Positions 1-64,000 of a stretch of 64,000 bases of DNA are shown here, piece by piece. The notes below the pieces were generated by a model, which ran no database searches, was not told the DNA's origin, and saw only the letters and a list, made by a program, of their open reading frames with translations. Position numbers and translations under genes: made by a program. The DNA comes from a virus. The DNA lies in the IMG/VR virus record IMGVR_UViG_3300011113_000664, positions 96,001 through 160,000 of that record; one strand, written 5' to 3'. The number at the start of each line of letters is the position of its first letter. Position 1 is the first letter of the stretch.

Positions 1-2
1 CT

Positions 3-1409
3 ATAACATCAATTCCTTGTGGTTTTGAAGGTTATAATTTTAGAAATTATACTGTAGGTGGTGCTAGTACAGCAAATACTCCTGTAATGGTTTATAAAAA
101 GAGTTATGATAGTGCGGATAAACCACTTAAAACATATCTTGGTATTTCAGAAAAAGCTTTTGATACTGCAAATACTAGGGGTCTTTCAATAAATGATGAC
201 TTGTTTAAATTTATTGGTGCTAATACTTCAGCAAGTAGTTATACAAAAACTAAAGGTTTCCATTTGGATTCAGGTGCTACAGGAACTTATGTTGATTCTC
301 AAAATAATGCAATTGGTCAATTTGAAGTAGGTTTAGGTTCAATAACAAATACTGCAAGTGTTGGAATAGGAACTTACTATGCTGATATTACAAAACGCAA
401 ATTTGTTCTTGTTCCGGCAGGTGGTTTTGATGGTTGGGATATAAACTATGAAATGACAGGTGGAAGGTCAATTGGAAGTACATTTGAAGTAGGTCAGGCT
501 GATGAATTTGATGAATCAGATTACAATGCTTACAAAGAGGCATATCAAATCTATGAAGATACTGAAAGAACACCAATTAACTTATTTACAACTCCGGGTA
601 TAAATTGGGATGATAATTTAGGTTTAGTTGAAGATGTTATTGAAATTGTTGAAGAAGTACGTCAAGATGCTCTTTACATTATTGATGCTCCTGATGCAAA
701 TCTTAATAGTACACCAACTGTTGCAGCAGGTACTTATGCTGATGCTCTTGATGCATCGGGAATTGATTCTTCTTATGCTGCTACTTATGTACCTTGGGTT
801 AGAAGAAAAGACCCTGATTCAAATACAAACATTTATATTCCACCAACAGGTGAAATTTTAAAAGCAATGGCACTTGCTGATAGAACTTCGTTTATTTGGT
901 TTGCAACAGCAGGTTTAAATAGAGGTGGTCTTCCAAATGCTAGAGATGTAAGAAAAACATTTAAAGAGTCTGATAGAGATACACTATATCTTGCAAGATT
1001 AAATCCAATTGTTAAATTCTCTAATAATACTCCTGGGATTTTCATCTATGGTCAGAAGACTTTACAAATTGCAGATACTAAACTTGATAGAATTGATGTG
1101 AGAAGACTTCTTCTTTACGCAAAACAAATCATTTCTTCTCAAGCTAGACTTTACTTGTTTGAACCTAATGATGATGTATTGGCAACTAACTTTATTGCTG
1201 AATCTAATAAGAAACTTAAAGTTATTCAAGATAACAGAGGTTTACAAACATTTAGCGTAAGATTAGATAATACATTAAATACACCTGAAAGTAGAGACAG
1301 AAATGAAATCTACTTTGTGATTGACTTGTTACCAATCGGTGCTGTTGAATTTATTGGTCTAACATTTGTTGTAAATAAATCTACAAGTTCAATTCAATTT
1401 AATGGATAA
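3..1409 (+). CDS. Contractile tail sheath protein, C-terminal part (5' truncated by window edge)
   Basis: The frame is open from position 3 (ITSIPCGFEGYNF...) through the listed Met at 87. Typical sheath C-terminal motifs: INLFTTPG, DSSYAATYVPW, WFATAGLNRG, RDTLYLARLNPI, IYGQKTLQ, LDRIDVRRLL, LFEPND, IEFIGLTF-like end. Confidence 0.95.
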   Translation: MTSIPCGFEGYNFRNYTVGGASTANTPVMVYKKSYDSADKPLKTYLGISEKAFDTANTRGLSINDDLFKFIGANTSASSYTKTKGFHLDSGATGTYVDSQNNAIGQFEVGLGSITNTASVGIGTYYADITKRKFVLVPAGGFDGWDINYEMTGGRSIGSTFEVGQADEFDESDYNAYKEAYQIYEDTERTPINLFTTPGINWDDNLGLVEDVIEIVEEVRQDALYIIDAPDANLNSTPTVAAGTYADALDASGIDSSYAATYVPWVRRKDPDSNTNIYIPPTGEILKAMALADRTSFIWFATAGLNRGGLPNARDVRKTFKESDRDTLYLARLNPIVKFSNNTPGIFIYGQKTLQIADTKLDRIDVRRLLLYAKQIISSQARLYLFEPNDDVLATNFIAESNKKLKVIQDNRGLQTFSVRLDNTLNTPESRDRNEIYFVIDLLPIGAVEFIGLTFVVNKSTSSIQFNG

Positions 1410-1424
1410 TAACAATTAAAAGAA

Positions 1425-1434
1425 ACTATTTAAA
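1425..1434 (+). promoter_or_regulatory. Candidate late promoter box ACTATTTAAA
   Basis: Copy of the recurrent (A/T)CTATTTA(T/A)A motif, 13 nt upstream of the tail tube ATG. Confidence 0.55.
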
Positions 1435-1447
1435 ATAAAGAAATAAA

Positions 1448-1942
1448 ATGCCACAAGGATTTAGAAATGTACCTACCCAATATGAACCTCTCAGACCTAA
1501 TAGATTTGAGTTGTTCTTCCCTCAAGATATTGAATTAAGTAAATATACTTGGATTGTTAATGCTGTTGATAGACCAAAAATGAAAGTTAACTCAATTCCA
1601 ATCAAATACTTGAACTATGAGCAAAAAGTTGCAGGTCATGTAACATTTGATGATTTAACTGTTGAATTAATTGACCTGCAAGGTCCATCTTCAGTTCAGT
1701 TAATTCTGGAATGGTATAGACTATGTGCTGAAAACTTAACAGGTAGAATGGGTTATGCTTCAGGTTATAAGAAAGATTTAAGACTTGTTGCACTTGACCC
1801 AACTCTTGTAGGTGTTCAACAATTTACACTTTTTGGTGCATTCATCTCTACTCTTGATTTTGGAAAGAATGAATATACTAGTGATGAGGTTCAAAAAATT
1901 ACTCTAACATTGAGTTATGATATCGCTGAAAATAACTACTAA
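1448..1942 (+). CDS. Tail tube protein (T4 gp19-like)
   Basis: 164 aa, directly after the sheath. Motifs YEPLRPNRF, RPK, GRMGYASGYKKDL and ITLTLSYD are typical of myovirus tube proteins. Confidence 0.9.
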   Translation: MPQGFRNVPTQYEPLRPNRFELFFPQDIELSKYTWIVNAVDRPKMKVNSIPIKYLNYEQKVAGHVTFDDLTVELIDLQGPSSVQLILEWYRLCAENLTGRMGYASGYKKDLRLVALDPTLVGVQQFTLFGAFISTLDFGKNEYTSDEVQKITLTLSYDIAENNY

Positions 1943-1962
1943 AAAATAGCGATTTTAAAATT

Positions 1963-1997
1963 AAAAATTCCCATTGGTTTCCGATGGGATTTTTTTT
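1963..1997 (+). terminator. Rho-independent terminator after the tail tube gene
   Basis: Stem-loop TCCCATTGG-TTT-CCGATGGGA followed by a T8 tract. Confidence 0.85.
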
Positions 1998-2038
1998 GGT
2001 ATAAAAGTTGTATATTTAATATTAAAACAATTAAAGAT

Positions 2039-2419
2039 ATGATAAAATATAATTTAGAAAAACACTTAAAAGATAATTGGTTCAATACCAATGATACATT
2101 TTCATTATTTGAAAAATGGATTGATGATAAAAAATTTATCACAACTGAAAATCTTTACACTTATAAAGATTTTAAAAAACAATTACAATTTGCAGGATAC
2201 GATAAAGATGAAGTTTTTGTATCATATGAAAATGACTATTTGACAGTTGATGCTAAATCAAGTATGTTAAATAGTCAGCATACAAAAAAATATTATCTAC
2301 CAACAAAGTATTATGATGTTGATAGTATTGATGTAAAGTTTGAAAAATGCATTTTAAGTATTGAATGCAAATTGAAAGAAGAAAAAGAATCAAAGGTGAT
2401 GAAAATTAAAATCAAATAA
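2039..2419 (+). CDS. Small heat-shock protein (Hsp20/alpha-crystallin family)
   Basis: 126 aa with AGYDKDEVFVSYENDYLTV, YYLP..YDVDSIDVKFEKCILSI and a C-terminal KIKIK (I-x-I) motif. Confidence 0.8.
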   Translation: MIKYNLEKHLKDNWFNTNDTFSLFEKWIDDKKFITTENLYTYKDFKKQLQFAGYDKDEVFVSYENDYLTVDAKSSMLNSQHTKKYYLPTKYYDVDSIDVKFEKCILSIECKLKEEKESKVMKIKIK

Positions 2420-2444
2420 AAAAAGCCCCGATTTGGGGCTTTTT
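2418..2444. terminator. Bidirectional intrinsic terminator between convergent hsp20 and nrdA
   Basis: AAAAAAAGCCCCG-ATT-TGGGGCTTTTT, with A- and T-tracts on both sides of the stem. Confidence 0.9.
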
Positions 2445-2446
2445 AA

Positions 2447-4183
2447 TTATCCTTCGCACATCAGGCATTCGGAATATAAATCTCTTTGTTGCTTTGTATC
2501 TGCTCTTAGTACAGATTCAGACCTTAAATAATAAAGTGATTTCAATCCAAGTTTCCATGCCTCAATATGAACTTGATTAATAAATTTAGCAGGAGCATCA
2601 CTAAAGAATGCAAGATTTAATGATTGTCCTTGGTCAATATATCTTTGGCGAATACCTGCTTGCCTAACAAGTTCAAGTTGATTAATTTCTTTAAATGTTT
2701 TGAATACAGCTTTTTCTTCAGCACTCATACATCTAACATTTACAACTGAACCTTTATCTTCAGATATTGCATCCCAAACTTGTGGTAAATTTTTACCTTT
2801 TGATTCAAGTAATTGTTCTAAGAATGGATTTCTTCTAATGTGTAAACCTTTAGCATCATCATCCATATAAAGATTTGCTGCTAGTGGTTCAACACCTTGT
2901 GAATAACCACCTGCAAGTTTTGATGAAGACCTATTTGGTGCAATTGCAAGAAGAGTTAAATTTCTTCTTCCTGTACCTTTACACCATTCAGGTTCACCAT
3001 ATTCTTTTGCCATATCAAATGTGGCTCTTTCAGATTCATCTCTAAGATGTTTAAAGATAATATTTGTCCATGCATTTGCTTCAATAGAAATAAATGGAAT
3101 CATTTTACTTTGAAGAAAACTATGCCATCCTAAAGCACCCAATCCTAATGCTCTTGACTTTGTAGCAAAGCGTACAGCATCTTCAATACCTTTGTAGTCA
3201 CCTGAATTACCCTTTTGAAGAAAGTCTTCCATTACTGCATCTAAAAACATTGTAGATAGATATACAGTATCAGTATCTTTCCATTCATCAAACTTTACAA
3301 GATTTAAAGAAGAAAGACAACATACTAATGTGTGGGTTTCATCAGTAGGTAAAAAGATTTCAGAACAAAGATTTGAATGTCTAATCTTTAAATCATTTTG
3401 TTTCCACCATTCAGGTACAGCATTATTAGCATTGTCAATGAACATTGTATAAGGTTCTCCTGTCTTTACTCTTTTCTTTAAAGTTTCAAGCCAAATCTCC
3501 CTTTCTTTACCATTTTTTTCAATGACTTTATTCATAAATTCATCTGTAAAGATTGCTCCTTGATGAATATTATGTGATTGTCTATTTACATCACCTTTTG
3601 GTTCTCTTACTTCAAGAAATTCTTTAAATTCGCCATGTTCTGCATTCAGATAGATAGCTACAGCACCTCTTCTTGTTTTACCTTGCTTTGATGCTAGAAT
3701 AGTTGAATCAAATGATTTAATGAATGGGATAATACCATCAGAACTACCACCTCTACCATCTTTGATTTTAGTACCGATTGCTCTAATAGCGGAAAAATCA
3801 TAAGCAGTACCTCCACCATACTTTGAAAGCATTGCCATTTCAAGGTTTTTACGATAGATTTCATACATAGAATCACCAACATGAGAAGAAAAACAGCTAA
3901 TTGGTAATGCTACATCTGTTCCAAGATTAGCCATTACAGGAGTAGATGGAATTAACCAACCTTTCCAAAGAATATCAAAAAATCTTTCTTGCAATTCAGG
4001 TTTATTAAGTAACTCTGCTGCTCTTGATGATACTCTTACATATCCATCTTTTGGTGTTTCACCATCAATAAGGTATCCACCTTTAATCGTGGTTAAATAT
4101 AATGCATTGTTACCCCATTCAGGAAAGTCAATACCAACTTTCCATCCCATATTTCTTGCTATATCGTGTGTTTCTGTTTTCAT
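2447..4183 (-). CDS. nrdA: Class I ribonucleotide reductase alpha subunit (short form, no ATP cone)
   Basis: PSTPVMAN, LPISCF, GGGTA, SKQGKTRRGA, SNLCSEI (catalytic NLCxE), VCCLSSLNL, AIAPNRSSS, IDQGQSLN, LKSLYYLRS and C-terminal CLMCEG. Confidence 0.97.
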   Translation of the reverse strand: MKTETHDIARNMGWKVGIDFPEWGNNALYLTTIKGGYLIDGETPKDGYVRVSSRAAELLNKPELQERFFDILWKGWLIPSTPVMANLGTDVALPISCFSSHVGDSMYEIYRKNLEMAMLSKYGGGTAYDFSAIRAIGTKIKDGRGGSSDGIIPFIKSFDSTILASKQGKTRRGAVAIYLNAEHGEFKEFLEVREPKGDVNRQSHNIHQGAIFTDEFMNKVIEKNGKEREIWLETLKKRVKTGEPYTMFIDNANNAVPEWWKQNDLKIRHSNLCSEIFLPTDETHTLVCCLSSLNLVKFDEWKDTDTVYLSTMFLDAVMEDFLQKGNSGDYKGIEDAVRFATKSRALGLGALGWHSFLQSKMIPFISIEANAWTNIIFKHLRDESERATFDMAKEYGEPEWCKGTGRRNLTLLAIAPNRSSSKLAGGYSQGVEPLAANLYMDDDAKGLHIRRNPFLEQLLESKGKNLPQVWDAISEDKGSVVNVRCMSAEEKAVFKTFKEINQLELVRQAGIRQRYIDQGQSLNLAFFSDAPAKFINQVHIEAWKLGLKSLYYLRSESVLRADTKQQRDLYSECLMCEG

Positions 4184-4189
4184 ATATTT

Positions 4190-5155
4190 TTAAAATAAAT
4201 CATCTACAAAGTTCCAATCTTCATTAGGTTTTGAATATGATGTTTCTCTATTGGCAAAGAAATCAGTTTGTTGTTCACCTGATGTTGCAATATAAAACCA
4301 TTCCATATCCATAAGCATTTCATCATCAACAGTATAAACAGGTGTCAACATTAACTCTTTAAGTTTTCTGTTTGCTCTGTCATACATGAAATTTTTAAGA
4401 GTTCTTTTTGAAATTGTTTCTAAATCACCAAGTTCAAATATTTTATCAATGTAATTGAATTCATTTGTTATTGCTAAATCAAGACCTCTATAAAGAGTAT
4501 CTTTTAATTCATCTGTCCAAATGTAAGGATTTTCTTCAATAAGTGTTCTAAATAATTTACAGCCTGATTCAGAATGTAAAGATTCATCACGAATAGAGAA
4601 AATCATTTGCTGACCAATACCTGTCATCATATTCTTTTTTCTAAAAGAAAGAAGAACAGCAAATGAAGAATATAATTGCATACCTTCTGCACAAGCAGAG
4701 AATAATGCAAGACTTCTAGCAATATTAGAAAGATTAGTATCATTAGGGTCGATTTCCATCAACACATTTAGTTTTGCCATTGTTTCTTCATCTTCTAAAA
4801 ATGCTTTAAAGTCTGTAAGACCCAATGTATCGTTTAGATATGAATATGCAACTGCATGGATTGTTTCAAATGCACCAAATGTACTTGCCATCATCTTAAC
4901 TTCAGGAACAGGAAACCATTTAGTTACATATGTTGACCAATAATCATTAACAACAGTTTCTGTTTGTGTAAATCCCTTTAAGATATTACCAATAACATTC
5001 TTTTCTTCAATTGTTAATTCATTGTTCCAATCTTTAACATCTTTTTGCATGTTAATTTCCGTATGTAACCAATGTGCATTTTGTTGTTTAAACCATGCTT
5101 CGTAAGCCCATTGATATTCAAATGGTTTGAATTCTAATCTTTCTTGTGTAATCAT
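4190..5155 (-). CDS. nrdB: Class I ribonucleotide reductase beta subunit
   Basis: KPFEYQWA, HWLHTEI, metal ligands in TQTE / ETIH / EGMQL / DESLH, Tyr in HAVAY, C-terminal DFFANRETSY. Confidence 0.96.
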   Translation of the reverse strand: MITQERLEFKPFEYQWAYEAWFKQQNAHWLHTEINMQKDVKDWNNELTIEEKNVIGNILKGFTQTETVVNDYWSTYVTKWFPVPEVKMMASTFGAFETIHAVAYSYLNDTLGLTDFKAFLEDEETMAKLNVLMEIDPNDTNLSNIARSLALFSACAEGMQLYSSFAVLLSFRKKNMMTGIGQQMIFSIRDESLHSESGCKLFRTLIEENPYIWTDELKDTLYRGLDLAITNEFNYIDKIFELGDLETISKRTLKNFMYDRANRKLKELMLTPVYTVDDEMLMDMEWFYIATSGEQQTDFFANRETSYSKPNEDWNFVDDLF

Positions 5156-5174
5156 TTTATAAATTTATAAGTAT

Positions 5175-5208
5175 AAAAAAATCCTGCTTATATTACTACA
5201 AACAGGAT
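5175..5208 (-). terminator. Intrinsic terminator immediately upstream of nrdB
   Basis: The minus strand reads ATCCTGTTTGTA-GTAA-TATAAGCAGGAT-TTTTTT: a 12-bp stem with two G-U pairs, a GNRA loop and a U-tract. Confidence 0.8.
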
Positions 5209-5222
5209 ATGTTTTGTTATTG

Positions 5223-5477
5223 TTATTTCAATCTTGTTGTTCTATAGATGAACCAAAAAGCACCCAACAGAAATTTAGGTAATAAAATTAGTGTTAGGGT
5301 TTTTAAAAACTCTTCATCTACCCACTCAATTCCAATGAATTGCATTACCGAAAAAATTACTGTTGGTACAATCAAATATAGAGCAAATTTAGGTAAATAA
5401 AATGCAAATCCAAGAAAAAGATTGTCTAATATTTTACCTAATTTGCTGTGTACTATGTTATCTAAAAACTTTTTCAT
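5223..5477 (-). CDS. Small hypothetical membrane protein (2 TM)
   Basis: 84 aa with two hydrophobic stretches. Its start overlaps the phoH stop. Confidence 0.7.
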   Translation of the reverse strand: MKKFLDNIVHSKLGKILDNLFLGFAFYLPKFALYLIVPTVIFSVMQFIGIEWVDEEFLKTLTLILLPKFLLGAFWFIYRTTRLK

Positions 5478-6229
5478 TATTTTTTCTTTTCATCAAATAA
5501 TTTGGTTATTTTTTGGATTAATGGACTTCTTACGCAGTCTGAATCTACAAATTCAACGACCTTAACATGGTCATCAAAATCTTTAAAATGTTTAGTTAAA
5601 AACATTAATCCATTATCTTCTTTGTCTTTAAAATCTCTTTGTCTAATATCACCAATAATAATCATTTTAGCATTTTCTTCTAAACGAGTCATTACTGTTT
5701 CTGCATTATCAACTGATACATTTTGAAATTCATCAAATATGTTAATATTATCTAAAGATAAACCTCTTAAATTACCCATTGGAATTACTTCAATAATTTT
5801 TTCTTTAAAAAGTATTTCTAAAGCAATTGGAGATAATAATTTATTTAACTGCATTGAGTAAGACATTAAAACATACTCAAGTTTTTCTTCAACACCTCCG
5901 GGTAATATACCAATATCTTCATTTTGAAGTTGTTTTAATGGTTTGAATATTCTAATTTTTGTATATTCATTATCATCACTTAAAAGTAAGTTTATTGCTT
6001 GTACTAATGCTATAAAAGTTTTACCTGCACCTGCTATACCTGTAGCAATAACATACATTGATTCATTATCTAAAATATCTCTAACAAATTTTCCTTGATT
6101 TTCTGTTTTAGGAGCAATTTTTAAATACGGCTTTCCAACCTTTTTTCTGATTTCATTTTTCTTTGCCTTTAACCTATCTTCATCAGTTTCTTCAACTTGG
6201 TATTTTTTTATTTTCCTATTCACACTCAT
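5477..6229 (-). CDS. phoH: PhoH-family ATPase
   Basis: PKTENQ, GIAGAGKT (Walker A), IGILPG, LRGLSLDN..IFDEFQN, TRLEENAKMIIIGDIRQ, DCVRSPLI. Confidence 0.93.
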   Translation of the reverse strand: MSVNRKIKKYQVEETDEDRLKAKKNEIRKKVGKPYLKIAPKTENQGKFVRDILDNESMYVIATGIAGAGKTFIALVQAINLLLSDDNEYTKIRIFKPLKQLQNEDIGILPGGVEEKLEYVLMSYSMQLNKLLSPIALEILFKEKIIEVIPMGNLRGLSLDNINIFDEFQNVSVDNAETVMTRLEENAKMIIIGDIRQRDFKDKEDNGLMFLTKHFKDFDDHVKVVEFVDSDCVRSPLIQKITKLFDEKKK

Positions 6230-6235
6230 TTGTTT

Positions 6236-6757
6236 TCATGTAAATAGGTCATCGGTTAGATTTGTTTTTAAAAAAACTATTAATTTTTGGTCAAAATCCT
6301 TTATTTTTTGATATGAAAAGTTCATCTTTTTTATAATTGTCTTATTGTCATAATGTTTCAAATATTTATTTTCATAAAAATTTTTTAATGTTTCATCTTG
6401 ACAAATTTTCATAATTTCATTAAGGGAATCAAATTGTTTTTCATAATCTGTTGTAATAAAAACAGGTTCAATAGTTTGTTCTTTATCATCAATTGATGTG
6501 TACTTTTTATATTTTTTTCTGTTAATCTTCCTTACATAATCATAAAAATGATTTTGTGTAACAGTATACACCCAATTATCTAAAGTTTTTTTATTTAACT
6601 TCTTATGGTAATTAATAATAATTTTGCTCATTGTTTCCGCACTTAAATCTTTTGAAAGTTGTGCATCGGAGGTTTTTGAGTAAAAATAATTCAAGACTAA
6701 TTTTTCATACTTTTTGTAAATTTGTTTGTCTAACTTTTCCTTTTCTATATCCAACAT
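6236..6757 (-). CDS. ECF-type sigma-70 factor (divergent)
   Basis: Region 2 pattern IYKKYEKLVLNYFY...AQLSKDLSAETMSKI...LDNWVYTVTQNHFYDYVRK, 173 aa, degenerate region 4. Confidence 0.75.
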   Translation of the reverse strand: MLDIEKEKLDKQIYKKYEKLVLNYFYSKTSDAQLSKDLSAETMSKIIINYHKKLNKKTLDNWVYTVTQNHFYDYVRKINRKKYKKYTSIDDKEQTIEPVFITTDYEKQFDSLNEIMKICQDETLKNFYENKYLKHYDNKTIIKKMNFSYQKIKDFDQKLIVFLKTNLTDDLFT

Positions 6758-6783
6758 TAAAATTTTTCATTATACTTTATAGC

Positions 6784-7746
6784 TTATTGTTTTAAATTCG
6801 TTTTCATTAGTTCAAATATATAATCTTTTCCATTATTTTGTATATTTTCATTCAAATCAGCATTATCTTCATAGGTTTGTATCATTACATTTGTTAAACC
6901 TAAGTTCAATAATCGTTCCTGAATTTCTAAAGATGAATTTGGTGTCTTAGAATAGTTAAAATCTTGTCTTTTTTCTATTGCATCAGGATTTAACATTATA
7001 ATAACATTTGGTTTATATTTTATTAATTTTGATAAAATATTATCTTGTAAAGACTTACCTAATAATACAATAGTATTAATAGGAATTGTAGTGTATTCAA
7101 AATATGCTTCAACAATATAAACCGTTGAGTTCCAATTTATATGTTTTTCATTAAAAATTATCTCTTTTTTATCTGCTTGTGGTAATTTATAAGCATGATG
7201 TTTATCAACATCATTTGTAAATGCTCTAGTAATATAAAAATTTATTTTACCATTCAAATCATATGATGGTATTACAATTCTATTTTTATAATAACCTTCA
7301 AGACAGAAACCTAAGTTGTCTCTTTTTATTAAAAAATCAGAAACCTTTCTATTTTTTAAATATGTATATGCTTGAACATGTAATGGATTTGTTTTATCCA
7401 TTTTTTGAAAAGAGATAAATTCTTTTGGGAGACCAAAAATTTTATATTTCTTTATTTGTGACAAAATAACAGGTTCATTTTCATATTTTAAAAATTCTGC
7501 AATTTGTTTTCTTGTTGCATACTTTTTAAACACAAAAAATAATGGTCCTGACAAACCACACTTCCAACACTTACATACTTTATTGTATTTTCCCCTATTA
7601 TTTAATGATATATTAACTTCAAGATTATATTTATCATCAGCAACACCATAATTTAATTTAGCGCATTCAGGACAATTAAATTGCATCTGTGTTGATGCAT
7701 TATTTTTGGGATGACCAAAAACTTCTTCAAGAAGATTATAAATCAT
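6784..7746 (-). CDS. DNA primase (Zn-finger plus TOPRIM)
   Basis: FNCPEC and CKCWKC Zn ligands, YLKNRKV, NRIVIPSYD..G, IIFNE, VYIVEAYFE, NPDA, DLNE. Confidence 0.85.
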   Translation of the reverse strand: MIYNLLEEVFGHPKNNASTQMQFNCPECAKLNYGVADDKYNLEVNISLNNRGKYNKVCKCWKCGLSGPLFFVFKKYATRKQIAEFLKYENEPVILSQIKKYKIFGLPKEFISFQKMDKTNPLHVQAYTYLKNRKVSDFLIKRDNLGFCLEGYYKNRIVIPSYDLNGKINFYITRAFTNDVDKHHAYKLPQADKKEIIFNEKHINWNSTVYIVEAYFEYTTIPINTIVLLGKSLQDNILSKLIKYKPNVIIMLNPDAIEKRQDFNYSKTPNSSLEIQERLLNLGLTNVMIQTYEDNADLNENIQNNGKDYIFELMKTNLKQ

Positions 7747-8578
7747 TTTTAATCTTGTTTATACCCTTATCATGAATTTTTTTAATATCTTTTTCTGACA
7801 TGTTTAAAAGTTTCGATATTTGATTGAAACTCAATTCAGGTTTATCACTCAAGCCATATCTATAGTTAATTATTAATTTTTCAATTTTATTTAAACCTTT
7901 TAATGATAAAGATTTTAAATCACTATTAAGATAAATAAATTCATCATTTAAAACTGATGTTGGTAACATTTCTTCATAATTTATTTCTTCGGAACTATTT
8001 ACGGTAGTATAAATTGATAAAATATTGTTATCATCAATAGCATTGACCGATTTTGCAATTACTTCACTAGCAGTTTCTTCAATTAAATCATCCTTTATAT
8101 CATCTATATTTGGGTCAAAACCGTATTTATTATAAAAATTATTTTTTAATTCTAAATACTTTTGATTTATTGAATGTTGTTTGATTGGTTGTTTAATGAT
8201 TTTTGATTCCTTTGCAATTCCTTCTAATATTGCTTGTTTAATCCACCAAACTGCATAAGTACTAAATTTATAACCTTTATTTGGGTCAAATTCTTCAACA
8301 GCTTTTATTAAACCAATATTTCCTGATGATATGATGTCGGACAATTGATAAAAACTGCTATTATGGTAGTATTTAGCAACATTTATTACAAATCTTAAAT
8401 TATTAATAATTAATAATTCCTTAATTTTTGGACACTTTGTTGTTTGATATTCATAAAACATTTCGGTTTCTTGTTTTTTTGAAATCTCATCAATATTTCT
8501 AATATCTTGATGATAAAGTTTTAAAATATCGGATGTGTCCTTTGTTATTTTGATTGTATTTGATGATATTTTCTTCAT
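7736..8578 (-). CDS. RpoD-like group 1/2 sigma-70 factor (Bacteroidota style, no region 1.1)
   Basis: NLRFVINVAKYY, DIISSGNIGLIKAVEEFDPNKGYKFSTYAVWWIKQAI, region 4 LNKIEKLIINYRYGL. Start reassigned to the ATG at 8578, downstream of a promoter. Confidence 0.92.
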   Translation of the reverse strand: MKKISSNTIKITKDTSDILKLYHQDIRNIDEISKKQETEMFYEYQTTKCPKIKELLIINNLRFVINVAKYYHNSSFYQLSDIISSGNIGLIKAVEEFDPNKGYKFSTYAVWWIKQAILEGIAKESKIIKQPIKQHSINQKYLELKNNFYNKYGFDPNIDDIKDDLIEETASEVIAKSVNAIDDNNILSIYTTVNSSEEINYEEMLPTSVLNDEFIYLNSDLKSLSLKGLNKIEKLIINYRYGLSDKPELSFNQISKLLNMSEKDIKKIHDKGINKIKNDL

Positions 8579-8592
8579 AGATAAACAATAAA

Positions 8593-8624
8593 CAAATATA
8601 AAAATTGCTCTTTTTATATGCAAA
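8593..8624 (-). promoter_or_regulatory. Bacteroidota-type housekeeping promoter (-33 TTTG, 20-nt spacer, -7 TATATTTG)
   Basis: Minus strand TTTG (8624-8621), then 20 nt, then TATATTTG (8600-8593), 14 nt before the sigma ATG. Matches the established TTTG-N19-21-TAnnTTTG consensus. Confidence 0.75.
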
Positions 8625-8632
8625 AAAAATTT

Positions 8633-8929
8633 TTATTTTTTATTATAACGCTGATTTAGAATCAAAATCAGTTCTGACCAACGCTTTTCAATCAAAAGAA
8701 TTTTGTCTTCTAAAGACGCTGCTCTTTTTTTATAATCTTCTTTTTTAATATTTTTAAAAAAATAATTGTCCTCAATTGGTGTTGCTTCAATTTCAGTTAA
8801 TAAATTATTTAACTGATTTTGATTTTTTTCAAATTCATCAACCAAAAAATTGATAGTTTCAATTAATTTTTCATTTTTTTCTTTTGAAAAAGTATCAATT
8901 TTCCTTTCAAGAATTTCTTTTACATCCAT
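8633..8929 (-). CDS. Hypothetical coiled-coil protein
   Basis: 98-aa charged ORF with typical codon usage, in line with neighbouring genes. Confidence 0.6.
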   Translation of the reverse strand: MDVKEILERKIDTFSKEKNEKLIETINFLVDEFEKNQNQLNNLLTEIEATPIEDNYFFKNIKKEDYKKRAASLEDKILLIEKRWSELILILNQRYNKK

Positions 8930-8949
8930 AAATATAAATATAAGATATA

Positions 8950-9348
8950 TTATTCAAGAACTGCACCACCATTTGAAAAATTTGTGGTTGCCCCATAAAC
9001 AACAATAGGACCACCTGAATTACCTCCTGATGCAACCACAGGAGTTCCGGGAATATCAGAAACTGATATTCTAGCTTCAATTGTTATTTCATCTATAATT
9101 GCTTTAATAGCTGTATACCAAAGTATATCATCAAAATTTGCACTACCATCAGTTAAATTTCCTGTTGGAATGCCTAATTCTTTCTTTTTTTCTAATACCT
9201 TATTTGCTGCCCTTAAAGCAGACATACCACCTCTTGTTCTTGATAAAGGAATCAATGGTGGAGGTACTACACCAATATTTGGTGGTGGTTTAATACTTAA
9301 AATACCATTTAGTGTAGATAATGCGCTTTGTAGAGTTGATATAACCAT
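8950..9348 (-). CDS. Hypothetical, probably virion/baseplate-associated protein
   Basis: Co-oriented downstream of the baseplate gene, with a Gly/Pro-rich beta-type C-terminus (PGTPVVASGGNSGGPIVVYG). Confidence 0.55.
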   Translation of the reverse strand: MVISTLQSALSTLNGILSIKPPPNIGVVPPPLIPLSRTRGGMSALRAANKVLEKKKELGIPTGNLTDGSANFDDILWYTAIKAIIDEITIEARISVSDIPGTPVVASGGNSGGPIVVYGATTNFSNGGAVLE

Positions 9349-9350
9349 AT

Positions 9351-10607
9351 TTATATAAAATTTCTTACTTGTGAACCTACTCCTGATAATGAAAGCAGCA
9401 GTTCACTTCTTTTTTGTAATTGTTCTTTTAAAAGTATTATTATAATTGTAATAACTAGTTTTGTTACATAGTTTCTAATAAAATTAAAAATAACACAGAA
9501 AAATATATCATATATAGTATCAAATATTTTTTCAATTAAATTTTTAATTTTTTCAAATATCTCAGGTATGCTAACTGAAAAAGTTTCATCTAAATTCATT
9601 AATTTATTGATTATATTAATAATAAACATTACACCTGGTTGTTTCATTACAATCATAAGTAATGCTTCAATAATTATTTTTATGATACTTTTATGATAGT
9701 CATTCTTAAAATTTGTTGTTGAAGTATTTGTACCAAATTCAGGAATTAATGTATTAAAACTTTCAACAGTTGGATTAGAAATAACAGCTTCAATTTGTTT
9801 TACAGTTAAATCTATGTTTTCTTTAAAACAACTCGTATCAACATTAAGACCTTTTACTTCAGTATCTAATTCTAAATCTAATAATTTTTTTAAATCTAAT
9901 TTAAATACATCTTTATTTTCGTATTTTGTATATGAACGAACTAATGTTAAAAGTTGGGCATCATCTCTAGAAAAATTGGTATGAAATAAAAGATTCATAA
10001 TTTCAGCCACAACTACTTGTGAACTAAATAATGGTCCGATTGATTCTTTGATTATATCAAAAATTGCTTTCTGACTTAATTCAGGTAATGTTATTTTTAC
10101 ATTAGAATTTGGTTCATCATAATTGATTTTAATAGGTACTGGGCCAATTGCTACATTCACATCAATATTTGGTTGTGGTAAAACATCATCGACCATTTTT
10201 TTAAAAAATGGATTGGACATCATTTTAGATGCACTTGAACCTGAAATATTAACTTTTCTAAGACTATCACCAACATCAAAACTTTTAATTGACATTGTTA
10301 TACCACTTTGTAATGATGGTGGTAATATACTATTTTCAGATAAGTTTTCACTTATTGAATCGTAAATTGAATTACTAAATTTATCTAGTGTTTCTTGTTT
10401 TAGAATTGAAGAAAGTGCTGTTTGAACAAGTGTTTCTAATATGTTTTCACCTACTGTTGATTTAATTAAATCAAATATAAACTCTATTGGGTCATTACTG
10501 TCAGATATTAAATCATCAAATGAAATAGTATCCATTTGACTATTAGCTAAACTAACATACAATTTTATTTTTTCAATAACTTCTGATTTATCCTTAGATA
10601 ATCCCAT
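9351..10607 (-). CDS. Hypothetical protein (likely structural operon member)
   Basis: 418-aa ORF tightly packed after the baseplate wedge gene, with hydrophobic helices near the C-terminus. Confidence 0.6.
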   Translation of the reverse strand: MGLSKDKSEVIEKIKLYVSLANSQMDTISFDDLISDSNDPIEFIFDLIKSTVGENILETLVQTALSSILKQETLDKFSNSIYDSISENLSENSILPPSLQSGITMSIKSFDVGDSLRKVNISGSSASKMMSNPFFKKMVDDVLPQPNIDVNVAIGPVPIKINYDEPNSNVKITLPELSQKAIFDIIKESIGPLFSSQVVVAEIMNLLFHTNFSRDDAQLLTLVRSYTKYENKDVFKLDLKKLLDLELDTEVKGLNVDTSCFKENIDLTVKQIEAVISNPTVESFNTLIPEFGTNTSTTNFKNDYHKSIIKIIIEALLMIVMKQPGVMFIINIINKLMNLDETFSVSIPEIFEKIKNLIEKIFDTIYDIFFCVIFNFIRNYVTKLVITIIIILLKEQLQKRSELLLSLSGVGSQVRNFI

Positions 10608-10613
10608 AATATA

Positions 10614-12434
10614 TTAACCTAATTTTGATATTGTTACTTTTACATCCGTATTATATTTTATTTCAAAAATTCCATCATAAGAATTGTAAAGTGTTCCATC
10701 TGTTAAATCGATTTCTCTTAAAGTTCTATCGTTATTAACAAAACTAGTTTGCATTTCATTATTAGAATAGTTCTCACCTACTTTATTAAAACATCTAATT
10801 GAGTTTATATTTATTACATTTGGTACATTATTGATTGCTTCAATTAATCTACCAATATAAATATTTTGCCCAATAATGGCTTTATTTATTGAATGAAAAT
10901 CTAATACTTCTTTAATTGTTCTTGCAATAATTTCATAATCATTATTTGTATTTCTTTCAACTAATACATTTATTTGATATGCAATATTGTAAATTTGTCC
11001 ATCTTCAACTTCAATATAATCATTTACCATTCTATAGTGAGTTAAAAATTCGGCAATATTTTCCTTTAATAAATCTGTTGATGTATTTGTTAAATAACCA
11101 TCAGCACCTAAACCAATTATATTGAAAATAACTTTATTATTTCTTAATGAAGTAATAAACTTGAATGGTACACCATATCTACCATCCATTCTAAATAAAA
11201 TAGCATAATAATCTTCTAATGTAACTGCTCTATTTTGCGCTCCATAATTATAAGAAATCATATTCCTAATTTCTTCAATTGTTAATGGGTCTTTTCCACC
11301 CAATGCAGGAATAGGATTATTACAAACCAAAGAATTTATAACAGATTGATTTACATTTGAATTTGGTCCATTAACAAGCATGTTTTTATTTGTTACAATT
11401 GTTACTGTGTTTGGACCTAAATTTGTATTTAATCCACCACCAACTCTATACTTTATGAAAATACTTGAATTTGCAGGTATTTTTTCACCTAGCGATGTAT
11501 TATATAAATAAGCTTCAATTTTTGAAAATTCAGATAAATTTTGTAAAGCATTATTAAAATTATTTAAATTGCTATCACCACCTCCAAATGTTATCCTACA
11601 ATTACCATTTTCATTAAATTCTTTAATAAATTTCTTTTTAACTTTTTTCCAATAACCTTTTCTTACACCATTTTCAGAAATAACAGGTGATGTTTCAACA
11701 AAAACATCCGTTTCGGCTAAAAAATCAACTTGAAAATATTGTAAATCTTGGTCGTTGAATTCATCATCAGTTGGTGTTGTGGAAATATTACCTGATTTGA
11801 CAACAATTGATGTAATATCAATAACATCATCTTCAGGAAGAATGATTTGATAAAATGGTATTGCTTCTTCTGTTGTTACGAATCTTTTTGCAATTCTTGT
11901 TGCACCATTATAAACAATTTCTCTTTTTGAAATTCTATAAGATGTGACTTCACTAAAATTATTTAATATAGGTATGATTGTTCTATTTGGTAAACCTTCA
12001 ATTGAAACGCTTGATGAAAAATCAATATCATATAAAAGTTCAAAGGCAACACTACCATTTGTAAATTGTGTTCCTGCTTTTACAATTGGTAGATAATTAC
12101 TATTATATGAATCGTTTAGTGCAGGAACAATAACATCCATATCAATTAATGTAACAGCAGGTTTTTTATTTGGTAATTTTACACCAAGATTTTTAGCAAT
12201 GTTAAATAAAGATTTTTTTAATTGAGCATTTTCAAGTTGTGTTTCTTGAAATGTACGGTCAAGATTGAAATAATTTGATTCTGATGTACCTGCTAAAATG
12301 TCAATAAAAACAGAACCAACAGAATTATCCTCTAAATTTTGGAAAACATCGGGATAATTTTGTTTTATGTATGATTTAATCTCTTCCCTTAACTCATAAA
12401 AATTTCTTTTATTATAGTTTAAAACTGTTGCCAT
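10614..12434 (-). CDS. Baseplate wedge subunit (T4 gp6 / baseplate J-like)
   Basis: LNYNKRNFYELREEI, SVGSVFIDILA, SLFNIAKNLG, ITFGGG, YRVGGGLNTN, NPIPALGGKDP, AQNRAVTLEDY. Confidence 0.92.
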   Translation of the reverse strand: MATVLNYNKRNFYELREEIKSYIKQNYPDVFQNLEDNSVGSVFIDILAGTSESNYFNLDRTFQETQLENAQLKKSLFNIAKNLGVKLPNKKPAVTLIDMDVIVPALNDSYNSNYLPIVKAGTQFTNGSVAFELLYDIDFSSSVSIEGLPNRTIIPILNNFSEVTSYRISKREIVYNGATRIAKRFVTTEEAIPFYQIILPEDDVIDITSIVVKSGNISTTPTDDEFNDQDLQYFQVDFLAETDVFVETSPVISENGVRKGYWKKVKKKFIKEFNENGNCRITFGGGDSNLNNFNNALQNLSEFSKIEAYLYNTSLGEKIPANSSIFIKYRVGGGLNTNLGPNTVTIVTNKNMLVNGPNSNVNQSVINSLVCNNPIPALGGKDPLTIEEIRNMISYNYGAQNRAVTLEDYYAILFRMDGRYGVPFKFITSLRNNKVIFNIIGLGADGYLTNTSTDLLKENIAEFLTHYRMVNDYIEVEDGQIYNIAYQINVLVERNTNNDYEIIARTIKEVLDFHSINKAIIGQNIYIGRLIEAINNVPNVININSIRCFNKVGENYSNNEMQTSFVNNDRTLREIDLTDGTLYNSYDGIFEIKYNTDVKVTISKLG

Positions 12435-12479
12435 TTAAATAGTTATTTTCCTTAAATAGTGAAATTTTAACTATTTATA
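12434..12479. promoter_or_regulatory. Divergent pair of candidate late promoter boxes
   Basis: Minus-strand ACTATTTAA copies (12452-12460 and ~12434-12443) face the baseplate gene. Plus-strand ACTATTTATA (12470-12479) faces the ORF at 12489. Confidence 0.6.
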
Positions 12480-12488
12480 ATAAAGTAT

Positions 12489-12911
12489 ATGCCAAGACCT
12501 AAACGCTCCAAATTATCTCTAACACAGGAAAGTATCGAAAAACATATGAATGAAGTTTATGGTATTTTAGAACACTATAAACAAATGGGTGTTAGACATT
12601 ATAACTTTGTACTTAGAATCATCGAAGAATTGGGTTCAGATAGCATCGAAGACCCTGTAAGGCTTCAGTTGATGGCTCAACTTGAGCAATCAAGAAACAA
12701 CTCCCTAAATGCTTTTAAAGAGTATTTAAGAATGAAGACTGATTTAATCACCAAACACCTTAATAGTGTTAAAATTTTTGGTGATTTGGATATTAAAACC
12801 AATAAAAGTAAAGCTACATCAGGCGATAATAATTCTTTAAGTAAAGAAGACCAAGATGAGGTTCAAAAAATGATTCAAGAATTAATGGATATGAAACAAA
12901 CTAAGTTTTAA
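12489..12911 (+). CDS. Hypothetical protein
   Basis: 140-aa helical ORF preceded by the candidate late box. Confidence 0.65.
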   Translation: MPRPKRSKLSLTQESIEKHMNEVYGILEHYKQMGVRHYNFVLRIIEELGSDSIEDPVRLQLMAQLEQSRNNSLNAFKEYLRMKTDLITKHLNSVKIFGDLDIKTNKSKATSGDNNSLSKEDQDEVQKMIQELMDMKQTKF

Positions 12912-13480
12912 TTTTCAAAAATTATTGAATTTAGTTTGTCTAAATTTAAACTTGGGTTTGGAGAATAGGAAAAAACATCAATATCCTTTAAAAATATTAT
13001 TGAGTTGTCTTCTCTATTTTTAATGTTTATTTGTTTTAGATTTAAATTATATTTATTACCTAAATAAATAATTAATTGACCAAGTGATTTGATTTGGTCA
13101 ATTTTGTATTTTTCATAATATGAAAATTCTTTGTTTGAAATTATTTCATCAACATTTTTTACATCAATAATTTCATCACACCAATTTAAAAAATTATCAT
13201 TTTCTTTTGTTAGTTTACCTGAGTTTTCAAGGGCAATAAATATTGAGTTTTTATTTATTTTGTTAATATTTGTTAAATTAGTATAATATGAGTCATCATA
13301 AAATTTATGAATTGACCCATCTTTCTTTATAACATATGCAGGAGCATATTCTTTTTTAGCTAATGAAAGAATATATTTATCAAAATCGTTTCTTAATGTA
13401 TCAAGAAGTATAATGTATTTTTTATTACATTTATCCTTAACACAATTTTCAATCGGATTTATTAATATTTCTTTAAGCAT
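12908..13480 (-). CDS. Amidase_2 (N-acetylmuramoyl-L-alanine amidase)-like protein, apparently catalytically degenerate
   Basis: Scaffold motifs KKYIILLDT, AYVIKKDGSIH, NKNSIFIALEN, YKIDQIKSLGQLI, SPNPS. The Zn-binding His positions are substituted. Confidence 0.65.
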   Translation of the reverse strand: MLKEILINPIENCVKDKCNKKYIILLDTLRNDFDKYILSLAKKEYAPAYVIKKDGSIHKFYDDSYYTNLTNINKINKNSIFIALENSGKLTKENDNFLNWCDEIIDVKNVDEIISNKEFSYYEKYKIDQIKSLGQLIIYLGNKYNLNLKQINIKNREDNSIIFLKDIDVFSYSPNPSLNLDKLNSIIFEN

Positions 13481-14192
13481 TTAAACAAAGTCTTTTCATT
13501 ACTTTCCCTGTTAATACAACATCCATTTCGCAATAATCAATAATCTTTTGTAGATTTTTTTCTTTATGAAATGTTGAACCAACCATTGAACCTTCCATTG
13601 CATTTTTATGTGTTTCAAGTCCTAAACAACTTGCAACAGCATCTAAAGAAACAAAGTTTCTTGTATTTAGTTGCCAAAGAAGAAATATATCTTTAAATTT
13701 TGCAGATAATTCCCAAGGTTTTTTATCAAAAATCTTAAAAATTGTTGGGATTTGTAAAATATTGTTAACAAATGCTCTTTTAATTATAAAAGGAACATCA
13801 AAAGTGTTAATATTATACCCAACAATACATGTTATAGGATTTTTTGATATCTTTTTGTTAATAAATGTAAAAAAATTGTTAATAATTTCTTGTTCATTAT
13901 CTTCAGATGAGAATGAAACAGTTGCAATTTCATCATCTTTAAATCCACCACAAGTAATAACAACGATTTTACCATATTCCGAATATAGTGGTGACTTTTC
14001 AAAGTAAATTTTACTTAAAAGTTCATCAGTTAAATCAGAACGATATTCATTATCCGCATACCATTTTGCTCTTTTTAAAAAACTTGCTGCTAAAGCAGGT
14101 TTTTTTTCTTTACATTCTTCAAAAGATGCAAATTCGGGAACGGTTTCAATGTCGATAATGATACCATTATCAATATCAAATTTTGTAATCAT
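13473..14192 (-). CDS. Stand-alone PolB-type 3'-5' exonuclease (DEDD)
   Basis: IIDIETVP (Exo I), VGYNINTFDVPFI (Exo II), IIDYCEMDV (Exo III). Confidence 0.9.
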   Translation of the reverse strand: MITKFDIDNGIIIDIETVPEFASFEECKEKKPALAASFLKRAKWYADNEYRSDLTDELLSKIYFEKSPLYSEYGKIVVITCGGFKDDEIATVSFSSEDNEQEIINNFFTFINKKISKNPITCIVGYNINTFDVPFIIKRAFVNNILQIPTIFKIFDKKPWELSAKFKDIFLLWQLNTRNFVSLDAVASCLGLETHKNAMEGSMVGSTFHKEKNLQKIIDYCEMDVVLTGKVMKRLCLNA

Positions 14193-14198
14193 AAAATA

Positions 14199-15773
14199 TT
14201 AATATAAAACTTCGTTTGAAAAACTAAAACCTGAATTTTCACAAACACCAAGTAAAAATCCGGGCAATTGATTATTACCTAATCTATCTAAGATAAACTC
14301 ATCAACTGAACAAACTGATGGTAATGAAATTTCCATATAATTTGTTCCTGCATTAAATGAGATATCAGTTGAATGCCAATGACCGTTTACAACTAAATGA
14401 TATCCTGATGTACCAATACCATAAAGATTAACAAGTTCATGACCTTTCTTTTTAATTATTTCAGCATCACCATGATGTGCAATAATACATAAATCATTCA
14501 TTTCATGATTTTGAACCTTTTCAACATAAACAGGTTTTCTAGGTATATTTACTTGTAAAAATCTATCTTCTTTAAATTCTCTATCAATCATATGATAAGC
14601 AATCAATGAACCTGTTCTCTCTGAATCATCATCTCTATCTTTACCTATGCGGTCATGATTACCACCAATGTATGTAATTACAATAGGAAATTCTTTTCCA
14701 AGATTATTTCTTAATGTATCTAAAAATTCTATTTGAGAATCAACACCATAAAGTATTTGGTCAATACCAACTAAATCCATTCCTCTAAGGTGTTCACTAC
14801 GCATACCACTTGTCATCACGGATTCAAATAAATCACCACCAAAAAGAATATAAAGACTATTAAGATTTTTAAATTTAATATAATCAACAGTCTTTTTAGC
14901 GATTTGCATCATTCTTTCATGAGCAATATCTTTATTATAACCTCTACCAAATACAGGATTTTCATATTTTTTACCATAATGTATATCTGAATACATAAGA
15001 TAACAAATATCTGAATATTTACCTAATATGTCAGGTGTTTTAAGTTCTTGCTCTTGTTCGGTTCTATTATAGAACCTTTCAATAGTTTCTTCAATGAACT
15101 TTTGAATATTTTCAAGGTCATGAATCTTTTCTTGACTTTCAAAATATTTTTTTTCAATAAATGATGCTCTTTTTTCAACAATTTTATTAAGACTTGCTGA
15201 TGCTTTATTTTTCAAAGCGAATTCAGCAATCTCTTCCTCTGTATGTTCTTCAAGAATATGCAAAGGAAACAATGTATCTTTTGTAATATTAAAACATCTT
15301 AAAATCCTTTTAAACTGTTGAAATGTTAAATAAGGAAAATAAGAAGAAACATTCATCATTGTAACATGTGGATAATGTTGATGAATTGTTTCAAGTTGCT
15401 GTCTTGTTAATTTACCTATAAAAGGTTTTTCACCATGAATATAAATTGTAAATGAATAATCTATGATTTTATTATTTTCATCACGATTTGTTGTCCATGT
15501 ACTTCTACTATCATATTTATCTTCTTTATCAACATTAGTTTTAAATGTAACATTTTTTACATTCTTTTTAGATGCTAAATATTGATTATAAATTTCTAAT
15601 AAATCTTTATAATTTTTAGTTGCTTTTGTTGCTTTACCAACCAAAACTTTTCTGACAAACCCTTCGTATTGTTCAGTTTGATTTATTGATGTATTATTTT
15701 TAATGCAATTTTTGATAACATCAATTGCTGTGTCAACTCTGTTTTCGGCTGACAAATAATTTTTTCTAATCAT
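14199..15773 (-). CDS. Calcineurin-like metallophosphoesterase with a long N-terminal extension
   Basis: SDIHYG, GGDLFE, GGNHDR, AHHGD and NGHWH motifs in the C-terminal half. Confidence 0.85.
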   Translation of the reverse strand: MIRKNYLSAENRVDTAIDVIKNCIKNNTSINQTEQYEGFVRKVLVGKATKATKNYKDLLEIYNQYLASKKNVKNVTFKTNVDKEDKYDSRSTWTTNRDENNKIIDYSFTIYIHGEKPFIGKLTRQQLETIHQHYPHVTMMNVSSYFPYLTFQQFKRILRCFNITKDTLFPLHILEEHTEEEIAEFALKNKASASLNKIVEKRASFIEKKYFESQEKIHDLENIQKFIEETIERFYNRTEQEQELKTPDILGKYSDICYLMYSDIHYGKKYENPVFGRGYNKDIAHERMMQIAKKTVDYIKFKNLNSLYILFGGDLFESVMTSGMRSEHLRGMDLVGIDQILYGVDSQIEFLDTLRNNLGKEFPIVITYIGGNHDRIGKDRDDDSERTGSLIAYHMIDREFKEDRFLQVNIPRKPVYVEKVQNHEMNDLCIIAHHGDAEIIKKKGHELVNLYGIGTSGYHLVVNGHWHSTDISFNAGTNYMEISLPSVCSVDEFILDRLGNNQLPGFLLGVCENSGFSFSNEVLY

Positions 15774-15787
15774 AAAGTAAATATAGA

Positions 15788-16300
15788 TTATTTTTTAATC
15801 TTTTTAATTTTTTCTCTGATTTTAACAGCTAATTCATAATTTTCTGTTTTCAGAGCATCATCTAATTCAGATTGAAGTTCAATTTCTGTTTTTCTTCTTC
15901 TTTTTGTTTTTATCTTAAAAAGGTCAATAACATATAAAGTTGTGAATTGCTCACCACCGCTATAATGAACTGTAACAGGAATTAATAAATCAATAAAATC
16001 CTTTTTAATATGTTCTTTTTTATCTTCAAGTGGAATCTGTTCCCAAGTGTTAATAAAATCAATAAATTCACTATCAACAAGAGTTCCTGTTAAGTACATT
16101 ACTCTTTGAGATTGTTCTAATATTGGGTCTAGTGCTTCAAAGAATACTTCAGGATTTTCATAATCTTTTGAATATTCATCAAAAAACTCCTCCACATCTT
16201 CAGGAAGAATCATTTCACATGAAAAATATGAAAATCTGTTAATAGTTGTTAGTAAATCTACATAAATCTGTGGTTTATCTTTTTTAGTATTCTTTTTCAT
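15788..16300 (-). CDS. Hypothetical protein with a C-terminal UvrB/UvrC (UVR) motif
   Basis: C-terminus ELQSELDDALKTENYELAVKIREKIKK. Start taken at the ATG at 16300. Confidence 0.7.
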   Translation of the reverse strand: MKKNTKKDKPQIYVDLLTTINRFSYFSCEMILPEDVEEFFDEYSKDYENPEVFFEALDPILEQSQRVMYLTGTLVDSEFIDFINTWEQIPLEDKKEHIKKDFIDLLIPVTVHYSGGEQFTTLYVIDLFKIKTKRRRKTEIELQSELDDALKTENYELAVKIREKIKKIKK

Positions 16301-16904
16301 AATGTTTCTTAAAAGATGCTTTTGCAAGAGCAATTGAATCGGTTATATCATAGTTTTCAGTCTTAAAATTTCCATTCCTATCCAAAATCCATGAAATATT
16401 TTCATACTCCTTTGCTATCTTTTCAAATATATAGCTTTTTGGGTCAATTTTTCTTGATTTAAACTTTAAAATTGTCTTATCTTTTTTTGCATCATACTCT
16501 GTCATTTCAGGACAGAATAATCTTCTGACCTCATCCACGCTCATAAACTTTGGAATGATACCCAAAACATCCCTCAAGATATAAGAACAGATTCCATTGA
16601 ATTTTAACAGTTTATTAACAGTATAAACATTATTAGATTTAACCAAAGGCTCTTCGACAAATATATCAATTATTTCATAAATTTTTAATTCTTCAACAAA
16701 TTTTTTAAACCCATCACCTTTTACAATTTCAGGGTCTTCTTGACAATCTTTTGTTTTTGTCATTTTAAGTGCTTTGACAGAGGTAAGTTTAAAATTTTCA
16801 TTAAAAATAGAAACACCAATACAACTTGTTGATATATCAAAAGATAGAAACACTCTATCTTTGGGTATCATTATACCCAAATCTTTAAAATCAATAATTT
16901 CCAT
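16284..16904 (-). CDS. RuvC-like Holliday junction resolvase
   Basis: LSFDISTSCIG, IFVEEP, KLLKFNG, YDITDSIALA: RNase H-fold acidic residues. Confidence 0.8.
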   Translation of the reverse strand: MEIIDFKDLGIMIPKDRVFLSFDISTSCIGVSIFNENFKLTSVKALKMTKTKDCQEDPEIVKGDGFKKFVEELKIYEIIDIFVEEPLVKSNNVYTVNKLLKFNGICSYILRDVLGIIPKFMSVDEVRRLFCPEMTEYDAKKDKTILKFKSRKIDPKSYIFEKIAKEYENISWILDRNGNFKTENYDITDSIALAKASFKKHYEKEY

Positions 16905-16921
16905 AATATTATAATACGATA

Positions 16922-18322
16922 TTATACCACCAATCTAATATTAAATGGTATTACTGTAGAAGGTAATTTTTTAACAGGTTCACTTAATTTTCCTATTCCT
17001 ATTAATTCACCTGCTGCATTATAAAGTCCTATTGATGTAATAAATGTTGGTGCTTCTTCACCAGCTAAATATGCACCTTCGTATGTTGAATTTGTTGTTG
17101 ATGCAAATTCATTTGGTCCGGCAAGACAAATAATATTTTGAACAAATTCTGTTGTAATTGAATCAAATTGAGAATTTGAAATTGATGTATTTGTAAAATA
17201 TATTTTAGCAAAATTTTTATCACCCGAATATGTAAGTCCTGAGTTAATTCCATTAAATCCTGAACTTGTTCCTGCTGTATATCTAAAATTTGCTACTAAT
17301 GTTGGGTCAGTAATAACAGCAAATCCTTTATCTTGATATAAAATACCAACAGGTTTATCAAAAGCAGGATATGCTGTTGCACCATCGGTAACACCATCAT
17401 ATGAAGCATATATTTTTTTACTTTCATCCCCTAAAACACTTGGGAACTGATTAGTTTTAGACCAAACATCCCATAATAAATTATTTGAAAGTTGTCTAAC
17501 TTTAACCACTATAGTAAATGTTTTACTATCATTAGATACAGGATTATCTAAATGTGCTTTTAGTGTTAAAGAAGTAATTCCGGGTGTATTTATTGGAAAC
17601 CAAGAATTTTTATTTATAACAGCTTCACCAACTGTAAATTTTACATTGTCAACACCTGTTGGAGGTGTATATTCAATATATACTTCATCATCTGTATTAA
17701 GTATTACAGTAGAAAAGTCATATTTGTTACTAGCATCACCTGTTACTGTAACAGTTGTTGATGTCAAAATAGTAATTTCAGTTCCTTTATCTTTTGGTAC
17801 AGCAATATCATTTGAGTATAAAAATGTTACATTGGTATTAAAATCATTATCAGCAGTTGGTTCAAAACCAAAATAATTTTTTCTTTTTTCTGAATACCTA
17901 CTGTTTAATTTATTTCCAATAAAAGTACTAGTAGAAGGTGTACCATCAAAACCAAAATATGTACCATAAACAGTTGTTGCTGTTTCAACGCTGTTTAAAG
18001 TAACCGGAAGAGTTAATTTAAAAGTTTTACCATCAATTAGTTCACCATATTCACCTTTTGGTATTTCAATAACAATTATGCTGTCAACATTTAAATCTTT
18101 TAAGGCAGTACTATTATAAGTGTTATAATACTCATTTAATTCTGCTGAAGTAATTGGAAAATTAAAAGATTTAAATAAATTTGCATAAGGTGTTGAAGTA
18201 TTAAGTTTTTCTGCATAAGTATACAAAAGTTTATTCCCACTTAAACTTGAACTATTTCTATATGGTACTTTTTGAAAACCACCTGAAGATACAATTTCTT
18301 TTAATCCATCTTGTGCTGCCAT
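16922..18322 (-). CDS. Virion protein carrying the C-terminal half of a tail-collar/fibre-attachment-like domain
   Basis: S/T-rich, ends EFASTTNSTY...PTFITSIGLYNAAGELIGIGKLSEPVKK...FNIRLVV. Preceded by the candidate late box. Confidence 0.65.
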   Translation of the reverse strand: MAAQDGLKEIVSSGGFQKVPYRNSSSLSGNKLLYTYAEKLNTSTPYANLFKSFNFPITSAELNEYYNTYNSTALKDLNVDSIIVIEIPKGEYGELIDGKTFKLTLPVTLNSVETATTVYGTYFGFDGTPSTSTFIGNKLNSRYSEKRKNYFGFEPTADNDFNTNVTFLYSNDIAVPKDKGTEITILTSTTVTVTGDASNKYDFSTVILNTDDEVYIEYTPPTGVDNVKFTVGEAVINKNSWFPINTPGITSLTLKAHLDNPVSNDSKTFTIVVKVRQLSNNLLWDVWSKTNQFPSVLGDESKKIYASYDGVTDGATAYPAFDKPVGILYQDKGFAVITDPTLVANFRYTAGTSSGFNGINSGLTYSGDKNFAKIYFTNTSISNSQFDSITTEFVQNIICLAGPNEFASTTNSTYEGAYLAGEEAPTFITSIGLYNAAGELIGIGKLSEPVKKLPSTVIPFNIRLVV

Positions 18323-18338
18323 GATATATAAATTTTAT

Positions 18339-18348
18339 TATAAATAGT
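18339..18348 (-). promoter_or_regulatory. Candidate late promoter box ACTATTTATA
   Basis: 16 nt upstream of the ATG at 18322. Confidence 0.6.
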
Positions 18349-18357
18349 GTTAAACAT

Positions 18358-19977
18358 TTATAAATTGCAGTAAAGACCATATGGTGTATAATCTATATTT
18401 GAATTTATTAATACACCCCAAGGATAACAATATTCAAATGTTACATTTAGAGAATCGTAAATAATTGAACCATATATATATTTTTGACCATCAGAAAGAT
18501 AGCTATAATATGCATTTGGTTTAGGGTAATCAGTATTTAATGTTGAATTATATGTTAGATTATCCATATTTTTTAAAATTCTTCTAAGTCTTAAAGTTCC
18601 ACCAGCTGGATTTTGAGTAGCATAATTTATAGTTGAATATATTTCTGTTGTTACTTCAACATATCTTATTTGAAAACCTGTACTTCCATTTTTCCAATTT
18701 TCAAATAAACGAACTGTTAGATGAAATGGGGAAAGTCGTTCAGTAAAAGTACTTGAATTATATGATTGAGGTAAATTATTTGAATAAACAGAATCACTTT
18801 GTGTCACATCAGGTGCATAATCAGCAAAACTAGTTCCGGTTATTAATGGTGTTGGTATAAATGTTGGTACTGTTTGTTTCACATAGAAAGGATTGAATCC
18901 TTGATTACTATATATGTATGTATCTTCTAAATTTCTTCCATCAAAATCAATAGGAATCGAACCTGCGTTATAATCTGGAAAGGTGGCTACATCAGGGGTT
19001 TTAGAGTTAGCTTCGTTAGTACCATCATAATATAAATCTAAAGCAAATGAATTTTCAAGCACTTTATTATTATCTATGTTATAAAAATAATCTATGTCAG
19101 CTTGAGTCATATTTAAATCACTTCTTCTATTACCATTATCAACTTTAATAATTGCGTAACCAGCTTTTAAACTTTCAAGTTCAGCCATTGGTGAAGTATA
19201 TGCATTGTATGGTACATCAGCAGGTAGGTTGTTAGAATCAAGTCTAGTTACCATATATAATTTTCTTGAACAATTAATATTATCAAATCTTTTGGTAAAA
19301 CCTACTTGTCCTGAACTATCTTTAACTTCAACTATAAAATTAAATGCATCAGCCTTTCTTGGTAAAAAATCATCATCTAATAAACAATAAATAGGATTTG
19401 CTCCGGTATTATCTTTTATTATGCGTTTACAAGTCGCATTTAAAGTAATTTTTTTATAAGCAACAGTTGTATTACCAACAGTAACAGGGTCAAAACTATA
19501 TGATTCTGATGTTTCTGTTTTTAAAACTTGTGCTTGTTCAATTGTTGAGTTTGAATTTGGAAAAGTTATTGTTTCTGTAATAATATTAAATGTGTATCCT
19601 TCAAATACACCATTTTTTGATACAGTAATTTCAAATTGTTCTTTATTTGGGTCTGTTGAACAAGTACCATTAACAAGGTATTCACCCTGAAATGGTGGAA
19701 AGTAAATTAAATTATTTTTTAATAATGCGCTTTCTGAAATATTTGGTGAACAAAAATCATTATTACCTGTTATATCAGATATAAACCCACTTTTAAGAGT
19801 ATTATATGTTGATGCAGAAATTAATTGAGATGCAATTTTATAATTTACATCTTCATCATGTAAACTAAAATATGCCACTTGAAAATCTACAGTATCACCT
19901 GTAATAAATTTTTCTTTACCTTTTTGCGTTAGGTAAGCATGTATTTTTTTGATATCTGATTGTTGTATATATCCCAT
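18358..19977 (-). CDS. Fibre/appendage-like virion protein, paralogue 4 (conserved N-terminal module, unique C-terminus)
   Basis: N-terminus MGYI..AYLTQKGK..FSLHDEDVNY..YNTLKSGFISDITGNNDFC is shared with the three adjacent genes. Confidence 0.65.
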   Translation of the reverse strand: MGYIQQSDIKKIHAYLTQKGKEKFITGDTVDFQVAYFSLHDEDVNYKIASQLISASTYNTLKSGFISDITGNNDFCSPNISESALLKNNLIYFPPFQGEYLVNGTCSTDPNKEQFEITVSKNGVFEGYTFNIITETITFPNSNSTIEQAQVLKTETSESYSFDPVTVGNTTVAYKKITLNATCKRIIKDNTGANPIYCLLDDDFLPRKADAFNFIVEVKDSSGQVGFTKRFDNINCSRKLYMVTRLDSNNLPADVPYNAYTSPMAELESLKAGYAIIKVDNGNRRSDLNMTQADIDYFYNIDNNKVLENSFALDLYYDGTNEANSKTPDVATFPDYNAGSIPIDFDGRNLEDTYIYSNQGFNPFYVKQTVPTFIPTPLITGTSFADYAPDVTQSDSVYSNNLPQSYNSSTFTERLSPFHLTVRLFENWKNGSTGFQIRYVEVTTEIYSTINYATQNPAGGTLRLRRILKNMDNLTYNSTLNTDYPKPNAYYSYLSDGQKYIYGSIIYDSLNVTFEYCYPWGVLINSNIDYTPYGLYCNL

Positions 19978-19989
19978 ATTAATAATTTA

Positions 19990-21177
19990 TTATGTCCAAT
20001 AATGGAATCTGTATTCTAAAGTTATATCGCTTGAATATGATGGGTTGATAAAATCGCTATAGACTCTAAATAGAATATTTCCTTGTGCAGAATTTGGTAT
20101 TGTACTTGTAGAGCCTGGTGGTTTTGTTCTTGCTACATCTTTTCTTATTACTTTTATTGGTACTGATTTTTTATATATTGTATTATTAGCCGTTGGAGTT
20201 ACAGTACCATTTGTATTGTTATTAAATTCAAATCTTAAATTTGATGTAATTACTGTTTCTGAATACGGTGGGTTATCCACTCCAATAACTAAATCAATAT
20301 AATTCCAAGCAGAATCGGTAAGATTACTTTTTTCTATTTTAAAAAATGCTGTATTTAATGTATTTTGTGTTATTTGTGAATTATCTGAATTTCTTATTGA
20401 TACATCTATATAATTATAATAACTTGGGTCTAATGTAATTGTCTGTTTATTTCCACCAACAACAGCTACACTAGCAGGATTAGTAGGAATAGTATTGTCA
20501 AAAGTATTTGTTTGACTAAATATTAAATTATTTTGTGGTTGATTTGGTAAACAGTCTAAATTAGTTTGCCCAATCAATTTTTCAGTTCCTTGACCATCTT
20601 TTACATAAACTTGATAATAAATTGGTATTACTTGTTGTGCATCTCTTGTAGAAAATTCAAATGATTGACCTATTTGTTTTGGTGTAAAATAGTTATCAGG
20701 ACCAAAATCTGTATAAAATTGATTTATTGTTACTTGTGGTGTACCATTTGGAAATACAGGTGCAACTCTCCATGTATAAGGTCCACCTGAACCTCCTACA
20801 GGGTTTGTAACATTTATTATTACAACATAATCAAAAGTGGAACAGTTTTGAGAAAAATTAGCACTCATTGGTGAATTACCTTCACCTTTAAGCATATTTT
20901 TACCAAATACAACCATTCCTTTATTACTTTTAATACAAACATCATTATCACCTGTTATATCAGGTATAAAACCACTTTTTGGTGTGTTATATAATGTGTT
21001 TCCTGAAGAGTCAACCCCAATAATTTGTTTACTAATTTGATAATTTATATCCTCATCATGTAAACTAAAATTTTTAATTTGAAAATCAATAACATCGCCA
21101 TTAAAAATTCTTTCTCTTGCATATTCTGTAAAATATGCATAAAGTTGTACTGTTGATGAACTTACTATAAATCCCAT
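19990..21177 (-). CDS. Fibre/appendage-like virion protein, paralogue 3
   Basis: MGFI..AYFTEYAR..FSLHDEDINY..YNTPKSGFIPDITGDNDVC, then GGSGGPYTW and a beta-rich (Ig-like?) segment. Confidence 0.65.
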   Translation of the reverse strand: MGFIVSSSTVQLYAYFTEYARERIFNGDVIDFQIKNFSLHDEDINYQISKQIIGVDSSGNTLYNTPKSGFIPDITGDNDVCIKSNKGMVVFGKNMLKGEGNSPMSANFSQNCSTFDYVVIINVTNPVGGSGGPYTWRVAPVFPNGTPQVTINQFYTDFGPDNYFTPKQIGQSFEFSTRDAQQVIPIYYQVYVKDGQGTEKLIGQTNLDCLPNQPQNNLIFSQTNTFDNTIPTNPASVAVVGGNKQTITLDPSYYNYIDVSIRNSDNSQITQNTLNTAFFKIEKSNLTDSAWNYIDLVIGVDNPPYSETVITSNLRFEFNNNTNGTVTPTANNTIYKKSVPIKVIRKDVARTKPPGSTSTIPNSAQGNILFRVYSDFINPSYSSDITLEYRFHYWT

Positions 21178-21186
21178 TGTTTTATA

Positions 21187-22197
21187 TTAATTAGATATTG
21201 TCTTTTCAAGTTGCGCTCTATATGTATATGTATTTTTTTGAGTGTTTACTTGTATATTTGAATTAGTTGAATTTAAAGTAAACGTAAACTCAAAATGTCT
21301 ATTAATAGTGGTTTGGTCTAAATAACTTGGTTCAATATAAAGTACCATTTCTGTTAATTTATTTATAACATCATTAGTTGTTACACTAGCAAAACTATAA
21401 TTAGATATATAATTTGAAATATTACCAAGATTACTAGTTGGATTATAATCTTTAAAACTAATTTTTATAAAATCTTCAAAAACTTTGTTTGGTTTTGTTC
21501 CGGTAAAAGTATATCCAATGGTACTTGGTGTTGAAATAGATAAATTGAATTTTACAGCATCTCTCTCTGCTTGAGTAATTGGTGTTGTATCACCGGGAGA
21601 TGTTTTTAATACAATTGCAAATCTTGAATCTTGGTCACCAAGTGGTATTTGTGTGCCTGGGGTTGGACTATCACCATTTATTATGATGGTACAATTTTGA
21701 CCTAACTTTAATTTATTTGTTGTGCTATCGATAGGGTCTACTTTTCTTCTATGTATCCAATAATCATTGCGATTATCATAATTTGTTGCATATTCAAATT
21801 CCAATATTAATGGTTGAGTTCTTGGTGTTACAGACCCACCACCTGTTCCTCCTCCTGTTCCACCACCTGTTCCTGTTGATGAGGTTATAGAAGATAAAAC
21901 AACAAGTGGTCCACCATAAATTAAATGACTATCATCATCTACGATATAGGCTTGTGATACACTTTTAATACAAATGTCATTATCACCTGTTGCATCAGGT
22001 AAAAATCCATTTTTTAAATAATTATAATTTAAATTTTGGTCAATAATTGATGAAATTTTATAATTTACATCATTATCATGTAGACTAAAAAATTTTATTT
22101 CAGAATGTGTTGCTGATGAATATAATAATTTTTTTCTACCATCTTGTGTAAGATAGCATTTTATTACTTGTGGTGTTGTATCTGTTATAAATCCCAT
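21187..22197 (-). CDS. Fibre/appendage-like virion protein, paralogue 2
   Basis: MGFI..CYLTQDGR..FSLHDNDVNY..LKNGFLPDATGDNDIC, then a (TGGG)n linker. Confidence 0.65.
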   Translation of the reverse strand: MGFITDTTPQVIKCYLTQDGRKKLLYSSATHSEIKFFSLHDNDVNYKISSIIDQNLNYNYLKNGFLPDATGDNDICIKSVSQAYIVDDDSHLIYGGPLVVLSSITSSTGTGGGTGGGTGGGSVTPRTQPLILEFEYATNYDNRNDYWIHRRKVDPIDSTTNKLKLGQNCTIIINGDSPTPGTQIPLGDQDSRFAIVLKTSPGDTTPITQAERDAVKFNLSISTPSTIGYTFTGTKPNKVFEDFIKISFKDYNPTSNLGNISNYISNYSFASVTTNDVINKLTEMVLYIEPSYLDQTTINRHFEFTFTLNSTNSNIQVNTQKNTYTYRAQLEKTISN

Positions 22198-22210
22198 TTT
22201 ATTTTATAAT

Positions 22211-23389
22211 TTATGCTGACTTTTTTCCTTCTACCCTACCTTTATAATCATATGTATCTTTTCCTGTTACTACTGATAAATTAGGTGAATCAGATATTAA
22301 TTTTATTTTAAATTGAAACTCTTTAATTAAATTAGTATATAAACCAGTTGTTATAGTACTGTTAAAATAGCTTTGTTTAATACCAAAAGTTAAATCTGTT
22401 ATTGGGTTATAAGGATTTCCCGGTGGTCCAAAATTTAAAATAGATGTAGTACCAACAGTATTTAATATACCGTTAAAATTTCCAACATCTATACTTGGTT
22501 TAATATAAAAAATCCAATTGGTATCAACAATTGATTCTAATAGAATTTTAAATTTAATTGAATTTATTTCATCTTGTGTTATATTAGTTTGAGTTGGGTC
22601 AACAAAACTATATCTAATCTTTAATGTATTATTAGTTTTTAAACTAAAATCTGTTCTAGCCTGAGTAGGGGTATTAACATTTTGTGTATGTAAAAATTCA
22701 GGTGAATCTTTAGTTAAAGGTGCAAGTACATTAGTTGGATTAACAAATTCTATTTGAAATTGTCTAAGTGGTGGGTCTGAAACAGTAATATATGAAGTTC
22801 TTGTTTTACTATCTGAACCAAATTGATTAGTTGCTCTTAGTTTTACAGCATAAACACCTGATGTTGTGTATGTATGACTTGGGTTTTGTAATGTACTATC
22901 ATTAGTACCATCATTTTCAAAATCCCATTCCCATGCAAGAGATGTTAATGGTGCAGACATATTTGTAGAATTATCAGTAAACTGAACGGTTAACGGTTTA
23001 TATCCTGAAAGTGTCGAAGCCGTAAAATCGGCAACAGGTATAAATGTCGTAGGTCCACCACCGCCACCACTAGTACCACCTCCACCATCAGGTGGTTGAG
23101 GTGTTCCACCATAAATTAAATAACTATTATCATCCACAATGTATGCTTGAGCGATACTTCTAATACAATTATCATTATCACCTGTTACATCGGGTACAAA
23201 TCCCCTTTTTAACTTATTATACTCAAAATTTATAATTTTGGATGCTACATCATAATTTATATCATTATCATGTAATGTAAAATGCGTTGCTGTACATGCG
23301 GTAGCATCGCCAAAAAGTAAATTACTTCTACCCTTTTGTGTTAAGTAAGCATAAAGTGTTTGAGTGGTTGAACTTGGTACATAACCCAT
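22211..23389 (-). CDS. Fibre/appendage-like virion protein, paralogue 1, with a PKD domain
   Basis: Same N-terminal module, a Gly linker, then a PKD signature PVADFTAS..GYKPLTVQFTDNS..WEWDFENDG..STLQNPSHTY..GVYAVKLRATN..GS. Confidence 0.75.
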   Translation of the reverse strand: MGYVPSSTTQTLYAYLTQKGRSNLLFGDATACTATHFTLHDNDINYDVASKIINFEYNKLKRGFVPDVTGDNDNCIRSIAQAYIVDDNSYLIYGGTPQPPDGGGGTSGGGGGPTTFIPVADFTASTLSGYKPLTVQFTDNSTNMSAPLTSLAWEWDFENDGTNDSTLQNPSHTYTTSGVYAVKLRATNQFGSDSKTRTSYITVSDPPLRQFQIEFVNPTNVLAPLTKDSPEFLHTQNVNTPTQARTDFSLKTNNTLKIRYSFVDPTQTNITQDEINSIKFKILLESIVDTNWIFYIKPSIDVGNFNGILNTVGTTSILNFGPPGNPYNPITDLTFGIKQSYFNSTITTGLYTNLIKEFQFKIKLISDSPNLSVVTGKDTYDYKGRVEGKKSA

Positions 23390-23390
23390 A

Positions 23391-25445
23391 TTAAAAATCC
23401 ATATCTAATTCTACTGTAAATAATTTATTGGTACTCTTTTTAATAGGATTATTTAATTTACCAATAGCGACTAATGAATTATTTTGGTCATAAATAGCAG
23501 CTTCGGTTATATACACACTATCATTACTATCCCATGTTGGATTATTAGAAGTGTTATATTCATTAAATCCTAAAATATGTGACATTTTTGTTCTATAAAC
23601 TGTTGCCTTAATTTCTGTGTTTATATTGCCAAGTAATATACTTTCCTCACCAAAACCTAATTTTGTTGTTGTTGAATAATCTCCTGTTGTTGGTAATGTT
23701 CCTATCCAATTTTCAATATTATATGTTGTACCACCTGTATAATCATCATTATTTAATGTATAATTTTGGGTAAGTGCTGTTACAGGTATTGAATATACAC
23801 CCCATAAACCATAATCTCGTAATTTTGATGTATAATCAATTAATTTCCAAGTTGCAGGATTTGGTGTTAGATTTGTATTAACTTTTTGAGCCAAAATATA
23901 AAATTTGTTTGCGTTAAACCCTGTTCCATCTGATGAAGATACATCAGATACCATGAATTTTAAATCAGATGATTTAAAACTAAATAATACATTTTGGTCT
24001 GATGTAGTAGATGGATATATGTATGTTGTATAACCACAATGAATACCACCTCTTAAACCTAAACTAGTATTAGTATTGTAACCATCATTATATGCGTTTT
24101 CATTAGTAAATAAATATGTTAAAGCAACATATTGTGTTGAATTTTTAGGTAATAGTGAATTTGTACTTGGAGAAGTTGCAATAGAACCTTGCCAATTTGG
24201 TAATGGTAAAGTATGTGACCTGTCACTTTTAAGTGCTAAAACATTTACTAATTCTTCATCCTCAATAACTGCAATTCTTAAATCATTAAATACTTTCCCC
24301 ACAATATTTTGAGAAGTTGATTCAACAAGATTATAATATTCAGTTGTAAATCCTGTTAATGTTGTTAGTTCTGTTTTCTTTTGTGTATCTGCCGATAAAA
24401 CAATACCCATTGTTCGGTTTTCTTTACCATGATACATAACTGTCGGTAAATCAATTCTAAATGTATTATTATAAAATCCTTCACCGTAATAATTTGATAT
24501 TGATTTATTAGTATAATGAATTATTGCAAATTTAGATGTAGAATTATCAAGCGATAAACCTTGAATGTATTCTTTAAAACCTGAAAATATTGCACTATCA
24601 TAATATTGCGGTACATAACTATTTGTTATACCTGCTAAAGTATCTTTATAAACAATATTTAAATTCCAAACAGGTACATCATCGTTTGCACCAATATTAC
24701 AAGTTGAATCAAACGATAGAGTGTTATAATTCCAATAACCAACAGTTGTTCCTGTACTATAGTAATTATCAACTGCATTATTTGGAGGATAAATATAAAT
24801 TAAACATTTATATGTTCCACCATTTCCATTAAAACGTGGTAAAGTCCTATCAAGTGTTATACCCGTACCATTTACAGCTTGAACTTTATACCAAAGAAAT
24901 TGTCTTGGATAGTTTTCACCAATAACACCTGTTGTACTCGTAAATACTGTTAATTTTGGATTTCTAAAATCAATTAAAAGTGTAGTACCTGTTATAATAT
25001 TTGTTGCTGATGCTACATTAATTACACTACCACCTGTAAAACCTGTAATAAAAGCAGTTGTCATGCCTTTAATATATGTTGATGATGTTAATGCTGTAAA
25101 ACCTGCTGAAGTAGAACCTGTAAAAAATCCTCTTTGTTTAGCGGTATTTTTAACTTGTGTAGTGACAGGTAGAATATTATCAATAGTTTTTTTTGTTACT
25201 GTTGAGTCACTTGATGAAATTGGAACACCATATTTAATATTAGGATTTGCATCTTTTGGTCGCATTATTGAAAGGTCAGAACCATCAATTACACTTTCAA
25301 AATTTCTTAAAAAATTATAATCAACTTCTGAATCACCAAATTCAATTCTTGTAAAGTTTAAATTACCTGAAGCAAGTAGTAGTCTACCTATATTTGTCAG
25401 TTTTGTGTTAATTACAACTGCATCTGTTTTTTGTATAAAACTCAT
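23391..25445 (-). CDS. Large virion protein with both halves of the tail-collar-like domain flanking a ~550-aa insert
   Basis: N-terminus INTKLTNIGRLLLASG.LNFTRIEFGDSEVDY and C-terminus YNTSNNPTW..VYITEAAIYDQNNSLVAIGKLNNPIKK. Confidence 0.65.
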   Translation of the reverse strand: MSFIQKTDAVVINTKLTNIGRLLLASGNLNFTRIEFGDSEVDYNFLRNFESVIDGSDLSIMRPKDANPNIKYGVPISSSDSTVTKKTIDNILPVTTQVKNTAKQRGFFTGSTSAGFTALTSSTYIKGMTTAFITGFTGGSVINVASATNIITGTTLLIDFRNPKLTVFTSTTGVIGENYPRQFLWYKVQAVNGTGITLDRTLPRFNGNGGTYKCLIYIYPPNNAVDNYYSTGTTVGYWNYNTLSFDSTCNIGANDDVPVWNLNIVYKDTLAGITNSYVPQYYDSAIFSGFKEYIQGLSLDNSTSKFAIIHYTNKSISNYYGEGFYNNTFRIDLPTVMYHGKENRTMGIVLSADTQKKTELTTLTGFTTEYYNLVESTSQNIVGKVFNDLRIAVIEDEELVNVLALKSDRSHTLPLPNWQGSIATSPSTNSLLPKNSTQYVALTYLFTNENAYNDGYNTNTSLGLRGGIHCGYTTYIYPSTTSDQNVLFSFKSSDLKFMVSDVSSSDGTGFNANKFYILAQKVNTNLTPNPATWKLIDYTSKLRDYGLWGVYSIPVTALTQNYTLNNDDYTGGTTYNIENWIGTLPTTGDYSTTTKLGFGEESILLGNINTEIKATVYRTKMSHILGFNEYNTSNNPTWDSNDSVYITEAAIYDQNNSLVAIGKLNNPIKKSTNKLFTVELDMDF

Positions 25446-25452
25446 TGGAAAT

Positions 25453-25471
25453 ACTATTTATAATAAATAGT
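25453..25471. promoter_or_regulatory. Overlapping bidirectional candidate late promoter (near-palindrome ACTATTTATAATAAATAGT)
   Basis: Each strand's box lies 16 nt from its start codon (25445 on minus, 25479 on plus). Confidence 0.65.
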
Positions 25472-25478
25472 TAGTATT

Positions 25479-25739
25479 ATGTTTGGTTTATTTTCAAAAT
25501 TTATAAATGATTTACTTAGGGATAGTAATTCTAAAAAAACTTCACTAACAAGAATACTAGCTATTATGTTATTTTTTATTGTTATATGGTTTCATATTGA
25601 AGCAATTTCAATAATGGTTTCTAAACAAGAGATTGACCACGCATTAATATTTGAAGATTTTGCTTTTATTAGTGCATTGATTATGCATAAAAATTATATT
25701 AATAGAAATAGCAAAGAAGAGCAAGTTGAACCTTCTTAA
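25479..25739 (+). CDS. Small membrane protein, possible holin
   Basis: 86 aa, SLTRILAIMLFFIVIWF plus a second hydrophobic segment, charged C-terminus, preceded by the late box. Confidence 0.5.
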   Translation: MFGLFSKFINDLLRDSNSKKTSLTRILAIMLFFIVIWFHIEAISIMVSKQEIDHALIFEDFAFISALIMHKNYINRNSKEEQVEPS

Positions 25740-26275
25740 AATGGTGTTAAAAAGTTTAAAAAGGGTAATCCAATAATATCTTTTTCAGATAATATGGGAT
25801 TATCAATAACCCAATTAATATTTAAATCTTTATCTAAAGGGTTTATTGATATTTCAGATTCTTTATTATATATATTTGAACATTTATAACTAAAAATCGA
25901 ATCTTCTAAAGCAACAAAACCATGTGCAAATCCTTTTGGTATATAAAGACTGTTGTTTTTTTCACTAGAAAGTTCAATAGATATATATTTTCCATATGTT
26001 TTTGACCCATTTCTAATATCAACAGCAACATCTAAAACTTTACCATTTACTACTCTCACTAATTTTGCTTGTTCAAATGGTGGTTTTTGTAGATGTAGAC
26101 CTCTTACAACATTTTTTTTTGAAAAAGATTGATTATCTTGTATAAAATCATCGGTAATCCCTATTTTTTCAAATGTATTTTGGTTATATGATTCAAAAAA
26201 ATAACCTCTATTATCTTCAAATTTTTTGGGTATAATTTCTATTATGCCCTCTATATCAAAATAATTTATTTCCAT
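25736..26275 (-). CDS. rmlC: dTDP-4-dehydrorhamnose 3,5-epimerase
   Basis: FEDNRGYFFESYN, FIQDNQSFS..NVVRGLHLQ, QAKLVRV..G.VLDVAVDIR, LYIPKGFAHGF, LSEKD. Confidence 0.95.
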   Translation of the reverse strand: MEINYFDIEGIIEIIPKKFEDNRGYFFESYNQNTFEKIGITDDFIQDNQSFSKKNVVRGLHLQKPPFEQAKLVRVVNGKVLDVAVDIRNGSKTYGKYISIELSSEKNNSLYIPKGFAHGFVALEDSIFSYKCSNIYNKESEISINPLDKDLNINWVIDNPILSEKDIIGLPFLNFLTPF

Positions 26276-26277
26276 AA

Positions 26278-27681
26278 TTAAGCAACTAATTCAAATTTTT
26301 CTTTCATCAATCCTCTATAAAAGTCTGCCCTGATATGACTTAATACATCAATGTCATATCTTTTACATGCAAGTTCATATGCTGTTTCACCCATATCTTT
26401 AACATGATTTGGATTATTGATACAATATTTAATCTTTTTATACCAATCTTTATATTGTCTATCAGGATTTACATATAAAATATTTTTACCATCTACCCAA
26501 TCTTTGTCATGGTTGTAAATTGGAACATCTGAAGCAATTACAGGAACTTTGTGAAATGCAGCTTCAATTACTTTAAGATTTGATTTTGCAAATTGATAGC
26601 GATTATCTGAATTATCATCCATAACACCTTTACCATATACTTTAATAGGTGCAAGTGCTACATCACCATGTTTATAATTTGCAGCAAACTTGTAAAGACC
26701 TTGAGTTTTGTGTCTAAAATAATTTTGTTCTGCTTGTTTTTCATAAACAGCATCCAAATCAAACTTCATTAGAAAATCATAATAGTCTTTATCTTTAATA
26801 AGTTTATAATTTGATGTGAAAATCTCTTCATATCTTGTCCAAACAGTTTCTTGTGGTTTAATTGGTCTAGTTTGTTCTTGAAGAACATTTCCATTATATT
26901 TTTCAACAAGTTGTCTTGGAATTTCAGGTGTATCGGAAATATTAAAATTATTTGCCACAAGTTTATTATAAAGCTGTTGAGTAAATAAACCCATAGCTTG
27001 CACTTCTTTAATAAACTCTTCATTAACAATATAATTTGTTGTTGTTCCTCTCAAATCAAAACCCGAAAGATGAACTTGAAATTTATTTTCAATTGATGTA
27101 TCAGCAATAAGTCTTTCAAAACTATCTTTTAATAAAGAGACATCTTGTAAGTGTGATGAACCAGCAAGATAAAGAATTCTTAATTTATCATAAGAACATT
27201 TATCGTTTGCAGGAATCCATTCTTTAAGATTTCTATTTACTCCATTTGGGATAATTAAAATATTTTTATTATAAGGTTTAATATAATTTTCATAAACAGG
27301 AGTTGTTGTTGAAACAGCATCCACGATTTTAAGATTACCAACAATTTTTTCTTTTAAACCATCTTTTTTAACTGCATGATATAGAGGATGTTCTCTTGAT
27401 ACTTCCCAATAATCATCAATATCAAGTATTACCTTAATACCAAATGAATGAAGTTTATCTACTAAATATGGCATTTGAGCAAAATCACAAAGAGTTCTAT
27501 GTCCATGAATAATATCATATTGTTTTAAAAATTCATCATTATTCCAATCAATATTTTTAAGATAATCAATTTCAAATTCATCATCATAAAGTTTTGATAA
27601 AGAGATAGCAGGTTGTTCAGAACGATAAAAGTTTACACCATGAACATCCATGTTTGTAATCAAAATTCTTGGTTTTCTCAT
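26278..27681 (-). CDS. GT-B fold glycosyltransferase (GT4-like)
   Basis: GVNFYRSEQP, ILDIDDYW, IIPNGV, AGSSHLQD, DVALAPI, KSNLKVIEAAFHKVPVIASDVPIY. Confidence 0.8.
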   Translation of the reverse strand: MRKPRILITNMDVHGVNFYRSEQPAISLSKLYDDEFEIDYLKNIDWNNDEFLKQYDIIHGHRTLCDFAQMPYLVDKLHSFGIKVILDIDDYWEVSREHPLYHAVKKDGLKEKIVGNLKIVDAVSTTTPVYENYIKPYNKNILIIPNGVNRNLKEWIPANDKCSYDKLRILYLAGSSHLQDVSLLKDSFERLIADTSIENKFQVHLSGFDLRGTTTNYIVNEEFIKEVQAMGLFTQQLYNKLVANNFNISDTPEIPRQLVEKYNGNVLQEQTRPIKPQETVWTRYEEIFTSNYKLIKDKDYYDFLMKFDLDAVYEKQAEQNYFRHKTQGLYKFAANYKHGDVALAPIKVYGKGVMDDNSDNRYQFAKSNLKVIEAAFHKVPVIASDVPIYNHDKDWVDGKNILYVNPDRQYKDWYKKIKYCINNPNHVKDMGETAYELACKRYDIDVLSHIRADFYRGLMKEKFELVA

Positions 27682-27715
27682 AATTTAAGTAATATTACTT
27701 AAAATACGACAAAAA

Positions 27716-28108
27716 TTATGCACTTATTGAAAGTGATATATTATCAGCAACTGTTGTATATAAGTTGGTGTATAAAAAATCAATATTAATACTTAATGTA
27801 TTTGTGTTTTGGGATTGGTCAATTTGAATATCTTCAATCAAAAGATTTTTAAAATATTTTTCAATATCTTTTTTTAAAGATGCTTTTATTTCTGAAGCAA
27901 CGATTTGGTCATTTTTCTCAAATAAAAATTCATACAGTTTTGTTCCAAAATCAGGGTCATACCATCTTTCACCTTTTTTTGTTGTAACAAAAAAATATAA
28001 AGAAGAACGAATATCCTCAATACTAGTGGTATTCATTTTTAAAAGTTTACCATTAGTTTCATCATCCCTAAATGGGAATGCTATTGATATTGTTCTATTA
28101 TTTGCCAT
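27716..28108 (-). CDS. Baseplate wedge subunit, gp25/GPW-like
   Basis: ISIAFPF, IRSSLYFFVTTKKGERWYDPDFGTKLYEFLFE. Confidence 0.92.
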   Translation of the reverse strand: MANNRTISIAFPFRDDETNGKLLKMNTTSIEDIRSSLYFFVTTKKGERWYDPDFGTKLYEFLFEKNDQIVASEIKASLKKDIEKYFKNLLIEDIQIDQSQNTNTLSINIDFLYTNLYTTVADNISLSISA

Positions 28109-28989
28109 TAAGTAATTATTAGCATTAATTTATCACCAAAGTTGATTCCATCATATCCTGCTCTTTTTGCAAAACCATTTAATCTGTTTTTAATAAAATG
28201 TGCATAAACCTGATTTACATCGGATGCCATCTTTTTAATCATAGTTGGGTCTTTTTCAAAGTTAGGGTCAAGAATATACATACCTGCTAAATAGAATGGG
28301 TCATGAAGTTCCATTTCCTCATTAGGAACATATAAAACTTTATCAAAAAGAATTTCATATTCTTTATCATAACCTTTATCTTTTGTAAAGGACATAATAA
28401 AACCTGAAGTATTTCCTTTATCAAATGGTCTTACTGAATATAATGTAACAACTTTATTTGTAACATCATTAAAATCTAAATTTTCTTTCTGTTTTTCTAT
28501 TTCTTGCTCTTTATCAGGACCAAGATATTGTGCTTGCTGTTTTGGTTGATATAGATTACTTAATTCATTTTGAATAGTATCCATCATGTTAAATGTTGAT
28601 GGACTTTTAATTCCATATTCTTTTTTAAAATCAAGTCTATCTTGGATTTTATTTAAAATCCTACAAGCATCTTTAGAATTTAAAAAGATTTTATAACATT
28701 CTACTTTATCAATATCAGGTCTTGATTGATAAGCATAAACTCTGTGATGACCATCCAAAATATTATTATTTGCATCTACCCATGTCCTTGGTAAATAACC
28801 ATCATCATCAATAACACTATTAATATCATCAATTTTAGTTTTAGAAACCTTTTTTTGTAATGGTTTTAAATAGCTAGGTTCAACCATAACAGATTTAACA
28901 ATAATTCCACTATCCTTTAGTTCTTGAAGGATTTCATTTACATTTTCTTCTTTTACTTGCGGTAGCCAAATTTCAGAAACAGTATGCAT
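28108..28989 (-). CDS. ParB/Srx-like N-terminal domain protein
   Basis: LKPLQKKV..KI and WVDANNNILDGHHRVYA. C-terminal AKRAGYDGI segment. Confidence 0.65.
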   Translation of the reverse strand: MHTVSEIWLPQVKEENVNEILQELKDSGIIVKSVMVEPSYLKPLQKKVSKTKIDDINSVIDDDGYLPRTWVDANNNILDGHHRVYAYQSRPDIDKVECYKIFLNSKDACRILNKIQDRLDFKKEYGIKSPSTFNMMDTIQNELSNLYQPKQQAQYLGPDKEQEIEKQKENLDFNDVTNKVVTLYSVRPFDKGNTSGFIMSFTKDKGYDKEYEILFDKVLYVPNEEMELHDPFYLAGMYILDPNFEKDPTMIKKMASDVNQVYAHFIKNRLNGFAKRAGYDGINFGDKLMLIIT

Positions 28990-29003
28990 GTATCTATTTT
29001 TCT

Positions 29004-29024
29004 ATTAAATAGTGACTATTTATA
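29004..29024. promoter_or_regulatory. Back-to-back divergent candidate late promoter boxes (TAAATAGT-G-ACTATTTA)
   Basis: The minus box is 14 nt from the ATG at 28989 and the plus box is 16 nt from the ATG at 29041. Confidence 0.65.
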
Positions 29025-29040
29025 TAAAAATTTTTATCTT

Positions 29041-29826
29041 ATGGAAAATATGTCAAATGTAAAAAGTAAGCTAGATAGCTTATTACCAAAAGTCGTATCA
29101 GATTATGTTGATTTCCCATCTCAAGGTTTATTTTATGAAAGTAAAATTGACAAAGTAATGGTTGAATACATGACCGCTGCTGATGAACAATATCTATTAT
29201 CTGAAAACTATATCAAGAATGGTACAGGTCTTGAACTTTTAGTTAAAAATAAAATTAAAGACCCTGAATTTAATTCACTTATGCGTGTTGAAGATTTATT
29301 GACAGGTGATTTAGATGCTGTATTGTTATTTTTAAGAAGATTTGCTTATGGTGATGAATATCCTGTTCAGGTTCGTGATACAGATAATAGGTCATATGAA
29401 ACAACTATTGATTTATCAAAAATTAAATATAAAGAAATTATTCAACCAACAGATGAGTTAAATTATTCATTTCATTTACCTCTTTGTAAAACAGATGTTA
29501 CATTTAAATTGCTAACATATGGTGATAAAAAGAAATTAGACCAAAGAATTGAAAAGATTTCAAAATATAAGAACGATTCACCAATTTTTGAAACACAAGA
29601 AAGAATTATTGCTCAAATAGAAACAATTGCAGGTGAAAATGATAGAGTTTTTATTGAAAAGTTTGTAAAACTAATGCCACCAAAAGATGCATTGTCTTTG
29701 AGAAAATATATTTTAGAAGTTGAGCCGGGTATTGATTATAATTATGAATTTGAAGGAAAATTCACAGGTGACTTTTTTCGTCAGACCGTTACCTTCGGTA
29801 TCGACTTTTTTTATCCAAGACAATAA
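29041..29826 (+). CDS. Tail/baseplate-hub assembly chaperone (T4 gp26-like)
   Basis: VDFPSQGLFY, YMTAADEQYL, DLLTGDLDAVLLFLRRFAYGDEY, FKLLTYGD, MPPKDALSLRKYI..EPGID, FGIDFFYP. Start reassigned to 29041. Confidence 0.8.
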   Translation: MENMSNVKSKLDSLLPKVVSDYVDFPSQGLFYESKIDKVMVEYMTAADEQYLLSENYIKNGTGLELLVKNKIKDPEFNSLMRVEDLLTGDLDAVLLFLRRFAYGDEYPVQVRDTDNRSYETTIDLSKIKYKEIIQPTDELNYSFHLPLCKTDVTFKLLTYGDKKKLDQRIEKISKYKNDSPIFETQERIIAQIETIAGENDRVFIEKFVKLMPPKDALSLRKYILEVEPGIDYNYEFEGKFTGDFFRQTVTFGIDFFYPRQ

Positions 29827-30004
29827 TTACGAAGAATTAATAGCGCAAGAAGTTAATTTTCTTGTTGAAAGTAATTATTCATATCATGATGTCATGTATA
29901 TGATGCCTGTGTATATGCGTAAAAAAATAATAGGTATAATCTTTGAAAAGAATCAAAAACTTCTAAAAGAAAAACAAAAAGCAGCAGGTTATAAAGATGT
30001 TTAA
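29774..30004 (+). CDS. gp51-like chaperone extension in the +1 frame (probable frameshift product)
   Basis: YEELIAQEVNFLVESNYSYHDVMYMMPVYMRKKII. No ATG precedes the conserved-looking part, and the frame overlaps two slippery T-runs. Confidence 0.6.
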   Translation, partial: FFVRPLPSVSTFFIQDNNYEELIAQEVNFLVESNYSYHDVMYMMPVYMRKKIIGIIFEKNQKLLKEKQKAAGYKDV

Positions 30005-30006
30005 TA

Positions 30007-30016
30007 TCTATTTATA
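30007..30016 (+). promoter_or_regulatory. Candidate late promoter box TCTATTTATA
   Basis: 12 nt upstream of the ATG at 30029. Confidence 0.55.
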
Positions 30017-30028
30017 TTAAAATATAAT

Positions 30029-31000
30029 ATGAAGATATTATCTTATAAGATATTAAATGAAGCTACTGTAAATCTTTTTAATAAAAATGCAAGTGCTTTA
30101 GGAGGTGGTATTAGCCGTAACTTATTAAAAACAACACAAATCTCTAAAAGAAGAGGTATTGAAGGTGCTAGTGATACCTTAAAATATATGACTCGTTTTA
30201 TTCAGTTGTTGTTTAATTTTTATGATGCACAAGGGAATGTTCAACTTTCTAGTGATATAAATGTTGCTTTTGGTATATATTTTAGTGAGGGTGGAACTAA
30301 AGCACATATATTACCCTATTATTCAGAATCAATACAAAACTTAATGGAAGAAAATCTTCAATATGCAACTTTGGAGTTATTTAACCCAAATGATTTAAGT
30401 GAAAAAATAAATATTGAAGATTATTTTAATAATTTTGAAATAGCAAGATATCCATTTAAATTAGAAATATCAAATCTAAATACATTTAAAAATATTAATG
30501 ATGAATATAAATTTAGTTTTTTAAATGTTTTAACAAATTTTGCAAATAAAACCCCAACAAATAATATTACAATTGGTTTTAATGCTTCTAGTGGATTAAG
30601 AAGATTAAGTTTAGATAGAGGTCAACAAGGTCAAAGTAGTCAACAAAATTATTCTTTTATTCAATTTGAGGTTTCTATTCCACAAAGTCCACAAACTCAA
30701 ACTATAATTACTACAGCAGAGGTAGCACAAATAAACAATTTATTCAAAAATAATGGACAACAAAATTGTATTATTGAATTTAATAATGCTACTAGACAAA
30801 GAGGTGTAAATTTACCTAATTTAAGATATACTACTAAAATAACTTACCAAACAAATAAAGTATTATACATTTATAGTACTAATCAAATAAATACAAGAGT
30901 TCAACCACAAAATATGATGAATAATGCAGGTAGAATTTTTATACAATTAGGTACTGCTATTCCAAAAGAATGCAATTTAAAAATAATTCAATTAACTTAA
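30029..31000 (+). CDS. Hypothetical protein (N/Q-rich), probably late
   Basis: 323-aa ORF between the chaperone and tape measure genes. Confidence 0.6.
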   Translation: MKILSYKILNEATVNLFNKNASALGGGISRNLLKTTQISKRRGIEGASDTLKYMTRFIQLLFNFYDAQGNVQLSSDINVAFGIYFSEGGTKAHILPYYSESIQNLMEENLQYATLELFNPNDLSEKINIEDYFNNFEIARYPFKLEISNLNTFKNINDEYKFSFLNVLTNFANKTPTNNITIGFNASSGLRRLSLDRGQQGQSSQQNYSFIQFEVSIPQSPQTQTIITTAEVAQINNLFKNNGQQNCIIEFNNATRQRGVNLPNLRYTTKITYQTNKVLYIYSTNQINTRVQPQNMMNNAGRIFIQLGTAIPKECNLKIIQLT

Positions 31001-31007
31001 TTAAACG

Positions 31008-33419
31008 ATGACACCTGAAGAAAGATTAAAATTATTAGCTGAACAGGTAAACTCAGCAAATGAACTTAATGAGGTATATTCAAGAATAAGTTATACAATT
31101 GAACAACAAAATAAATCATTAAGTGGATTTTATAATGCTCAAAAAGAAGTTTTAAGATTATCAAGAGAAGAAAGTTTAATTAAAAAAACTCAAAAACAAA
31201 TATTAAAGGAAATTGAAGCTGTTCAAGAAGGAATTAATGATGGTTCAATAATAGAAACAGCCGAAATTAAAAAACAAAAAGCATTATTAGAGGGTAAGTT
31301 AGCTACTTTAGAAAAAACCAAAAAAGAAATTCAAGATGAAAAGGCTTTACTTGAAGATAATTCTAGTTTAATTAAAGCAAGTTTAAATACTCTTAAAGAC
31401 CAATCTATTGCTTGGGCAAGTCAAGAATTTTCAGTTAGTAATATATGGGGTTATTTACAACAGATTGATGGTGCAATAAGAACAACACAATTAAATCTTG
31501 GTGTATCAGGTAGTAAAGCCCAAATGATGAGGGAACAGTTTGAAGGTGCTGTTAATGCTGCTCAAAGGTTTGGTGCTAGTGCAAAAGACATTTCAGAACT
31601 ACAAGAAGGAATAGCTGATGCAACAGGTAGAGCAGCAGCCTTTACAAGCAATGAATTAGTTTCATTAGTGCAAATTGCTAAAGGAACAGGTCTTCAAAAT
31701 ACTGAAACAGCAAAGTTAGTTGGTACAATGCAAAACTTTGGTTTAAGTGTTGAAACATCAAAAGATTTAATTGAAGATAGTATTAATTCAACAGCAAAGT
31801 TAGGACTAAGTTCAAATGGAGTTTTAAAAAAATTAATTCAAAATATTGATAAACTCAATAATTATAGATTTGATAAGGGTGTAAAGGGTATTGAGGAAAT
31901 GGCTAAAGCATCTGAAAAGTTTAGATTTTCAATGGAAGGTGTGTTTTCTGCTGCTGAAAAGTTTAGAACACTTGAAGGATTACTTGAAGCAGGTGCAACA
32001 TTAAGAGTATTAGGTGGTGAGTTTGCTAAAATGGATGAGTTTAAACTTTCATTTCTTGCAAGAAATAAACCACAAGAATTCGCTGTTGAAATGGCTAAAC
32101 TTACAAAGGGTATGGCAACATTTAATAAAACAACAGGTGAATTTGATGTTACAGATGTTGATTATGATAGGTTAAGGGCTGTAGCAGAAGCAACAGGTAG
32201 AGAAGTTGGTGATTTAGTTCAACAAGCAAAAACATTTAATCAAATAAACTTTGCTAAAAGTCAAATATTTGCCAATATCAAAGATTCTGATAAAGAAATG
32301 ATTGCTAGTTTAGCAAAGTTCAAACCTGGTAGTACAATAGGTACAATACAAATAGGTGATAAAAATGTTAAACTAACTGAACTAACTAAAGACCAAATTA
32401 ATTTATTAACACAAGAACAAAAAACATTAAAAGAAAGAGCAGAAGCATCACAAAATTTTGATGAATCATTTAAAAATACTATCATGCAAGTTAAATCAAG
32501 TCTATTACCTTTATTAGAATATGTTAATAAAGGATTAGATAAGTTTAATGGTTTAATTGACATGTTTAGAGATTCAACAGGTAAATTATCTGCATGGTCT
32601 TTGACAGTACCTGCTCTTGGTTTATTACTAGGTACAGCAGGTGGTGCAATTATATTAAACTTAATAAAAGCAATATTTAGTCTTGCTGGTAGTGGTATTG
32701 GTAAATTATTTGGTGGTTTAGGTGGTGCTTTAGGTGGAGGTGGTGGTGGAGGTGGTATTGGTTTGATGGGTGCAAGCATAAAAACATTAACAGGTATTGG
32801 TATTGCTGCTGTAGGTGTTGGTGCAGGTTTATATTTTGCTGCAAAAGGTGCAGCATCTCTTGCTTCAGCATTTAAAGGTATGAGTGGTGGTCAGATAAGT
32901 GCTGTTGCCTTGGCTTTAGGTGTTTTAGGTGCATCAATCGTAGGTATTGTTGCTTTAGCACCTGCAATGGGTATGGCAGCACCTGAATTACTTGCATTTG
33001 GTGCAGGAATTGCTGCTATTGGTGCAGGGGTTGGTGCAATGTACGCAGGTTTAGGTTATGGTATTGGTCAAGCAACACAAGGTATTAGTTCAATCATTAA
33101 AGCAGTTAAGGGTGATATTGATTTTTCTGGAATGAATTTTGAAAATTTAGAAAATTTAAAAATTTTAAAATCTTTTACAGAAACTGATATTAATAGAATG
33201 AATGAAATGTTTGATATATTAAATCAGATTAATTCAATTGATACATCTAAACTTGATGCGTTACAAAAATTATTTACAAACGCTACTTTAAAGGTTCAAC
33301 TTGAGGGTAACCCAACGATTAACAACAACATAACAGTTGAGGTTGATGGAGAGAAATTCTATAAAAGGGTAGAAAAAATGATACCAATTGTGGTCAAAAA
33401 AGGAGTAATGCCAAAATAA
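31008..33419 (+). CDS. Tail tape measure protein
   Basis: 803 aa with a coiled-coil N-terminus, Ala-rich helical core and Gly/Ala-rich hydrophobic C-terminal segments. Lies downstream of the chaperone. Confidence 0.85.
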   Translation: MTPEERLKLLAEQVNSANELNEVYSRISYTIEQQNKSLSGFYNAQKEVLRLSREESLIKKTQKQILKEIEAVQEGINDGSIIETAEIKKQKALLEGKLATLEKTKKEIQDEKALLEDNSSLIKASLNTLKDQSIAWASQEFSVSNIWGYLQQIDGAIRTTQLNLGVSGSKAQMMREQFEGAVNAAQRFGASAKDISELQEGIADATGRAAAFTSNELVSLVQIAKGTGLQNTETAKLVGTMQNFGLSVETSKDLIEDSINSTAKLGLSSNGVLKKLIQNIDKLNNYRFDKGVKGIEEMAKASEKFRFSMEGVFSAAEKFRTLEGLLEAGATLRVLGGEFAKMDEFKLSFLARNKPQEFAVEMAKLTKGMATFNKTTGEFDVTDVDYDRLRAVAEATGREVGDLVQQAKTFNQINFAKSQIFANIKDSDKEMIASLAKFKPGSTIGTIQIGDKNVKLTELTKDQINLLTQEQKTLKERAEASQNFDESFKNTIMQVKSSLLPLLEYVNKGLDKFNGLIDMFRDSTGKLSAWSLTVPALGLLLGTAGGAIILNLIKAIFSLAGSGIGKLFGGLGGALGGGGGGGGIGLMGASIKTLTGIGIAAVGVGAGLYFAAKGAASLASAFKGMSGGQISAVALALGVLGASIVGIVALAPAMGMAAPELLAFGAGIAAIGAGVGAMYAGLGYGIGQATQGISSIIKAVKGDIDFSGMNFENLENLKILKSFTETDINRMNEMFDILNQINSIDTSKLDALQKLFTNATLKVQLEGNPTINNNITVEVDGEKFYKRVEKMIPIVVKKGVMPK

Positions 33420-33423
33420 GGCT

Positions 33424-33431
33424 TATATTTG
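33424..33431 (+). promoter_or_regulatory. Bacteroidota-type -7 box TATATTTG
   Basis: Upstream of the ORF at 33451. No clear -33 element. Confidence 0.45.
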
Positions 33432-33450
33432 ATTTCAACGGATTTTAATT

Positions 33451-34359
33451 TTGAGTTTAAAAGGGAGAAATATTAAAACGCATATGCATTTGCCATTGGA
33501 AATGGTGAACCGCATTATGTCTTCCTCCACTTACAACTTTAATGAATTCAAAACATATTTAGCTTTTGCGTTCCATACATCAGGAAACTGTAAGTTAAAT
33601 AATGAAATTAAAAATGAAATTTCAAACCATTTAGGTATATCTCAAAGAACATTAATTAAACATATTAAAACTTTAATTGATAAGAAATACTTTGGTTATA
33701 ATTATAAAACAAATACTTTGTTTATAAATGGTTTAAAAAAGATTAAACGATTAGTATATTTTAACGAAGATTTTGATAAACGTGTATTAACTAAAACATC
33801 ATTTGTATTAAACATATCTGATTTTGACAAATTAAAATTTTTAACATTTACCGCTACCGAAAAATTTATCTTAACTTATCAATCCGAATATAAAGAGGAA
33901 CTGAAGTTAAAAGAATTTTTAGTTAGTATAGATTCATTGGAACGGTATGAAAAAGGGAACAAATCTGAAAAAAGACGTTTAAAAAGGATATATAACATCG
34001 AAAATAACAAGGGAGATTCAATGAAAAAGCAAAATCCAAACCGCCTTGTTATTGAAGATGAATATTTAGGAGTTTCAAACTCTTTTATATCTAATAGATT
34101 TAATAGAACTAAATCATGGGGTTCTAAGATGAAAAAGAAATCAAGTAATCTAAATCTATTACAATACAATAAAAAGTCTAGATTTATTCAGTCATTCCCT
34201 CTTTCGTTTAATGTAAGGAAGTATTTATCAATTAATTATCCCGAAAAGTATAATAGATTTTTTATAAAAAGGGTTAATGATAAGATAAATGTTTATGAAA
34301 CTCTCTATGATGAGATTATTCCTAATATCTCTTTAACTACAAGAAGGAAGAAAAACTAA
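33451..34359 (+). CDS. Basic winged-HTH DNA-binding protein (Rep-like?)
   Basis: EISNHLGISQRTLIKHIKTLIDKKYF (wHTH) and a second HTH-like SNSFISNRFNRTKSWGSKMKK. Very Lys-rich. TTG start, with an alternative ATG at ~33484. Confidence 0.6.
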   Translation: MSLKGRNIKTHMHLPLEMVNRIMSSSTYNFNEFKTYLAFAFHTSGNCKLNNEIKNEISNHLGISQRTLIKHIKTLIDKKYFGYNYKTNTLFINGLKKIKRLVYFNEDFDKRVLTKTSFVLNISDFDKLKFLTFTATEKFILTYQSEYKEELKLKEFLVSIDSLERYEKGNKSEKRRLKRIYNIENNKGDSMKKQNPNRLVIEDEYLGVSNSFISNRFNRTKSWGSKMKKKSSNLNLLQYNKKSRFIQSFPLSFNVRKYLSINYPEKYNRFFIKRVNDKINVYETLYDEIIPNISLTTRRKKN

Positions 34360-34494
34360 AGATTAGTATATTTTGGAAAATTTGGAAACCATAAGGAAAG
34401 CAATACAATAAAAGAAAAAAAGAAACCTCCTTTTTTTAAAATCTTATACATCTATTTATATGAAACATTATTTAGTAAATATTTCTATTTTTCT

Positions 34495-37400
34495 ATGAGT
34501 TTAAATTTTGACCCAATAGACCCTAATAAAGAAATTTTAGGTGATAACCACCCATTTAAAGGTGATAATGGTATTGCTGCATTTGAAGATATCAGGTCTT
34601 ATGTTCAATTAAGTATGAAACCTAAAAATTCTAATTTTATTGAATTAACTAATAATAGCGTAACTAATGTATCAAAAGTATCAGATAGTTCAATTATTAC
34701 ACTAGGTGGGTTTTATAAAAGAGGTAAAGAAAATTATTATTCTACAAATTATACTGATGAGATAATGGGGGGTAATCAAGACCAAAATAAATATTATGAA
34801 GGTTTTGGAATTAAAAATATTGATATAACTTTTGATGCAAATAAAATACCACAAGTAACAATAGTTTTTTATGACTCAAGAGGTAATGTAATTAATAATT
34901 TTAATAGCCCATATGCTAAAATGTTTCAAATACCATATCCAATATTTGAGTTAACTATTAAAGGAGGTTTTGGACCAAAAATTACATATAGAATTTTAAA
35001 AATTAAAGATGATATATCAATTGATGAATTTGGTAACTATATTATAACAAGTAAATTTATTGGTGATAGATTTGCCCCACTTAGCGACTTGCCATTATTA
35101 TATTTAATGGCAGTTCCTTTTTTAGATGGAAAAAATGTCAATCCTTTTAATGATACAACAATCGATAGCTTCCATGAATTAATAGCAATATCAAAAAAAC
35201 TATATGAAAGAATTAATCAAGACCAAGAAAGTGACCAAGAATTAAGAAACCAACAAATAATATCTGATTTAGCTGAACAAAGAACCAATTATAATGAAAT
35301 TTTAAATACCATAAGAGACCCAAAAAAACTTGAAGAGCATGTTAAAAATTCTGCTGAAAAACAAAAATATGGTGATGAAATTGAAAATAAAATATTAAAT
35401 TATATTAAGAGTGGAACTTTTAAATTAGATGAAAATAAAATAGAATTTGATATATCAGAAACCATTCCACTTGCTCCACAAGTATGGGAATCAATTGCTA
35501 CAATTTTAATAGAATATGTTGATAACTTAAACGGAGGTGAAAATAATATTAAACCAATATATGGATTTTCAACAAGAATCAGAGGTCAACAACAACAAAA
35601 TAATACTAGAGTTGTTAGTGAAATAAATTTTACCGATTTAGTAAAAGCAATTAAAGATTTAGATGATAAAATAACTGAAAAAGGTTATCAATTTCATGAT
35701 GATAAAGTTATAAGATTAGTTAATACAGAAAAACAAATTCTAGGAGATACTAGACTTACAATTTTTAATGTTTTTAATGTAATAATTAATGATTATAATA
35801 CATTAATGACTAAAATTCGTGATGCAGGTGATAAAGGTTATAAAGCTAAAATAAATGGAAATAGAAAAGATTTAAAGGAATCTGTAGATAGAATGGGTTT
35901 TCCAACAGTTATTGATGTTAATACAAATACTATTATATATCCGGGAGAAAATAGTTTATTTAAAGATTGGGATGAAGTTAAATTAATTGAAGATTTTATT
36001 AATGCTTATCAAAAAGCATTAAAACAAAATGTTTTACTTGATGCTTTGTTAAATAAAGATGAAGATGGTAGAAATAAATATATACCAATCAATCCAAGAG
36101 AAGTTTACGAAATTGATGATAGTTTAAATTTAATAGCATCACCTGTATACCAAAATGTTTATTTTAAAAATAAAACACCTCAGTCAATATATAAATTAAT
36201 GTACCAAAGATTTTTATGTTTTGCAAATGTAAATGCAAATATAAACGCAACTAAAGATTCTTTTTCTAAATGGAATACAAATCCAAAAAAAGAAGAAGAG
36301 TCTTGGCTTGATTTTATAAAGTTTTTTAATAATAATGATATTGAAAATGTAGATTCACAGAAAGCATTATTTTATTCTTTTATTGATATTGAAGCAAGAA
36401 ACATTGCTTATTCAATATCATTTGATGATGCAATGAAAAAAGATATGAATGTATTGGCAAAAAACTTTAGTGAAGTTTTTTTTAAAAATAATTCAACCCA
36501 TCCATTAACAAAAAGTATACAACCAATTGCTTTTAATACTTTAGAAATACCAAATACTATACAACCATTTAATGATGATTATGTTACAGTTTCTGAAGCT
36601 GCACCAACAGCAATAGATGGTAAATCAATAAGTAATGATATTATTACCAATTATATGTTAAACTTAAATAATATAAGTGGTAATATATATAAAATAACTA
36701 ATGATAATATTTTATATGTTGAAGATAAAAAATTAAATAGCGGAAATAAAGAAAGTGATTATGATAATGGTGATGATACCTTGGTTAGTCAAATAGAAAA
36801 TAATGAACCCATATTACAGTTAATAAATGCAAAAGAAAATTTAATTACATTTGATTTAGAAAAATTATATAAAAATTCTAGATATCCTGCATTAGTACAA
36901 GTTCCAAGAGGAATATTAATTTTATTAGGTTCTATTGTAAGGTCAATATATACTCAATTTCAAGATTCAGCTTATTTTAAAATACCAACTAATAAAGGAT
37001 TCATTATTATAAAAAATCAAAGTAAATTTTATAAATTAATATTTAAAGAATCGGTAGATTTTGATAAAAATTATGGATTTAAATCAGTATATCAATATGA
37101 CCCTAATACTAAAAAATTTACTAATTTTACTTGCTTTAGGGATAATAGTTCATTAAAAACAGATGAACAAATATTAGAATACATATATACAAAAAGATAT
37201 ATAAGTGTTAATGATTTTTCGTTTACTATAAAAAGAATAAATTCAATACAATCAAGTTTACTAGTATTATTATTAGGAAATAATGAAGAATTATTTCAAT
37301 CAACATCAACAACATTAGCACAAAATATAGGAGTTTTAAAAAATGGTATTACAAACCCAAATGCAATAGAATCAACTTTATATACACAATATTTAAAAGT

Positions 37401-39213
37401 TTTATTACCCAAAATTGCACAACTTATAAAAGAGGATGATAAAAAATTAAATGATAAATTAAAAAATTTCGATTCATACATACAAGATAATAATGTAAAG
37501 TTATCAATCTATAAATCTTTTCAAGTGATTTATGAAAATTATCTTCATGGAGTTAATGATTTTAAATTAGAAATATCACAAAACAAAGAAACTAGTTCTT
37601 TTTTATTTGTAGACAGAGCATATAGAGATATTTCAAATGAATGTGTTTTGGATTTAAAAACATTATTAAATGATACTAATGATTATGAAGTTAGTTTACT
37701 TAGTTCAATATCTAGATTATTAGCGGATAATAATTTTTGGTTTTATCCATCATCAACATTTGCATCAACAGCAAAAGATTATAAAAATTTATTTAAAATT
37801 GATTATTATCAAACATTGGAAGTAAAACCAAAATTCCTTGCAATTTATGTTGGTGGTTTATCAAGTAATCCAAGAAATACATCAAGTGATTATTTACTCG
37901 CTGATGATGGTATTAAAAGAAATATTATCCCAAGTGATTTAGGTAATGGTAATAATGCTATTTTTGATGGAACAGGATTAAATGCATTTTTAGTAAACTA
38001 TACAGGTATACAGAATCAAACAGTATTTTCAAATCTTCAAGTTTCAACTGAATCGTTAAAAAATACAGATGAGGGATTAAGAATTCAATCAGAAATTATC
38101 AATAATAATAGTAATTCTTATTCAATACCAAAAGGTCAATCATTATTAAATGTTTATCAAAAACAAAGTTATTCATCAACAGTAAAAATTCCTTTTGGTA
38201 ATATGGGTATTCAACCAAGCCAATACTATTATCAAGAATGCATTCCATTATTTGATGGTCTTTACATCATTTTCAATGTTTCACATACAATCGATGCTGA
38301 TACACAAAGACTTGAAACAACATTTAAAGGTTATAGACTTAAAAAAGATAAAAATCCAATTGTAACAAACCCATTTGTAGATTATTATACAAATGATGTT
38401 TATACAAGAACATTAAATGATTTAGGTGTTGCTACAAATGTAATAAATACACCAGCTTATGACCCTAATCTTGATTTTTGGACAAACGCAAGAAACTTTG
38501 TACTTGGTAATGAAGGTTTTGTTGGTCATTGCTATTGGGATATTAATAATTGGAGAATCGGTTATGGTAGTCAAGTTTTAGCGTTAAATGGTGCATTAAA
38601 AGCAGTAGGTGATGATAGATTTAATAAAAAATATTTTATTACTTTACCAAATGACCCAATACAATGGCCTGTCAATGTTGATTTAGATACAGGAAAAATT
38701 GGATATCAAAAACTTCCTAATGGTTATGTAAAAGAATATAAATATTTTACATTAAAAGCTGAAGACCCAAAAGATGATAAATATCAATGGGATGCTGCAA
38801 GAAATATTAAAAATGACCAATATGCAGGTTATGTAAAAGATTTTTATACAAGAGCATTGGCTGATAAAGCATTTGATTATACATTCAATCTTTTACTTAA
38901 AGGTGTAAAAAAAATAAATCCGGAAGGTTTTGAAAAACTTACACCTAGAGGACAAATAGGTGCTACATATGTTGCTTATGGATTTGGTAGTATAAGTAAT
39001 GAAAAAGTGAATATGTCAAATATAAAAGCTGCAATCACAGCAGGTAATGATGAACAATTAGCAAGAGCAATTATAACAGATATTGCAGCTAAAAAAGCAA
39101 GAGTTCCGCATCAATCATATTATAATACCGCTAAATATATTGACCAAAATATTTTATTTAAACTTACAGATGAAGAAAAGGAAAAATTAAAGCAATTAAA
39201 AGTTCTTTTTTAA
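34495..39213 (+). CDS. Giant virion protein: baseplate-hub-like body with a C-terminal lysozyme (GH24-like) domain
   Basis: GFGIKNIDITF..PQVTIVFYD.RG near the N-terminus, GNMGIQPSQYY..GLYIIFNVSHTI..TTFKGYR hub-type end, then NEGFVGHCYWDINNWRIGYG. Confidence 0.75.
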   Translation: MSLNFDPIDPNKEILGDNHPFKGDNGIAAFEDIRSYVQLSMKPKNSNFIELTNNSVTNVSKVSDSSIITLGGFYKRGKENYYSTNYTDEIMGGNQDQNKYYEGFGIKNIDITFDANKIPQVTIVFYDSRGNVINNFNSPYAKMFQIPYPIFELTIKGGFGPKITYRILKIKDDISIDEFGNYIITSKFIGDRFAPLSDLPLLYLMAVPFLDGKNVNPFNDTTIDSFHELIAISKKLYERINQDQESDQELRNQQIISDLAEQRTNYNEILNTIRDPKKLEEHVKNSAEKQKYGDEIENKILNYIKSGTFKLDENKIEFDISETIPLAPQVWESIATILIEYVDNLNGGENNIKPIYGFSTRIRGQQQQNNTRVVSEINFTDLVKAIKDLDDKITEKGYQFHDDKVIRLVNTEKQILGDTRLTIFNVFNVIINDYNTLMTKIRDAGDKGYKAKINGNRKDLKESVDRMGFPTVIDVNTNTIIYPGENSLFKDWDEVKLIEDFINAYQKALKQNVLLDALLNKDEDGRNKYIPINPREVYEIDDSLNLIASPVYQNVYFKNKTPQSIYKLMYQRFLCFANVNANINATKDSFSKWNTNPKKEEESWLDFIKFFNNNDIENVDSQKALFYSFIDIEARNIAYSISFDDAMKKDMNVLAKNFSEVFFKNNSTHPLTKSIQPIAFNTLEIPNTIQPFNDDYVTVSEAAPTAIDGKSISNDIITNYMLNLNNISGNIYKITNDNILYVEDKKLNSGNKESDYDNGDDTLVSQIENNEPILQLINAKENLITFDLEKLYKNSRYPALVQVPRGILILLGSIVRSIYTQFQDSAYFKIPTNKGFIIIKNQSKFYKLIFKESVDFDKNYGFKSVYQYDPNTKKFTNFTCFRDNSSLKTDEQILEYIYTKRYISVNDFSFTIKRINSIQSSLLVLLLGNNEELFQSTSTTLAQNIGVLKNGITNPNAIESTLYTQYLKVLLPKIAQLIKEDDKKLNDKLKNFDSYIQDNNVKLSIYKSFQVIYENYLHGVNDFKLEISQNKETSSFLFVDRAYRDISNECVLDLKTLLNDTNDYEVSLLSSISRLLADNNFWFYPSSTFASTAKDYKNLFKIDYYQTLEVKPKFLAIYVGGLSSNPRNTSSDYLLADDGIKRNIIPSDLGNGNNAIFDGTGLNAFLVNYTGIQNQTVFSNLQVSTESLKNTDEGLRIQSEIINNNSNSYSIPKGQSLLNVYQKQSYSSTVKIPFGNMGIQPSQYYYQECIPLFDGLYIIFNVSHTIDADTQRLETTFKGYRLKKDKNPIVTNPFVDYYTNDVYTRTLNDLGVATNVINTPAYDPNLDFWTNARNFVLGNEGFVGHCYWDINNWRIGYGSQVLALNGALKAVGDDRFNKKYFITLPNDPIQWPVNVDLDTGKIGYQKLPNGYVKEYKYFTLKAEDPKDDKYQWDAARNIKNDQYAGYVKDFYTRALADKAFDYTFNLLLKGVKKINPEGFEKLTPRGQIGATYVAYGFGSISNEKVNMSNIKAAITAGNDEQLARAIITDIAAKKARVPHQSYYNTAKYIDQNILFKLTDEEKEKLKQLKVLF

Positions 39214-39236
39214 TTTTTTTAATAAAAAATTTTCTT

Positions 39237-39244
39237 TAGATTTG
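39237..39244 (+). promoter_or_regulatory. Bacteroidota-type -7 box TAGATTTG
   Basis: TAnnTTTG immediately upstream of the ATG at 39250 (near-leaderless). Confidence 0.45.
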
Positions 39245-39249
39245 CCAAC

Positions 39250-39894
39250 ATGAAATTGGCCTATCTATATGGTATTGAGGAGGTAAACCCTTACCTGTCA
39301 ACCTATTCCCATTATCCTGTTACAAAAAATATTTCATTTGTAACTGAAATAGAAAATGATAAACCATTATTGATAGTTGGAATTAAAAAAGCAAGAGAGA
39401 TATATCCAAATCAAATTGATTTAGAAAATAATCATATTGAAAAAAACATCTATTGGTGTTATTCACCTGAAGAATACTTATCAGAGTTTTTAAAAAAATA
39501 TGAGGAATTTATTTTAAATATTCACAATATTTATTTGAATCTTATTGATTTTGAAATAGTTGATATTTTTTTCTCAAAACTTTTTAATAAAAATGATTTA
39601 TTAAAATTTTTAACACAGACAAGTTTTGATGTCTTATATCAGTTAAATAAAACACTTTATTGTTATTCTAAAAATAACAATAAAATTTATATTATTAATT
39701 TGAATGAGTTTTTTTGGTTTAACTTAATTAAAATAGATGATTATACTGAATTTGTAAAAGATTTAAATTTTTATTATGATTCGGATAATAAGATAATTAA
39801 TTATTTTACTAATTTATTTTTAGGGCAAGATAATTTCTTTATAGAAAAGACAATTCCTTATTTTATTTATTTAAAGAATAAAAATAAACACTAA
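39250..39894 (+). CDS. Hypothetical protein
   Basis: 214-aa ORF, no recognised motif. Confidence 0.6.
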   Translation: MKLAYLYGIEEVNPYLSTYSHYPVTKNISFVTEIENDKPLLIVGIKKAREIYPNQIDLENNHIEKNIYWCYSPEEYLSEFLKKYEEFILNIHNIYLNLIDFEIVDIFFSKLFNKNDLLKFLTQTSFDVLYQLNKTLYCYSKNNNKIYIINLNEFFWFNLIKIDDYTEFVKDLNFYYDSDNKIINYFTNLFLGQDNFFIEKTIPYFIYLKNKNKH

Positions 39895-39913
39895 TTATAA
39901 GAAAATAATAGCT

Positions 39914-40105
39914 ATGGAAAATAAGGATTTAAACAAAAAACTTTCTGAAATTATTTCTTCAAATGAAGAAGAAAATCAGAATCAAGAATCTGAGGTTGTT
40001 GTAAAAGTTAGAGATGGTTTATTTGAACATACTGAAGTAGTTAACAAAAAGTATGTAACTAGTGATGGTAGACAATTATTAAAAGAAGTAACATTTGAGC
40101 AATAA
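39914..40105 (+). CDS. Small hypothetical protein
   Basis: 63 aa, VRDGLFEH..YVTSDGRQLLKE. Confidence 0.6.
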   Translation: MENKDLNKKLSEIISSNEEENQNQESEVVVKVRDGLFEHTEVVNKKYVTSDGRQLLKEVTFEQ

Positions 40106-40106
40106 T

Positions 40107-40784
40107 ATGAGGATTAGAAATAAAAAAACCCAAACATATGACCGCTTTAGGTATTTGCTTGAATATAATATAATAAAAAGCGGTGAGATTAAAGAACAAG
40201 AAGAAACACCTTCTGAAGATGAAATTGGTGGTGATGTTTTTGGTGAATTAGGTGATGTACTTGATGGTAATAAACCTGAAGAAAATATTGTCGAACCTGA
40301 AACGCAACAACCAATTGAAAATAAAACCAATATTGATGTTGATGTAGCTGATAATCAAGGGTTTGAGGATACAGCAACTGATTTATTAAAAATTCATTCA
40401 TCAAAAATTGATAACTTAACACAATATATTAATGATTCTGTTAAAATACTTCAGGTATTAAATCAAAAAACAGATGAAATCACAAATAATTTTGATGAAA
40501 TGAATGCTAAAGTTGGTGAACTTAATCAAAGAGTTGAAAAATTAACACCTCCAACACCACTTGAATCTTTAAATCAAATGGTTAAAACCACAACAGGAGC
40601 GCAATCAATTGAAGATTATTGGAATGAATATTTTGCAAAGCATGGTAGAACTGATTTAGTAAATGGTTCATTGTATTATGGTGATAAACAATATAGTGAA
40701 AACGAAAAGGGTATGACTTCAGGTGTTTATAGAAGTCCTGAAATTAGTGATACTCAAATTAAAGACATAATCAAAAATACCTAA
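40107..40784 (+). CDS. Acidic coiled-coil protein (possible head scaffold/internal protein)
   Basis: Acidic low-complexity segment followed by heptad repeats. Start taken at the ATG at 40107. Confidence 0.55.
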   Translation: MRIRNKKTQTYDRFRYLLEYNIIKSGEIKEQEETPSEDEIGGDVFGELGDVLDGNKPEENIVEPETQQPIENKTNIDVDVADNQGFEDTATDLLKIHSSKIDNLTQYINDSVKILQVLNQKTDEITNNFDEMNAKVGELNQRVEKLTPPTPLESLNQMVKTTTGAQSIEDYWNEYFAKHGRTDLVNGSLYYGDKQYSENEKGMTSGVYRSPEISDTQIKDIIKNT

Positions 40785-42166
40785 TGATATTCAGGTCTTA
40801 CTTTAAAAAACAAGCGATTTTAATAAAGAATTCGTTTACAAACAATTCTAGAAATCCTATTATTGAACTATCATATGGTGGTAGCGAAACTTCATCTACT
40901 ACTGTGTATAGTCGATATGTTTTTAATGTAGACTTAGATAAATTAAAACATAAAGTAACAAGCAATACAATAAATCAATCTACAATACAATCTCATATTT
41001 TAAAAATAAAAAATTGTATTGCATTAAATGATGGATATATTGGTATTGATTTTATTTCATCAAAAAGAGCAAGTGGTTTTGATTTAACATTTATTAAACT
41101 AGATGAAGCATTTGATGAAGGAACAGGTTATGATTATATTTACAATGATAATCTTTTTAGAGAGGTTGAATTAAATAAATCGGCAGCCAATTGGTATAAT
41201 AGAAGAAACCCACAAATTACTTGGTCACAATCAGGTGTATTTACAGGAAATACAAATAATTTACCCTTATCAGGTATTTTAACAACACAAAGATTTGAAA
41301 TTGGTAATGAGGACATTGAAGTAGATGTTACCGATTATGTAAATGGTATTTTATTTTCAGGTAATCCAAATAATGGTATTTGCATAGCTTATTCAGCAAA
41401 TACAGAATCATTAACATCAACAACTAAAAATGTTGTTACATTCTTTTCAAAATATACACAAACATTTTTTGAACCATTTTTAGAGACAACATATAATGAT
41501 AGAGTAAATGATGAATTATGTTGTATGAACTTTGATGTTGAAAATGATTTTTTCTTTATTTCTCAGTCACCAATTACTGAAGTATATCAATTTGAAATCG
41601 TTGATTCAAATGATACAGTAATTACAGCAATTACAACAGGATTTACTCAATTAAATAACTATAATTATAAAGTAAGTTATACAATTGATTCAGAAGATTA
41701 TCAAGATAAAGAAATATTTACATATAGATGGTATTATACACAAAATGGAAAATATAAACTTTTAGAAAAAGAATTTAATATAAGTAAAATAGACCTAAAC
41801 GATGGTACAACTTTGACTTATGGTAATGAAGTATTTATTAATGTATTGGGTATTAAACAAAACGAAAATATCTCCAAAAAAGTTGGTTTAAAAAGATTAA
41901 TTTTTAAAGCCAAAAGATTAATGGAAACAAAAATATTAAAAAATATTATTGGAGATATTGAATTTAGAATTTATGTAAATCAGGGAAAAAATCAAATTGA
42001 TGTAATTCCATTTACAAAAGCATCAAAAGTTAATGATGAATATTTTACAGAAATAGATTTTTCATGGTTTATTTCTCACGATTATACCATAGAATTGAGA
42101 GCCTTAGACAAAAACGGAGTTCAATATCCGAACTCTAACTATGTGAAGTTCAGGGTAACTAACTAA
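40784..42166 (+). CDS. Probable virion structural protein (beta-rich)
   Basis: FRSYFKKQA.L, NPIIELSYG, FDEGTGYDY, IEVDVTDYV, FFSKYTQTFFEPFLETTY. Confidence 0.6.
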   Translation: MIFRSYFKKQAILIKNSFTNNSRNPIIELSYGGSETSSTTVYSRYVFNVDLDKLKHKVTSNTINQSTIQSHILKIKNCIALNDGYIGIDFISSKRASGFDLTFIKLDEAFDEGTGYDYIYNDNLFREVELNKSAANWYNRRNPQITWSQSGVFTGNTNNLPLSGILTTQRFEIGNEDIEVDVTDYVNGILFSGNPNNGICIAYSANTESLTSTTKNVVTFFSKYTQTFFEPFLETTYNDRVNDELCCMNFDVENDFFFISQSPITEVYQFEIVDSNDTVITAITTGFTQLNNYNYKVSYTIDSEDYQDKEIFTYRWYYTQNGKYKLLEKEFNISKIDLNDGTTLTYGNEVFINVLGIKQNENISKKVGLKRLIFKAKRLMETKILKNIIGDIEFRIYVNQGKNQIDVIPFTKASKVNDEYFTEIDFSWFISHDYTIELRALDKNGVQYPNSNYVKFRVTN

Positions 42167-42194
42167 AATTTTATTTTTTTTCCGCTAAAAACGG

Positions 42195-42222
42195 ACTATT
42201 TATAAAAAAACATATATATTTG
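42195..42222 (+). promoter_or_regulatory. Tandem promoters: candidate late box ACTATTTATA plus host-type TATATTTG
   Basis: Both motifs occur in the 98-nt gap upstream of the SSB gene. Confidence 0.55.
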
Positions 42223-42264
42223 TTTAAACAATAATTATTTTTAACAATTTAAATTTTTAACATT

Positions 42265-43149
42265 ATGGGTTTTGAAACGACAGAAAGAAAAAACCGAACC
42301 TACATGTCATTGGGTTCAACAAAGTCAAATGACAACAAAATCACAGCGAAATTCTTCGTTGTAAACAGAAAAAACAATGATGGTCAGTATGAAAGGATTC
42401 CGATGGTTGATTCAAACAACTATCCGAAACCTTTTTATGGATATTTGACCAAAGTTACACCTATTCTTGATAATGTAATTACAAGAACAGATGGAACAAA
42501 AGTACCAAATCCAAAGGTAAACTTTGAATTTACGGATGATAGTGGAGAAATCTTTATTTTAGATTTACCTTTTACATCACCCGATAAAAGAGTAAGTACA
42601 TACATTTTTGGTTTTGTAAATTCACTTGCATGGTTAGCTGCAAACGATAGACTTGGATATATTAAACTTTATATCTCACAAACTGTTGATAAGACAGAAA
42701 CCAAAAGATTTAATCTTGCACTAAGATGTACAAAAACTTGGTACGCAGGTAGTAAGAATTTCCCTATCTTTAATGAAGATACATCAAAAGTTGATTGGAA
42801 ATATAATGCAAAAGATATTCCTTCTTTTGAAGTAGTTAAAGAAATTGATGGTGAAAAAGTAACCATTGATAACAGGAAAAAACAACAAGATTTTTTCTTG
42901 AAAGAAATCGAACTTATCAATGAAGCAATTAAAAGTGCTACATATGATATTGGCGATAACAAGTCCGCATCTATGAATAAAACATTAACATCTTCTCAAA
43001 TTTTTGATGAAGATGGTGATGAGGGTGCTGATTTTGAAATGTCACCAAATCCTCCTGTTGAAGAACAAAAACCAACAGCAAAGGCAACTACTAAGACACC
43101 TGTAGTTGCTAGTTTTGATGAGGATGATGATGATGAACTTCCCTTCTAG
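42265..43149 (+). CDS. Single-stranded DNA-binding protein (putative)
   Basis: Beta-rich N-terminus and an acidic tail ending FDEDDDDELPF. Directly upstream of recA. Confidence 0.7.
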   Translation: MGFETTERKNRTYMSLGSTKSNDNKITAKFFVVNRKNNDGQYERIPMVDSNNYPKPFYGYLTKVTPILDNVITRTDGTKVPNPKVNFEFTDDSGEIFILDLPFTSPDKRVSTYIFGFVNSLAWLAANDRLGYIKLYISQTVDKTETKRFNLALRCTKTWYAGSKNFPIFNEDTSKVDWKYNAKDIPSFEVVKEIDGEKVTIDNRKKQQDFFLKEIELINEAIKSATYDIGDNKSASMNKTLTSSQIFDEDGDEGADFEMSPNPPVEEQKPTAKATTKTPVVASFDEDDDDELPF

Positions 43150-43161
43150 TTAGGGGTCTTT

Positions 43162-43222
43162 AGGGTACGGCACAGTATTTACAATTCTCCCCTCTGTATC
43201 ACTGATGCTGTACCCTTTTTTT
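43162..43222 (+). terminator. Long hairpin with U-tract (terminator/attenuator) between ssb and recA
   Basis: AGGGTACGGCACAGT pairs with ACTGATGCTGTACCCT and is followed by T7. Confidence 0.7.
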
Positions 43223-43254
43223 ATAATTAAATTTTTAAAATAATTAAATATTAT

Positions 43255-44319
43255 ATGGCTAGAACATTATCAGATAACCCCGAAGAAAAAAAACCGATAA
43301 AGAAAAAAAGTTTTTCTCTTTCTGATTTTAAAGAAAAATTTAAAATTAGTGATGAAGAACAGAAACCTTTGCAATGGCTTCCACTTAGCAAAGCATATCA
43401 AGAAGTTACAGGTTTGGAAGGTATTCCATTGTGTGAACTTACACTTGTTAGAGGATATTCCGATACAGGTAAGTCTACTGTTGTTTATGAAGCAGCAGTA
43501 TCAGCACAGCAAAATGGTTTCTTACCTATAATTATTGATACAGAAAATGCCATGAAAAAAGACCATTTAACAAAAATGGGTTTTGATTTTGATGGTGATT
43601 TTATTTATGTTGATTCTGATTATTTAGTTCAGAATTATGGTAAGAAATATGATAAAAACTTTTCAACACCTTCAATTGAAGATATTGCAGAGTTTATGAA
43701 TAATATTCTTGATGCACAAGAGAAAGATGAACTTCAAATGGATGTAATCTTTTGTATTGATAGTTTTGGTTCTGTTGATTCTCGTAAAACTCTTACTGCT
43801 AAAGAGAAAGACAAAGAAGCAAATAATATGTGGAATGCAGGTGCAATGGAACAAGCATTCAAAGGTATTTTTCACCACAGAATTCCATCTACAAGGAAAG
43901 TAAGTAAGAAATATGTTGCTGCTGCTGTTGCTGTTCAAAAAGTTTGGTTTGATTCACAAGCAGGTGGACAAGGTGTACTGCGACATAAAGGAGGTGAAGC
44001 TGTTTATTCAATGAGTAGGCTTATTCTTCATATGGGTGGTACTAAAGCAAGAGGTGTTGAAAAGATTAATATTACTAAGAACAAGAAAACAACTGCACTT
44101 GGCATTCTTTCACCAATTAAAGTTGCTAAAAACCATGTTTCAAATATTTCATTTGAAGGTAAGATTCTTTCAACAAGTTATGGTCTTGTATTAGAATCAG
44201 AACTTGAAGAATTTAAAAAGAATCATTTACCTGAATTATTATCAGAGATTGGTGAAGAAGGAAGTGATGATGTTCAAGTTGTTCGTGTTCAAGATAACAC
44301 GAAAGATAATGATGAATAA
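43255..44319 (+). CDS. recA: RecA/UvsX-like recombinase
   Basis: GIPLCELTLVRGYSDTGKST (Walker A), IIDTEN, FCIDSFGSV (Walker B), KGGEA, KVAKNH. Confidence 0.88.
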   Translation: MARTLSDNPEEKKPIKKKSFSLSDFKEKFKISDEEQKPLQWLPLSKAYQEVTGLEGIPLCELTLVRGYSDTGKSTVVYEAAVSAQQNGFLPIIIDTENAMKKDHLTKMGFDFDGDFIYVDSDYLVQNYGKKYDKNFSTPSIEDIAEFMNNILDAQEKDELQMDVIFCIDSFGSVDSRKTLTAKEKDKEANNMWNAGAMEQAFKGIFHHRIPSTRKVSKKYVAAAVAVQKVWFDSQAGGQGVLRHKGGEAVYSMSRLILHMGGTKARGVEKINITKNKKTTALGILSPIKVAKNHVSNISFEGKILSTSYGLVLESELEEFKKNHLPELLSEIGEEGSDDVQVVRVQDNTKDNDE

Positions 44320-45398
44320 TGGTTTATAAATTCTCTGTAAATACTTTATTAATTGATGGTAATTACTTAATGAAGCGTTCATTTAATGGTGCAAAGCATA
44401 CATTTAATGGAAGCAGACATATAGGTGGTTTATATCAATTTATAATGCAAACTAGAAGTCTCATCCGTTCCCAAAACATTAACAAAGTTGTTGTGTTTTG
44501 GGATGGAGAGAATTCAGGTAAATTACGATATGATATTTATAGAGAATATAAAGCAAATCGTGAAGGAAAAGAATGGTATAAAAAGATTGATTTAACTCCT
44601 GCTGAATTAAAAAAACAACAACAGGAAAAAGATTCATATCTGTGGCAGATGGTTAGGGTTAAAAATTATCTTGAGGAATTATTTATTCGACAAGTTCAAG
44701 TTGACCAAATCGAATCAGATGATATGATTTCATATTATTGTCAAAAATATCATGACAAGGAAAACATAACTATTTACACCAACGATAGAGATATTTGTCA
44801 ACTTTTAGAATATGATAATGTTTCTGTTTACTTAGCTAATTTAAAACAGAATGTTACTAAAAAAAATTATTACTTACTTTTTAAACATCATTATTCTAAT
44901 CTTACAGTTATTAAAACTATGTGTGGTGATGATTCTGATAATATTAGTGGGATTGATGGTTTGGGTGAAAGTACTCTTATTAAACATTTTCCAAAAATTC
45001 AAACTGAAAAAGTTAAAGCAGCAACAATCATTAAAGAAGCAAGACAAATAAATGAGGAAAGGATTGCAAATAAAAAGAAACCTCTTAAAGTTCTTGAAAA
45101 TATTAGTGAAGGTGTTTTCAAAACATTTGGTAAAGCCGGATTAGAACATTATAAATTAAATTATAAAATAATTAATTTGCTTGAACCCTTTTTAACAAAA
45201 GAAGCAATGGCAGAATTATCACTTGTAGCCGAAGAACCTTTAGACCCAAATGGAAGAGGCGAAGAAAATTTATTAAAGATGTTGACAGAAGATGGATATC
45301 TTGAAAATTTTAATTCAGACTTTATAAGATTTCATGAACCTTTTTATCCTGTTATTATTAGAGAAAAAGATTTTTACAAAAAAAACACGCATATTTGA
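44319..45398 (+). CDS. 5'-3' exonuclease / flap endonuclease (PolI 5' nuclease, T4 RNase H-like)
   Basis: LLIDGNYL, VFWDG, YREYKANR, ESDDMI, TNDRDICQL, GDDSDNISGIDGLGE. Confidence 0.93.
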   Translation: MVYKFSVNTLLIDGNYLMKRSFNGAKHTFNGSRHIGGLYQFIMQTRSLIRSQNINKVVVFWDGENSGKLRYDIYREYKANREGKEWYKKIDLTPAELKKQQQEKDSYLWQMVRVKNYLEELFIRQVQVDQIESDDMISYYCQKYHDKENITIYTNDRDICQLLEYDNVSVYLANLKQNVTKKNYYLLFKHHYSNLTVIKTMCGDDSDNISGIDGLGESTLIKHFPKIQTEKVKAATIIKEARQINEERIANKKKPLKVLENISEGVFKTFGKAGLEHYKLNYKIINLLEPFLTKEAMAELSLVAEEPLDPNGRGEENLLKMLTEDGYLENFNSDFIRFHEPFYPVIIREKDFYKKNTHI

Positions 45399-45413
45399 TT
45401 AAATAAAAGTACA

Positions 45414-46190
45414 ATGACTAAGAATTATTTTAAGTTTTCAATCTCTTACAGAGGTAATATTATTTCGGAAAGGGTTTTCGATGCAGATTGTTACAATCCA
45501 ATTGTTAGACAAATGGTAAATATTAAGGATATAGTTCCTGAAATTCGTAAAGTATTACAAAAGATACTTTCTTTACCAAATCAAAGACTTACAAAGGAAA
45601 TGTATGTTGGTGTTAATCATGAAAACGAAGAAACATATGTAAATATTTTTCCTAAAAGTTTTCCGATGAAAGAAACATACTTTTCTAATAACTTTTATTT
45701 GAAAGATAAAAATATTAGTAAAGAAGGTTTAGATAAAGCTTTAAAAAGTATTACAGACAAATACATGATTGTAGTATCTTTGAAAGATAATTCAAATGAA
45801 CTTTTCTATAAAAAGAATATTTCAATTGGTGAGGATGGTATTTTAGATATTCAAGCAAAATCAAAAATACTTTTTGAAAATATTAAACAAATTGAATTTG
45901 TAGAAGAACTCTTGTTTGACTTTTCATTATATCTGAATGAGAATTATATTATTCAAAGAAAGTTTACTGTATTTAACTTTAATCCAAATACAATCTTTTC
46001 AGAAGAATTCATTAAATCTACAAATGAAATCTGTAATGGTATTAAAAATCATATTAAAAAGTCTGATATTGATATGCAATATCTTGATTTTGAGATAATG
46101 AGTAGGCATGAGATGCCGTATAATGACTTAAAATCATTATCACAAGAGGAAAAGAAAAAACTCTTGAAAATGGAATATTCATACAATTAA
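45414..46190 (+). CDS. Hypothetical protein with an internal duplication
   Basis: FSISYRGNIISERVFDADCYNP resembles FSLYLNENYIIQRKFTVFNFNP. Confidence 0.6.
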   Translation: MTKNYFKFSISYRGNIISERVFDADCYNPIVRQMVNIKDIVPEIRKVLQKILSLPNQRLTKEMYVGVNHENEETYVNIFPKSFPMKETYFSNNFYLKDKNISKEGLDKALKSITDKYMIVVSLKDNSNELFYKKNISIGEDGILDIQAKSKILFENIKQIEFVEELLFDFSLYLNENYIIQRKFTVFNFNPNTIFSEEFIKSTNEICNGIKNHIKKSDIDMQYLDFEIMSRHEMPYNDLKSLSQEEKKKLLKMEYSYN

Positions 46191-46203
46191 TTTTTAACAA
46201 TAA

Positions 46204-47658
46204 ATGCGTAATACATTATCATTAGGTTCTGATAAACATCAGAGAAGAATTCTATTTCATATTTTTCATAGTGACTTTCCAAAGGACACAATCCTAAAGT
46301 TGGAATCACAGCATTTTTCAGAAGAAAAACATAAAATAATTTTTTCTCTTATAAAACAATATGTTCAAGAGTTTAATACACTACCAGCAGAGAAAAATAT
46401 TGCTGAAATTCTAAGAGCAAATAATAATCATACAGTAGAACAAAAAGATGCATGGATTAATGAACTTGGAGTAATTTATAAAGATTATAAAAATCTTTTA
46501 GAAGGAAAAGAAAGAAATGATTTTGAGTTTGTTAAAAAGACAACAAATTCATTTATTCAAGTACAAGAATTAAAAAATCTTTCAGAAAGTGATATTAAGA
46601 ATATTGTTGAAAACAATAGCTTAGAATCACTTGACAAGGTTTTAGAAAAGATTCGTAAAATCATCAATATTGGTACAGAAGATGAAGACCCTGATGATGT
46701 TGAAGACTTTGATGAAACCCTCTTTACACAGCGTTATAGAGACTTTATACCCACAGGACTATCAGAACTTGATAAAATCATTACAGGTCTTCCAAAGGGC
46801 AAATTAGGTATGGTTTTGGCAGGTCAAGGTGTTGGTAAATCCACAATTCTTACTAACTTTTCTGTAAATGCTTTTAAACAAGGTAAAAAAGTTTTACATG
46901 TAATCTTTGGTGAAAACGAAATTAGAGATGTTAAGCTTTTAGTATCAACTGCACTTACAGGAATGAGTTTCAAAGATGCCCAAAAAGAACCTGAAACCGC
47001 AACAACTAAAACAAAAGAAGCAATCTCAAAAATTAAATCAAAACATCTTGGTTTAATTAAGATTATGCGCTTTCCATCCAATGAAATGACTGTACCAAAG
47101 TTGAAGAATTGGATTATCAAGTATCAACAAAAAGTTGGTTATAAATTTGATATGATTAATATTGACTATGTTGATGAAATGATATCACATTTATCAAATC
47201 AAAATAATCCATATCAAGGTGAGAAAGAAGTTGTTGCAGCTATTCTTGATATGTTTGTTGAATTTGATATTTGCGGATGGACTGCAACACAGGCAAAGAA
47301 AGAATCAAACAATAAGAAAACTCTTGATTTAAATGATTCAGGTGGTTCTGTTGCAAAAGTAAAGAAAGCACAAGTTGTTTTAACTATTGGTCGTGATAGT
47401 GATGATAGGAATAATAATCGTGCAACATTCCACTTGGCTAAATCAAATATTTCACCATCAGGTCATTTGTTTGAAGATTCAACATTTGATACCGCACATA
47501 TGAGATTTGAATTATCACAACCAACGGGTTCAGTTATTGAACAGTTTGATGATGATGAAATAATTGATAGTGACTATGAAGAAGTAAAAGACACAAGACA
47601 ATTACTTGTTGAAAATAAGTCACCAAAATCAGAAATAGACCTGTTAAAATCATTATGA
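46204..47658 (+). CDS. Replicative DNA helicase (DnaB / T4 gp41-like)
   Basis: IPTGLSELD, LAGQGVGKST, INIDYVDEM, WTATQAKK, LAKSN. Confidence 0.9.
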   Translation: MRNTLSLGSDKHQRRILFHIFHSDFPKDTILKLESQHFSEEKHKIIFSLIKQYVQEFNTLPAEKNIAEILRANNNHTVEQKDAWINELGVIYKDYKNLLEGKERNDFEFVKKTTNSFIQVQELKNLSESDIKNIVENNSLESLDKVLEKIRKIINIGTEDEDPDDVEDFDETLFTQRYRDFIPTGLSELDKIITGLPKGKLGMVLAGQGVGKSTILTNFSVNAFKQGKKVLHVIFGENEIRDVKLLVSTALTGMSFKDAQKEPETATTKTKEAISKIKSKHLGLIKIMRFPSNEMTVPKLKNWIIKYQQKVGYKFDMINIDYVDEMISHLSNQNNPYQGEKEVVAAILDMFVEFDICGWTATQAKKESNNKKTLDLNDSGGSVAKVKKAQVVLTIGRDSDDRNNNRATFHLAKSNISPSGHLFEDSTFDTAHMRFELSQPTGSVIEQFDDDEIIDSDYEEVKDTRQLLVENKSPKSEIDLLKSL

Positions 47659-48026
47659 TTAATAACAATCTATACTTCTATAGAGCAAAGACACCCTCAA
47701 CAGCAGAGGGTGTTCTTGCTTTACAAAAATGGAAGGAAGATTTACTTTTAGATTTACCAAATCAACATGTCGCATTGAAATTAGAATCAATGCACAATTT
47801 TATTTATAATAACTTCTATAATAGAAGAGAACTTAGAAATTCAAAAAGAATTATAAACTTTATTTATGATTTATTTTTTGAAATTTATGGAAGAAATAAT
47901 TATATAAATGAGATTTATTTAGTTAAATCTTTTGATAGATTTATATCTGACCATAAACATGTTTTTTTTGGTCTTGATGAAGAAAAAATTATTCTCTATT
48001 TAAACATTTTTATTGAAACTTACTAA
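47655..48026 (+). CDS. Hypothetical protein
   Basis: 123 aa, ATGA overlap with the helicase gene. Confidence 0.55.
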   Translation: MINNNLYFYRAKTPSTAEGVLALQKWKEDLLLDLPNQHVALKLESMHNFIYNNFYNRRELRNSKRIINFIYDLFFEIYGRNNYINEIYLVKSFDRFISDHKHVFFGLDEEKIILYLNIFIETY

Positions 48027-48044
48027 TTACATGAAAGAATTAGT

Positions 48045-48722
48045 ATGAGAACCATTCTTCCTAAAAATGCTAAAATAGACCCAATTTTTGATGAAAAATC
48101 AAATGTAGAATTAATTGAAGATATTCATAACGAAGTTTATTCAGCACATGATTTACTTTTAAAAGAAGCTAATGCTGTGTTGGAAACTCCCATTGATGAA
48201 TCAAAAGTTGAAGATTATCAGAATTTAATCAAATTGGGTTTTAATAATGAAAAAAACATATCTTCCTTTAAGGAGGAAATGAGAAAAATTGAAGAATCAA
48301 AGAAAATAAAATCAACAATTGAATACTACTCATTCAAATATCCATTTAATAAATTTATTAACGAAGATTCAGTAGTTAGAATTTGTGATAAATATAGTTT
48401 ACTATTAACAAATGTTGATAGATTTATTGGAGGAATTCCTGAAAAAAATCAAAAAGAAATTATTAATTTTAAAGTTGATAAAATTGACCTTCCTCATTCA
48501 TATACCAAAGAATCTGAATATGTAGTAGGTACAACTCTTTTAATCGTTGCAACAAAAGACCAATTAAATATGAAAAATGCAAGGGTTCAAGGTCATAAAT
48601 TGGTTGATATTGTAAAAGAAGACCCAATCGTGCTACAACCTGTTAAAAACGGTTATTTAATCGTTAGCGCATGGGGGATTGAAGCATCTGATAAAGAAGT
48701 ACAAAATCCAAAATTTAATTAA
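48045..48722 (+). CDS. Hypothetical phage protein
   Basis: 225 aa ending DPIVLQPVKNGYLIVSAWGIEA. Confidence 0.65.
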   Translation: MRTILPKNAKIDPIFDEKSNVELIEDIHNEVYSAHDLLLKEANAVLETPIDESKVEDYQNLIKLGFNNEKNISSFKEEMRKIEESKKIKSTIEYYSFKYPFNKFINEDSVVRICDKYSLLLTNVDRFIGGIPEKNQKEIINFKVDKIDLPHSYTKESEYVVGTTLLIVATKDQLNMKNARVQGHKLVDIVKEDPIVLQPVKNGYLIVSAWGIEASDKEVQNPKFN

Positions 48723-48732
48723 AATATTGTCA

Positions 48733-48740
48733 TATATTTG
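48733..48740 (+). promoter_or_regulatory. Bacteroidota-type -7 box TATATTTG heading the glycan cluster
   Basis: 5 nt upstream of the ATG at 48746. Confidence 0.5.
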
Positions 48741-48745
48741 ACAAT

Positions 48746-49699
48746 ATGAAAGTTTTTTATTATTGCCCCAATCTTAACCATCCTTCAGGTGGTATGGGTG
48801 TTTTATTTAAACAAGCTAAAATTCTTGCTGATAATGGTTATGATGTTACACTTCTTTATGAAGGAGATGCTGAATTTAACCCTACTTGGATGGAGTTTAG
48901 TATCTCACACATCCCCAAAGTCAAAATAAATGGTCTAGGAAGCCTCAGAATCGATTCAAATGACCTCTTGGTAATACCCGAAGGTTTTGGTAATTTGATT
49001 GATTCTACGAAGAATATGAAGTGCAAAAGGACAGTTCTTGCACAGAGTTGGATTTACATTTACACCTCAATGCCACAGCCAAAATCTTGGAAAGAATCGG
49101 GTATTGAGAAAGTAATTAGTGTATCTCAAGGTATTTCAGAATACATACAAAAACATATGCCTGGGATTGAGATTCATCAATATAAACAATCTATAAGTCC
49201 AATATTTAAATCAAATTTGGATAAAGCATTTAGAGTTTGTTTTTCATCCTCAAGGTCAAATACGCAACAGATGAATACACACAATCTTATTAGTATTGTT
49301 AAATCATCAGATAAAAGATTAAGAAATACACAATTTATTGAATTAAAAGGTATGTCAAAACAACAATTTGCAAATGAACTTGCTGATTGTGCTTTTTGTC
49401 TTTATACAGATGAAATTGCAGGGTTTGGTACTCTTCCGTTAGAAGCAATGGCATGTAATACCCATGTAGTTGGATTCTCAAACATTGGTAATAAAGAATA
49501 TGTAAGAGATAATAATGGATTTTGGTGTCAAAATGCGGATTATCATACACTTACTGATAAACTTATTGAACAATTAAATACTTTTCTTGATGGTTATGAA
49601 TATGATGGTTTATGTTTAAATGAAATTAATACTTCATCTGAATATAACGAAGAACAAGAAAAAAATCGTATTTTAGATATATTTGAAACTTATAAATAA
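48746..49699 (+). CDS. Glycosyltransferase, GT-B (GT4-like)
   Basis: PSGGMGVL, LVIPEGF, GFGTLPLEAMACNTHVVGF. Confidence 0.85.
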   Translation: MKVFYYCPNLNHPSGGMGVLFKQAKILADNGYDVTLLYEGDAEFNPTWMEFSISHIPKVKINGLGSLRIDSNDLLVIPEGFGNLIDSTKNMKCKRTVLAQSWIYIYTSMPQPKSWKESGIEKVISVSQGISEYIQKHMPGIEIHQYKQSISPIFKSNLDKAFRVCFSSSRSNTQQMNTHNLISIVKSSDKRLRNTQFIELKGMSKQQFANELADCAFCLYTDEIAGFGTLPLEAMACNTHVVGFSNIGNKEYVRDNNGFWCQNADYHTLTDKLIEQLNTFLDGYEYDGLCLNEINTSSEYNEEQEKNRILDIFETYK

Positions 49700-49700
49700 T

Positions 49701-50540
49701 ATGCTTTTAAACGCAATAGTTTTTTCAAAAGATAGACCAATGCAACTTCATTTGTTGCTTGAGTCTATTTTAAAAAATTTTAATGTCGAAGATTATAAAT
49801 TAAATATTCTCTACAAAGCATCTAATGATGAATATAATAGGGGATATAATATGGTTAGGGATTTATTTCCTCAATTTACATATAAAAAGGAAGAATCTTT
49901 CAAAGAAGATTTATTATCTCTTTTTAATGAATCTCAATACACAGTATTTTTTACAGATGATGATATTATATACAATCCATTAAGAACAACAAATGAGGAT
50001 TTATTTAATATTTTTCAATTTAGTAATTGTTTTTGTTTTTCATTAAGATTGGGTTTAAATACCACTGAATGTTATACAATGCAAAAATTAAATAAATTAG
50101 AAAATTATAAAACTCATAGTTTTTACCATGATATTAATCTAATTGAACCAATTATTTCATGGAAGGTTAAAGATGGTACAAATGATTATGCATATCCAAT
50201 GTCAGTAGATGGCCATATTTTTAAAACTGAACTTATTAAATATTTATGTGAAGTATTGGAATACACTAATCCAAATTTATTTGAAGGTTTTTTATCAAAA
50301 GCAGCAAAAAATGATATGATAATTGCATCATACGAACATAGTAAACTTGTTAATTCGCCAATTAATAGAGTTCAAGAAACATTTCAGAATTTATCAGGAC
50401 TTAAATATAAATACACATCTGAAGATTTAAATGAAATGTATTTAGATGGTGTAACACTTGATTTTAAAAAAATGAATTTTGAAGAAATTAATGGTTGTCA
50501 TCAAGAAATAAGACCAATCTTTAAAGTAAATGCAAAATAA
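49701..50540 (+). CDS. Glycosyltransferase-like, GT-A
   Basis: IVFSKDRPMQLHLLLESI and VFFTDDDI (DxD). Confidence 0.7.
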   Translation: MLLNAIVFSKDRPMQLHLLLESILKNFNVEDYKLNILYKASNDEYNRGYNMVRDLFPQFTYKKEESFKEDLLSLFNESQYTVFFTDDDIIYNPLRTTNEDLFNIFQFSNCFCFSLRLGLNTTECYTMQKLNKLENYKTHSFYHDINLIEPIISWKVKDGTNDYAYPMSVDGHIFKTELIKYLCEVLEYTNPNLFEGFLSKAAKNDMIIASYEHSKLVNSPINRVQETFQNLSGLKYKYTSEDLNEMYLDGVTLDFKKMNFEEINGCHQEIRPIFKVNAK

Positions 50541-51258
50541 TTTTTTAATAGTAAGTGCATTTTACAATGCAGCACCTTTTATAGAAAGATGCGTTGGGTC
50601 AATTATATCTCAAAATTATGGTAATTATCGTGTTCTTTTTATTGATGATGCATCAACTGATGGTACTTTTGAATTGATTGATGAACATGATAAATTTATA
50701 AAGGTTAGAAACGATGAAAATAAGGGTTTATTATATAATTATTCACATTACCTTCCATTATATGCTAATGATGATGATATAATCGTTGTTGTCGATGGTG
50801 ATGATGCTTTGCATGGAAATAAATCACTTAGTTATCTAAATGATTTTTACAATGAGCATGGTTGTATGGTTACATATGGTCAATCCATTTGGACAGATGG
50901 TAGAAAAGGGTTTGCAAGACCATACACAGAACAAGAATTTAAAAATTTGAGAAAAACACAATTTATTGCATCACATTTAAGAACATTTAAATATATATGC
51001 TTTAAAGAAATCATTAATCAAGACCCTGAATTGAATTCTTTTAAAGATGATAATGGTGAATTCTTAAAAGCTGCACCCGATGTCGCAATAATGTTTCCTG
51101 TAATGGAAATTGCAGGATTTGATAGGGTAAAATATATTGATAAAATTTTACATTTGTATAATTTTCATAATCCATTATCAGAACATAATGTTCACCAACA
51201 ATTACAATGGGATTGCCATACAATTGTATCAAATAAAAAACCATTAAAAACACTATGA
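50530..51258 (+). CDS. Glycosyltransferase family 2
   Basis: SAFYNAAPFIERCVGSI, FIDDASTDGT, VVDGDDAL. Confidence 0.9.
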   Translation: MQNNFLIVSAFYNAAPFIERCVGSIISQNYGNYRVLFIDDASTDGTFELIDEHDKFIKVRNDENKGLLYNYSHYLPLYANDDDIIVVVDGDDALHGNKSLSYLNDFYNEHGCMVTYGQSIWTDGRKGFARPYTEQEFKNLRKTQFIASHLRTFKYICFKEIINQDPELNSFKDDNGEFLKAAPDVAIMFPVMEIAGFDRVKYIDKILHLYNFHNPLSEHNVHQQLQWDCHTIVSNKKPLKTL

Positions 51259-52010
51259 TTAATCTTATTGTTAATACAAATCACGGATTATTTTCAAATG
51301 TATTATGTGCAATGTCAGCACTACATTATGCAGATGATAATAATCTAAATTTAAATATAAATATCACAAATAATAGATATACTGATAATAATGAAAATAT
51401 TTGGGATTTATTATTTAATCAACCAAAATTAATAAATCCTGAAAGTGAAAATACACTTATTGATAATTGGACACCATATGGGTGTACTTTTTGTTCAACT
51501 CTAAATGAGACTAATGCTATATTATATCAAAATTTATTAAAAAAATATGATATTATAAGACAAAAAGATATAGATATATGTAAAAATTTCTTTCAAGGTG
51601 AAGATTTAACAAAAGTTATTGGTATTCATAAAAGAGGAACAGACCATTATCTTCATGGTAGTTTTATACCATTGGATAGATATTTTAATAGTATTGATGA
51701 AGAAATTGAAAAGAATAAATATGAGAAAGTTTTTTTAATAACTGATGAAGAAGAAACTGTTAATCTTTTTATACAAAAATATGGAAGAAATTTAATATAT
51801 ACCGATAGTTTTAGAAGTACTGATAGTAGACCTATTCATGATTATTCTTTTAAAAATATAGGTAATAGACTTTTTGATGTTTATCATGATGCATTAAAAT
51901 TATCACTATGTGATAAAATTATTGTTACATCAAGTAATGTTTCTGCATTTTCAATTATTGCCAATAATAATAAATTTAAATATATTGATACTGACATTGT
52001 ATACAGATGA
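51255..52010 (+). CDS. Fucosyltransferase-like (NodZ/GT23/GT11-type)
   Basis: GLFSN, IGIHKRGTD (GDP-Fuc-binding HxRxxD), FLITD, LSLCD.II.TSSNVS. Confidence 0.75.
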   Translation: MINLIVNTNHGLFSNVLCAMSALHYADDNNLNLNINITNNRYTDNNENIWDLLFNQPKLINPESENTLIDNWTPYGCTFCSTLNETNAILYQNLLKKYDIIRQKDIDICKNFFQGEDLTKVIGIHKRGTDHYLHGSFIPLDRYFNSIDEEIEKNKYEKVFLITDEEETVNLFIQKYGRNLIYTDSFRSTDSRPIHDYSFKNIGNRLFDVYHDALKLSLCDKIIVTSSNVSAFSIIANNNKFKYIDTDIVYR

Positions 52011-52828
52011 TGAATAAACTACCAATTATAGACCATTTATTTTCACATGCTTCAAGTAGTAGTTTTGATAACCCAATGAATTTTATTTGGGATAGAGAAA
52101 ATATTTTGAATTATGATTTTGTTATATTGACAGATGATACTTTACATCATGTAGATTTTATTAAATCACAAAATAAAAAAGTTTATGCGTGGCTTTTAGA
52201 ATCACCACATGTAAAACCACATGCAATTGATTTTATAAAAAAAAATTATGATAAATTTGATAAAATTTTTACACATAATAAAGAATTATTAGATTTATCT
52301 GATAAATTTGTATTACAAACATATGGTGGATGTTGGATTCCAAAAGAAGAAAGAAAAATTCACGAAAAGACAAAAAGTATTTCATTTATTTCAAGTAGAA
52401 AAAGAAGTACTGAAGGACATGTTTTAAGAAATAAAATTCTTGATTACTATAATGTAAATGAAAAAGATATTGATATATTTGGAAGAGAAATTAACCCAAT
52501 AGATAATAAAATTGAAGGTCTTAAAGACTATAGATTTTCAATAACTATTGAAAATTGTAGAGAAGATTTTTATTTTTCCGAAAAATTAATTGATTGTCTA
52601 CAAACAGGCACTGTACCAATTTATTGGGGTTTACCATCAATAGATAAATTTTTTGATAAAAATGGTATAATAACATTTAATAATGTTACAGAACTTTTTT
52701 TTATTATTGAAAAAATAAATAATAATGAAATCAAATATGAAGATTATTTAGAAAGTATTTTTAATAACTTTCAATTAAGTAAAAAATATTTGTTAGCAGA
52801 CGATGATATATATAACCTATTAAAATAA
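52007..52828 (+). CDS. GT10-like alpha-1,3-fucosyltransferase
   Basis: WLLESP and YRFSITIEN..YFSEKLIDCL..GTVPIYWG. Confidence 0.8.
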   Translation: MMNKLPIIDHLFSHASSSSFDNPMNFIWDRENILNYDFVILTDDTLHHVDFIKSQNKKVYAWLLESPHVKPHAIDFIKKNYDKFDKIFTHNKELLDLSDKFVLQTYGGCWIPKEERKIHEKTKSISFISSRKRSTEGHVLRNKILDYYNVNEKDIDIFGREINPIDNKIEGLKDYRFSITIENCREDFYFSEKLIDCLQTGTVPIYWGLPSIDKFFDKNGIITFNNVTELFFIIEKINNNEIKYEDYLESIFNNFQLSKKYLLADDDIYNLLK

Positions 52829-52829
52829 C

Positions 52830-53513
52830 ATGGATTTTACTTTTGGAATTTGCAAATCAATTGAATCAGTTCATTTAGAGAATATTATTGACTCAATAAG
52901 AAATCAAAATATACCAAATTATGAAATTATAATTGTAGGTTCAAATCATCAAATACTTGGTGATGATATTAAAAATATTAATTTTGATGAAACAGAAAAA
53001 AGAGGTTGGATAACTAGAAAAAAAAATTTAATCACAAAAAATGCAAAATATGAAAATATAGTTTATTTGCATGATTACATTTTTTTTACATATAAATGGT
53101 ATGAAGGTCAATTAAAAAGTGGTAATGATTTTCATATTAGAATGGATAAAATTATAAATCTTGATGGTTCAAGATTTAGAGATTGGTGTATATGGCCACA
53201 TAATAATAATGAAATGGATGAAATAATAAAAAGAGATATTATGATTCCATATAATATTACACATTTATCAAAGTATATGTACATATCAGGTGCATATTGG
53301 ATTGGTAAAAAAAATATAATGAAAGAATATCCACTTGATGAAAATTTATTATGGGGAGAAAGTGAAGATGTTATTTGGTCAAAACAAATAAGGGAAAAAT
53401 ATCATTTTAATATGAATATTAACTCAACTGTTAAATTATTAAAACAACAGAACAATCATGGTTTTGGGCAACCAACACAACAAATTATAAATATTTTAAA
53501 AAATTATGAATAA
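52830..53513 (+). CDS. Glycosyltransferase family 2-like
   Basis: IIDSIRNQNIPNYEIIIVG, IVYLHDY, WGESEDVIW. Confidence 0.75.
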   Translation: MDFTFGICKSIESVHLENIIDSIRNQNIPNYEIIIVGSNHQILGDDIKNINFDETEKRGWITRKKNLITKNAKYENIVYLHDYIFFTYKWYEGQLKSGNDFHIRMDKIINLDGSRFRDWCIWPHNNNEMDEIIKRDIMIPYNITHLSKYMYISGAYWIGKKNIMKEYPLDENLLWGESEDVIWSKQIREKYHFNMNINSTVKLLKQQNNHGFGQPTQQIINILKNYE

Positions 53514-54219
53514 AGTAGAATTTATTAAACAAAACTTTAAAGATTTCTATATTGATAGAGGTCCTGAAAATGGTATCCTTCAAGGAACAAAATACGCAGG
53601 ATGTGCAACACATTGTAGAGCATGTTTGAATACAATTGTCAGAATGATTAAACCAAAATCAATTCTAGAAATTGGTTCTTGGCATTATGATAGTACTAAA
53701 ATTATGTCAGAAGGTATGAGTACATATTTAAACGATGATGAAGGTACTATCGTAACATTTGATATAAAATATGGTGGATACGATGGTTTTGGTAGTTCAG
53801 TAGGATTACACAAAAGAATTAAACCATTGTATTGGTATCCTTATAAAACAGGTTATGATACTTGGAAATTTACCGACCCAGGAATTGTTTATAAAGATTT
53901 TGTAAATTATGAAAATGAAGAGTTATTTGATATGAATCAAAAAATTCTTGAGGATGTAACACCTGATGGTGGTTTTGATTTGATTTTTGTTGATGGTGAC
54001 CACTCTTATGAAGGTGCTAAAAAAGATTGGGAACATGCATTAAAAGTTTCACACAAAGAAACACTTATTGTAATTGACAATGTTTGGGATATCAGATTAA
54101 ATGAGGTTAGGAAATTTTATGATGATTTGAAAACAATTAAATGGGATTTTGAAGAATGGAATGATGAACATAAAAATGTTAACATGGTTCAAGATACCGC
54201 AATCAGTTTAACTTACTAA
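53506..54219 (+). CDS. Class I SAM-dependent (O-)methyltransferase
   Basis: KPKSILEIGS, FDLIFVDGDHSYEGAKKD, IVIDN. Confidence 0.85.
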   Translation: MNKVEFIKQNFKDFYIDRGPENGILQGTKYAGCATHCRACLNTIVRMIKPKSILEIGSWHYDSTKIMSEGMSTYLNDDEGTIVTFDIKYGGYDGFGSSVGLHKRIKPLYWYPYKTGYDTWKFTDPGIVYKDFVNYENEELFDMNQKILEDVTPDGGFDLIFVDGDHSYEGAKKDWEHALKVSHKETLIVIDNVWDIRLNEVRKFYDDLKTIKWDFEEWNDEHKNVNMVQDTAISLTY

Positions 54220-55580
54220 TGATTAAATTAATAATTTTTGATTTAGATGGTGTATTAGTGGAAGCTAAAAATATTCATTTTGAAGCACTCAATAAAGCAT
54301 TAAAAGAATATAAAATTAGTTGGGATGAACATTTATCATTTTATGATGGTTTAAAAACCAATGAAAAATTAGAAATGCTCCACCAAAAAAAGGGTTTACC
54401 AAAAGAATATTTCAAAAATATTTGGAAGGAAAAACAAAAATACACACTTGAAGCTTTAAAAAATCTAAATCAATCAAATATTTTAATTAATTGTATAGAT
54501 TCACTTGCTAAAGATGGATATAAACTAGCCGTATGCTCAAATAGCATTCGTAAAACAGTATTAACTGTTCTTAGCAGGTTAGGTATAATTGAGTATTTTG
54601 ATTTGATTTTATCAAACGAAGATGTTAATAATAGCAAACCACATCCTGAAATTTATTGGTCTGCAATTTCAAAATTAAATGTACTTCCCGAAGAAACATT
54701 AATTGTTGAAGATTCCCCATATGGATTATTAGCAGCTAACAGAAGTAATTCACATATTTTAAGGGTTAAATCACCTCATGACGTATTTTATGGTGGTATT
54801 AAACAAAAAATATACGAAATTAACACAAGTAGTAAAAATATGAAACCTAAATGGACTGATAAAAAACTTAATGTACTAATACCAATGGCAGGTTCAGGTA
54901 CAAGATTTAGGGAGGCAGGTTATACATTCCCAAAACCATTAATTGATGTCAATAATAAACCCATGATTCAGGTTGTTGTTGATAATCTAAATGTAGATGC
55001 TAATTTTATATTCGTTGTTCAAAAAGAACATAGAGAAAAATATAATTTAGATACTTTATTAAATTTGATTTCACCAAATTGCACTGTCATTGAAACGGAT
55101 GGTGTAACAGAAGGTGCAGCTTGTACTGCATTACTAGCAAAAGAATTTATTGATAATGATTCACCATTATTTTTTGCTAATTCAGACCAATTTGTTGAAT
55201 GGGATTCAACAGAATTTATGTATAAAATGAATGAAACTAATGCCGATGGAGGTATTGTAACATTTCAATCAACACATCCAAAATGGTCATTTGTTAAATT
55301 AGATGAAAATGGTTATGCAACTGAAGTTGCTGAAAAAAAACCAATTTCAAACATAGCAACTGTTGGTTATTATTATTGGAAACATGGTTCTGATTTTGTT
55401 AAATATGCAGAACAAATGATTTTAAAAAATATTAGAGTCAATAATGAATTTTATGTTTGCCCTGTTTTTAATCAAGCTATTGAAGATGGTAAAAAAATTA
55501 GAACATTTGATATTCAAAAAATGTGGGGATTAGGAACACCCGAAGACTTACAAAATTTTTTAAATAATTTTAACTCATGA
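54219..55580 (+). CDS. HAD phosphatase fused to a sugar-phosphate nucleotidyltransferase-like domain
   Basis: N-terminal FDLDGVL, KPHPEIY and VEDSPYG. C-terminal IPMAGSGTRF..GY..PKPLI, NSDQ, EKKPIS and GLGTPEDL. Confidence 0.88.
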   Translation: MIKLIIFDLDGVLVEAKNIHFEALNKALKEYKISWDEHLSFYDGLKTNEKLEMLHQKKGLPKEYFKNIWKEKQKYTLEALKNLNQSNILINCIDSLAKDGYKLAVCSNSIRKTVLTVLSRLGIIEYFDLILSNEDVNNSKPHPEIYWSAISKLNVLPEETLIVEDSPYGLLAANRSNSHILRVKSPHDVFYGGIKQKIYEINTSSKNMKPKWTDKKLNVLIPMAGSGTRFREAGYTFPKPLIDVNNKPMIQVVVDNLNVDANFIFVVQKEHREKYNLDTLLNLISPNCTVIETDGVTEGAACTALLAKEFIDNDSPLFFANSDQFVEWDSTEFMYKMNETNADGGIVTFQSTHPKWSFVKLDENGYATEVAEKKPISNIATVGYYYWKHGSDFVKYAEQMILKNIRVNNEFYVCPVFNQAIEDGKKIRTFDIQKMWGLGTPEDLQNFLNNFNS

Positions 55581-56203
55581 TTTTTGTTTTTGGAAATAGT
55601 CATGCACATGTGTTTACAAACACACATCCTGCAACACTTGGATTAGGAGGTCAAAATGATAATTTTACATCAGTTTCATTAGGTCCAACTATTGCCTATA
55701 ATTTTTATGAACATCATTATTTAACAATGTTAAATTGGGTTAATCGTTTAAATATTAATAAGGAAAAAGATTATATTGTTTTAGCGATTGGTGAAGTTGA
55801 TTGTAGATGGCATTTACCATATCAAGCATCAATACAAAATAAAACAAATGAAGAAATCGTAACTGAATGTATTGATAGATATTTTAGAGTTTATCTAGAT
55901 TTAAAAAATAAAGGTTATAAAATTATTGGTTGGGGAGGCCATCCCTCAACAATAAGTGGACACAATAATGACCCAAATAATCCTGTTTTTGGTGATTGTT
56001 TAACTAGGAATAAGATAAGTTTATATTGGAATAATCTCTTAGAAAAGAAATGTTTAGACAATGAAATCACATTTATTTCAATTATAAACGATTTAATTGA
56101 TGAAAATGGTTTAACAAAAATGGAATATTTTGATGATTATTGTCATTTAAATTATAATAATATAAAAGATAAATTAAATTATTTATTTAAAAAATTTATA
56201 TGA
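55577..56203 (+). CDS. SGNH/GDSL-like esterase or acyltransferase
   Basis: VFGNSH near the N-terminus, GEVDCR, terminal DYCH (DxxH). Confidence 0.65.
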   Translation: MIFVFGNSHAHVFTNTHPATLGLGGQNDNFTSVSLGPTIAYNFYEHHYLTMLNWVNRLNINKEKDYIVLAIGEVDCRWHLPYQASIQNKTNEEIVTECIDRYFRVYLDLKNKGYKIIGWGGHPSTISGHNNDPNNPVFGDCLTRNKISLYWNNLLEKKCLDNEITFISIINDLIDENGLTKMEYFDDYCHLNYNNIKDKLNYLFKKFI

Positions 56204-57159
56204 AAAAATTGAAAGTTCATTTTTTAAGATGTGATACGAATCCGAATCTACCAAATTATTATGAAAATAATATTTTCTTATATTTGTTAAGAAAAAGATA
56301 TGATATTGAAATAGTAAATGAAAATCCTGATTTATTGATTTATACTTTATCACATAATGGTCATGAATCTTTCAAAGATTGTGTAAAAATATTTCATACA
56401 GAAGAACCAGGTTTTTGGGATAAAAATACATATTATAACTATTACAGACCTAGCGATGGTGGTTATAAAGAAAGGTTTAGACGTTCAATAGAAGATGCTG
56501 ATATTATAATGTCATCATATCATATTGAACATGAAAGTCATGTAAGATTTCCATCTTATTTACTATATTATTATCAAATGTTTATCGATAATAGAATACC
56601 AAGTTTTGATTATTTTTTTAATCATAGACATATAGTAAATGATAATTTATTCAATAGAAAGTTTTGTGCATATATACATCGCCATAATAGAGAAGATTTA
56701 TTTAGAATTAAATTTTTAAAAAAATTAAATAAATATAAAAATGTCGATATTATTAGCATACCTGGTGCTTCATATGAAAAAACTGAACATGTAAAAGCAA
56801 ATTATAAGTTTTGTTTTGGTATGGAAAATACAAATGGTGATTTGTGTTTTGGTGAACCTGAAGATGTTAAATATCCAAATATTGGTTATACAACAGAAAA
56901 AATTATCGAACCATTTTGCTCAAATACAATTCCCCTTTATTGGGGAAATCAATTAATAAATAATGAATTTAATAATAACATGTTTATTAATTGGTATGAT
57001 TACAATAATGATGAATATATGATAGAAAAAATTATTGAATTAGATAATAATAAAGAAAAATACATGGAATATTTAAATGGTATTGTGTTTAAACCCGATT
57101 ATATTAATTCCATGTTTGAAAGATTTTATCAAGTTTTAGAAACAAAATTACATTTTTAA
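56200..57159 (+). CDS. GT10-like alpha-1,3-fucosyltransferase (second copy)
   Basis: NPDLLI, IFHTEEP, RKFCA, YKFCFGMEN, GYTTEKI..F..NTIPLYWG, FIN. Confidence 0.82.
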   Translation: MKKLKVHFLRCDTNPNLPNYYENNIFLYLLRKRYDIEIVNENPDLLIYTLSHNGHESFKDCVKIFHTEEPGFWDKNTYYNYYRPSDGGYKERFRRSIEDADIIMSSYHIEHESHVRFPSYLLYYYQMFIDNRIPSFDYFFNHRHIVNDNLFNRKFCAYIHRHNREDLFRIKFLKKLNKYKNVDIISIPGASYEKTEHVKANYKFCFGMENTNGDLCFGEPEDVKYPNIGYTTEKIIEPFCSNTIPLYWGNQLINNEFNNNMFINWYDYNNDEYMIEKIIELDNNKEKYMEYLNGIVFKPDYINSMFERFYQVLETKLHF

Positions 57160-58013
57160 TGAAAATTACATTATTCAACGATAATCACAGAGGTGATTTG
57201 TTTTTAAGTAGAATGTTTATCCAACCACTACTAAATTTAAATGCTGAAATAACATTTTATCACAATCAAAATAAATATTTTTTTAAAGATATTGAAAAGA
57301 AATATTCAAATTTTAAAGAAGTTTGTGGTATACCAAAAGAGATTGATACTAAAGGTGATGATATACTTGAAAAAAATATAATAAATTGTTGGGTAGCAAA
57401 AGGTGGTGGTAAATATGTTAAAAATGAAGGTTGTTCATTTTTTGCATATAAAAACATGGTTGATGTAATTTATAAACATTATAACTTAGACATTTATGAG
57501 AATAATGAAGAACTTTTACCAATTATAAATTTTGATTATTTAGATTCAAAATCTTTACTTAAAGATTTTATGACTAATCTTAAAGATAGATACAAAAAAA
57601 TCATATTAATATCTAATGGAAATGTTGAGTCAGGTCAAGCAATTAACTTTGATTTTAACTCAACAATTAATTTTTTAGCAAATAAAAATAAAGATTGTTT
57701 ATTTTTATTAACACAAAGTACCAATATAAATTTACAAAATGTATTATACACAAGTGATATAACAAAATTAAATCCAGATTTATTAGAAATTTCTTATATA
57801 TCAACTTTTTGTGATATTATTGTTGGAAGAACTTCAGGTCCATATACATTTTGTACACATAAAGATAATATAATGGACAATAATAAAACATTTATATGTT
57901 TTTCTTTTAATAAAAAAGAAGGTGCTTGGTTTGAAGATGGTAATGCCAAATGGATATGGTCTGATAATCAAAGTGTTACTAATGTTATGTCTTTATTGGA
58001 CAAAAATATATGA
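57159..58013 (+). CDS. Putative GT-B glycosyltransferase (GT9-like), paralogue A
   Basis: HRGDLFLSR, SGQA.NF and EISYISTFCDIIVGRTSGP. Paralogous to 60727..61581. Confidence 0.55.
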   Translation: MKITLFNDNHRGDLFLSRMFIQPLLNLNAEITFYHNQNKYFFKDIEKKYSNFKEVCGIPKEIDTKGDDILEKNIINCWVAKGGGKYVKNEGCSFFAYKNMVDVIYKHYNLDIYENNEELLPIINFDYLDSKSLLKDFMTNLKDRYKKIILISNGNVESGQAINFDFNSTINFLANKNKDCLFLLTQSTNINLQNVLYTSDITKLNPDLLEISYISTFCDIIVGRTSGPYTFCTHKDNIMDNNKTFICFSFNKKEGAWFEDGNAKWIWSDNQSVTNVMSLLDKNI

Positions 58014-58417
58014 TTATATATAACCCAACAATTGAAGAACTAAAAGATTTTTTCATAAAAAATCAAAAAAATCAAGCAAGTTTTAGATATTTTAAAACTA
58101 GAGATTTTGGTATAATAAAAAACCATATTAAAACTATACTTTTAAAATATAAAGACAATATAGTTGGGTACGGTCATTTAGATAAAGATGAGAACAACCA
58201 AATATGGTTGGGTATTATGGTCTGCGATGAATGTGTTGGTCTTGGTTATGGTAAAATCATAATGAATGAACTTTTAAAAAATCAAGATTACAATATAAAT
58301 CTATCAGTTGATATTGAAAACAATATTGCAAAAAAATTATATGAGAAGAATGGGTTTATTGTTGTAAAAACAACACCAACATTATATATAATGGAGAAAA
58401 ATAATCGTATTTTATAA
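58010..58417 (+). CDS. GNAT family acetyltransferase
   Basis: WLGIMV...GLGYGKIIM and LSVDIENNIAKKLYEKNGF. Confidence 0.88.
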   Translation: MIIYNPTIEELKDFFIKNQKNQASFRYFKTRDFGIIKNHIKTILLKYKDNIVGYGHLDKDENNQIWLGIMVCDECVGLGYGKIIMNELLKNQDYNINLSVDIENNIAKKLYEKNGFIVVKTTPTLYIMEKNNRIL

Positions 58418-58428
58418 TAAAAAAAATT

Positions 58429-58737
58429 ATGGCAGATACATTAGGAAATATTGTTGACAAATTAATAACTGTTGACATGAAAATGTGGAACAATCAAGAA
58501 CTTCTTTATGAAATCAGGAGAATGACATTTGAAGAATATCTTGAAAAATATTTTAAATCCGAAGATGGTGCAGAAAAACTGTGGCAAATCCTAAAAAAAG
58601 CATGTGATTTGAATGTTCAAAGAAATCAATTAATAAATGAAGTTGATGAGAGAATAATTGAATTAGTAAATGCAAAAATAAATGGTGAAGATTTAGATAA
58701 CGGTAAATTCTTACAAAGAACACATAAAACATATTAA
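58429..58737 (+). CDS. Small helical protein (DUF4254/DUF6165-like), paralogue A
   Basis: DTLGNIVDKL..KMW..E and NVQRNQLINEVD. Confidence 0.6.
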   Translation: MADTLGNIVDKLITVDMKMWNNQELLYEIRRMTFEEYLEKYFKSEDGAEKLWQILKKACDLNVQRNQLINEVDERIIELVNAKINGEDLDNGKFLQRTHKTY

Positions 58738-59828
58738 TGATACCAATTTATAAACCATATCTTACAAAGGAGAATCTAAAATATGCACACGAAGCAATAG
58801 ATTCGGGTTGGATTTCATCTCAAGGTGAATATTTAGATTTTTGTAAAAATGAAATTAAAAATATAATTGGCTCAAATAAAATTATTTTAACAAACAATGG
58901 TACTACTGCTACACATTTATTAGCAATAGCATTAAAATATAAATATCCACACATAAATAAAATTATTGTACCAAATAATGTTTATGTAGCTGCATGGAAT
59001 TCATTTTTATTTGATAAAAATTATGAGTTAATACCAATTGATGCTGATTTAGATACTTGGAATTTTAATGTTAATGAAATAGAGGACAAAGTAGATGAGA
59101 ATACAGCTATATTAGTTGTACACAATATTGGTAATGTAGTAAATGTTCCTGAACTTAAAAGACGTTTTCCAAATACGGTTATTATTGAAGATAATTGTGA
59201 AGGATTTTTCGGTAAATATGAGGATAAATATACAGGTACAGAGTCATTTGTATCTTCTGCATCATTTTTTGCTAATAAAACAATTACATCAGGAGAAGGT
59301 GGATTATTTATGACAAATGATGAAGAAGTATTTGATTACATTAACACTGTTAAAAATCAAGGACAATCTCAAGAAAAGTTTGTACATAATATTCTTGGAT
59401 ATAATTATAGAATGACAAACATTCAAGCTGCTATTCTATATGGACAATTATTAAATACAAAAGAAATAGTTGAAAAAAAGAAAATTGTATTTAATGAATA
59501 CAAGAAAAATCTTAAAGATGTTGAATGTATTTCTTTTCAAAAAGAAGAAGAGAATACTAAACATTCAATGTGGATGTTTGGTATAAGAATTAATAATTTT
59601 AATATTAATAAAAAGAAAGATTTAGAATTACATCTTTATAAATCAGGTATTGAGACAAGACCAATGTTTTATGATATAAAAAAACATGATTATTTAAAAA
59701 ATATTAATACTGAAACTAAAAATGCTGAATTATTACAAACACAGTGTGTGATATTACCATCATTTCCAAATCTAACAAAAAGTCAAATAAATTTTATTTG
59801 TGACAAAATAATAAAAATAGTAAAATGA
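58737..59828 (+). CDS. DegT/DnrJ/EryC1/StrS aminotransferase (perosamine synthase-like)
   Basis: SGWISSQG, NNGTTA, IIEDNCE, SFFANKTITSGEGG (PLP Lys), GYNYRMTNIQAA, IETRPMF, LPSFP. Confidence 0.93.
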   Translation: MIPIYKPYLTKENLKYAHEAIDSGWISSQGEYLDFCKNEIKNIIGSNKIILTNNGTTATHLLAIALKYKYPHINKIIVPNNVYVAAWNSFLFDKNYELIPIDADLDTWNFNVNEIEDKVDENTAILVVHNIGNVVNVPELKRRFPNTVIIEDNCEGFFGKYEDKYTGTESFVSSASFFANKTITSGEGGLFMTNDEEVFDYINTVKNQGQSQEKFVHNILGYNYRMTNIQAAILYGQLLNTKEIVEKKKIVFNEYKKNLKDVECISFQKEEENTKHSMWMFGIRINNFNINKKKDLELHLYKSGIETRPMFYDIKKHDYLKNINTETKNAELLQTQCVILPSFPNLTKSQINFICDKIIKIVK

Positions 59829-60730
59829 AGAAAATATTATTTGTTAATCATACACAACAAAGATGTGGTGTGTATCAATATGGTAATAGATTATTTAATA
59901 TTTTAAAAAAATCTAAAAATTATGAATTTATACTAATTGAATCAGACAATGCTTCTGATTTTTTTAAAATTTACAATGATATTAAACCTGATGGTGTTGT
60001 TTTTAATTATCATGGTATAACTTTAAAATGGGTAGACAATGAAGTTTTAAGTAATATTACTGTGAAAAAATATAAAGTTGACCATGAATCACCAGGAAAT
60101 TTACCATTTGATTATATTATTGAGCATGAAATTATATCAAATAAACTTGGTATTGAAAGACCAATATTTGAAGATGTTCAATTGGAATATAAAAAAAATG
60201 ATATACTTACATTTGGAAGTTTTGGTTTTGGTTTTAAATATAAAGGATTTGAAAATGTATGTGCTACAATAAATAATTTGTACGATGAGGCAATTATTCG
60301 TTTAAATATAACATTCCCATTTTATAGTGACCCAAATGGACATATTTCATATGAAATTTCACAAAGTTGTCGTTCTGTTATTACAAAACCAAATATAAAT
60401 TTAATAATAACACATGATTTTTTAAGTGAATTAGATATTTTAAATTTTATGTCGAATAATGATATGAATTTATTTTTTTATGAAAATGCAAATGGTAGAG
60501 GTCTTTCATCCGTAATGGATTACGCTCTTAGTATTGATAGACCTGTTGCAATAACTAAGTCTCACATGTTTAGACATGTTTTTGATGCATCACCATCTAT
60601 TTTTGTTGAAGACTTAGATATTGACACCATTTTAAAAAATGGTACTGAACCAATAAAAAAATTAAGAGAAAAATTTTCAAATAAAAAATTAATAAATACA
60701 TTTGAAAATATATTAAATAATACTTTATGA
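59825..60730 (+). CDS. Putative glycosyltransferase (GT-B)
   Basis: CGVYQYG, FGSFGFGFKYKGF, GLSSVMDYALS..RPVAIT. Confidence 0.6.
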   Translation: MKKILFVNHTQQRCGVYQYGNRLFNILKKSKNYEFILIESDNASDFFKIYNDIKPDGVVFNYHGITLKWVDNEVLSNITVKKYKVDHESPGNLPFDYIIEHEIISNKLGIERPIFEDVQLEYKKNDILTFGSFGFGFKYKGFENVCATINNLYDEAIIRLNITFPFYSDPNGHISYEISQSCRSVITKPNINLIITHDFLSELDILNFMSNNDMNLFFYENANGRGLSSVMDYALSIDRPVAITKSHMFRHVFDASPSIFVEDLDIDTILKNGTEPIKKLREKFSNKKLINTFENILNNTL

Positions 60731-61581
60731 ATATTGTTAATTTTTTTAATTGCGCTCATAATGGTGATTTACATATTTCTAGAGAATATGTTAAAGATTT
60801 AATTAATATATTAAATCCTGATAAGGTATATTATCATCATTTTAATAATCCTTCATTAATGAAAGACTTAAATTGTGAATTTCTTCAATTTGTTCGTCAT
60901 CCTAATAATATATTCATACCAATTATGAATTCAGATACAGAATTGTACATAGATACTTGGATTGGTCAAAATAGAGAAGCATTAAATTTATATTCAGGAT
61001 GTAATTTCCCATCACTTTACAAAGTGATGAGACATATTTATGAAAAATTTAATATTACCCATTTAATGAAGGATATTGAATACTATATACCTTCTATTAA
61101 TTATGAAATATTTGAAATCGAAAAAGCAAAAAATTATTTTGAAAATAATAAAGATAAAAAATTTATTTTAGTATGTAATAACGATGTAAGGTCTGGTCAA
61201 GCTTCTAATTTCAATATGAATAATCTTATTGAAATGATTTGTGATAAATACACAGATTATATTATTATAGCGACAAATAATATGGGAGGTACTATTGATA
61301 GAGAAAATTTTATTTTTGCTGATGATATTATTGGTGATACATCAAGCAGTTCAAATTTAAATGAAATATCATATATAAGCACTAAAACTTCTCTAATAAT
61401 TGGTAGGTCATCAGGACCATATAGTTTTACTTTAGTAAAAGAAAATTATAAAAATAATAAATTTATTTGCTTGTGTGGTTCTTATGAATATGCTTGGTAT
61501 TCAAATACAGGTGAAGATATTACATGGAGTGATAATTATGATGAAAACAATATTATGGATTTAATTTCTAAAAAAATATGA
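60727..61581 (+). CDS. Putative GT-B glycosyltransferase (GT9-like), paralogue B
   Basis: HNGDLHISR, SGQASNF, EISYISTKTSLIIGRSSGP. Confidence 0.55.
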   Translation: MNIVNFFNCAHNGDLHISREYVKDLINILNPDKVYYHHFNNPSLMKDLNCEFLQFVRHPNNIFIPIMNSDTELYIDTWIGQNREALNLYSGCNFPSLYKVMRHIYEKFNITHLMKDIEYYIPSINYEIFEIEKAKNYFENNKDKKFILVCNNDVRSGQASNFNMNNLIEMICDKYTDYIIIATNNMGGTIDRENFIFADDIIGDTSSSSNLNEISYISTKTSLIIGRSSGPYSFTLVKENYKNNKFICLCGSYEYAWYSNTGEDITWSDNYDENNIMDLISKKI

Positions 61582-62798
61582 AAGAATTATTTACACTAGG
61601 AGAACTATATGTTTCCGATTTTTTAAAAGATGGTGAATCTCCAAGAGGAGATAAAACAGAAATGAAAATGATGTTAGAAGAAAATGGTGCTGTAAGACTT
61701 GAAAAAATAGCACCTCTTGATACCATGTATGGAAAATATTGGTATAGGTCTGGCATTAATAATACAATGAAGGTAGAATTAAAAAATATTGTTGATTCTA
61801 TAATGAGTGTTATTAAATTAAAAGAAAATGACCTTTGGATTGATATTGCATGTAATGATGGTACAATGCTTAGTCAAATACCAAATTATTTAATAAAAGT
61901 CGGTATTGACCCTGTAGATGATACATATAAAGTAGAATCTGAAAAACACGCAAATCTAATCATACAAGATTATTTTAGTTCTGATGTTTTTAAAAAATCA
62001 AAGTTTGGTAAATTAAAAGCAAAAGTTGTAACATCAATTGCAATGTTTTATGATTTAGAAGAACCAAAAAAATTCATAAATGATATTAAAGAAGTATTAG
62101 ATGATAATGGTATTTGGGTTTTACAATTATCATACACACCACTAATGATTAAACAAATGGCATTCGATAATATATGCCATGAACATGTTTATTACTATTC
62201 ACTTTTTAATATTAAAAATATATTTAAAGAATGTGGTATTGATATTGTTGATGTACAATTAAATGATATAAATGGAGGTTCTTTCAGGATTTATTGTATG
62301 AAAGAAATAGCCGATAAAACAAAATTTAGTACACAACCATACAGAGATGTATGTAATTTTAGAATAAATTCACTATTAGAATATGAAAAAACTCTAAATT
62401 TAGATAAAGAAAAAACATGGGTTGATTTTTATAATAATATAAATCAACTAAAAGAAAAAACAGTTTCTTTTATAAAAGAAGAGAAGGCTAAAGGTAAAAA
62501 AATATGGGGGTATGGTGCATCAACAAAAGGAAATACATTACTCCAATATTTTGGTCTTGACAATACATTAATTGATGGTATTGCTGAAAGAAGCATCTAT
62601 AAATTTGGATTAAAAACCGTAGGTACTGAAATACCAATTTGTTCTGAGGATGAAATGCGTAAAGCAAATCCCGATTATTTATTAGTATTACCTTGGCATT
62701 TTATTAATGAATTTATAGAAAGAGAAAATGAGTTTTTAGATAATGGCGGTAAATTTATAGTACCATGTCCAAAATTTGAAATAATTGGAAAAAAATAA
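61578..62798 (+). CDS. NDP-sugar C-methyltransferase
   Basis: YWYRSG, IDIACNDGTML, GIDP, FDNICHEHVYYYS, GGSFR, GYGASTKGNTLL, PDYLLVLPWHF, GGKFIVPCP. Confidence 0.9.
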   Translation: MKELFTLGELYVSDFLKDGESPRGDKTEMKMMLEENGAVRLEKIAPLDTMYGKYWYRSGINNTMKVELKNIVDSIMSVIKLKENDLWIDIACNDGTMLSQIPNYLIKVGIDPVDDTYKVESEKHANLIIQDYFSSDVFKKSKFGKLKAKVVTSIAMFYDLEEPKKFINDIKEVLDDNGIWVLQLSYTPLMIKQMAFDNICHEHVYYYSLFNIKNIFKECGIDIVDVQLNDINGGSFRIYCMKEIADKTKFSTQPYRDVCNFRINSLLEYEKTLNLDKEKTWVDFYNNINQLKEKTVSFIKEEKAKGKKIWGYGASTKGNTLLQYFGLDNTLIDGIAERSIYKFGLKTVGTEIPICSEDEMRKANPDYLLVLPWHFINEFIERENEFLDNGGKFIVPCPKFEIIGKK

Positions 62799-62812
62799 AT
62801 ATATTTATTGAT

Positions 62813-63481
62813 ATGGTATTTTATTCACAGGCTAATCAAGATAAATGGGTTTATAATGTACTATCACATAAAAAAAATGGATTCTATGTTGATATAGGTG
62901 CGTATGATGGTATACAGACAAGTAATACATATATTTTTGAAAAAGATTTAAATTGGAAAGGTATTTGCATTGAACCAAATGCAGATGCGTATCAAAATTT
63001 AATTAAAAATAGAACTTCAAAAAATATTATGTGCGCTTTATCTGATTATGATGGGTTTTGTAATTTTTTAGGTGATAAAATAATTGATAAAAACAATTCA
63101 AATACACCATGCTATACACTAGAAACACTTTTGACACAAAATTCAGCTCCAAAAGAAATTGATTATATATCAGTAGATGTTGAAGGGCATGAATATGATA
63201 TACTTAAAGATTTTGATTTTAATAAATGGAATGTAAAACTTATGACAATTGAACATAATTTTTACATTGAGGGTTCAATCTATAAAGATAAAATATATGA
63301 TTTAATGACAAAAAATAATTTTCTTAGAATAGTTGAGGATGCGGTTTGTTTAGATAGTAATCCTGCTTATTTTAATAAAATTTACGAGGATTGGTATATA
63401 AATAAAGAATTTTATGATTCTTTGAATAATGAAATTAAATTTAAAATATCAACTCAACCAAAAGACAAAACTTTATATTAA
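62813..63481 (+). CDS. FkbM-family methyltransferase
   Basis: YSQANQD, GFYVDIGAYDG..SNT, WKGICIEPN, IDYISVDVEGHE. Confidence 0.9.
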   Translation: MVFYSQANQDKWVYNVLSHKKNGFYVDIGAYDGIQTSNTYIFEKDLNWKGICIEPNADAYQNLIKNRTSKNIMCALSDYDGFCNFLGDKIIDKNNSNTPCYTLETLLTQNSAPKEIDYISVDVEGHEYDILKDFDFNKWNVKLMTIEHNFYIEGSIYKDKIYDLMTKNNFLRIVEDAVCLDSNPAYFNKIYEDWYINKEFYDSLNNEIKFKISTQPKDKTLY

Positions 63482-63732
63482 TGGAAACAATAGGTAATTT
63501 AATTGATAAACTTTCAGTAGTCAATATTAGAATATGGATGGCTGAAGATATTAAAAGAAATAAAGAAGCATCTGATAAAGAAATTGCAGATGCAACTAGA
63601 ATTACAAATGTTGCTAATTCACAAAGAAATGATTTAATACAGGAAATAGATGAAAAATTAAATCATATGGCAAAGACAGGTGAATTACAAAAATTATATA
63701 AACAAGGCTCAAATAAAATGTATGGAAAATAA
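63481..63732 (+). CDS. Small helical protein (DUF4254/DUF6165-like), paralogue B
   Basis: ETIGNLIDKLS..RIW.AED and NSQRNDLIQEID. Confidence 0.6.
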   Translation: METIGNLIDKLSVVNIRIWMAEDIKRNKEASDKEIADATRITNVANSQRNDLIQEIDEKLNHMAKTGELQKLYKQGSNKMYGK

Positions 63733-64000
63733 TTTAGTAATAGGCAACACATCACAACTATCATACTATTTTCCACAAAATTATACAAAAATTTCATCAA
63801 GAAGTATTGATGAAAATATTTTCAATAAAAATTGGGATTCGATATATATAACATTTGCTAAACAAAATGTTTTTGATACTACGGATTCAAATTTTGTTGA
63901 TATTAATACATATTATACACTAGATTTAATTAATAAACTCCTAGATTTATCTAATAAAATAGTTGTTTATACGAGTTGTGAAATGTTTAATAATCATTAT
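63722..64000 (+). CDS. NAD-dependent epimerase/reductase (RmlD-like?), 3' truncated
   Basis: Not in the ORF track. ATG at 63722 reads MENNLVIGNTSQLSYYFP...KIVVYTSCEMF and stays open to the window end. Resembles a degenerate Rossmann start and the SDR (Y/F)xS(S/T)xE region. Confidence 0.5.
   Translation, partial: MENNLVIGNTSQLSYYFPQNYTKISSRSIDENIFNKNWDSIYITFAKQNVFDTTDSNFVDINTYYTLDLINKLLDLSNKIVVYTSCEMFNNHY

What the first reader, a model, noticed from the sequence alone, without database searches (positions are those of the whole stretch)
48746..64000. A >15 kb phage-encoded glycan assembly and decoration pathway
Seen: at least 20 co-oriented, mostly overlapping or abutting genes. They include about ten glycosyltransferase-like ORFs (GT2, GT4, two GT10-like, one NodZ/GT23-like, two GT9-like), a DegT aminotransferase near a GNAT, a sugar C-methyltransferase, two O-methyltransferase types, an SGNH enzyme, a HAD-nucleotidyltransferase fusion and a probable epimerase. 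No flippase, Wzy polymerase or other multi-TM protein is visible. Knowledge: this enzyme set resembles O-antigen/capsule pathways and the fibril-glycosylation clusters of giant eukaryotic viruses. Inference: soluble enzymes with no export machinery point to a cytoplasmic acceptor, most plausibly virion proteins carrying a complex fucosylated, methylated, N-acetylated glycan (alternatively DNA), rather than host serotype conversion.
Basis: partly seen in the sequence, partly recalled or inferred. Interest (0 to 1): 0.8.

Follow-up and report, generated by a model that had tools for sequence, protein, structure and literature searches.

The report
Hypervariable glycan-building island in a jumbo phage
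An uncultured T4-like phage carries 21 back-to-back genes that make GDP-activated sugars and join them into a methylated, N-acetylated, probably fucose-type glycan; close relatives have different genes at the same spot, and what gets glycosylated (virion, host surface or DNA) cannot be told from sequence.

Summary
Window 48746-64000 is the first 15.3 kb of a 16.7-kb, 21-gene, single-strand operon that ends 1.5 kb beyond the window with a bona fide GDP-mannose 4,6-dehydratase. Eleven genes pass Pfam thresholds for glycan families. Fold or Atlas evidence adds four more glycosyltransferases, including the "GT9-like" pair.

The contig is an IMG/VR phage record of 170 kb, T4-like, estimated 52% complete.

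New here: seven relatives with 85-94% identical flanking genes all start the island with the same three genes (GT4, a viral GT-like protein, GT2; one lacks GT2). Six of the seven then carry unrelated sets of sugar enzymes, so the island is serotype-like. No exporter, polymerase or initiating phosphotransferase was found on the contig or in the relatives' islands.

LOS/LPS-core-type assembly needs no such genes, and half the genome is unseen. Hints for virion glycosylation:
- two island GT families have their nearest structural relatives in giant eukaryotic viruses;
- a highly conserved GT sits in the baseplate operon.

Comparable clusters are published for T4-like cyanophages (P-SSM2, S-SSM7, S-SCSM1), with function untested. 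Verdict: a new member of a known kind; acceptor unresolved (virion ~0.42, host envelope ~0.35). Earlier notes of this scan concern this same genome only.

The parts
48746..49699 (+). GT-B glycosyltransferase (Pfam Glycos_transf_1, CAZy GT4-type); first gene of the trio conserved in relatives
   Evidence: Pfam 36.6 bits, above cutoff. Present in all 7 relatives in two allelic forms, about 90% or about 60% identical.
49683..50540 (+). 285-aa unassigned protein 'A', probably GT-A-like; second conserved gene
   Evidence: No Pfam, NCBIfam or PHROG hit. The nearest Atlas clusters are viral and auto-named 'glycosyltransferase' (0.99); a Bacteroidota GT2 cluster scores 0.94. In GenBank phages it matches only the record pair LR756501/LR756503 (735-kb uncultured phage assembly). 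58-85% identical in relatives.
50530..51258 (+). GT2 glycosyltransferase; third conserved gene
   Evidence: Pfam Glycos_transf_2 E 1e-19. Present in 6 of 7 relatives.
51255..52010 (+). NodZ/GT23-like fucosyltransferase-superfamily protein (tentative)
   Evidence: Pfam NodZ E 2e-4, below cutoff. An H-K-R-G-T-D motif is seen in the sequence.
52007..52828 (+). GT10-type (alpha-1,3-fucosyltransferase family) enzyme
   Evidence: Pfam Glyco_transf_10 40.8 bits. 30-44% identical to genes of T4-like cyanophages and huge phages.
52830..53513 (+). 227-aa unassigned protein 'B', member of a very large conserved family linked to GT10 and the HAD-NTP fusion
   Evidence: More than 1072 homologous clusters at 58-81% identity, none with a Pfam domain. 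Same neighbours in jumbo contigs L096 and L097. No PDB relative.
53506..54219 (+). SAM-dependent O-methyltransferase-like enzyme
   Evidence: Pfam Methyltransf_24 41.9 bits and Methyltransf_3 23.7 bits.
54219..55580 (+). Fusion of a beta-phosphoglucomutase-family HAD domain with a sugar-1-phosphate nucleotidylyltransferase; inferred sugar-phosphate mutase plus NDP-sugar (probably GDP-mannose) synthase
   Evidence: Pfam HAD_2 E 2.5e-34 and NTP_transferase E 6e-15. NCBIfam beta-PGM family.
55577..56203 (+). 208-aa SGNH/GDSL-like protein 'C' (probable O-acyl esterase or transferase)
   Evidence: GDSL_2 E 0.011, below cutoff. Invariant GNSH, G72 and D187xxH190 in A5. Weak PDB hit 2hsj. 232 homologues at 52-90% identity in the rows listed.
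56200..57159 (+). Second GT10-type enzyme
   Evidence: Pfam Glyco_transf_10 41.6 bits.
57159..58013 (+). GT-B glycosyltransferase 'D' of an uncatalogued family, GT9 (heptosyltransferase)-like fold
   Evidence: 21 homologues only, none with Pfam. AF2 pLDDT 91.4. Foldseek WaaC/WaaF E 5e-7, TM 0.55. Best viral match is a Solumvirus protein, 26% identity, TM 0.81.
58010..58417 (+). GNAT N-acetyltransferase
   Evidence: Pfam Acetyltransf_7 and Acetyltransf_1 above cutoff. Weak PseH similarity.
58429..58737 (+). 102-aa DUF4254-like small protein 'E'
   Evidence: Matches the same spot in LR756504 as the DUF4254 gene at 63481; 73% identical there and linked to DegT.
58737..59828 (+). DegT-family PLP sugar aminotransferase
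   Evidence: Pfam E 4.7e-69. Nearest NCBIfam models are LegC, PseC and 4-amino-4,6-dideoxy types.
59825..60730 (+). GT-B glycosyltransferase 'G' (GT1/GT4-like fold)
   Evidence: Atlas model pTM 0.89 matches Glycos_transf_1 clusters at TM 0.75-0.85. The nearest clusters are viral, one of them 100% Nucleocytoviricota.
60727..61581 (+). Paralogue 'F' of D (GT9-like GT-B)
   Evidence: 32% identical to D in alignment A1 and shares its invariant residues.
61578..62798 (+). NDP-hexose C-methyltransferase
   Evidence: Pfam Methyltransf_14 E 9e-46 plus Methyltransf_23.
62813..63481 (+). FkbM-family methyltransferase
   Evidence: Pfam Methyltransf_21 E 8e-19. NCBIfam fkbM_fam.
63481..63732 (+). 83-aa DUF4254 protein
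   Evidence: Pfam DUF4254 37.8 bits.
63680..64000 (+). 5' part of a 278-aa SDR-like protein (probable 4-reductase or epimerase). It continues to window-equivalent 64516 and is followed by GDP-mannose 4,6-dehydratase at 64513-65481 (L001:4513-5481), the last gene of the operon.
   Evidence: Weak GDP_Man_Dehyd/SDR hit E 1e-3. A YxxxK motif is seen. The dehydratase scores TIGR01472 417.8 bits, above the 415 cutoff.
26278..27681 (-). 467-aa GT-B-like glycosyltransferase in the baseplate/fibre operon; a possible partner acting on virion proteins (inference)
   Evidence: phrog_7162 E 3e-30. Weak GT1/GT4 Pfam hits. 88-93% identical in 9 close relatives' loci, more conserved than most of its neighbours, and always placed after the gp25-like gene.
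25736..26275 (-). RmlC-type NDP-4-keto-6-deoxyhexose 3,5-epimerase; possible supplier for the 6-deoxyhexose branch
   Evidence: Pfam dTDP_sugar_isom E 1.9e-66. Absent at this position in all 11 related loci.

Best explanation
This is a self-supplied glycan-assembly island of an uncultured T4-like jumbo phage.

Shown by family assignment:
- A HAD (beta-PGM-type)/nucleotidyltransferase fusion and a GDP-mannose 4,6-dehydratase feed a GDP-4-keto-6-deoxyhexose hub.
- An SDR-like reductase, a DegT aminotransferase with a GNAT, and a C-methyltransferase are the enzymes available to branch from that hub.
- Eight to ten soluble glycosyltransferases are present: GT4, GT2, two GT10, one NodZ-like, two GT9-like, one further GT-B, and two tentative GT-A-like.
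- Two O-methyltransferases and an SGNH-like enzyme can decorate the product.

Inferred: the branch products are a fucose/rhamnose-type 6-deoxyhexose, an N-acetylated 4-amino-4,6-dideoxyhexose and a C-methyl sugar. The GTs add them one by one on the cytoplasmic side.

Shown by comparison: the first three genes are shared by close relatives, and the rest is swapped for other sugar genes in six of the seven. This fits a conserved inner glycan on a conserved acceptor with a variable, serotype-like outer part.

Inferred as the most likely acceptor: exposed virion proteins, glycosylated before or during assembly as in giant eukaryotic viruses and mycobacteriophages. The conserved GT in the baseplate operon may act as a protein-directed enzyme.
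For: Gene content and GDP pathway. Operon structure.

Conserved GT4-A-GT2 trio followed by unrelated glycan genes (FkbM x5, DegT x2, GT10 x2, RXYLT1_C x2, and one each of GT17, GT25, GT8, GT11, GT47) in relatives whose flanking genes are mostly 85-94% identical.

No TM-rich protein, exporter or initiating transferase on the contig or in the relatives' islands.

The D/F family's best viral structural match is a giant-virus protein (Solumvirus, 26% identity, TM 0.81), followed by Bodo saltans virus. The nearest Atlas clusters of G are viral, one of them wholly Nucleocytoviricota. Giant viruses have no LPS to modify.

A GT-B gene is fixed after the gp25-like baseplate gene and is among the most conserved genes there.

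The enzyme mix (4,6-dehydratase, aminotransferase, N-acetyltransferase, methyltransferases, many GTs) resembles the published fibril and capsid glycosylation clusters of giant viruses (general knowledge). Virion glycosylation by phage GTs is established for mycobacteriophages (Freeman et al. 2023, cited in PMC12619734).
Against: There is no direct evidence of glycosylated virions for this or, to my knowledge, any T4-like phage.

The island lies after replication genes (UvsX-like, FEN, gp41-like helicase), not in the structural module. A candidate late promoter precedes it at canonical distance only in some relatives.

The GT families seen here and in relatives (GT9-like, GT25, GT8, GT10/11) are the classical LPS-core/LOS families.

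Genes shared with giant viruses could reflect horizontal transfer without a shared function.

The contig is estimated at 52% complete, so exporters could lie elsewhere.

S/T-rich tracts in fibre proteins are ordinary for fibres and identify no acceptor.
Confidence: 0.42

Rival explanations
1. Host-envelope remodelling. The phage GTs act at the inner face of the host membrane on lipid A-core (LOS-type) or on Und-PP-linked intermediates. Host MsbA, Wzx or ABC machinery exports the altered glycan. This changes the infected cell's surface, for example to block superinfection, to stop progeny adsorbing to debris, or to alter grazing.
For: The GT families are typical of LPS-core, LOS and O-antigen synthesis: a GT9-like fold, GT10, and GT25, GT8 and GT11 in relatives. 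Such pathways need only soluble or peripheral GTs (general knowledge), so the lack of exporters fits equally well.

This is the published reading of the homologous clusters in T4-like cyanophages P-SSM2, S-SSM7, S-SCSM1 and S-SCSM2R (PMC1079782, PMC3037559, PMC9602691, PMC12801897). GT10 homologues are shared with those phages. Strain-level diversity of host glycans could drive island variability.
Against: The reading is untested even in cyanophages; PMC3037559 says it is not known whether those genes function.

This is a lytic-type T4-like phage with a 21-gene investment, and pre-existing surface LPS is not replaced quickly.

A trio conserved across relatives with different outer gene sets needs a conserved host acceptor.

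The nearest structural relatives of the D/F and G families are in giant viruses, which have no LPS. GMD is only 49-59% identical to bacterial GMDs of many phyla, so there is no sign of recent capture from a host locus.
Confidence: 0.35
2. DNA hypermodification. The island glycosylates a modified base in phage DNA to evade restriction, as in T-even phages and the 5hmC-glycan gene clusters of Pyle et al.
For: Phage GTs related to LPS and teichoic-acid enzymes do decorate 5hmC with mono- to trisaccharides (bioRxiv 10.1101/2023.12.21.572611). An arms race with restriction enzymes would explain the variability. One Atlas feature-neighbour set of ORF 59825 carries PF11440, the T4 alpha-glucosyltransferase family (score 0.97).
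Against: No ThyA-family hydroxymethylase, Tet/JBP dioxygenase or C5 DNA methyltransferase is on the 170-kb contig, whereas an ordinary ThyX is present (the Tet_JBP search had no positive control). Eight to ten GTs plus C- and O-methylation and an amino-sugar branch far exceed known DNA glycans. The PF11440 link is a generic GT-B resemblance.
Confidence: 0.06
3. Another or mixed role. The island could make a soluble or secreted glycoconjugate or a glycolipid, serve several acceptors at once, or be largely dispensable cargo ('stuffer') in a headful-packaging genome.
For: The stuffer idea was raised for cyanophage LPS clusters (PMC3037559). Sub-modules such as GT10-B-HAD/NTP and D/F-like-DUF4254-DegT move as cassettes between unrelated jumbo phages.
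Against: All 21 ORFs are intact and tightly coupled. They are 79-98% identical to those of relative L007, without decay. Families B and C are held at roughly 50-90% identity across hundreds to more than a thousand clusters, which indicates strong purifying selection.
Confidence: 0.17

Closest known systems
'LPS' / cell-wall-modification gene clusters of T4-like cyanomyoviruses (P-SSM2, S-SSM7 'Lipsvirus', S-SM2, S-SCSM1, S-SCSM2R)
   Same: A T4-like myovirus backbone carries a large co-oriented block of NDP-sugar enzymes, methyltransferases and many GTs without exporters. S-SCSM1 has GMD, GDP-fucose synthase and NodZ/alpha-1,2-fucosyltransferases. S-SSM7 has epimerases, a GT10-like transferase, a methyltransferase, GT11 x3 and GT25. 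The GT10 genes are homologous at 30-42% identity. Function is untested in all of them.
   Different: The lineage differs (helicase only about 24% identical to cultured T4-likes), and earlier notes of this scan predict a Bacteroidota host. The position differs: between the gp41-like helicase and Mre11, not near tRNA, hli or phoH. This island has an amino-sugar/C-methyl branch, GT9-like enzymes and the B and C families. The serotype-like replacement among near-identical relatives was shown here; I did not find it described for the cyanophage clusters.
Fibril and capsid glycosylation gene clusters of giant eukaryotic viruses (Mimiviridae, chloroviruses)
   Same: Both have virus-encoded nucleotide-sugar synthesis (4,6-dehydratase, aminotransferase, N-acetyltransferase; GMD in chloroviruses) plus methyltransferases and multiple soluble GTs, with clade-specific gene content (general knowledge). 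The D/F and G families have their nearest structural neighbours in Nucleocytoviricota.
   Different: This is a bacteriophage, glycosylated virions are not shown here, and most genes are not orthologous.
Mycobacteriophage virion glycosylation (Freeman et al. 2023, Cell Host Microbe; cited in PMC12619734)
   Same: Phage-encoded cytoplasmic GTs would modify capsid or tail proteins directly. Here too a conserved GT sits inside the structural operon.
   Different: Those systems have few GT genes, placed next to the structural genes, and use host sugar nucleotides. This one is a 21-gene island with its own precursor pathway, placed after the replication genes.
Bacterial LOS / LPS outer-core and O-antigen loci
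   Same: The enzyme families match, the GC content is low, gene content varies between close strains, and soluble GTs add sugars sequentially.
   Different: No initiating phosphoglycosyl transferase, flippase, polymerase, ligase or ABC transporter was found. The island sits on a phage genome between replication and repair genes.

Membership tests
Glycan ('LPS-like') gene clusters of large T4-like aquatic myoviruses | T4-like myovirus genome | tested here: met
   gp41-like helicase, gp25-like protein, baseplate wedge, exonuclease and FEN are present, and the contig is an IMG/VR virus record.
Glycan ('LPS-like') gene clusters of large T4-like aquatic myoviruses | Contiguous block of nucleotide-sugar enzymes plus multiple GTs | tested here: met
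   21 genes, 11 of them passing Pfam cutoffs for glycan families.
Glycan ('LPS-like') gene clusters of large T4-like aquatic myoviruses | Homologous genes shared with the cyanophage clusters | tested here: met
   GT10 is 30-42% identical to genes of S-SM2, S-T4, S-SRM01, S-SCSM2R and S-SSM7. Most other genes have no match in GenBank phages.
Wzx/Wzy- or ABC-dependent O-antigen/capsule locus | Initiating phosphoglycosyl transferase, flippase/polymerase or ABC exporter in or near the locus | tested here: not met
   No multi-TM protein lies in the cluster, and none on the contig has more than 4 predicted TM segments. No such family appears among 40 island ORFs of relatives. The contig is only about 52% complete.
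Virion glycosylation system (mycobacteriophage type) | GT genes embedded in the structural gene operon | tested here: inconclusive
   The island is not embedded: it follows the helicase. A separate conserved GT-B at 26278-27681 is embedded.
Virion glycosylation system (mycobacteriophage type) | Glycans detected on capsid or tail proteins | not testable with these tools
   This needs virions, and no isolate exists.
Giant-virus-type virion glycosylation cluster | Virus-encoded dehydratase, aminotransferase, N-acetyltransferase, methyltransferases and GTs, with lineage-specific content | tested here: met
   for gene content; for variation among relatives.
Giant-virus-type virion glycosylation cluster | Glycosylated virion surface structures | not testable with these tools
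   There are only structural-homology hints.
Phage DNA sugar-hypermodification gene cluster | Enzyme making a hydroxymethyl- or hydroxy-pyrimidine acceptor (ThyA-type hydroxymethylase, or C5-MT plus TET/5mYOX) | tested here: not met
   PF00303, PF12851 and PF00145 are absent from the contig and ThyX is present. The PF12851 search had no positive control, and the contig is incomplete.
CAZy GT9 (heptosyltransferases), for ORFs 57159 and 60727 | Sequence membership in the GT9 family | tested here: not met
   No Pfam, NCBIfam or PDB sequence hit, even with a profile. The similarity is at fold level only (TM about 0.55, 7-11% identity). The proteins are GT9-like in fold but are not members.

The most novel reading that the evidence does not exclude
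Aquatic jumbo phages may coat their virions with self-made, serotype-like glycans. In this reading a conserved inner part is laid down by the GT4-A-GT2 trio, possibly with the baseplate-operon GT, and swappable outer cassettes are shared with giant viruses. This would be a phage counterpart of bacterial O-antigen diversity.

A further speculation follows from the Bacteroidota host predicted by earlier notes. A fucose-rich, methylated coat could mimic algal polysaccharides and serve as bait for host glycan-capture (SusC/D-type) surface proteins, so that the glycan takes part in adsorption.
Probability: 0.3. Interest if true: 0.85.

Novelty: new member of a known kind. Interest (0 to 1): 0.55.

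Why it matters
Large glycan gene blocks in lytic aquatic phages have been known since 2005, but what they glycosylate has never been tested.

This lineage offers a clean comparative system. The backbones are near-identical, the three-gene start is conserved, and the sugar cassettes are interchangeable. There is also a separate, highly conserved GT in the baseplate operon. These features give concrete targets for testing whether the glycan ends up on virions, host envelope or DNA.

If virions are the acceptor, phage 'serotypes' would become a factor in adsorption, particle stickiness and grazing in natural waters. The island also exposes several abundant enzyme families with no annotation: B, C and the GT9-like D/F family.

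Tried and rejected
- Single-sequence AlphaFold of ORF 57159 failed (pLDDT 36.6). It was repeated with an alignment.
- PDB sequence and profile searches gave nothing usable for ORFs 59825, 60727, the D/F profile, the B profile and the 467-aa GT.
- NCBIfam and PHROGs gave nothing usable for the unassigned ORFs.
- BLASTP of G against GT4 and of B against GT2 showed no significant similarity. hhalign of B against GT2 gave only a local match.
- GMD as a host marker failed: it is 49-59% identical to bacteria of many phyla.
- The candidate late-promoter motif CTAWTTAWA is not enriched overall (14 found, 15.3 expected). Most copies do lie about 14-34 nt upstream of starts. The copy at 47996 lies inside the upstream coding sequence and is not conserved in L003, so expression timing stays open.
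- The S/T-richness scan of proteins highlighted only fibre-type proteins, which is ordinary.
- DUF4254 has no useful literature.
- Recent capture of a host O-antigen locus was rejected: nearly all genes lack close bacterial matches, and island GC (about 24-25%) is near the phage's 27.6%.

Full report
**What is there**

The window is bases 96001-160000 of a single 170,056-bp IMG/VR virus contig. Its GC content is 27.6%, it is classed linear, and CheckV estimates it at 52% complete. It is a divergent T4-like myovirus. It has a baseplate wedge subunit, a gp25-like protein, an exonuclease, a UvsX/RecA-like protein, a FEN and a gp41-like helicase. The helicase is only about 24% identical to those of cultured T4-likes and of a 484-kb uncultured phage.

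From 48746 every ORF is on the + strand. Neighbouring ORFs overlap by 1-17 nt (the SDR-like ORF by 53 nt as called) or are at most 14 nt apart. The block does not stop at the window edge. It continues with a 278-aa SDR-like protein (63680-64516) and a 4,6-dehydratase (64513-65481). A metallophosphatase (the Mre11 part noted by an earlier report), an AAA ATPase and a KTSC protein follow. The operon is therefore 21 genes and 16.7 kb.

**Family assignments**

Twelve genes pass Pfam gathering thresholds, eleven of them for sugar-related families:
- GT4-type
- GT2
- two GT10
- a Methyltransf_24/O-MT
- a HAD + NTP_transferase fusion
- GNAT
- DegT
- a Methyltransf_14 C-methyltransferase
- FkbM
- the 4,6-dehydratase
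- DUF4254 (not sugar-related by annotation)

NCBIfam identifies the dehydratase as GDP-mannose 4,6-dehydratase (TIGR01472, 417.8 bits, cutoff 415). The dTDP-glucose dehydratase model scores only 118.9 bits. The same search places the HAD half in the beta-phosphoglucomutase family and the aminotransferase nearest to LegC, PseC and 4-amino-4,6-dideoxy types.

- NodZ-like (51255): 20.6 bits, below the cutoff.
- 'Epimerase' (63680): SDR-like, E 1e-3.
- SGNH (55577): GDSL_2 E 0.011, invariant GNSH/G72/DxxH in alignment A5, and a weak PDB hit to 2hsj.

The 'GT9-like' pair (57159, 60727) belongs to a family with only 21 hits among 5.8 billion proteins and no Pfam domain. With alignment A1 the AlphaFold model reached pLDDT 91.4. 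Its best PDB matches are the heptosyltransferases WaaC and WaaF (E 5e-7, TM about 0.55). This is likeness of fold, not membership.

ORF 59825 is a GT1/GT4-type GT-B by its Atlas model. ORF 49683 is GT-like only as an Atlas lead. ORF 52830 remains unassigned. A crude hydropathy scan finds no TM segment in any cluster protein, and nothing with more than four on the contig.

**Inferred pathway**

The assignments suggest this route:
1. Sugar phosphate is converted to GDP-hexose by the HAD mutase-like/nucleotidyltransferase fusion.
2. GMD makes GDP-4-keto-6-deoxymannose.
3. Branches follow: reduction (SDR, perhaps with the RmlC-type 3,5-epimerase at 25736-26275), 4-amination plus N-acetylation (DegT, GNAT), and C-methylation.
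4. GT10, NodZ-like and other GTs transfer the sugars.
5. O-methylation and O-acyl editing finish the glycan.

The enzyme identities are tool results. The order and the products are inference.

**Comparative result (new)**

Seven IMG/VR contigs carry a helicase 85-90% identical to ours. In all of them the gene string helicase / 123-aa ORF / (225-aa ORF) is followed by GT4, protein A and GT2; L003 lacks GT2. After that trio the content differs completely in six of the seven. Only L007 shares our set, at 79-98% identity. In L005 and L006 the island ends at Mre11 after about 8.7 kb.

I scanned forty ORFs from the variable parts of five relatives. They hit FkbM (5), DegT (2), GT10 (2), RXYLT1_C (2), and one each of GT17, GT25, GT2, GT8, GT11, GT47, DUF5672 and DUF6492, plus oxidoreductases. 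No exporter or initiating transferase was among them, and the ORFs are essentially free of TM segments (two have one predicted segment each). Even the trio is more diverged than its flanks: GT4 occurs in two forms, about 90% and about 60% identical.

Sub-modules travel between unrelated jumbo phages:
- GT10, a D/F-like gene, a DUF4254-like gene (73% identical) and DegT (60%) lie in the same order in the 636-kb phage LR756504.
- GT10, B and the HAD-NTP fusion (58%) lie together in a 261-kb IMG/VR contig.

**Where the glycan goes**

I confirmed the absence, including in the rest of the cluster. The argument is still weak, for three reasons:
- LOS/LPS-core assembly proceeds on lipid A-core with soluble or peripheral GTs, and host MsbA flips the product (general knowledge).
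- Und-PP-linked routes could borrow host machinery.
- About half of the genome is unseen.

Two observations lean towards a viral acceptor. First, the D/F model's best match among viral structures is a Solumvirus protein (26% identity, TM 0.81, E 8e-18), then Bodo saltans virus. ORF 59825's nearest Atlas clusters are viral, and one is entirely Nucleocytoviricota. Giant viruses use such enzymes on their own particles. Second, a 467-aa GT-B-like protein (phrog_7162, E 3e-30) sits directly after the gp25-like baseplate gene. It is 88-93% identical in nine close relatives' loci, where most neighbouring structural genes are 57-88%. It keeps its place even in a relative where it is 60% identical and the neighbours 33-47%.

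The adjacent RmlC gene is unique to this phage.

Expression timing is open. A candidate late box, CTATTTATA, lies 13-15 nt before the 225-aa gene that precedes the island in L005, L006 and L008. In our phage that site has one mismatch. In L004 and L007 the island abuts or overlaps the upstream 123-aa gene with no intergenic space.

DNA is an unlikely acceptor. The contig has ThyX but no ThyA-type hydroxymethylase, no TET/JBP and no C5-methyltransferase. Known DNA glycans are mono- to trisaccharides.

**Comparison with the literature**

Equivalent blocks have been published for T4-like cyanophages:
- P-SSM2: 24 'LPS' genes, proposed to alter the host surface (PMC1079782).
- S-SSM7 and S-SM2: PMC3037559 states it is unknown whether the genes function. 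The S-SSM7 record shows epimerases, a GT10-like transferase, a methyltransferase, GT11 x3 and GT25.
- S-SCSM1: GMD, GDP-fucose synthase and NodZ/alpha-1,2-fucosyltransferases (PMC9602691).
- S-SCSM2R: 13 GTs (PMC12801897).

'Moraphages', predicted to infect Bacteroidota, have four core GT families (PMC12619734). This finding is therefore a new member of a known but functionally unexplained kind. The serotype-like architecture and the giant-virus links add to what is known.

**Verdict**

- Observation: confirmed.
- Interpretation: partly supported.
- Acceptor: virion proteins about 0.42, host envelope about 0.35, DNA about 0.06, other or mixed about 0.17.
- Earlier notes of this scan on the same genome supplied three leads: the predicted Bacteroidota host, the late-promoter motif, and the GT plus rmlC pair. 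I tested these only in part.

Noticed in passing
window 52830-53513 (+): The 227-aa protein 'B' has no hit in Pfam, NCBIfam, PHROGs or PDB. Even so, it has more than 1072 homologous 90%-identity clusters at 58-81% identity, on contigs up to 365 kb, and none in 50,697 GenBank phage records. It is always seen next to GT10, and in L096 also next to the HAD-NTP fusion. Alignment A3 has 50 invariant columns, including H81-D82-Y83 and E179-D180. It is an abundant, uncatalogued enzyme family.
   Followed up: partly
window 55577-56203 (+): The SGNH-like protein 'C' likewise belongs to a conserved unannotated family: 232 hits, 52-90% identical in the rows listed, on contigs up to 369 kb. Its invariant GNSH, G72 and D187xxH190 residues fit SGNH blocks.
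   Followed up: partly
window 26278-27681 (-): A 467-aa GT-B-like protein lies between the gp25-like baseplate gene and the fibre cassette. It is among the most conserved genes of that region across 10 relatives. The region's other genes, especially the fibre cassette, diverge much faster.
   Followed up: partly
window 25736-26275 (-): A strong RmlC (3,5-epimerase, E 2e-66) is inserted after that GT only in this phage. All 11 related loci lack it, including the contig that shares our island type.
   Followed up: partly
L001:8497-11163 (-), i.e. window-equivalent 68497-71163: A second small GT group lies on the opposite strand: a 265-aa unknown, a GT2 (E 5e-9), and a 357-aa protein 25-28% identical to the island's GT4. 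It is separated from the island by the Mre11 part, an AAA ATPase and a KTSC protein.
   Followed up: no
window 58429-58737 and 63481-63732 (+): Two small DUF4254-type helical proteins sit inside the island. One of them keeps its linkage to DegT and a D/F-like GT in the 636-kb phage LR756504 (73% identity). The family's function is unknown and it has no literature.
   Followed up: partly
window 48045-48722 (+): A 225-aa unknown gene just upstream of the island is present in five relatives and absent in two (L004, L007). A canonical candidate late-promoter box precedes it in L005, L006 and L008.
   Followed up: partly
window 31008-33419 (+): This 803-aa protein is the only one on the contig with about four predicted TM segments (residues 532-680). 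It lies in the structural region and has no PHROG hit. It might be a tape-measure or injection protein.
   Followed up: no
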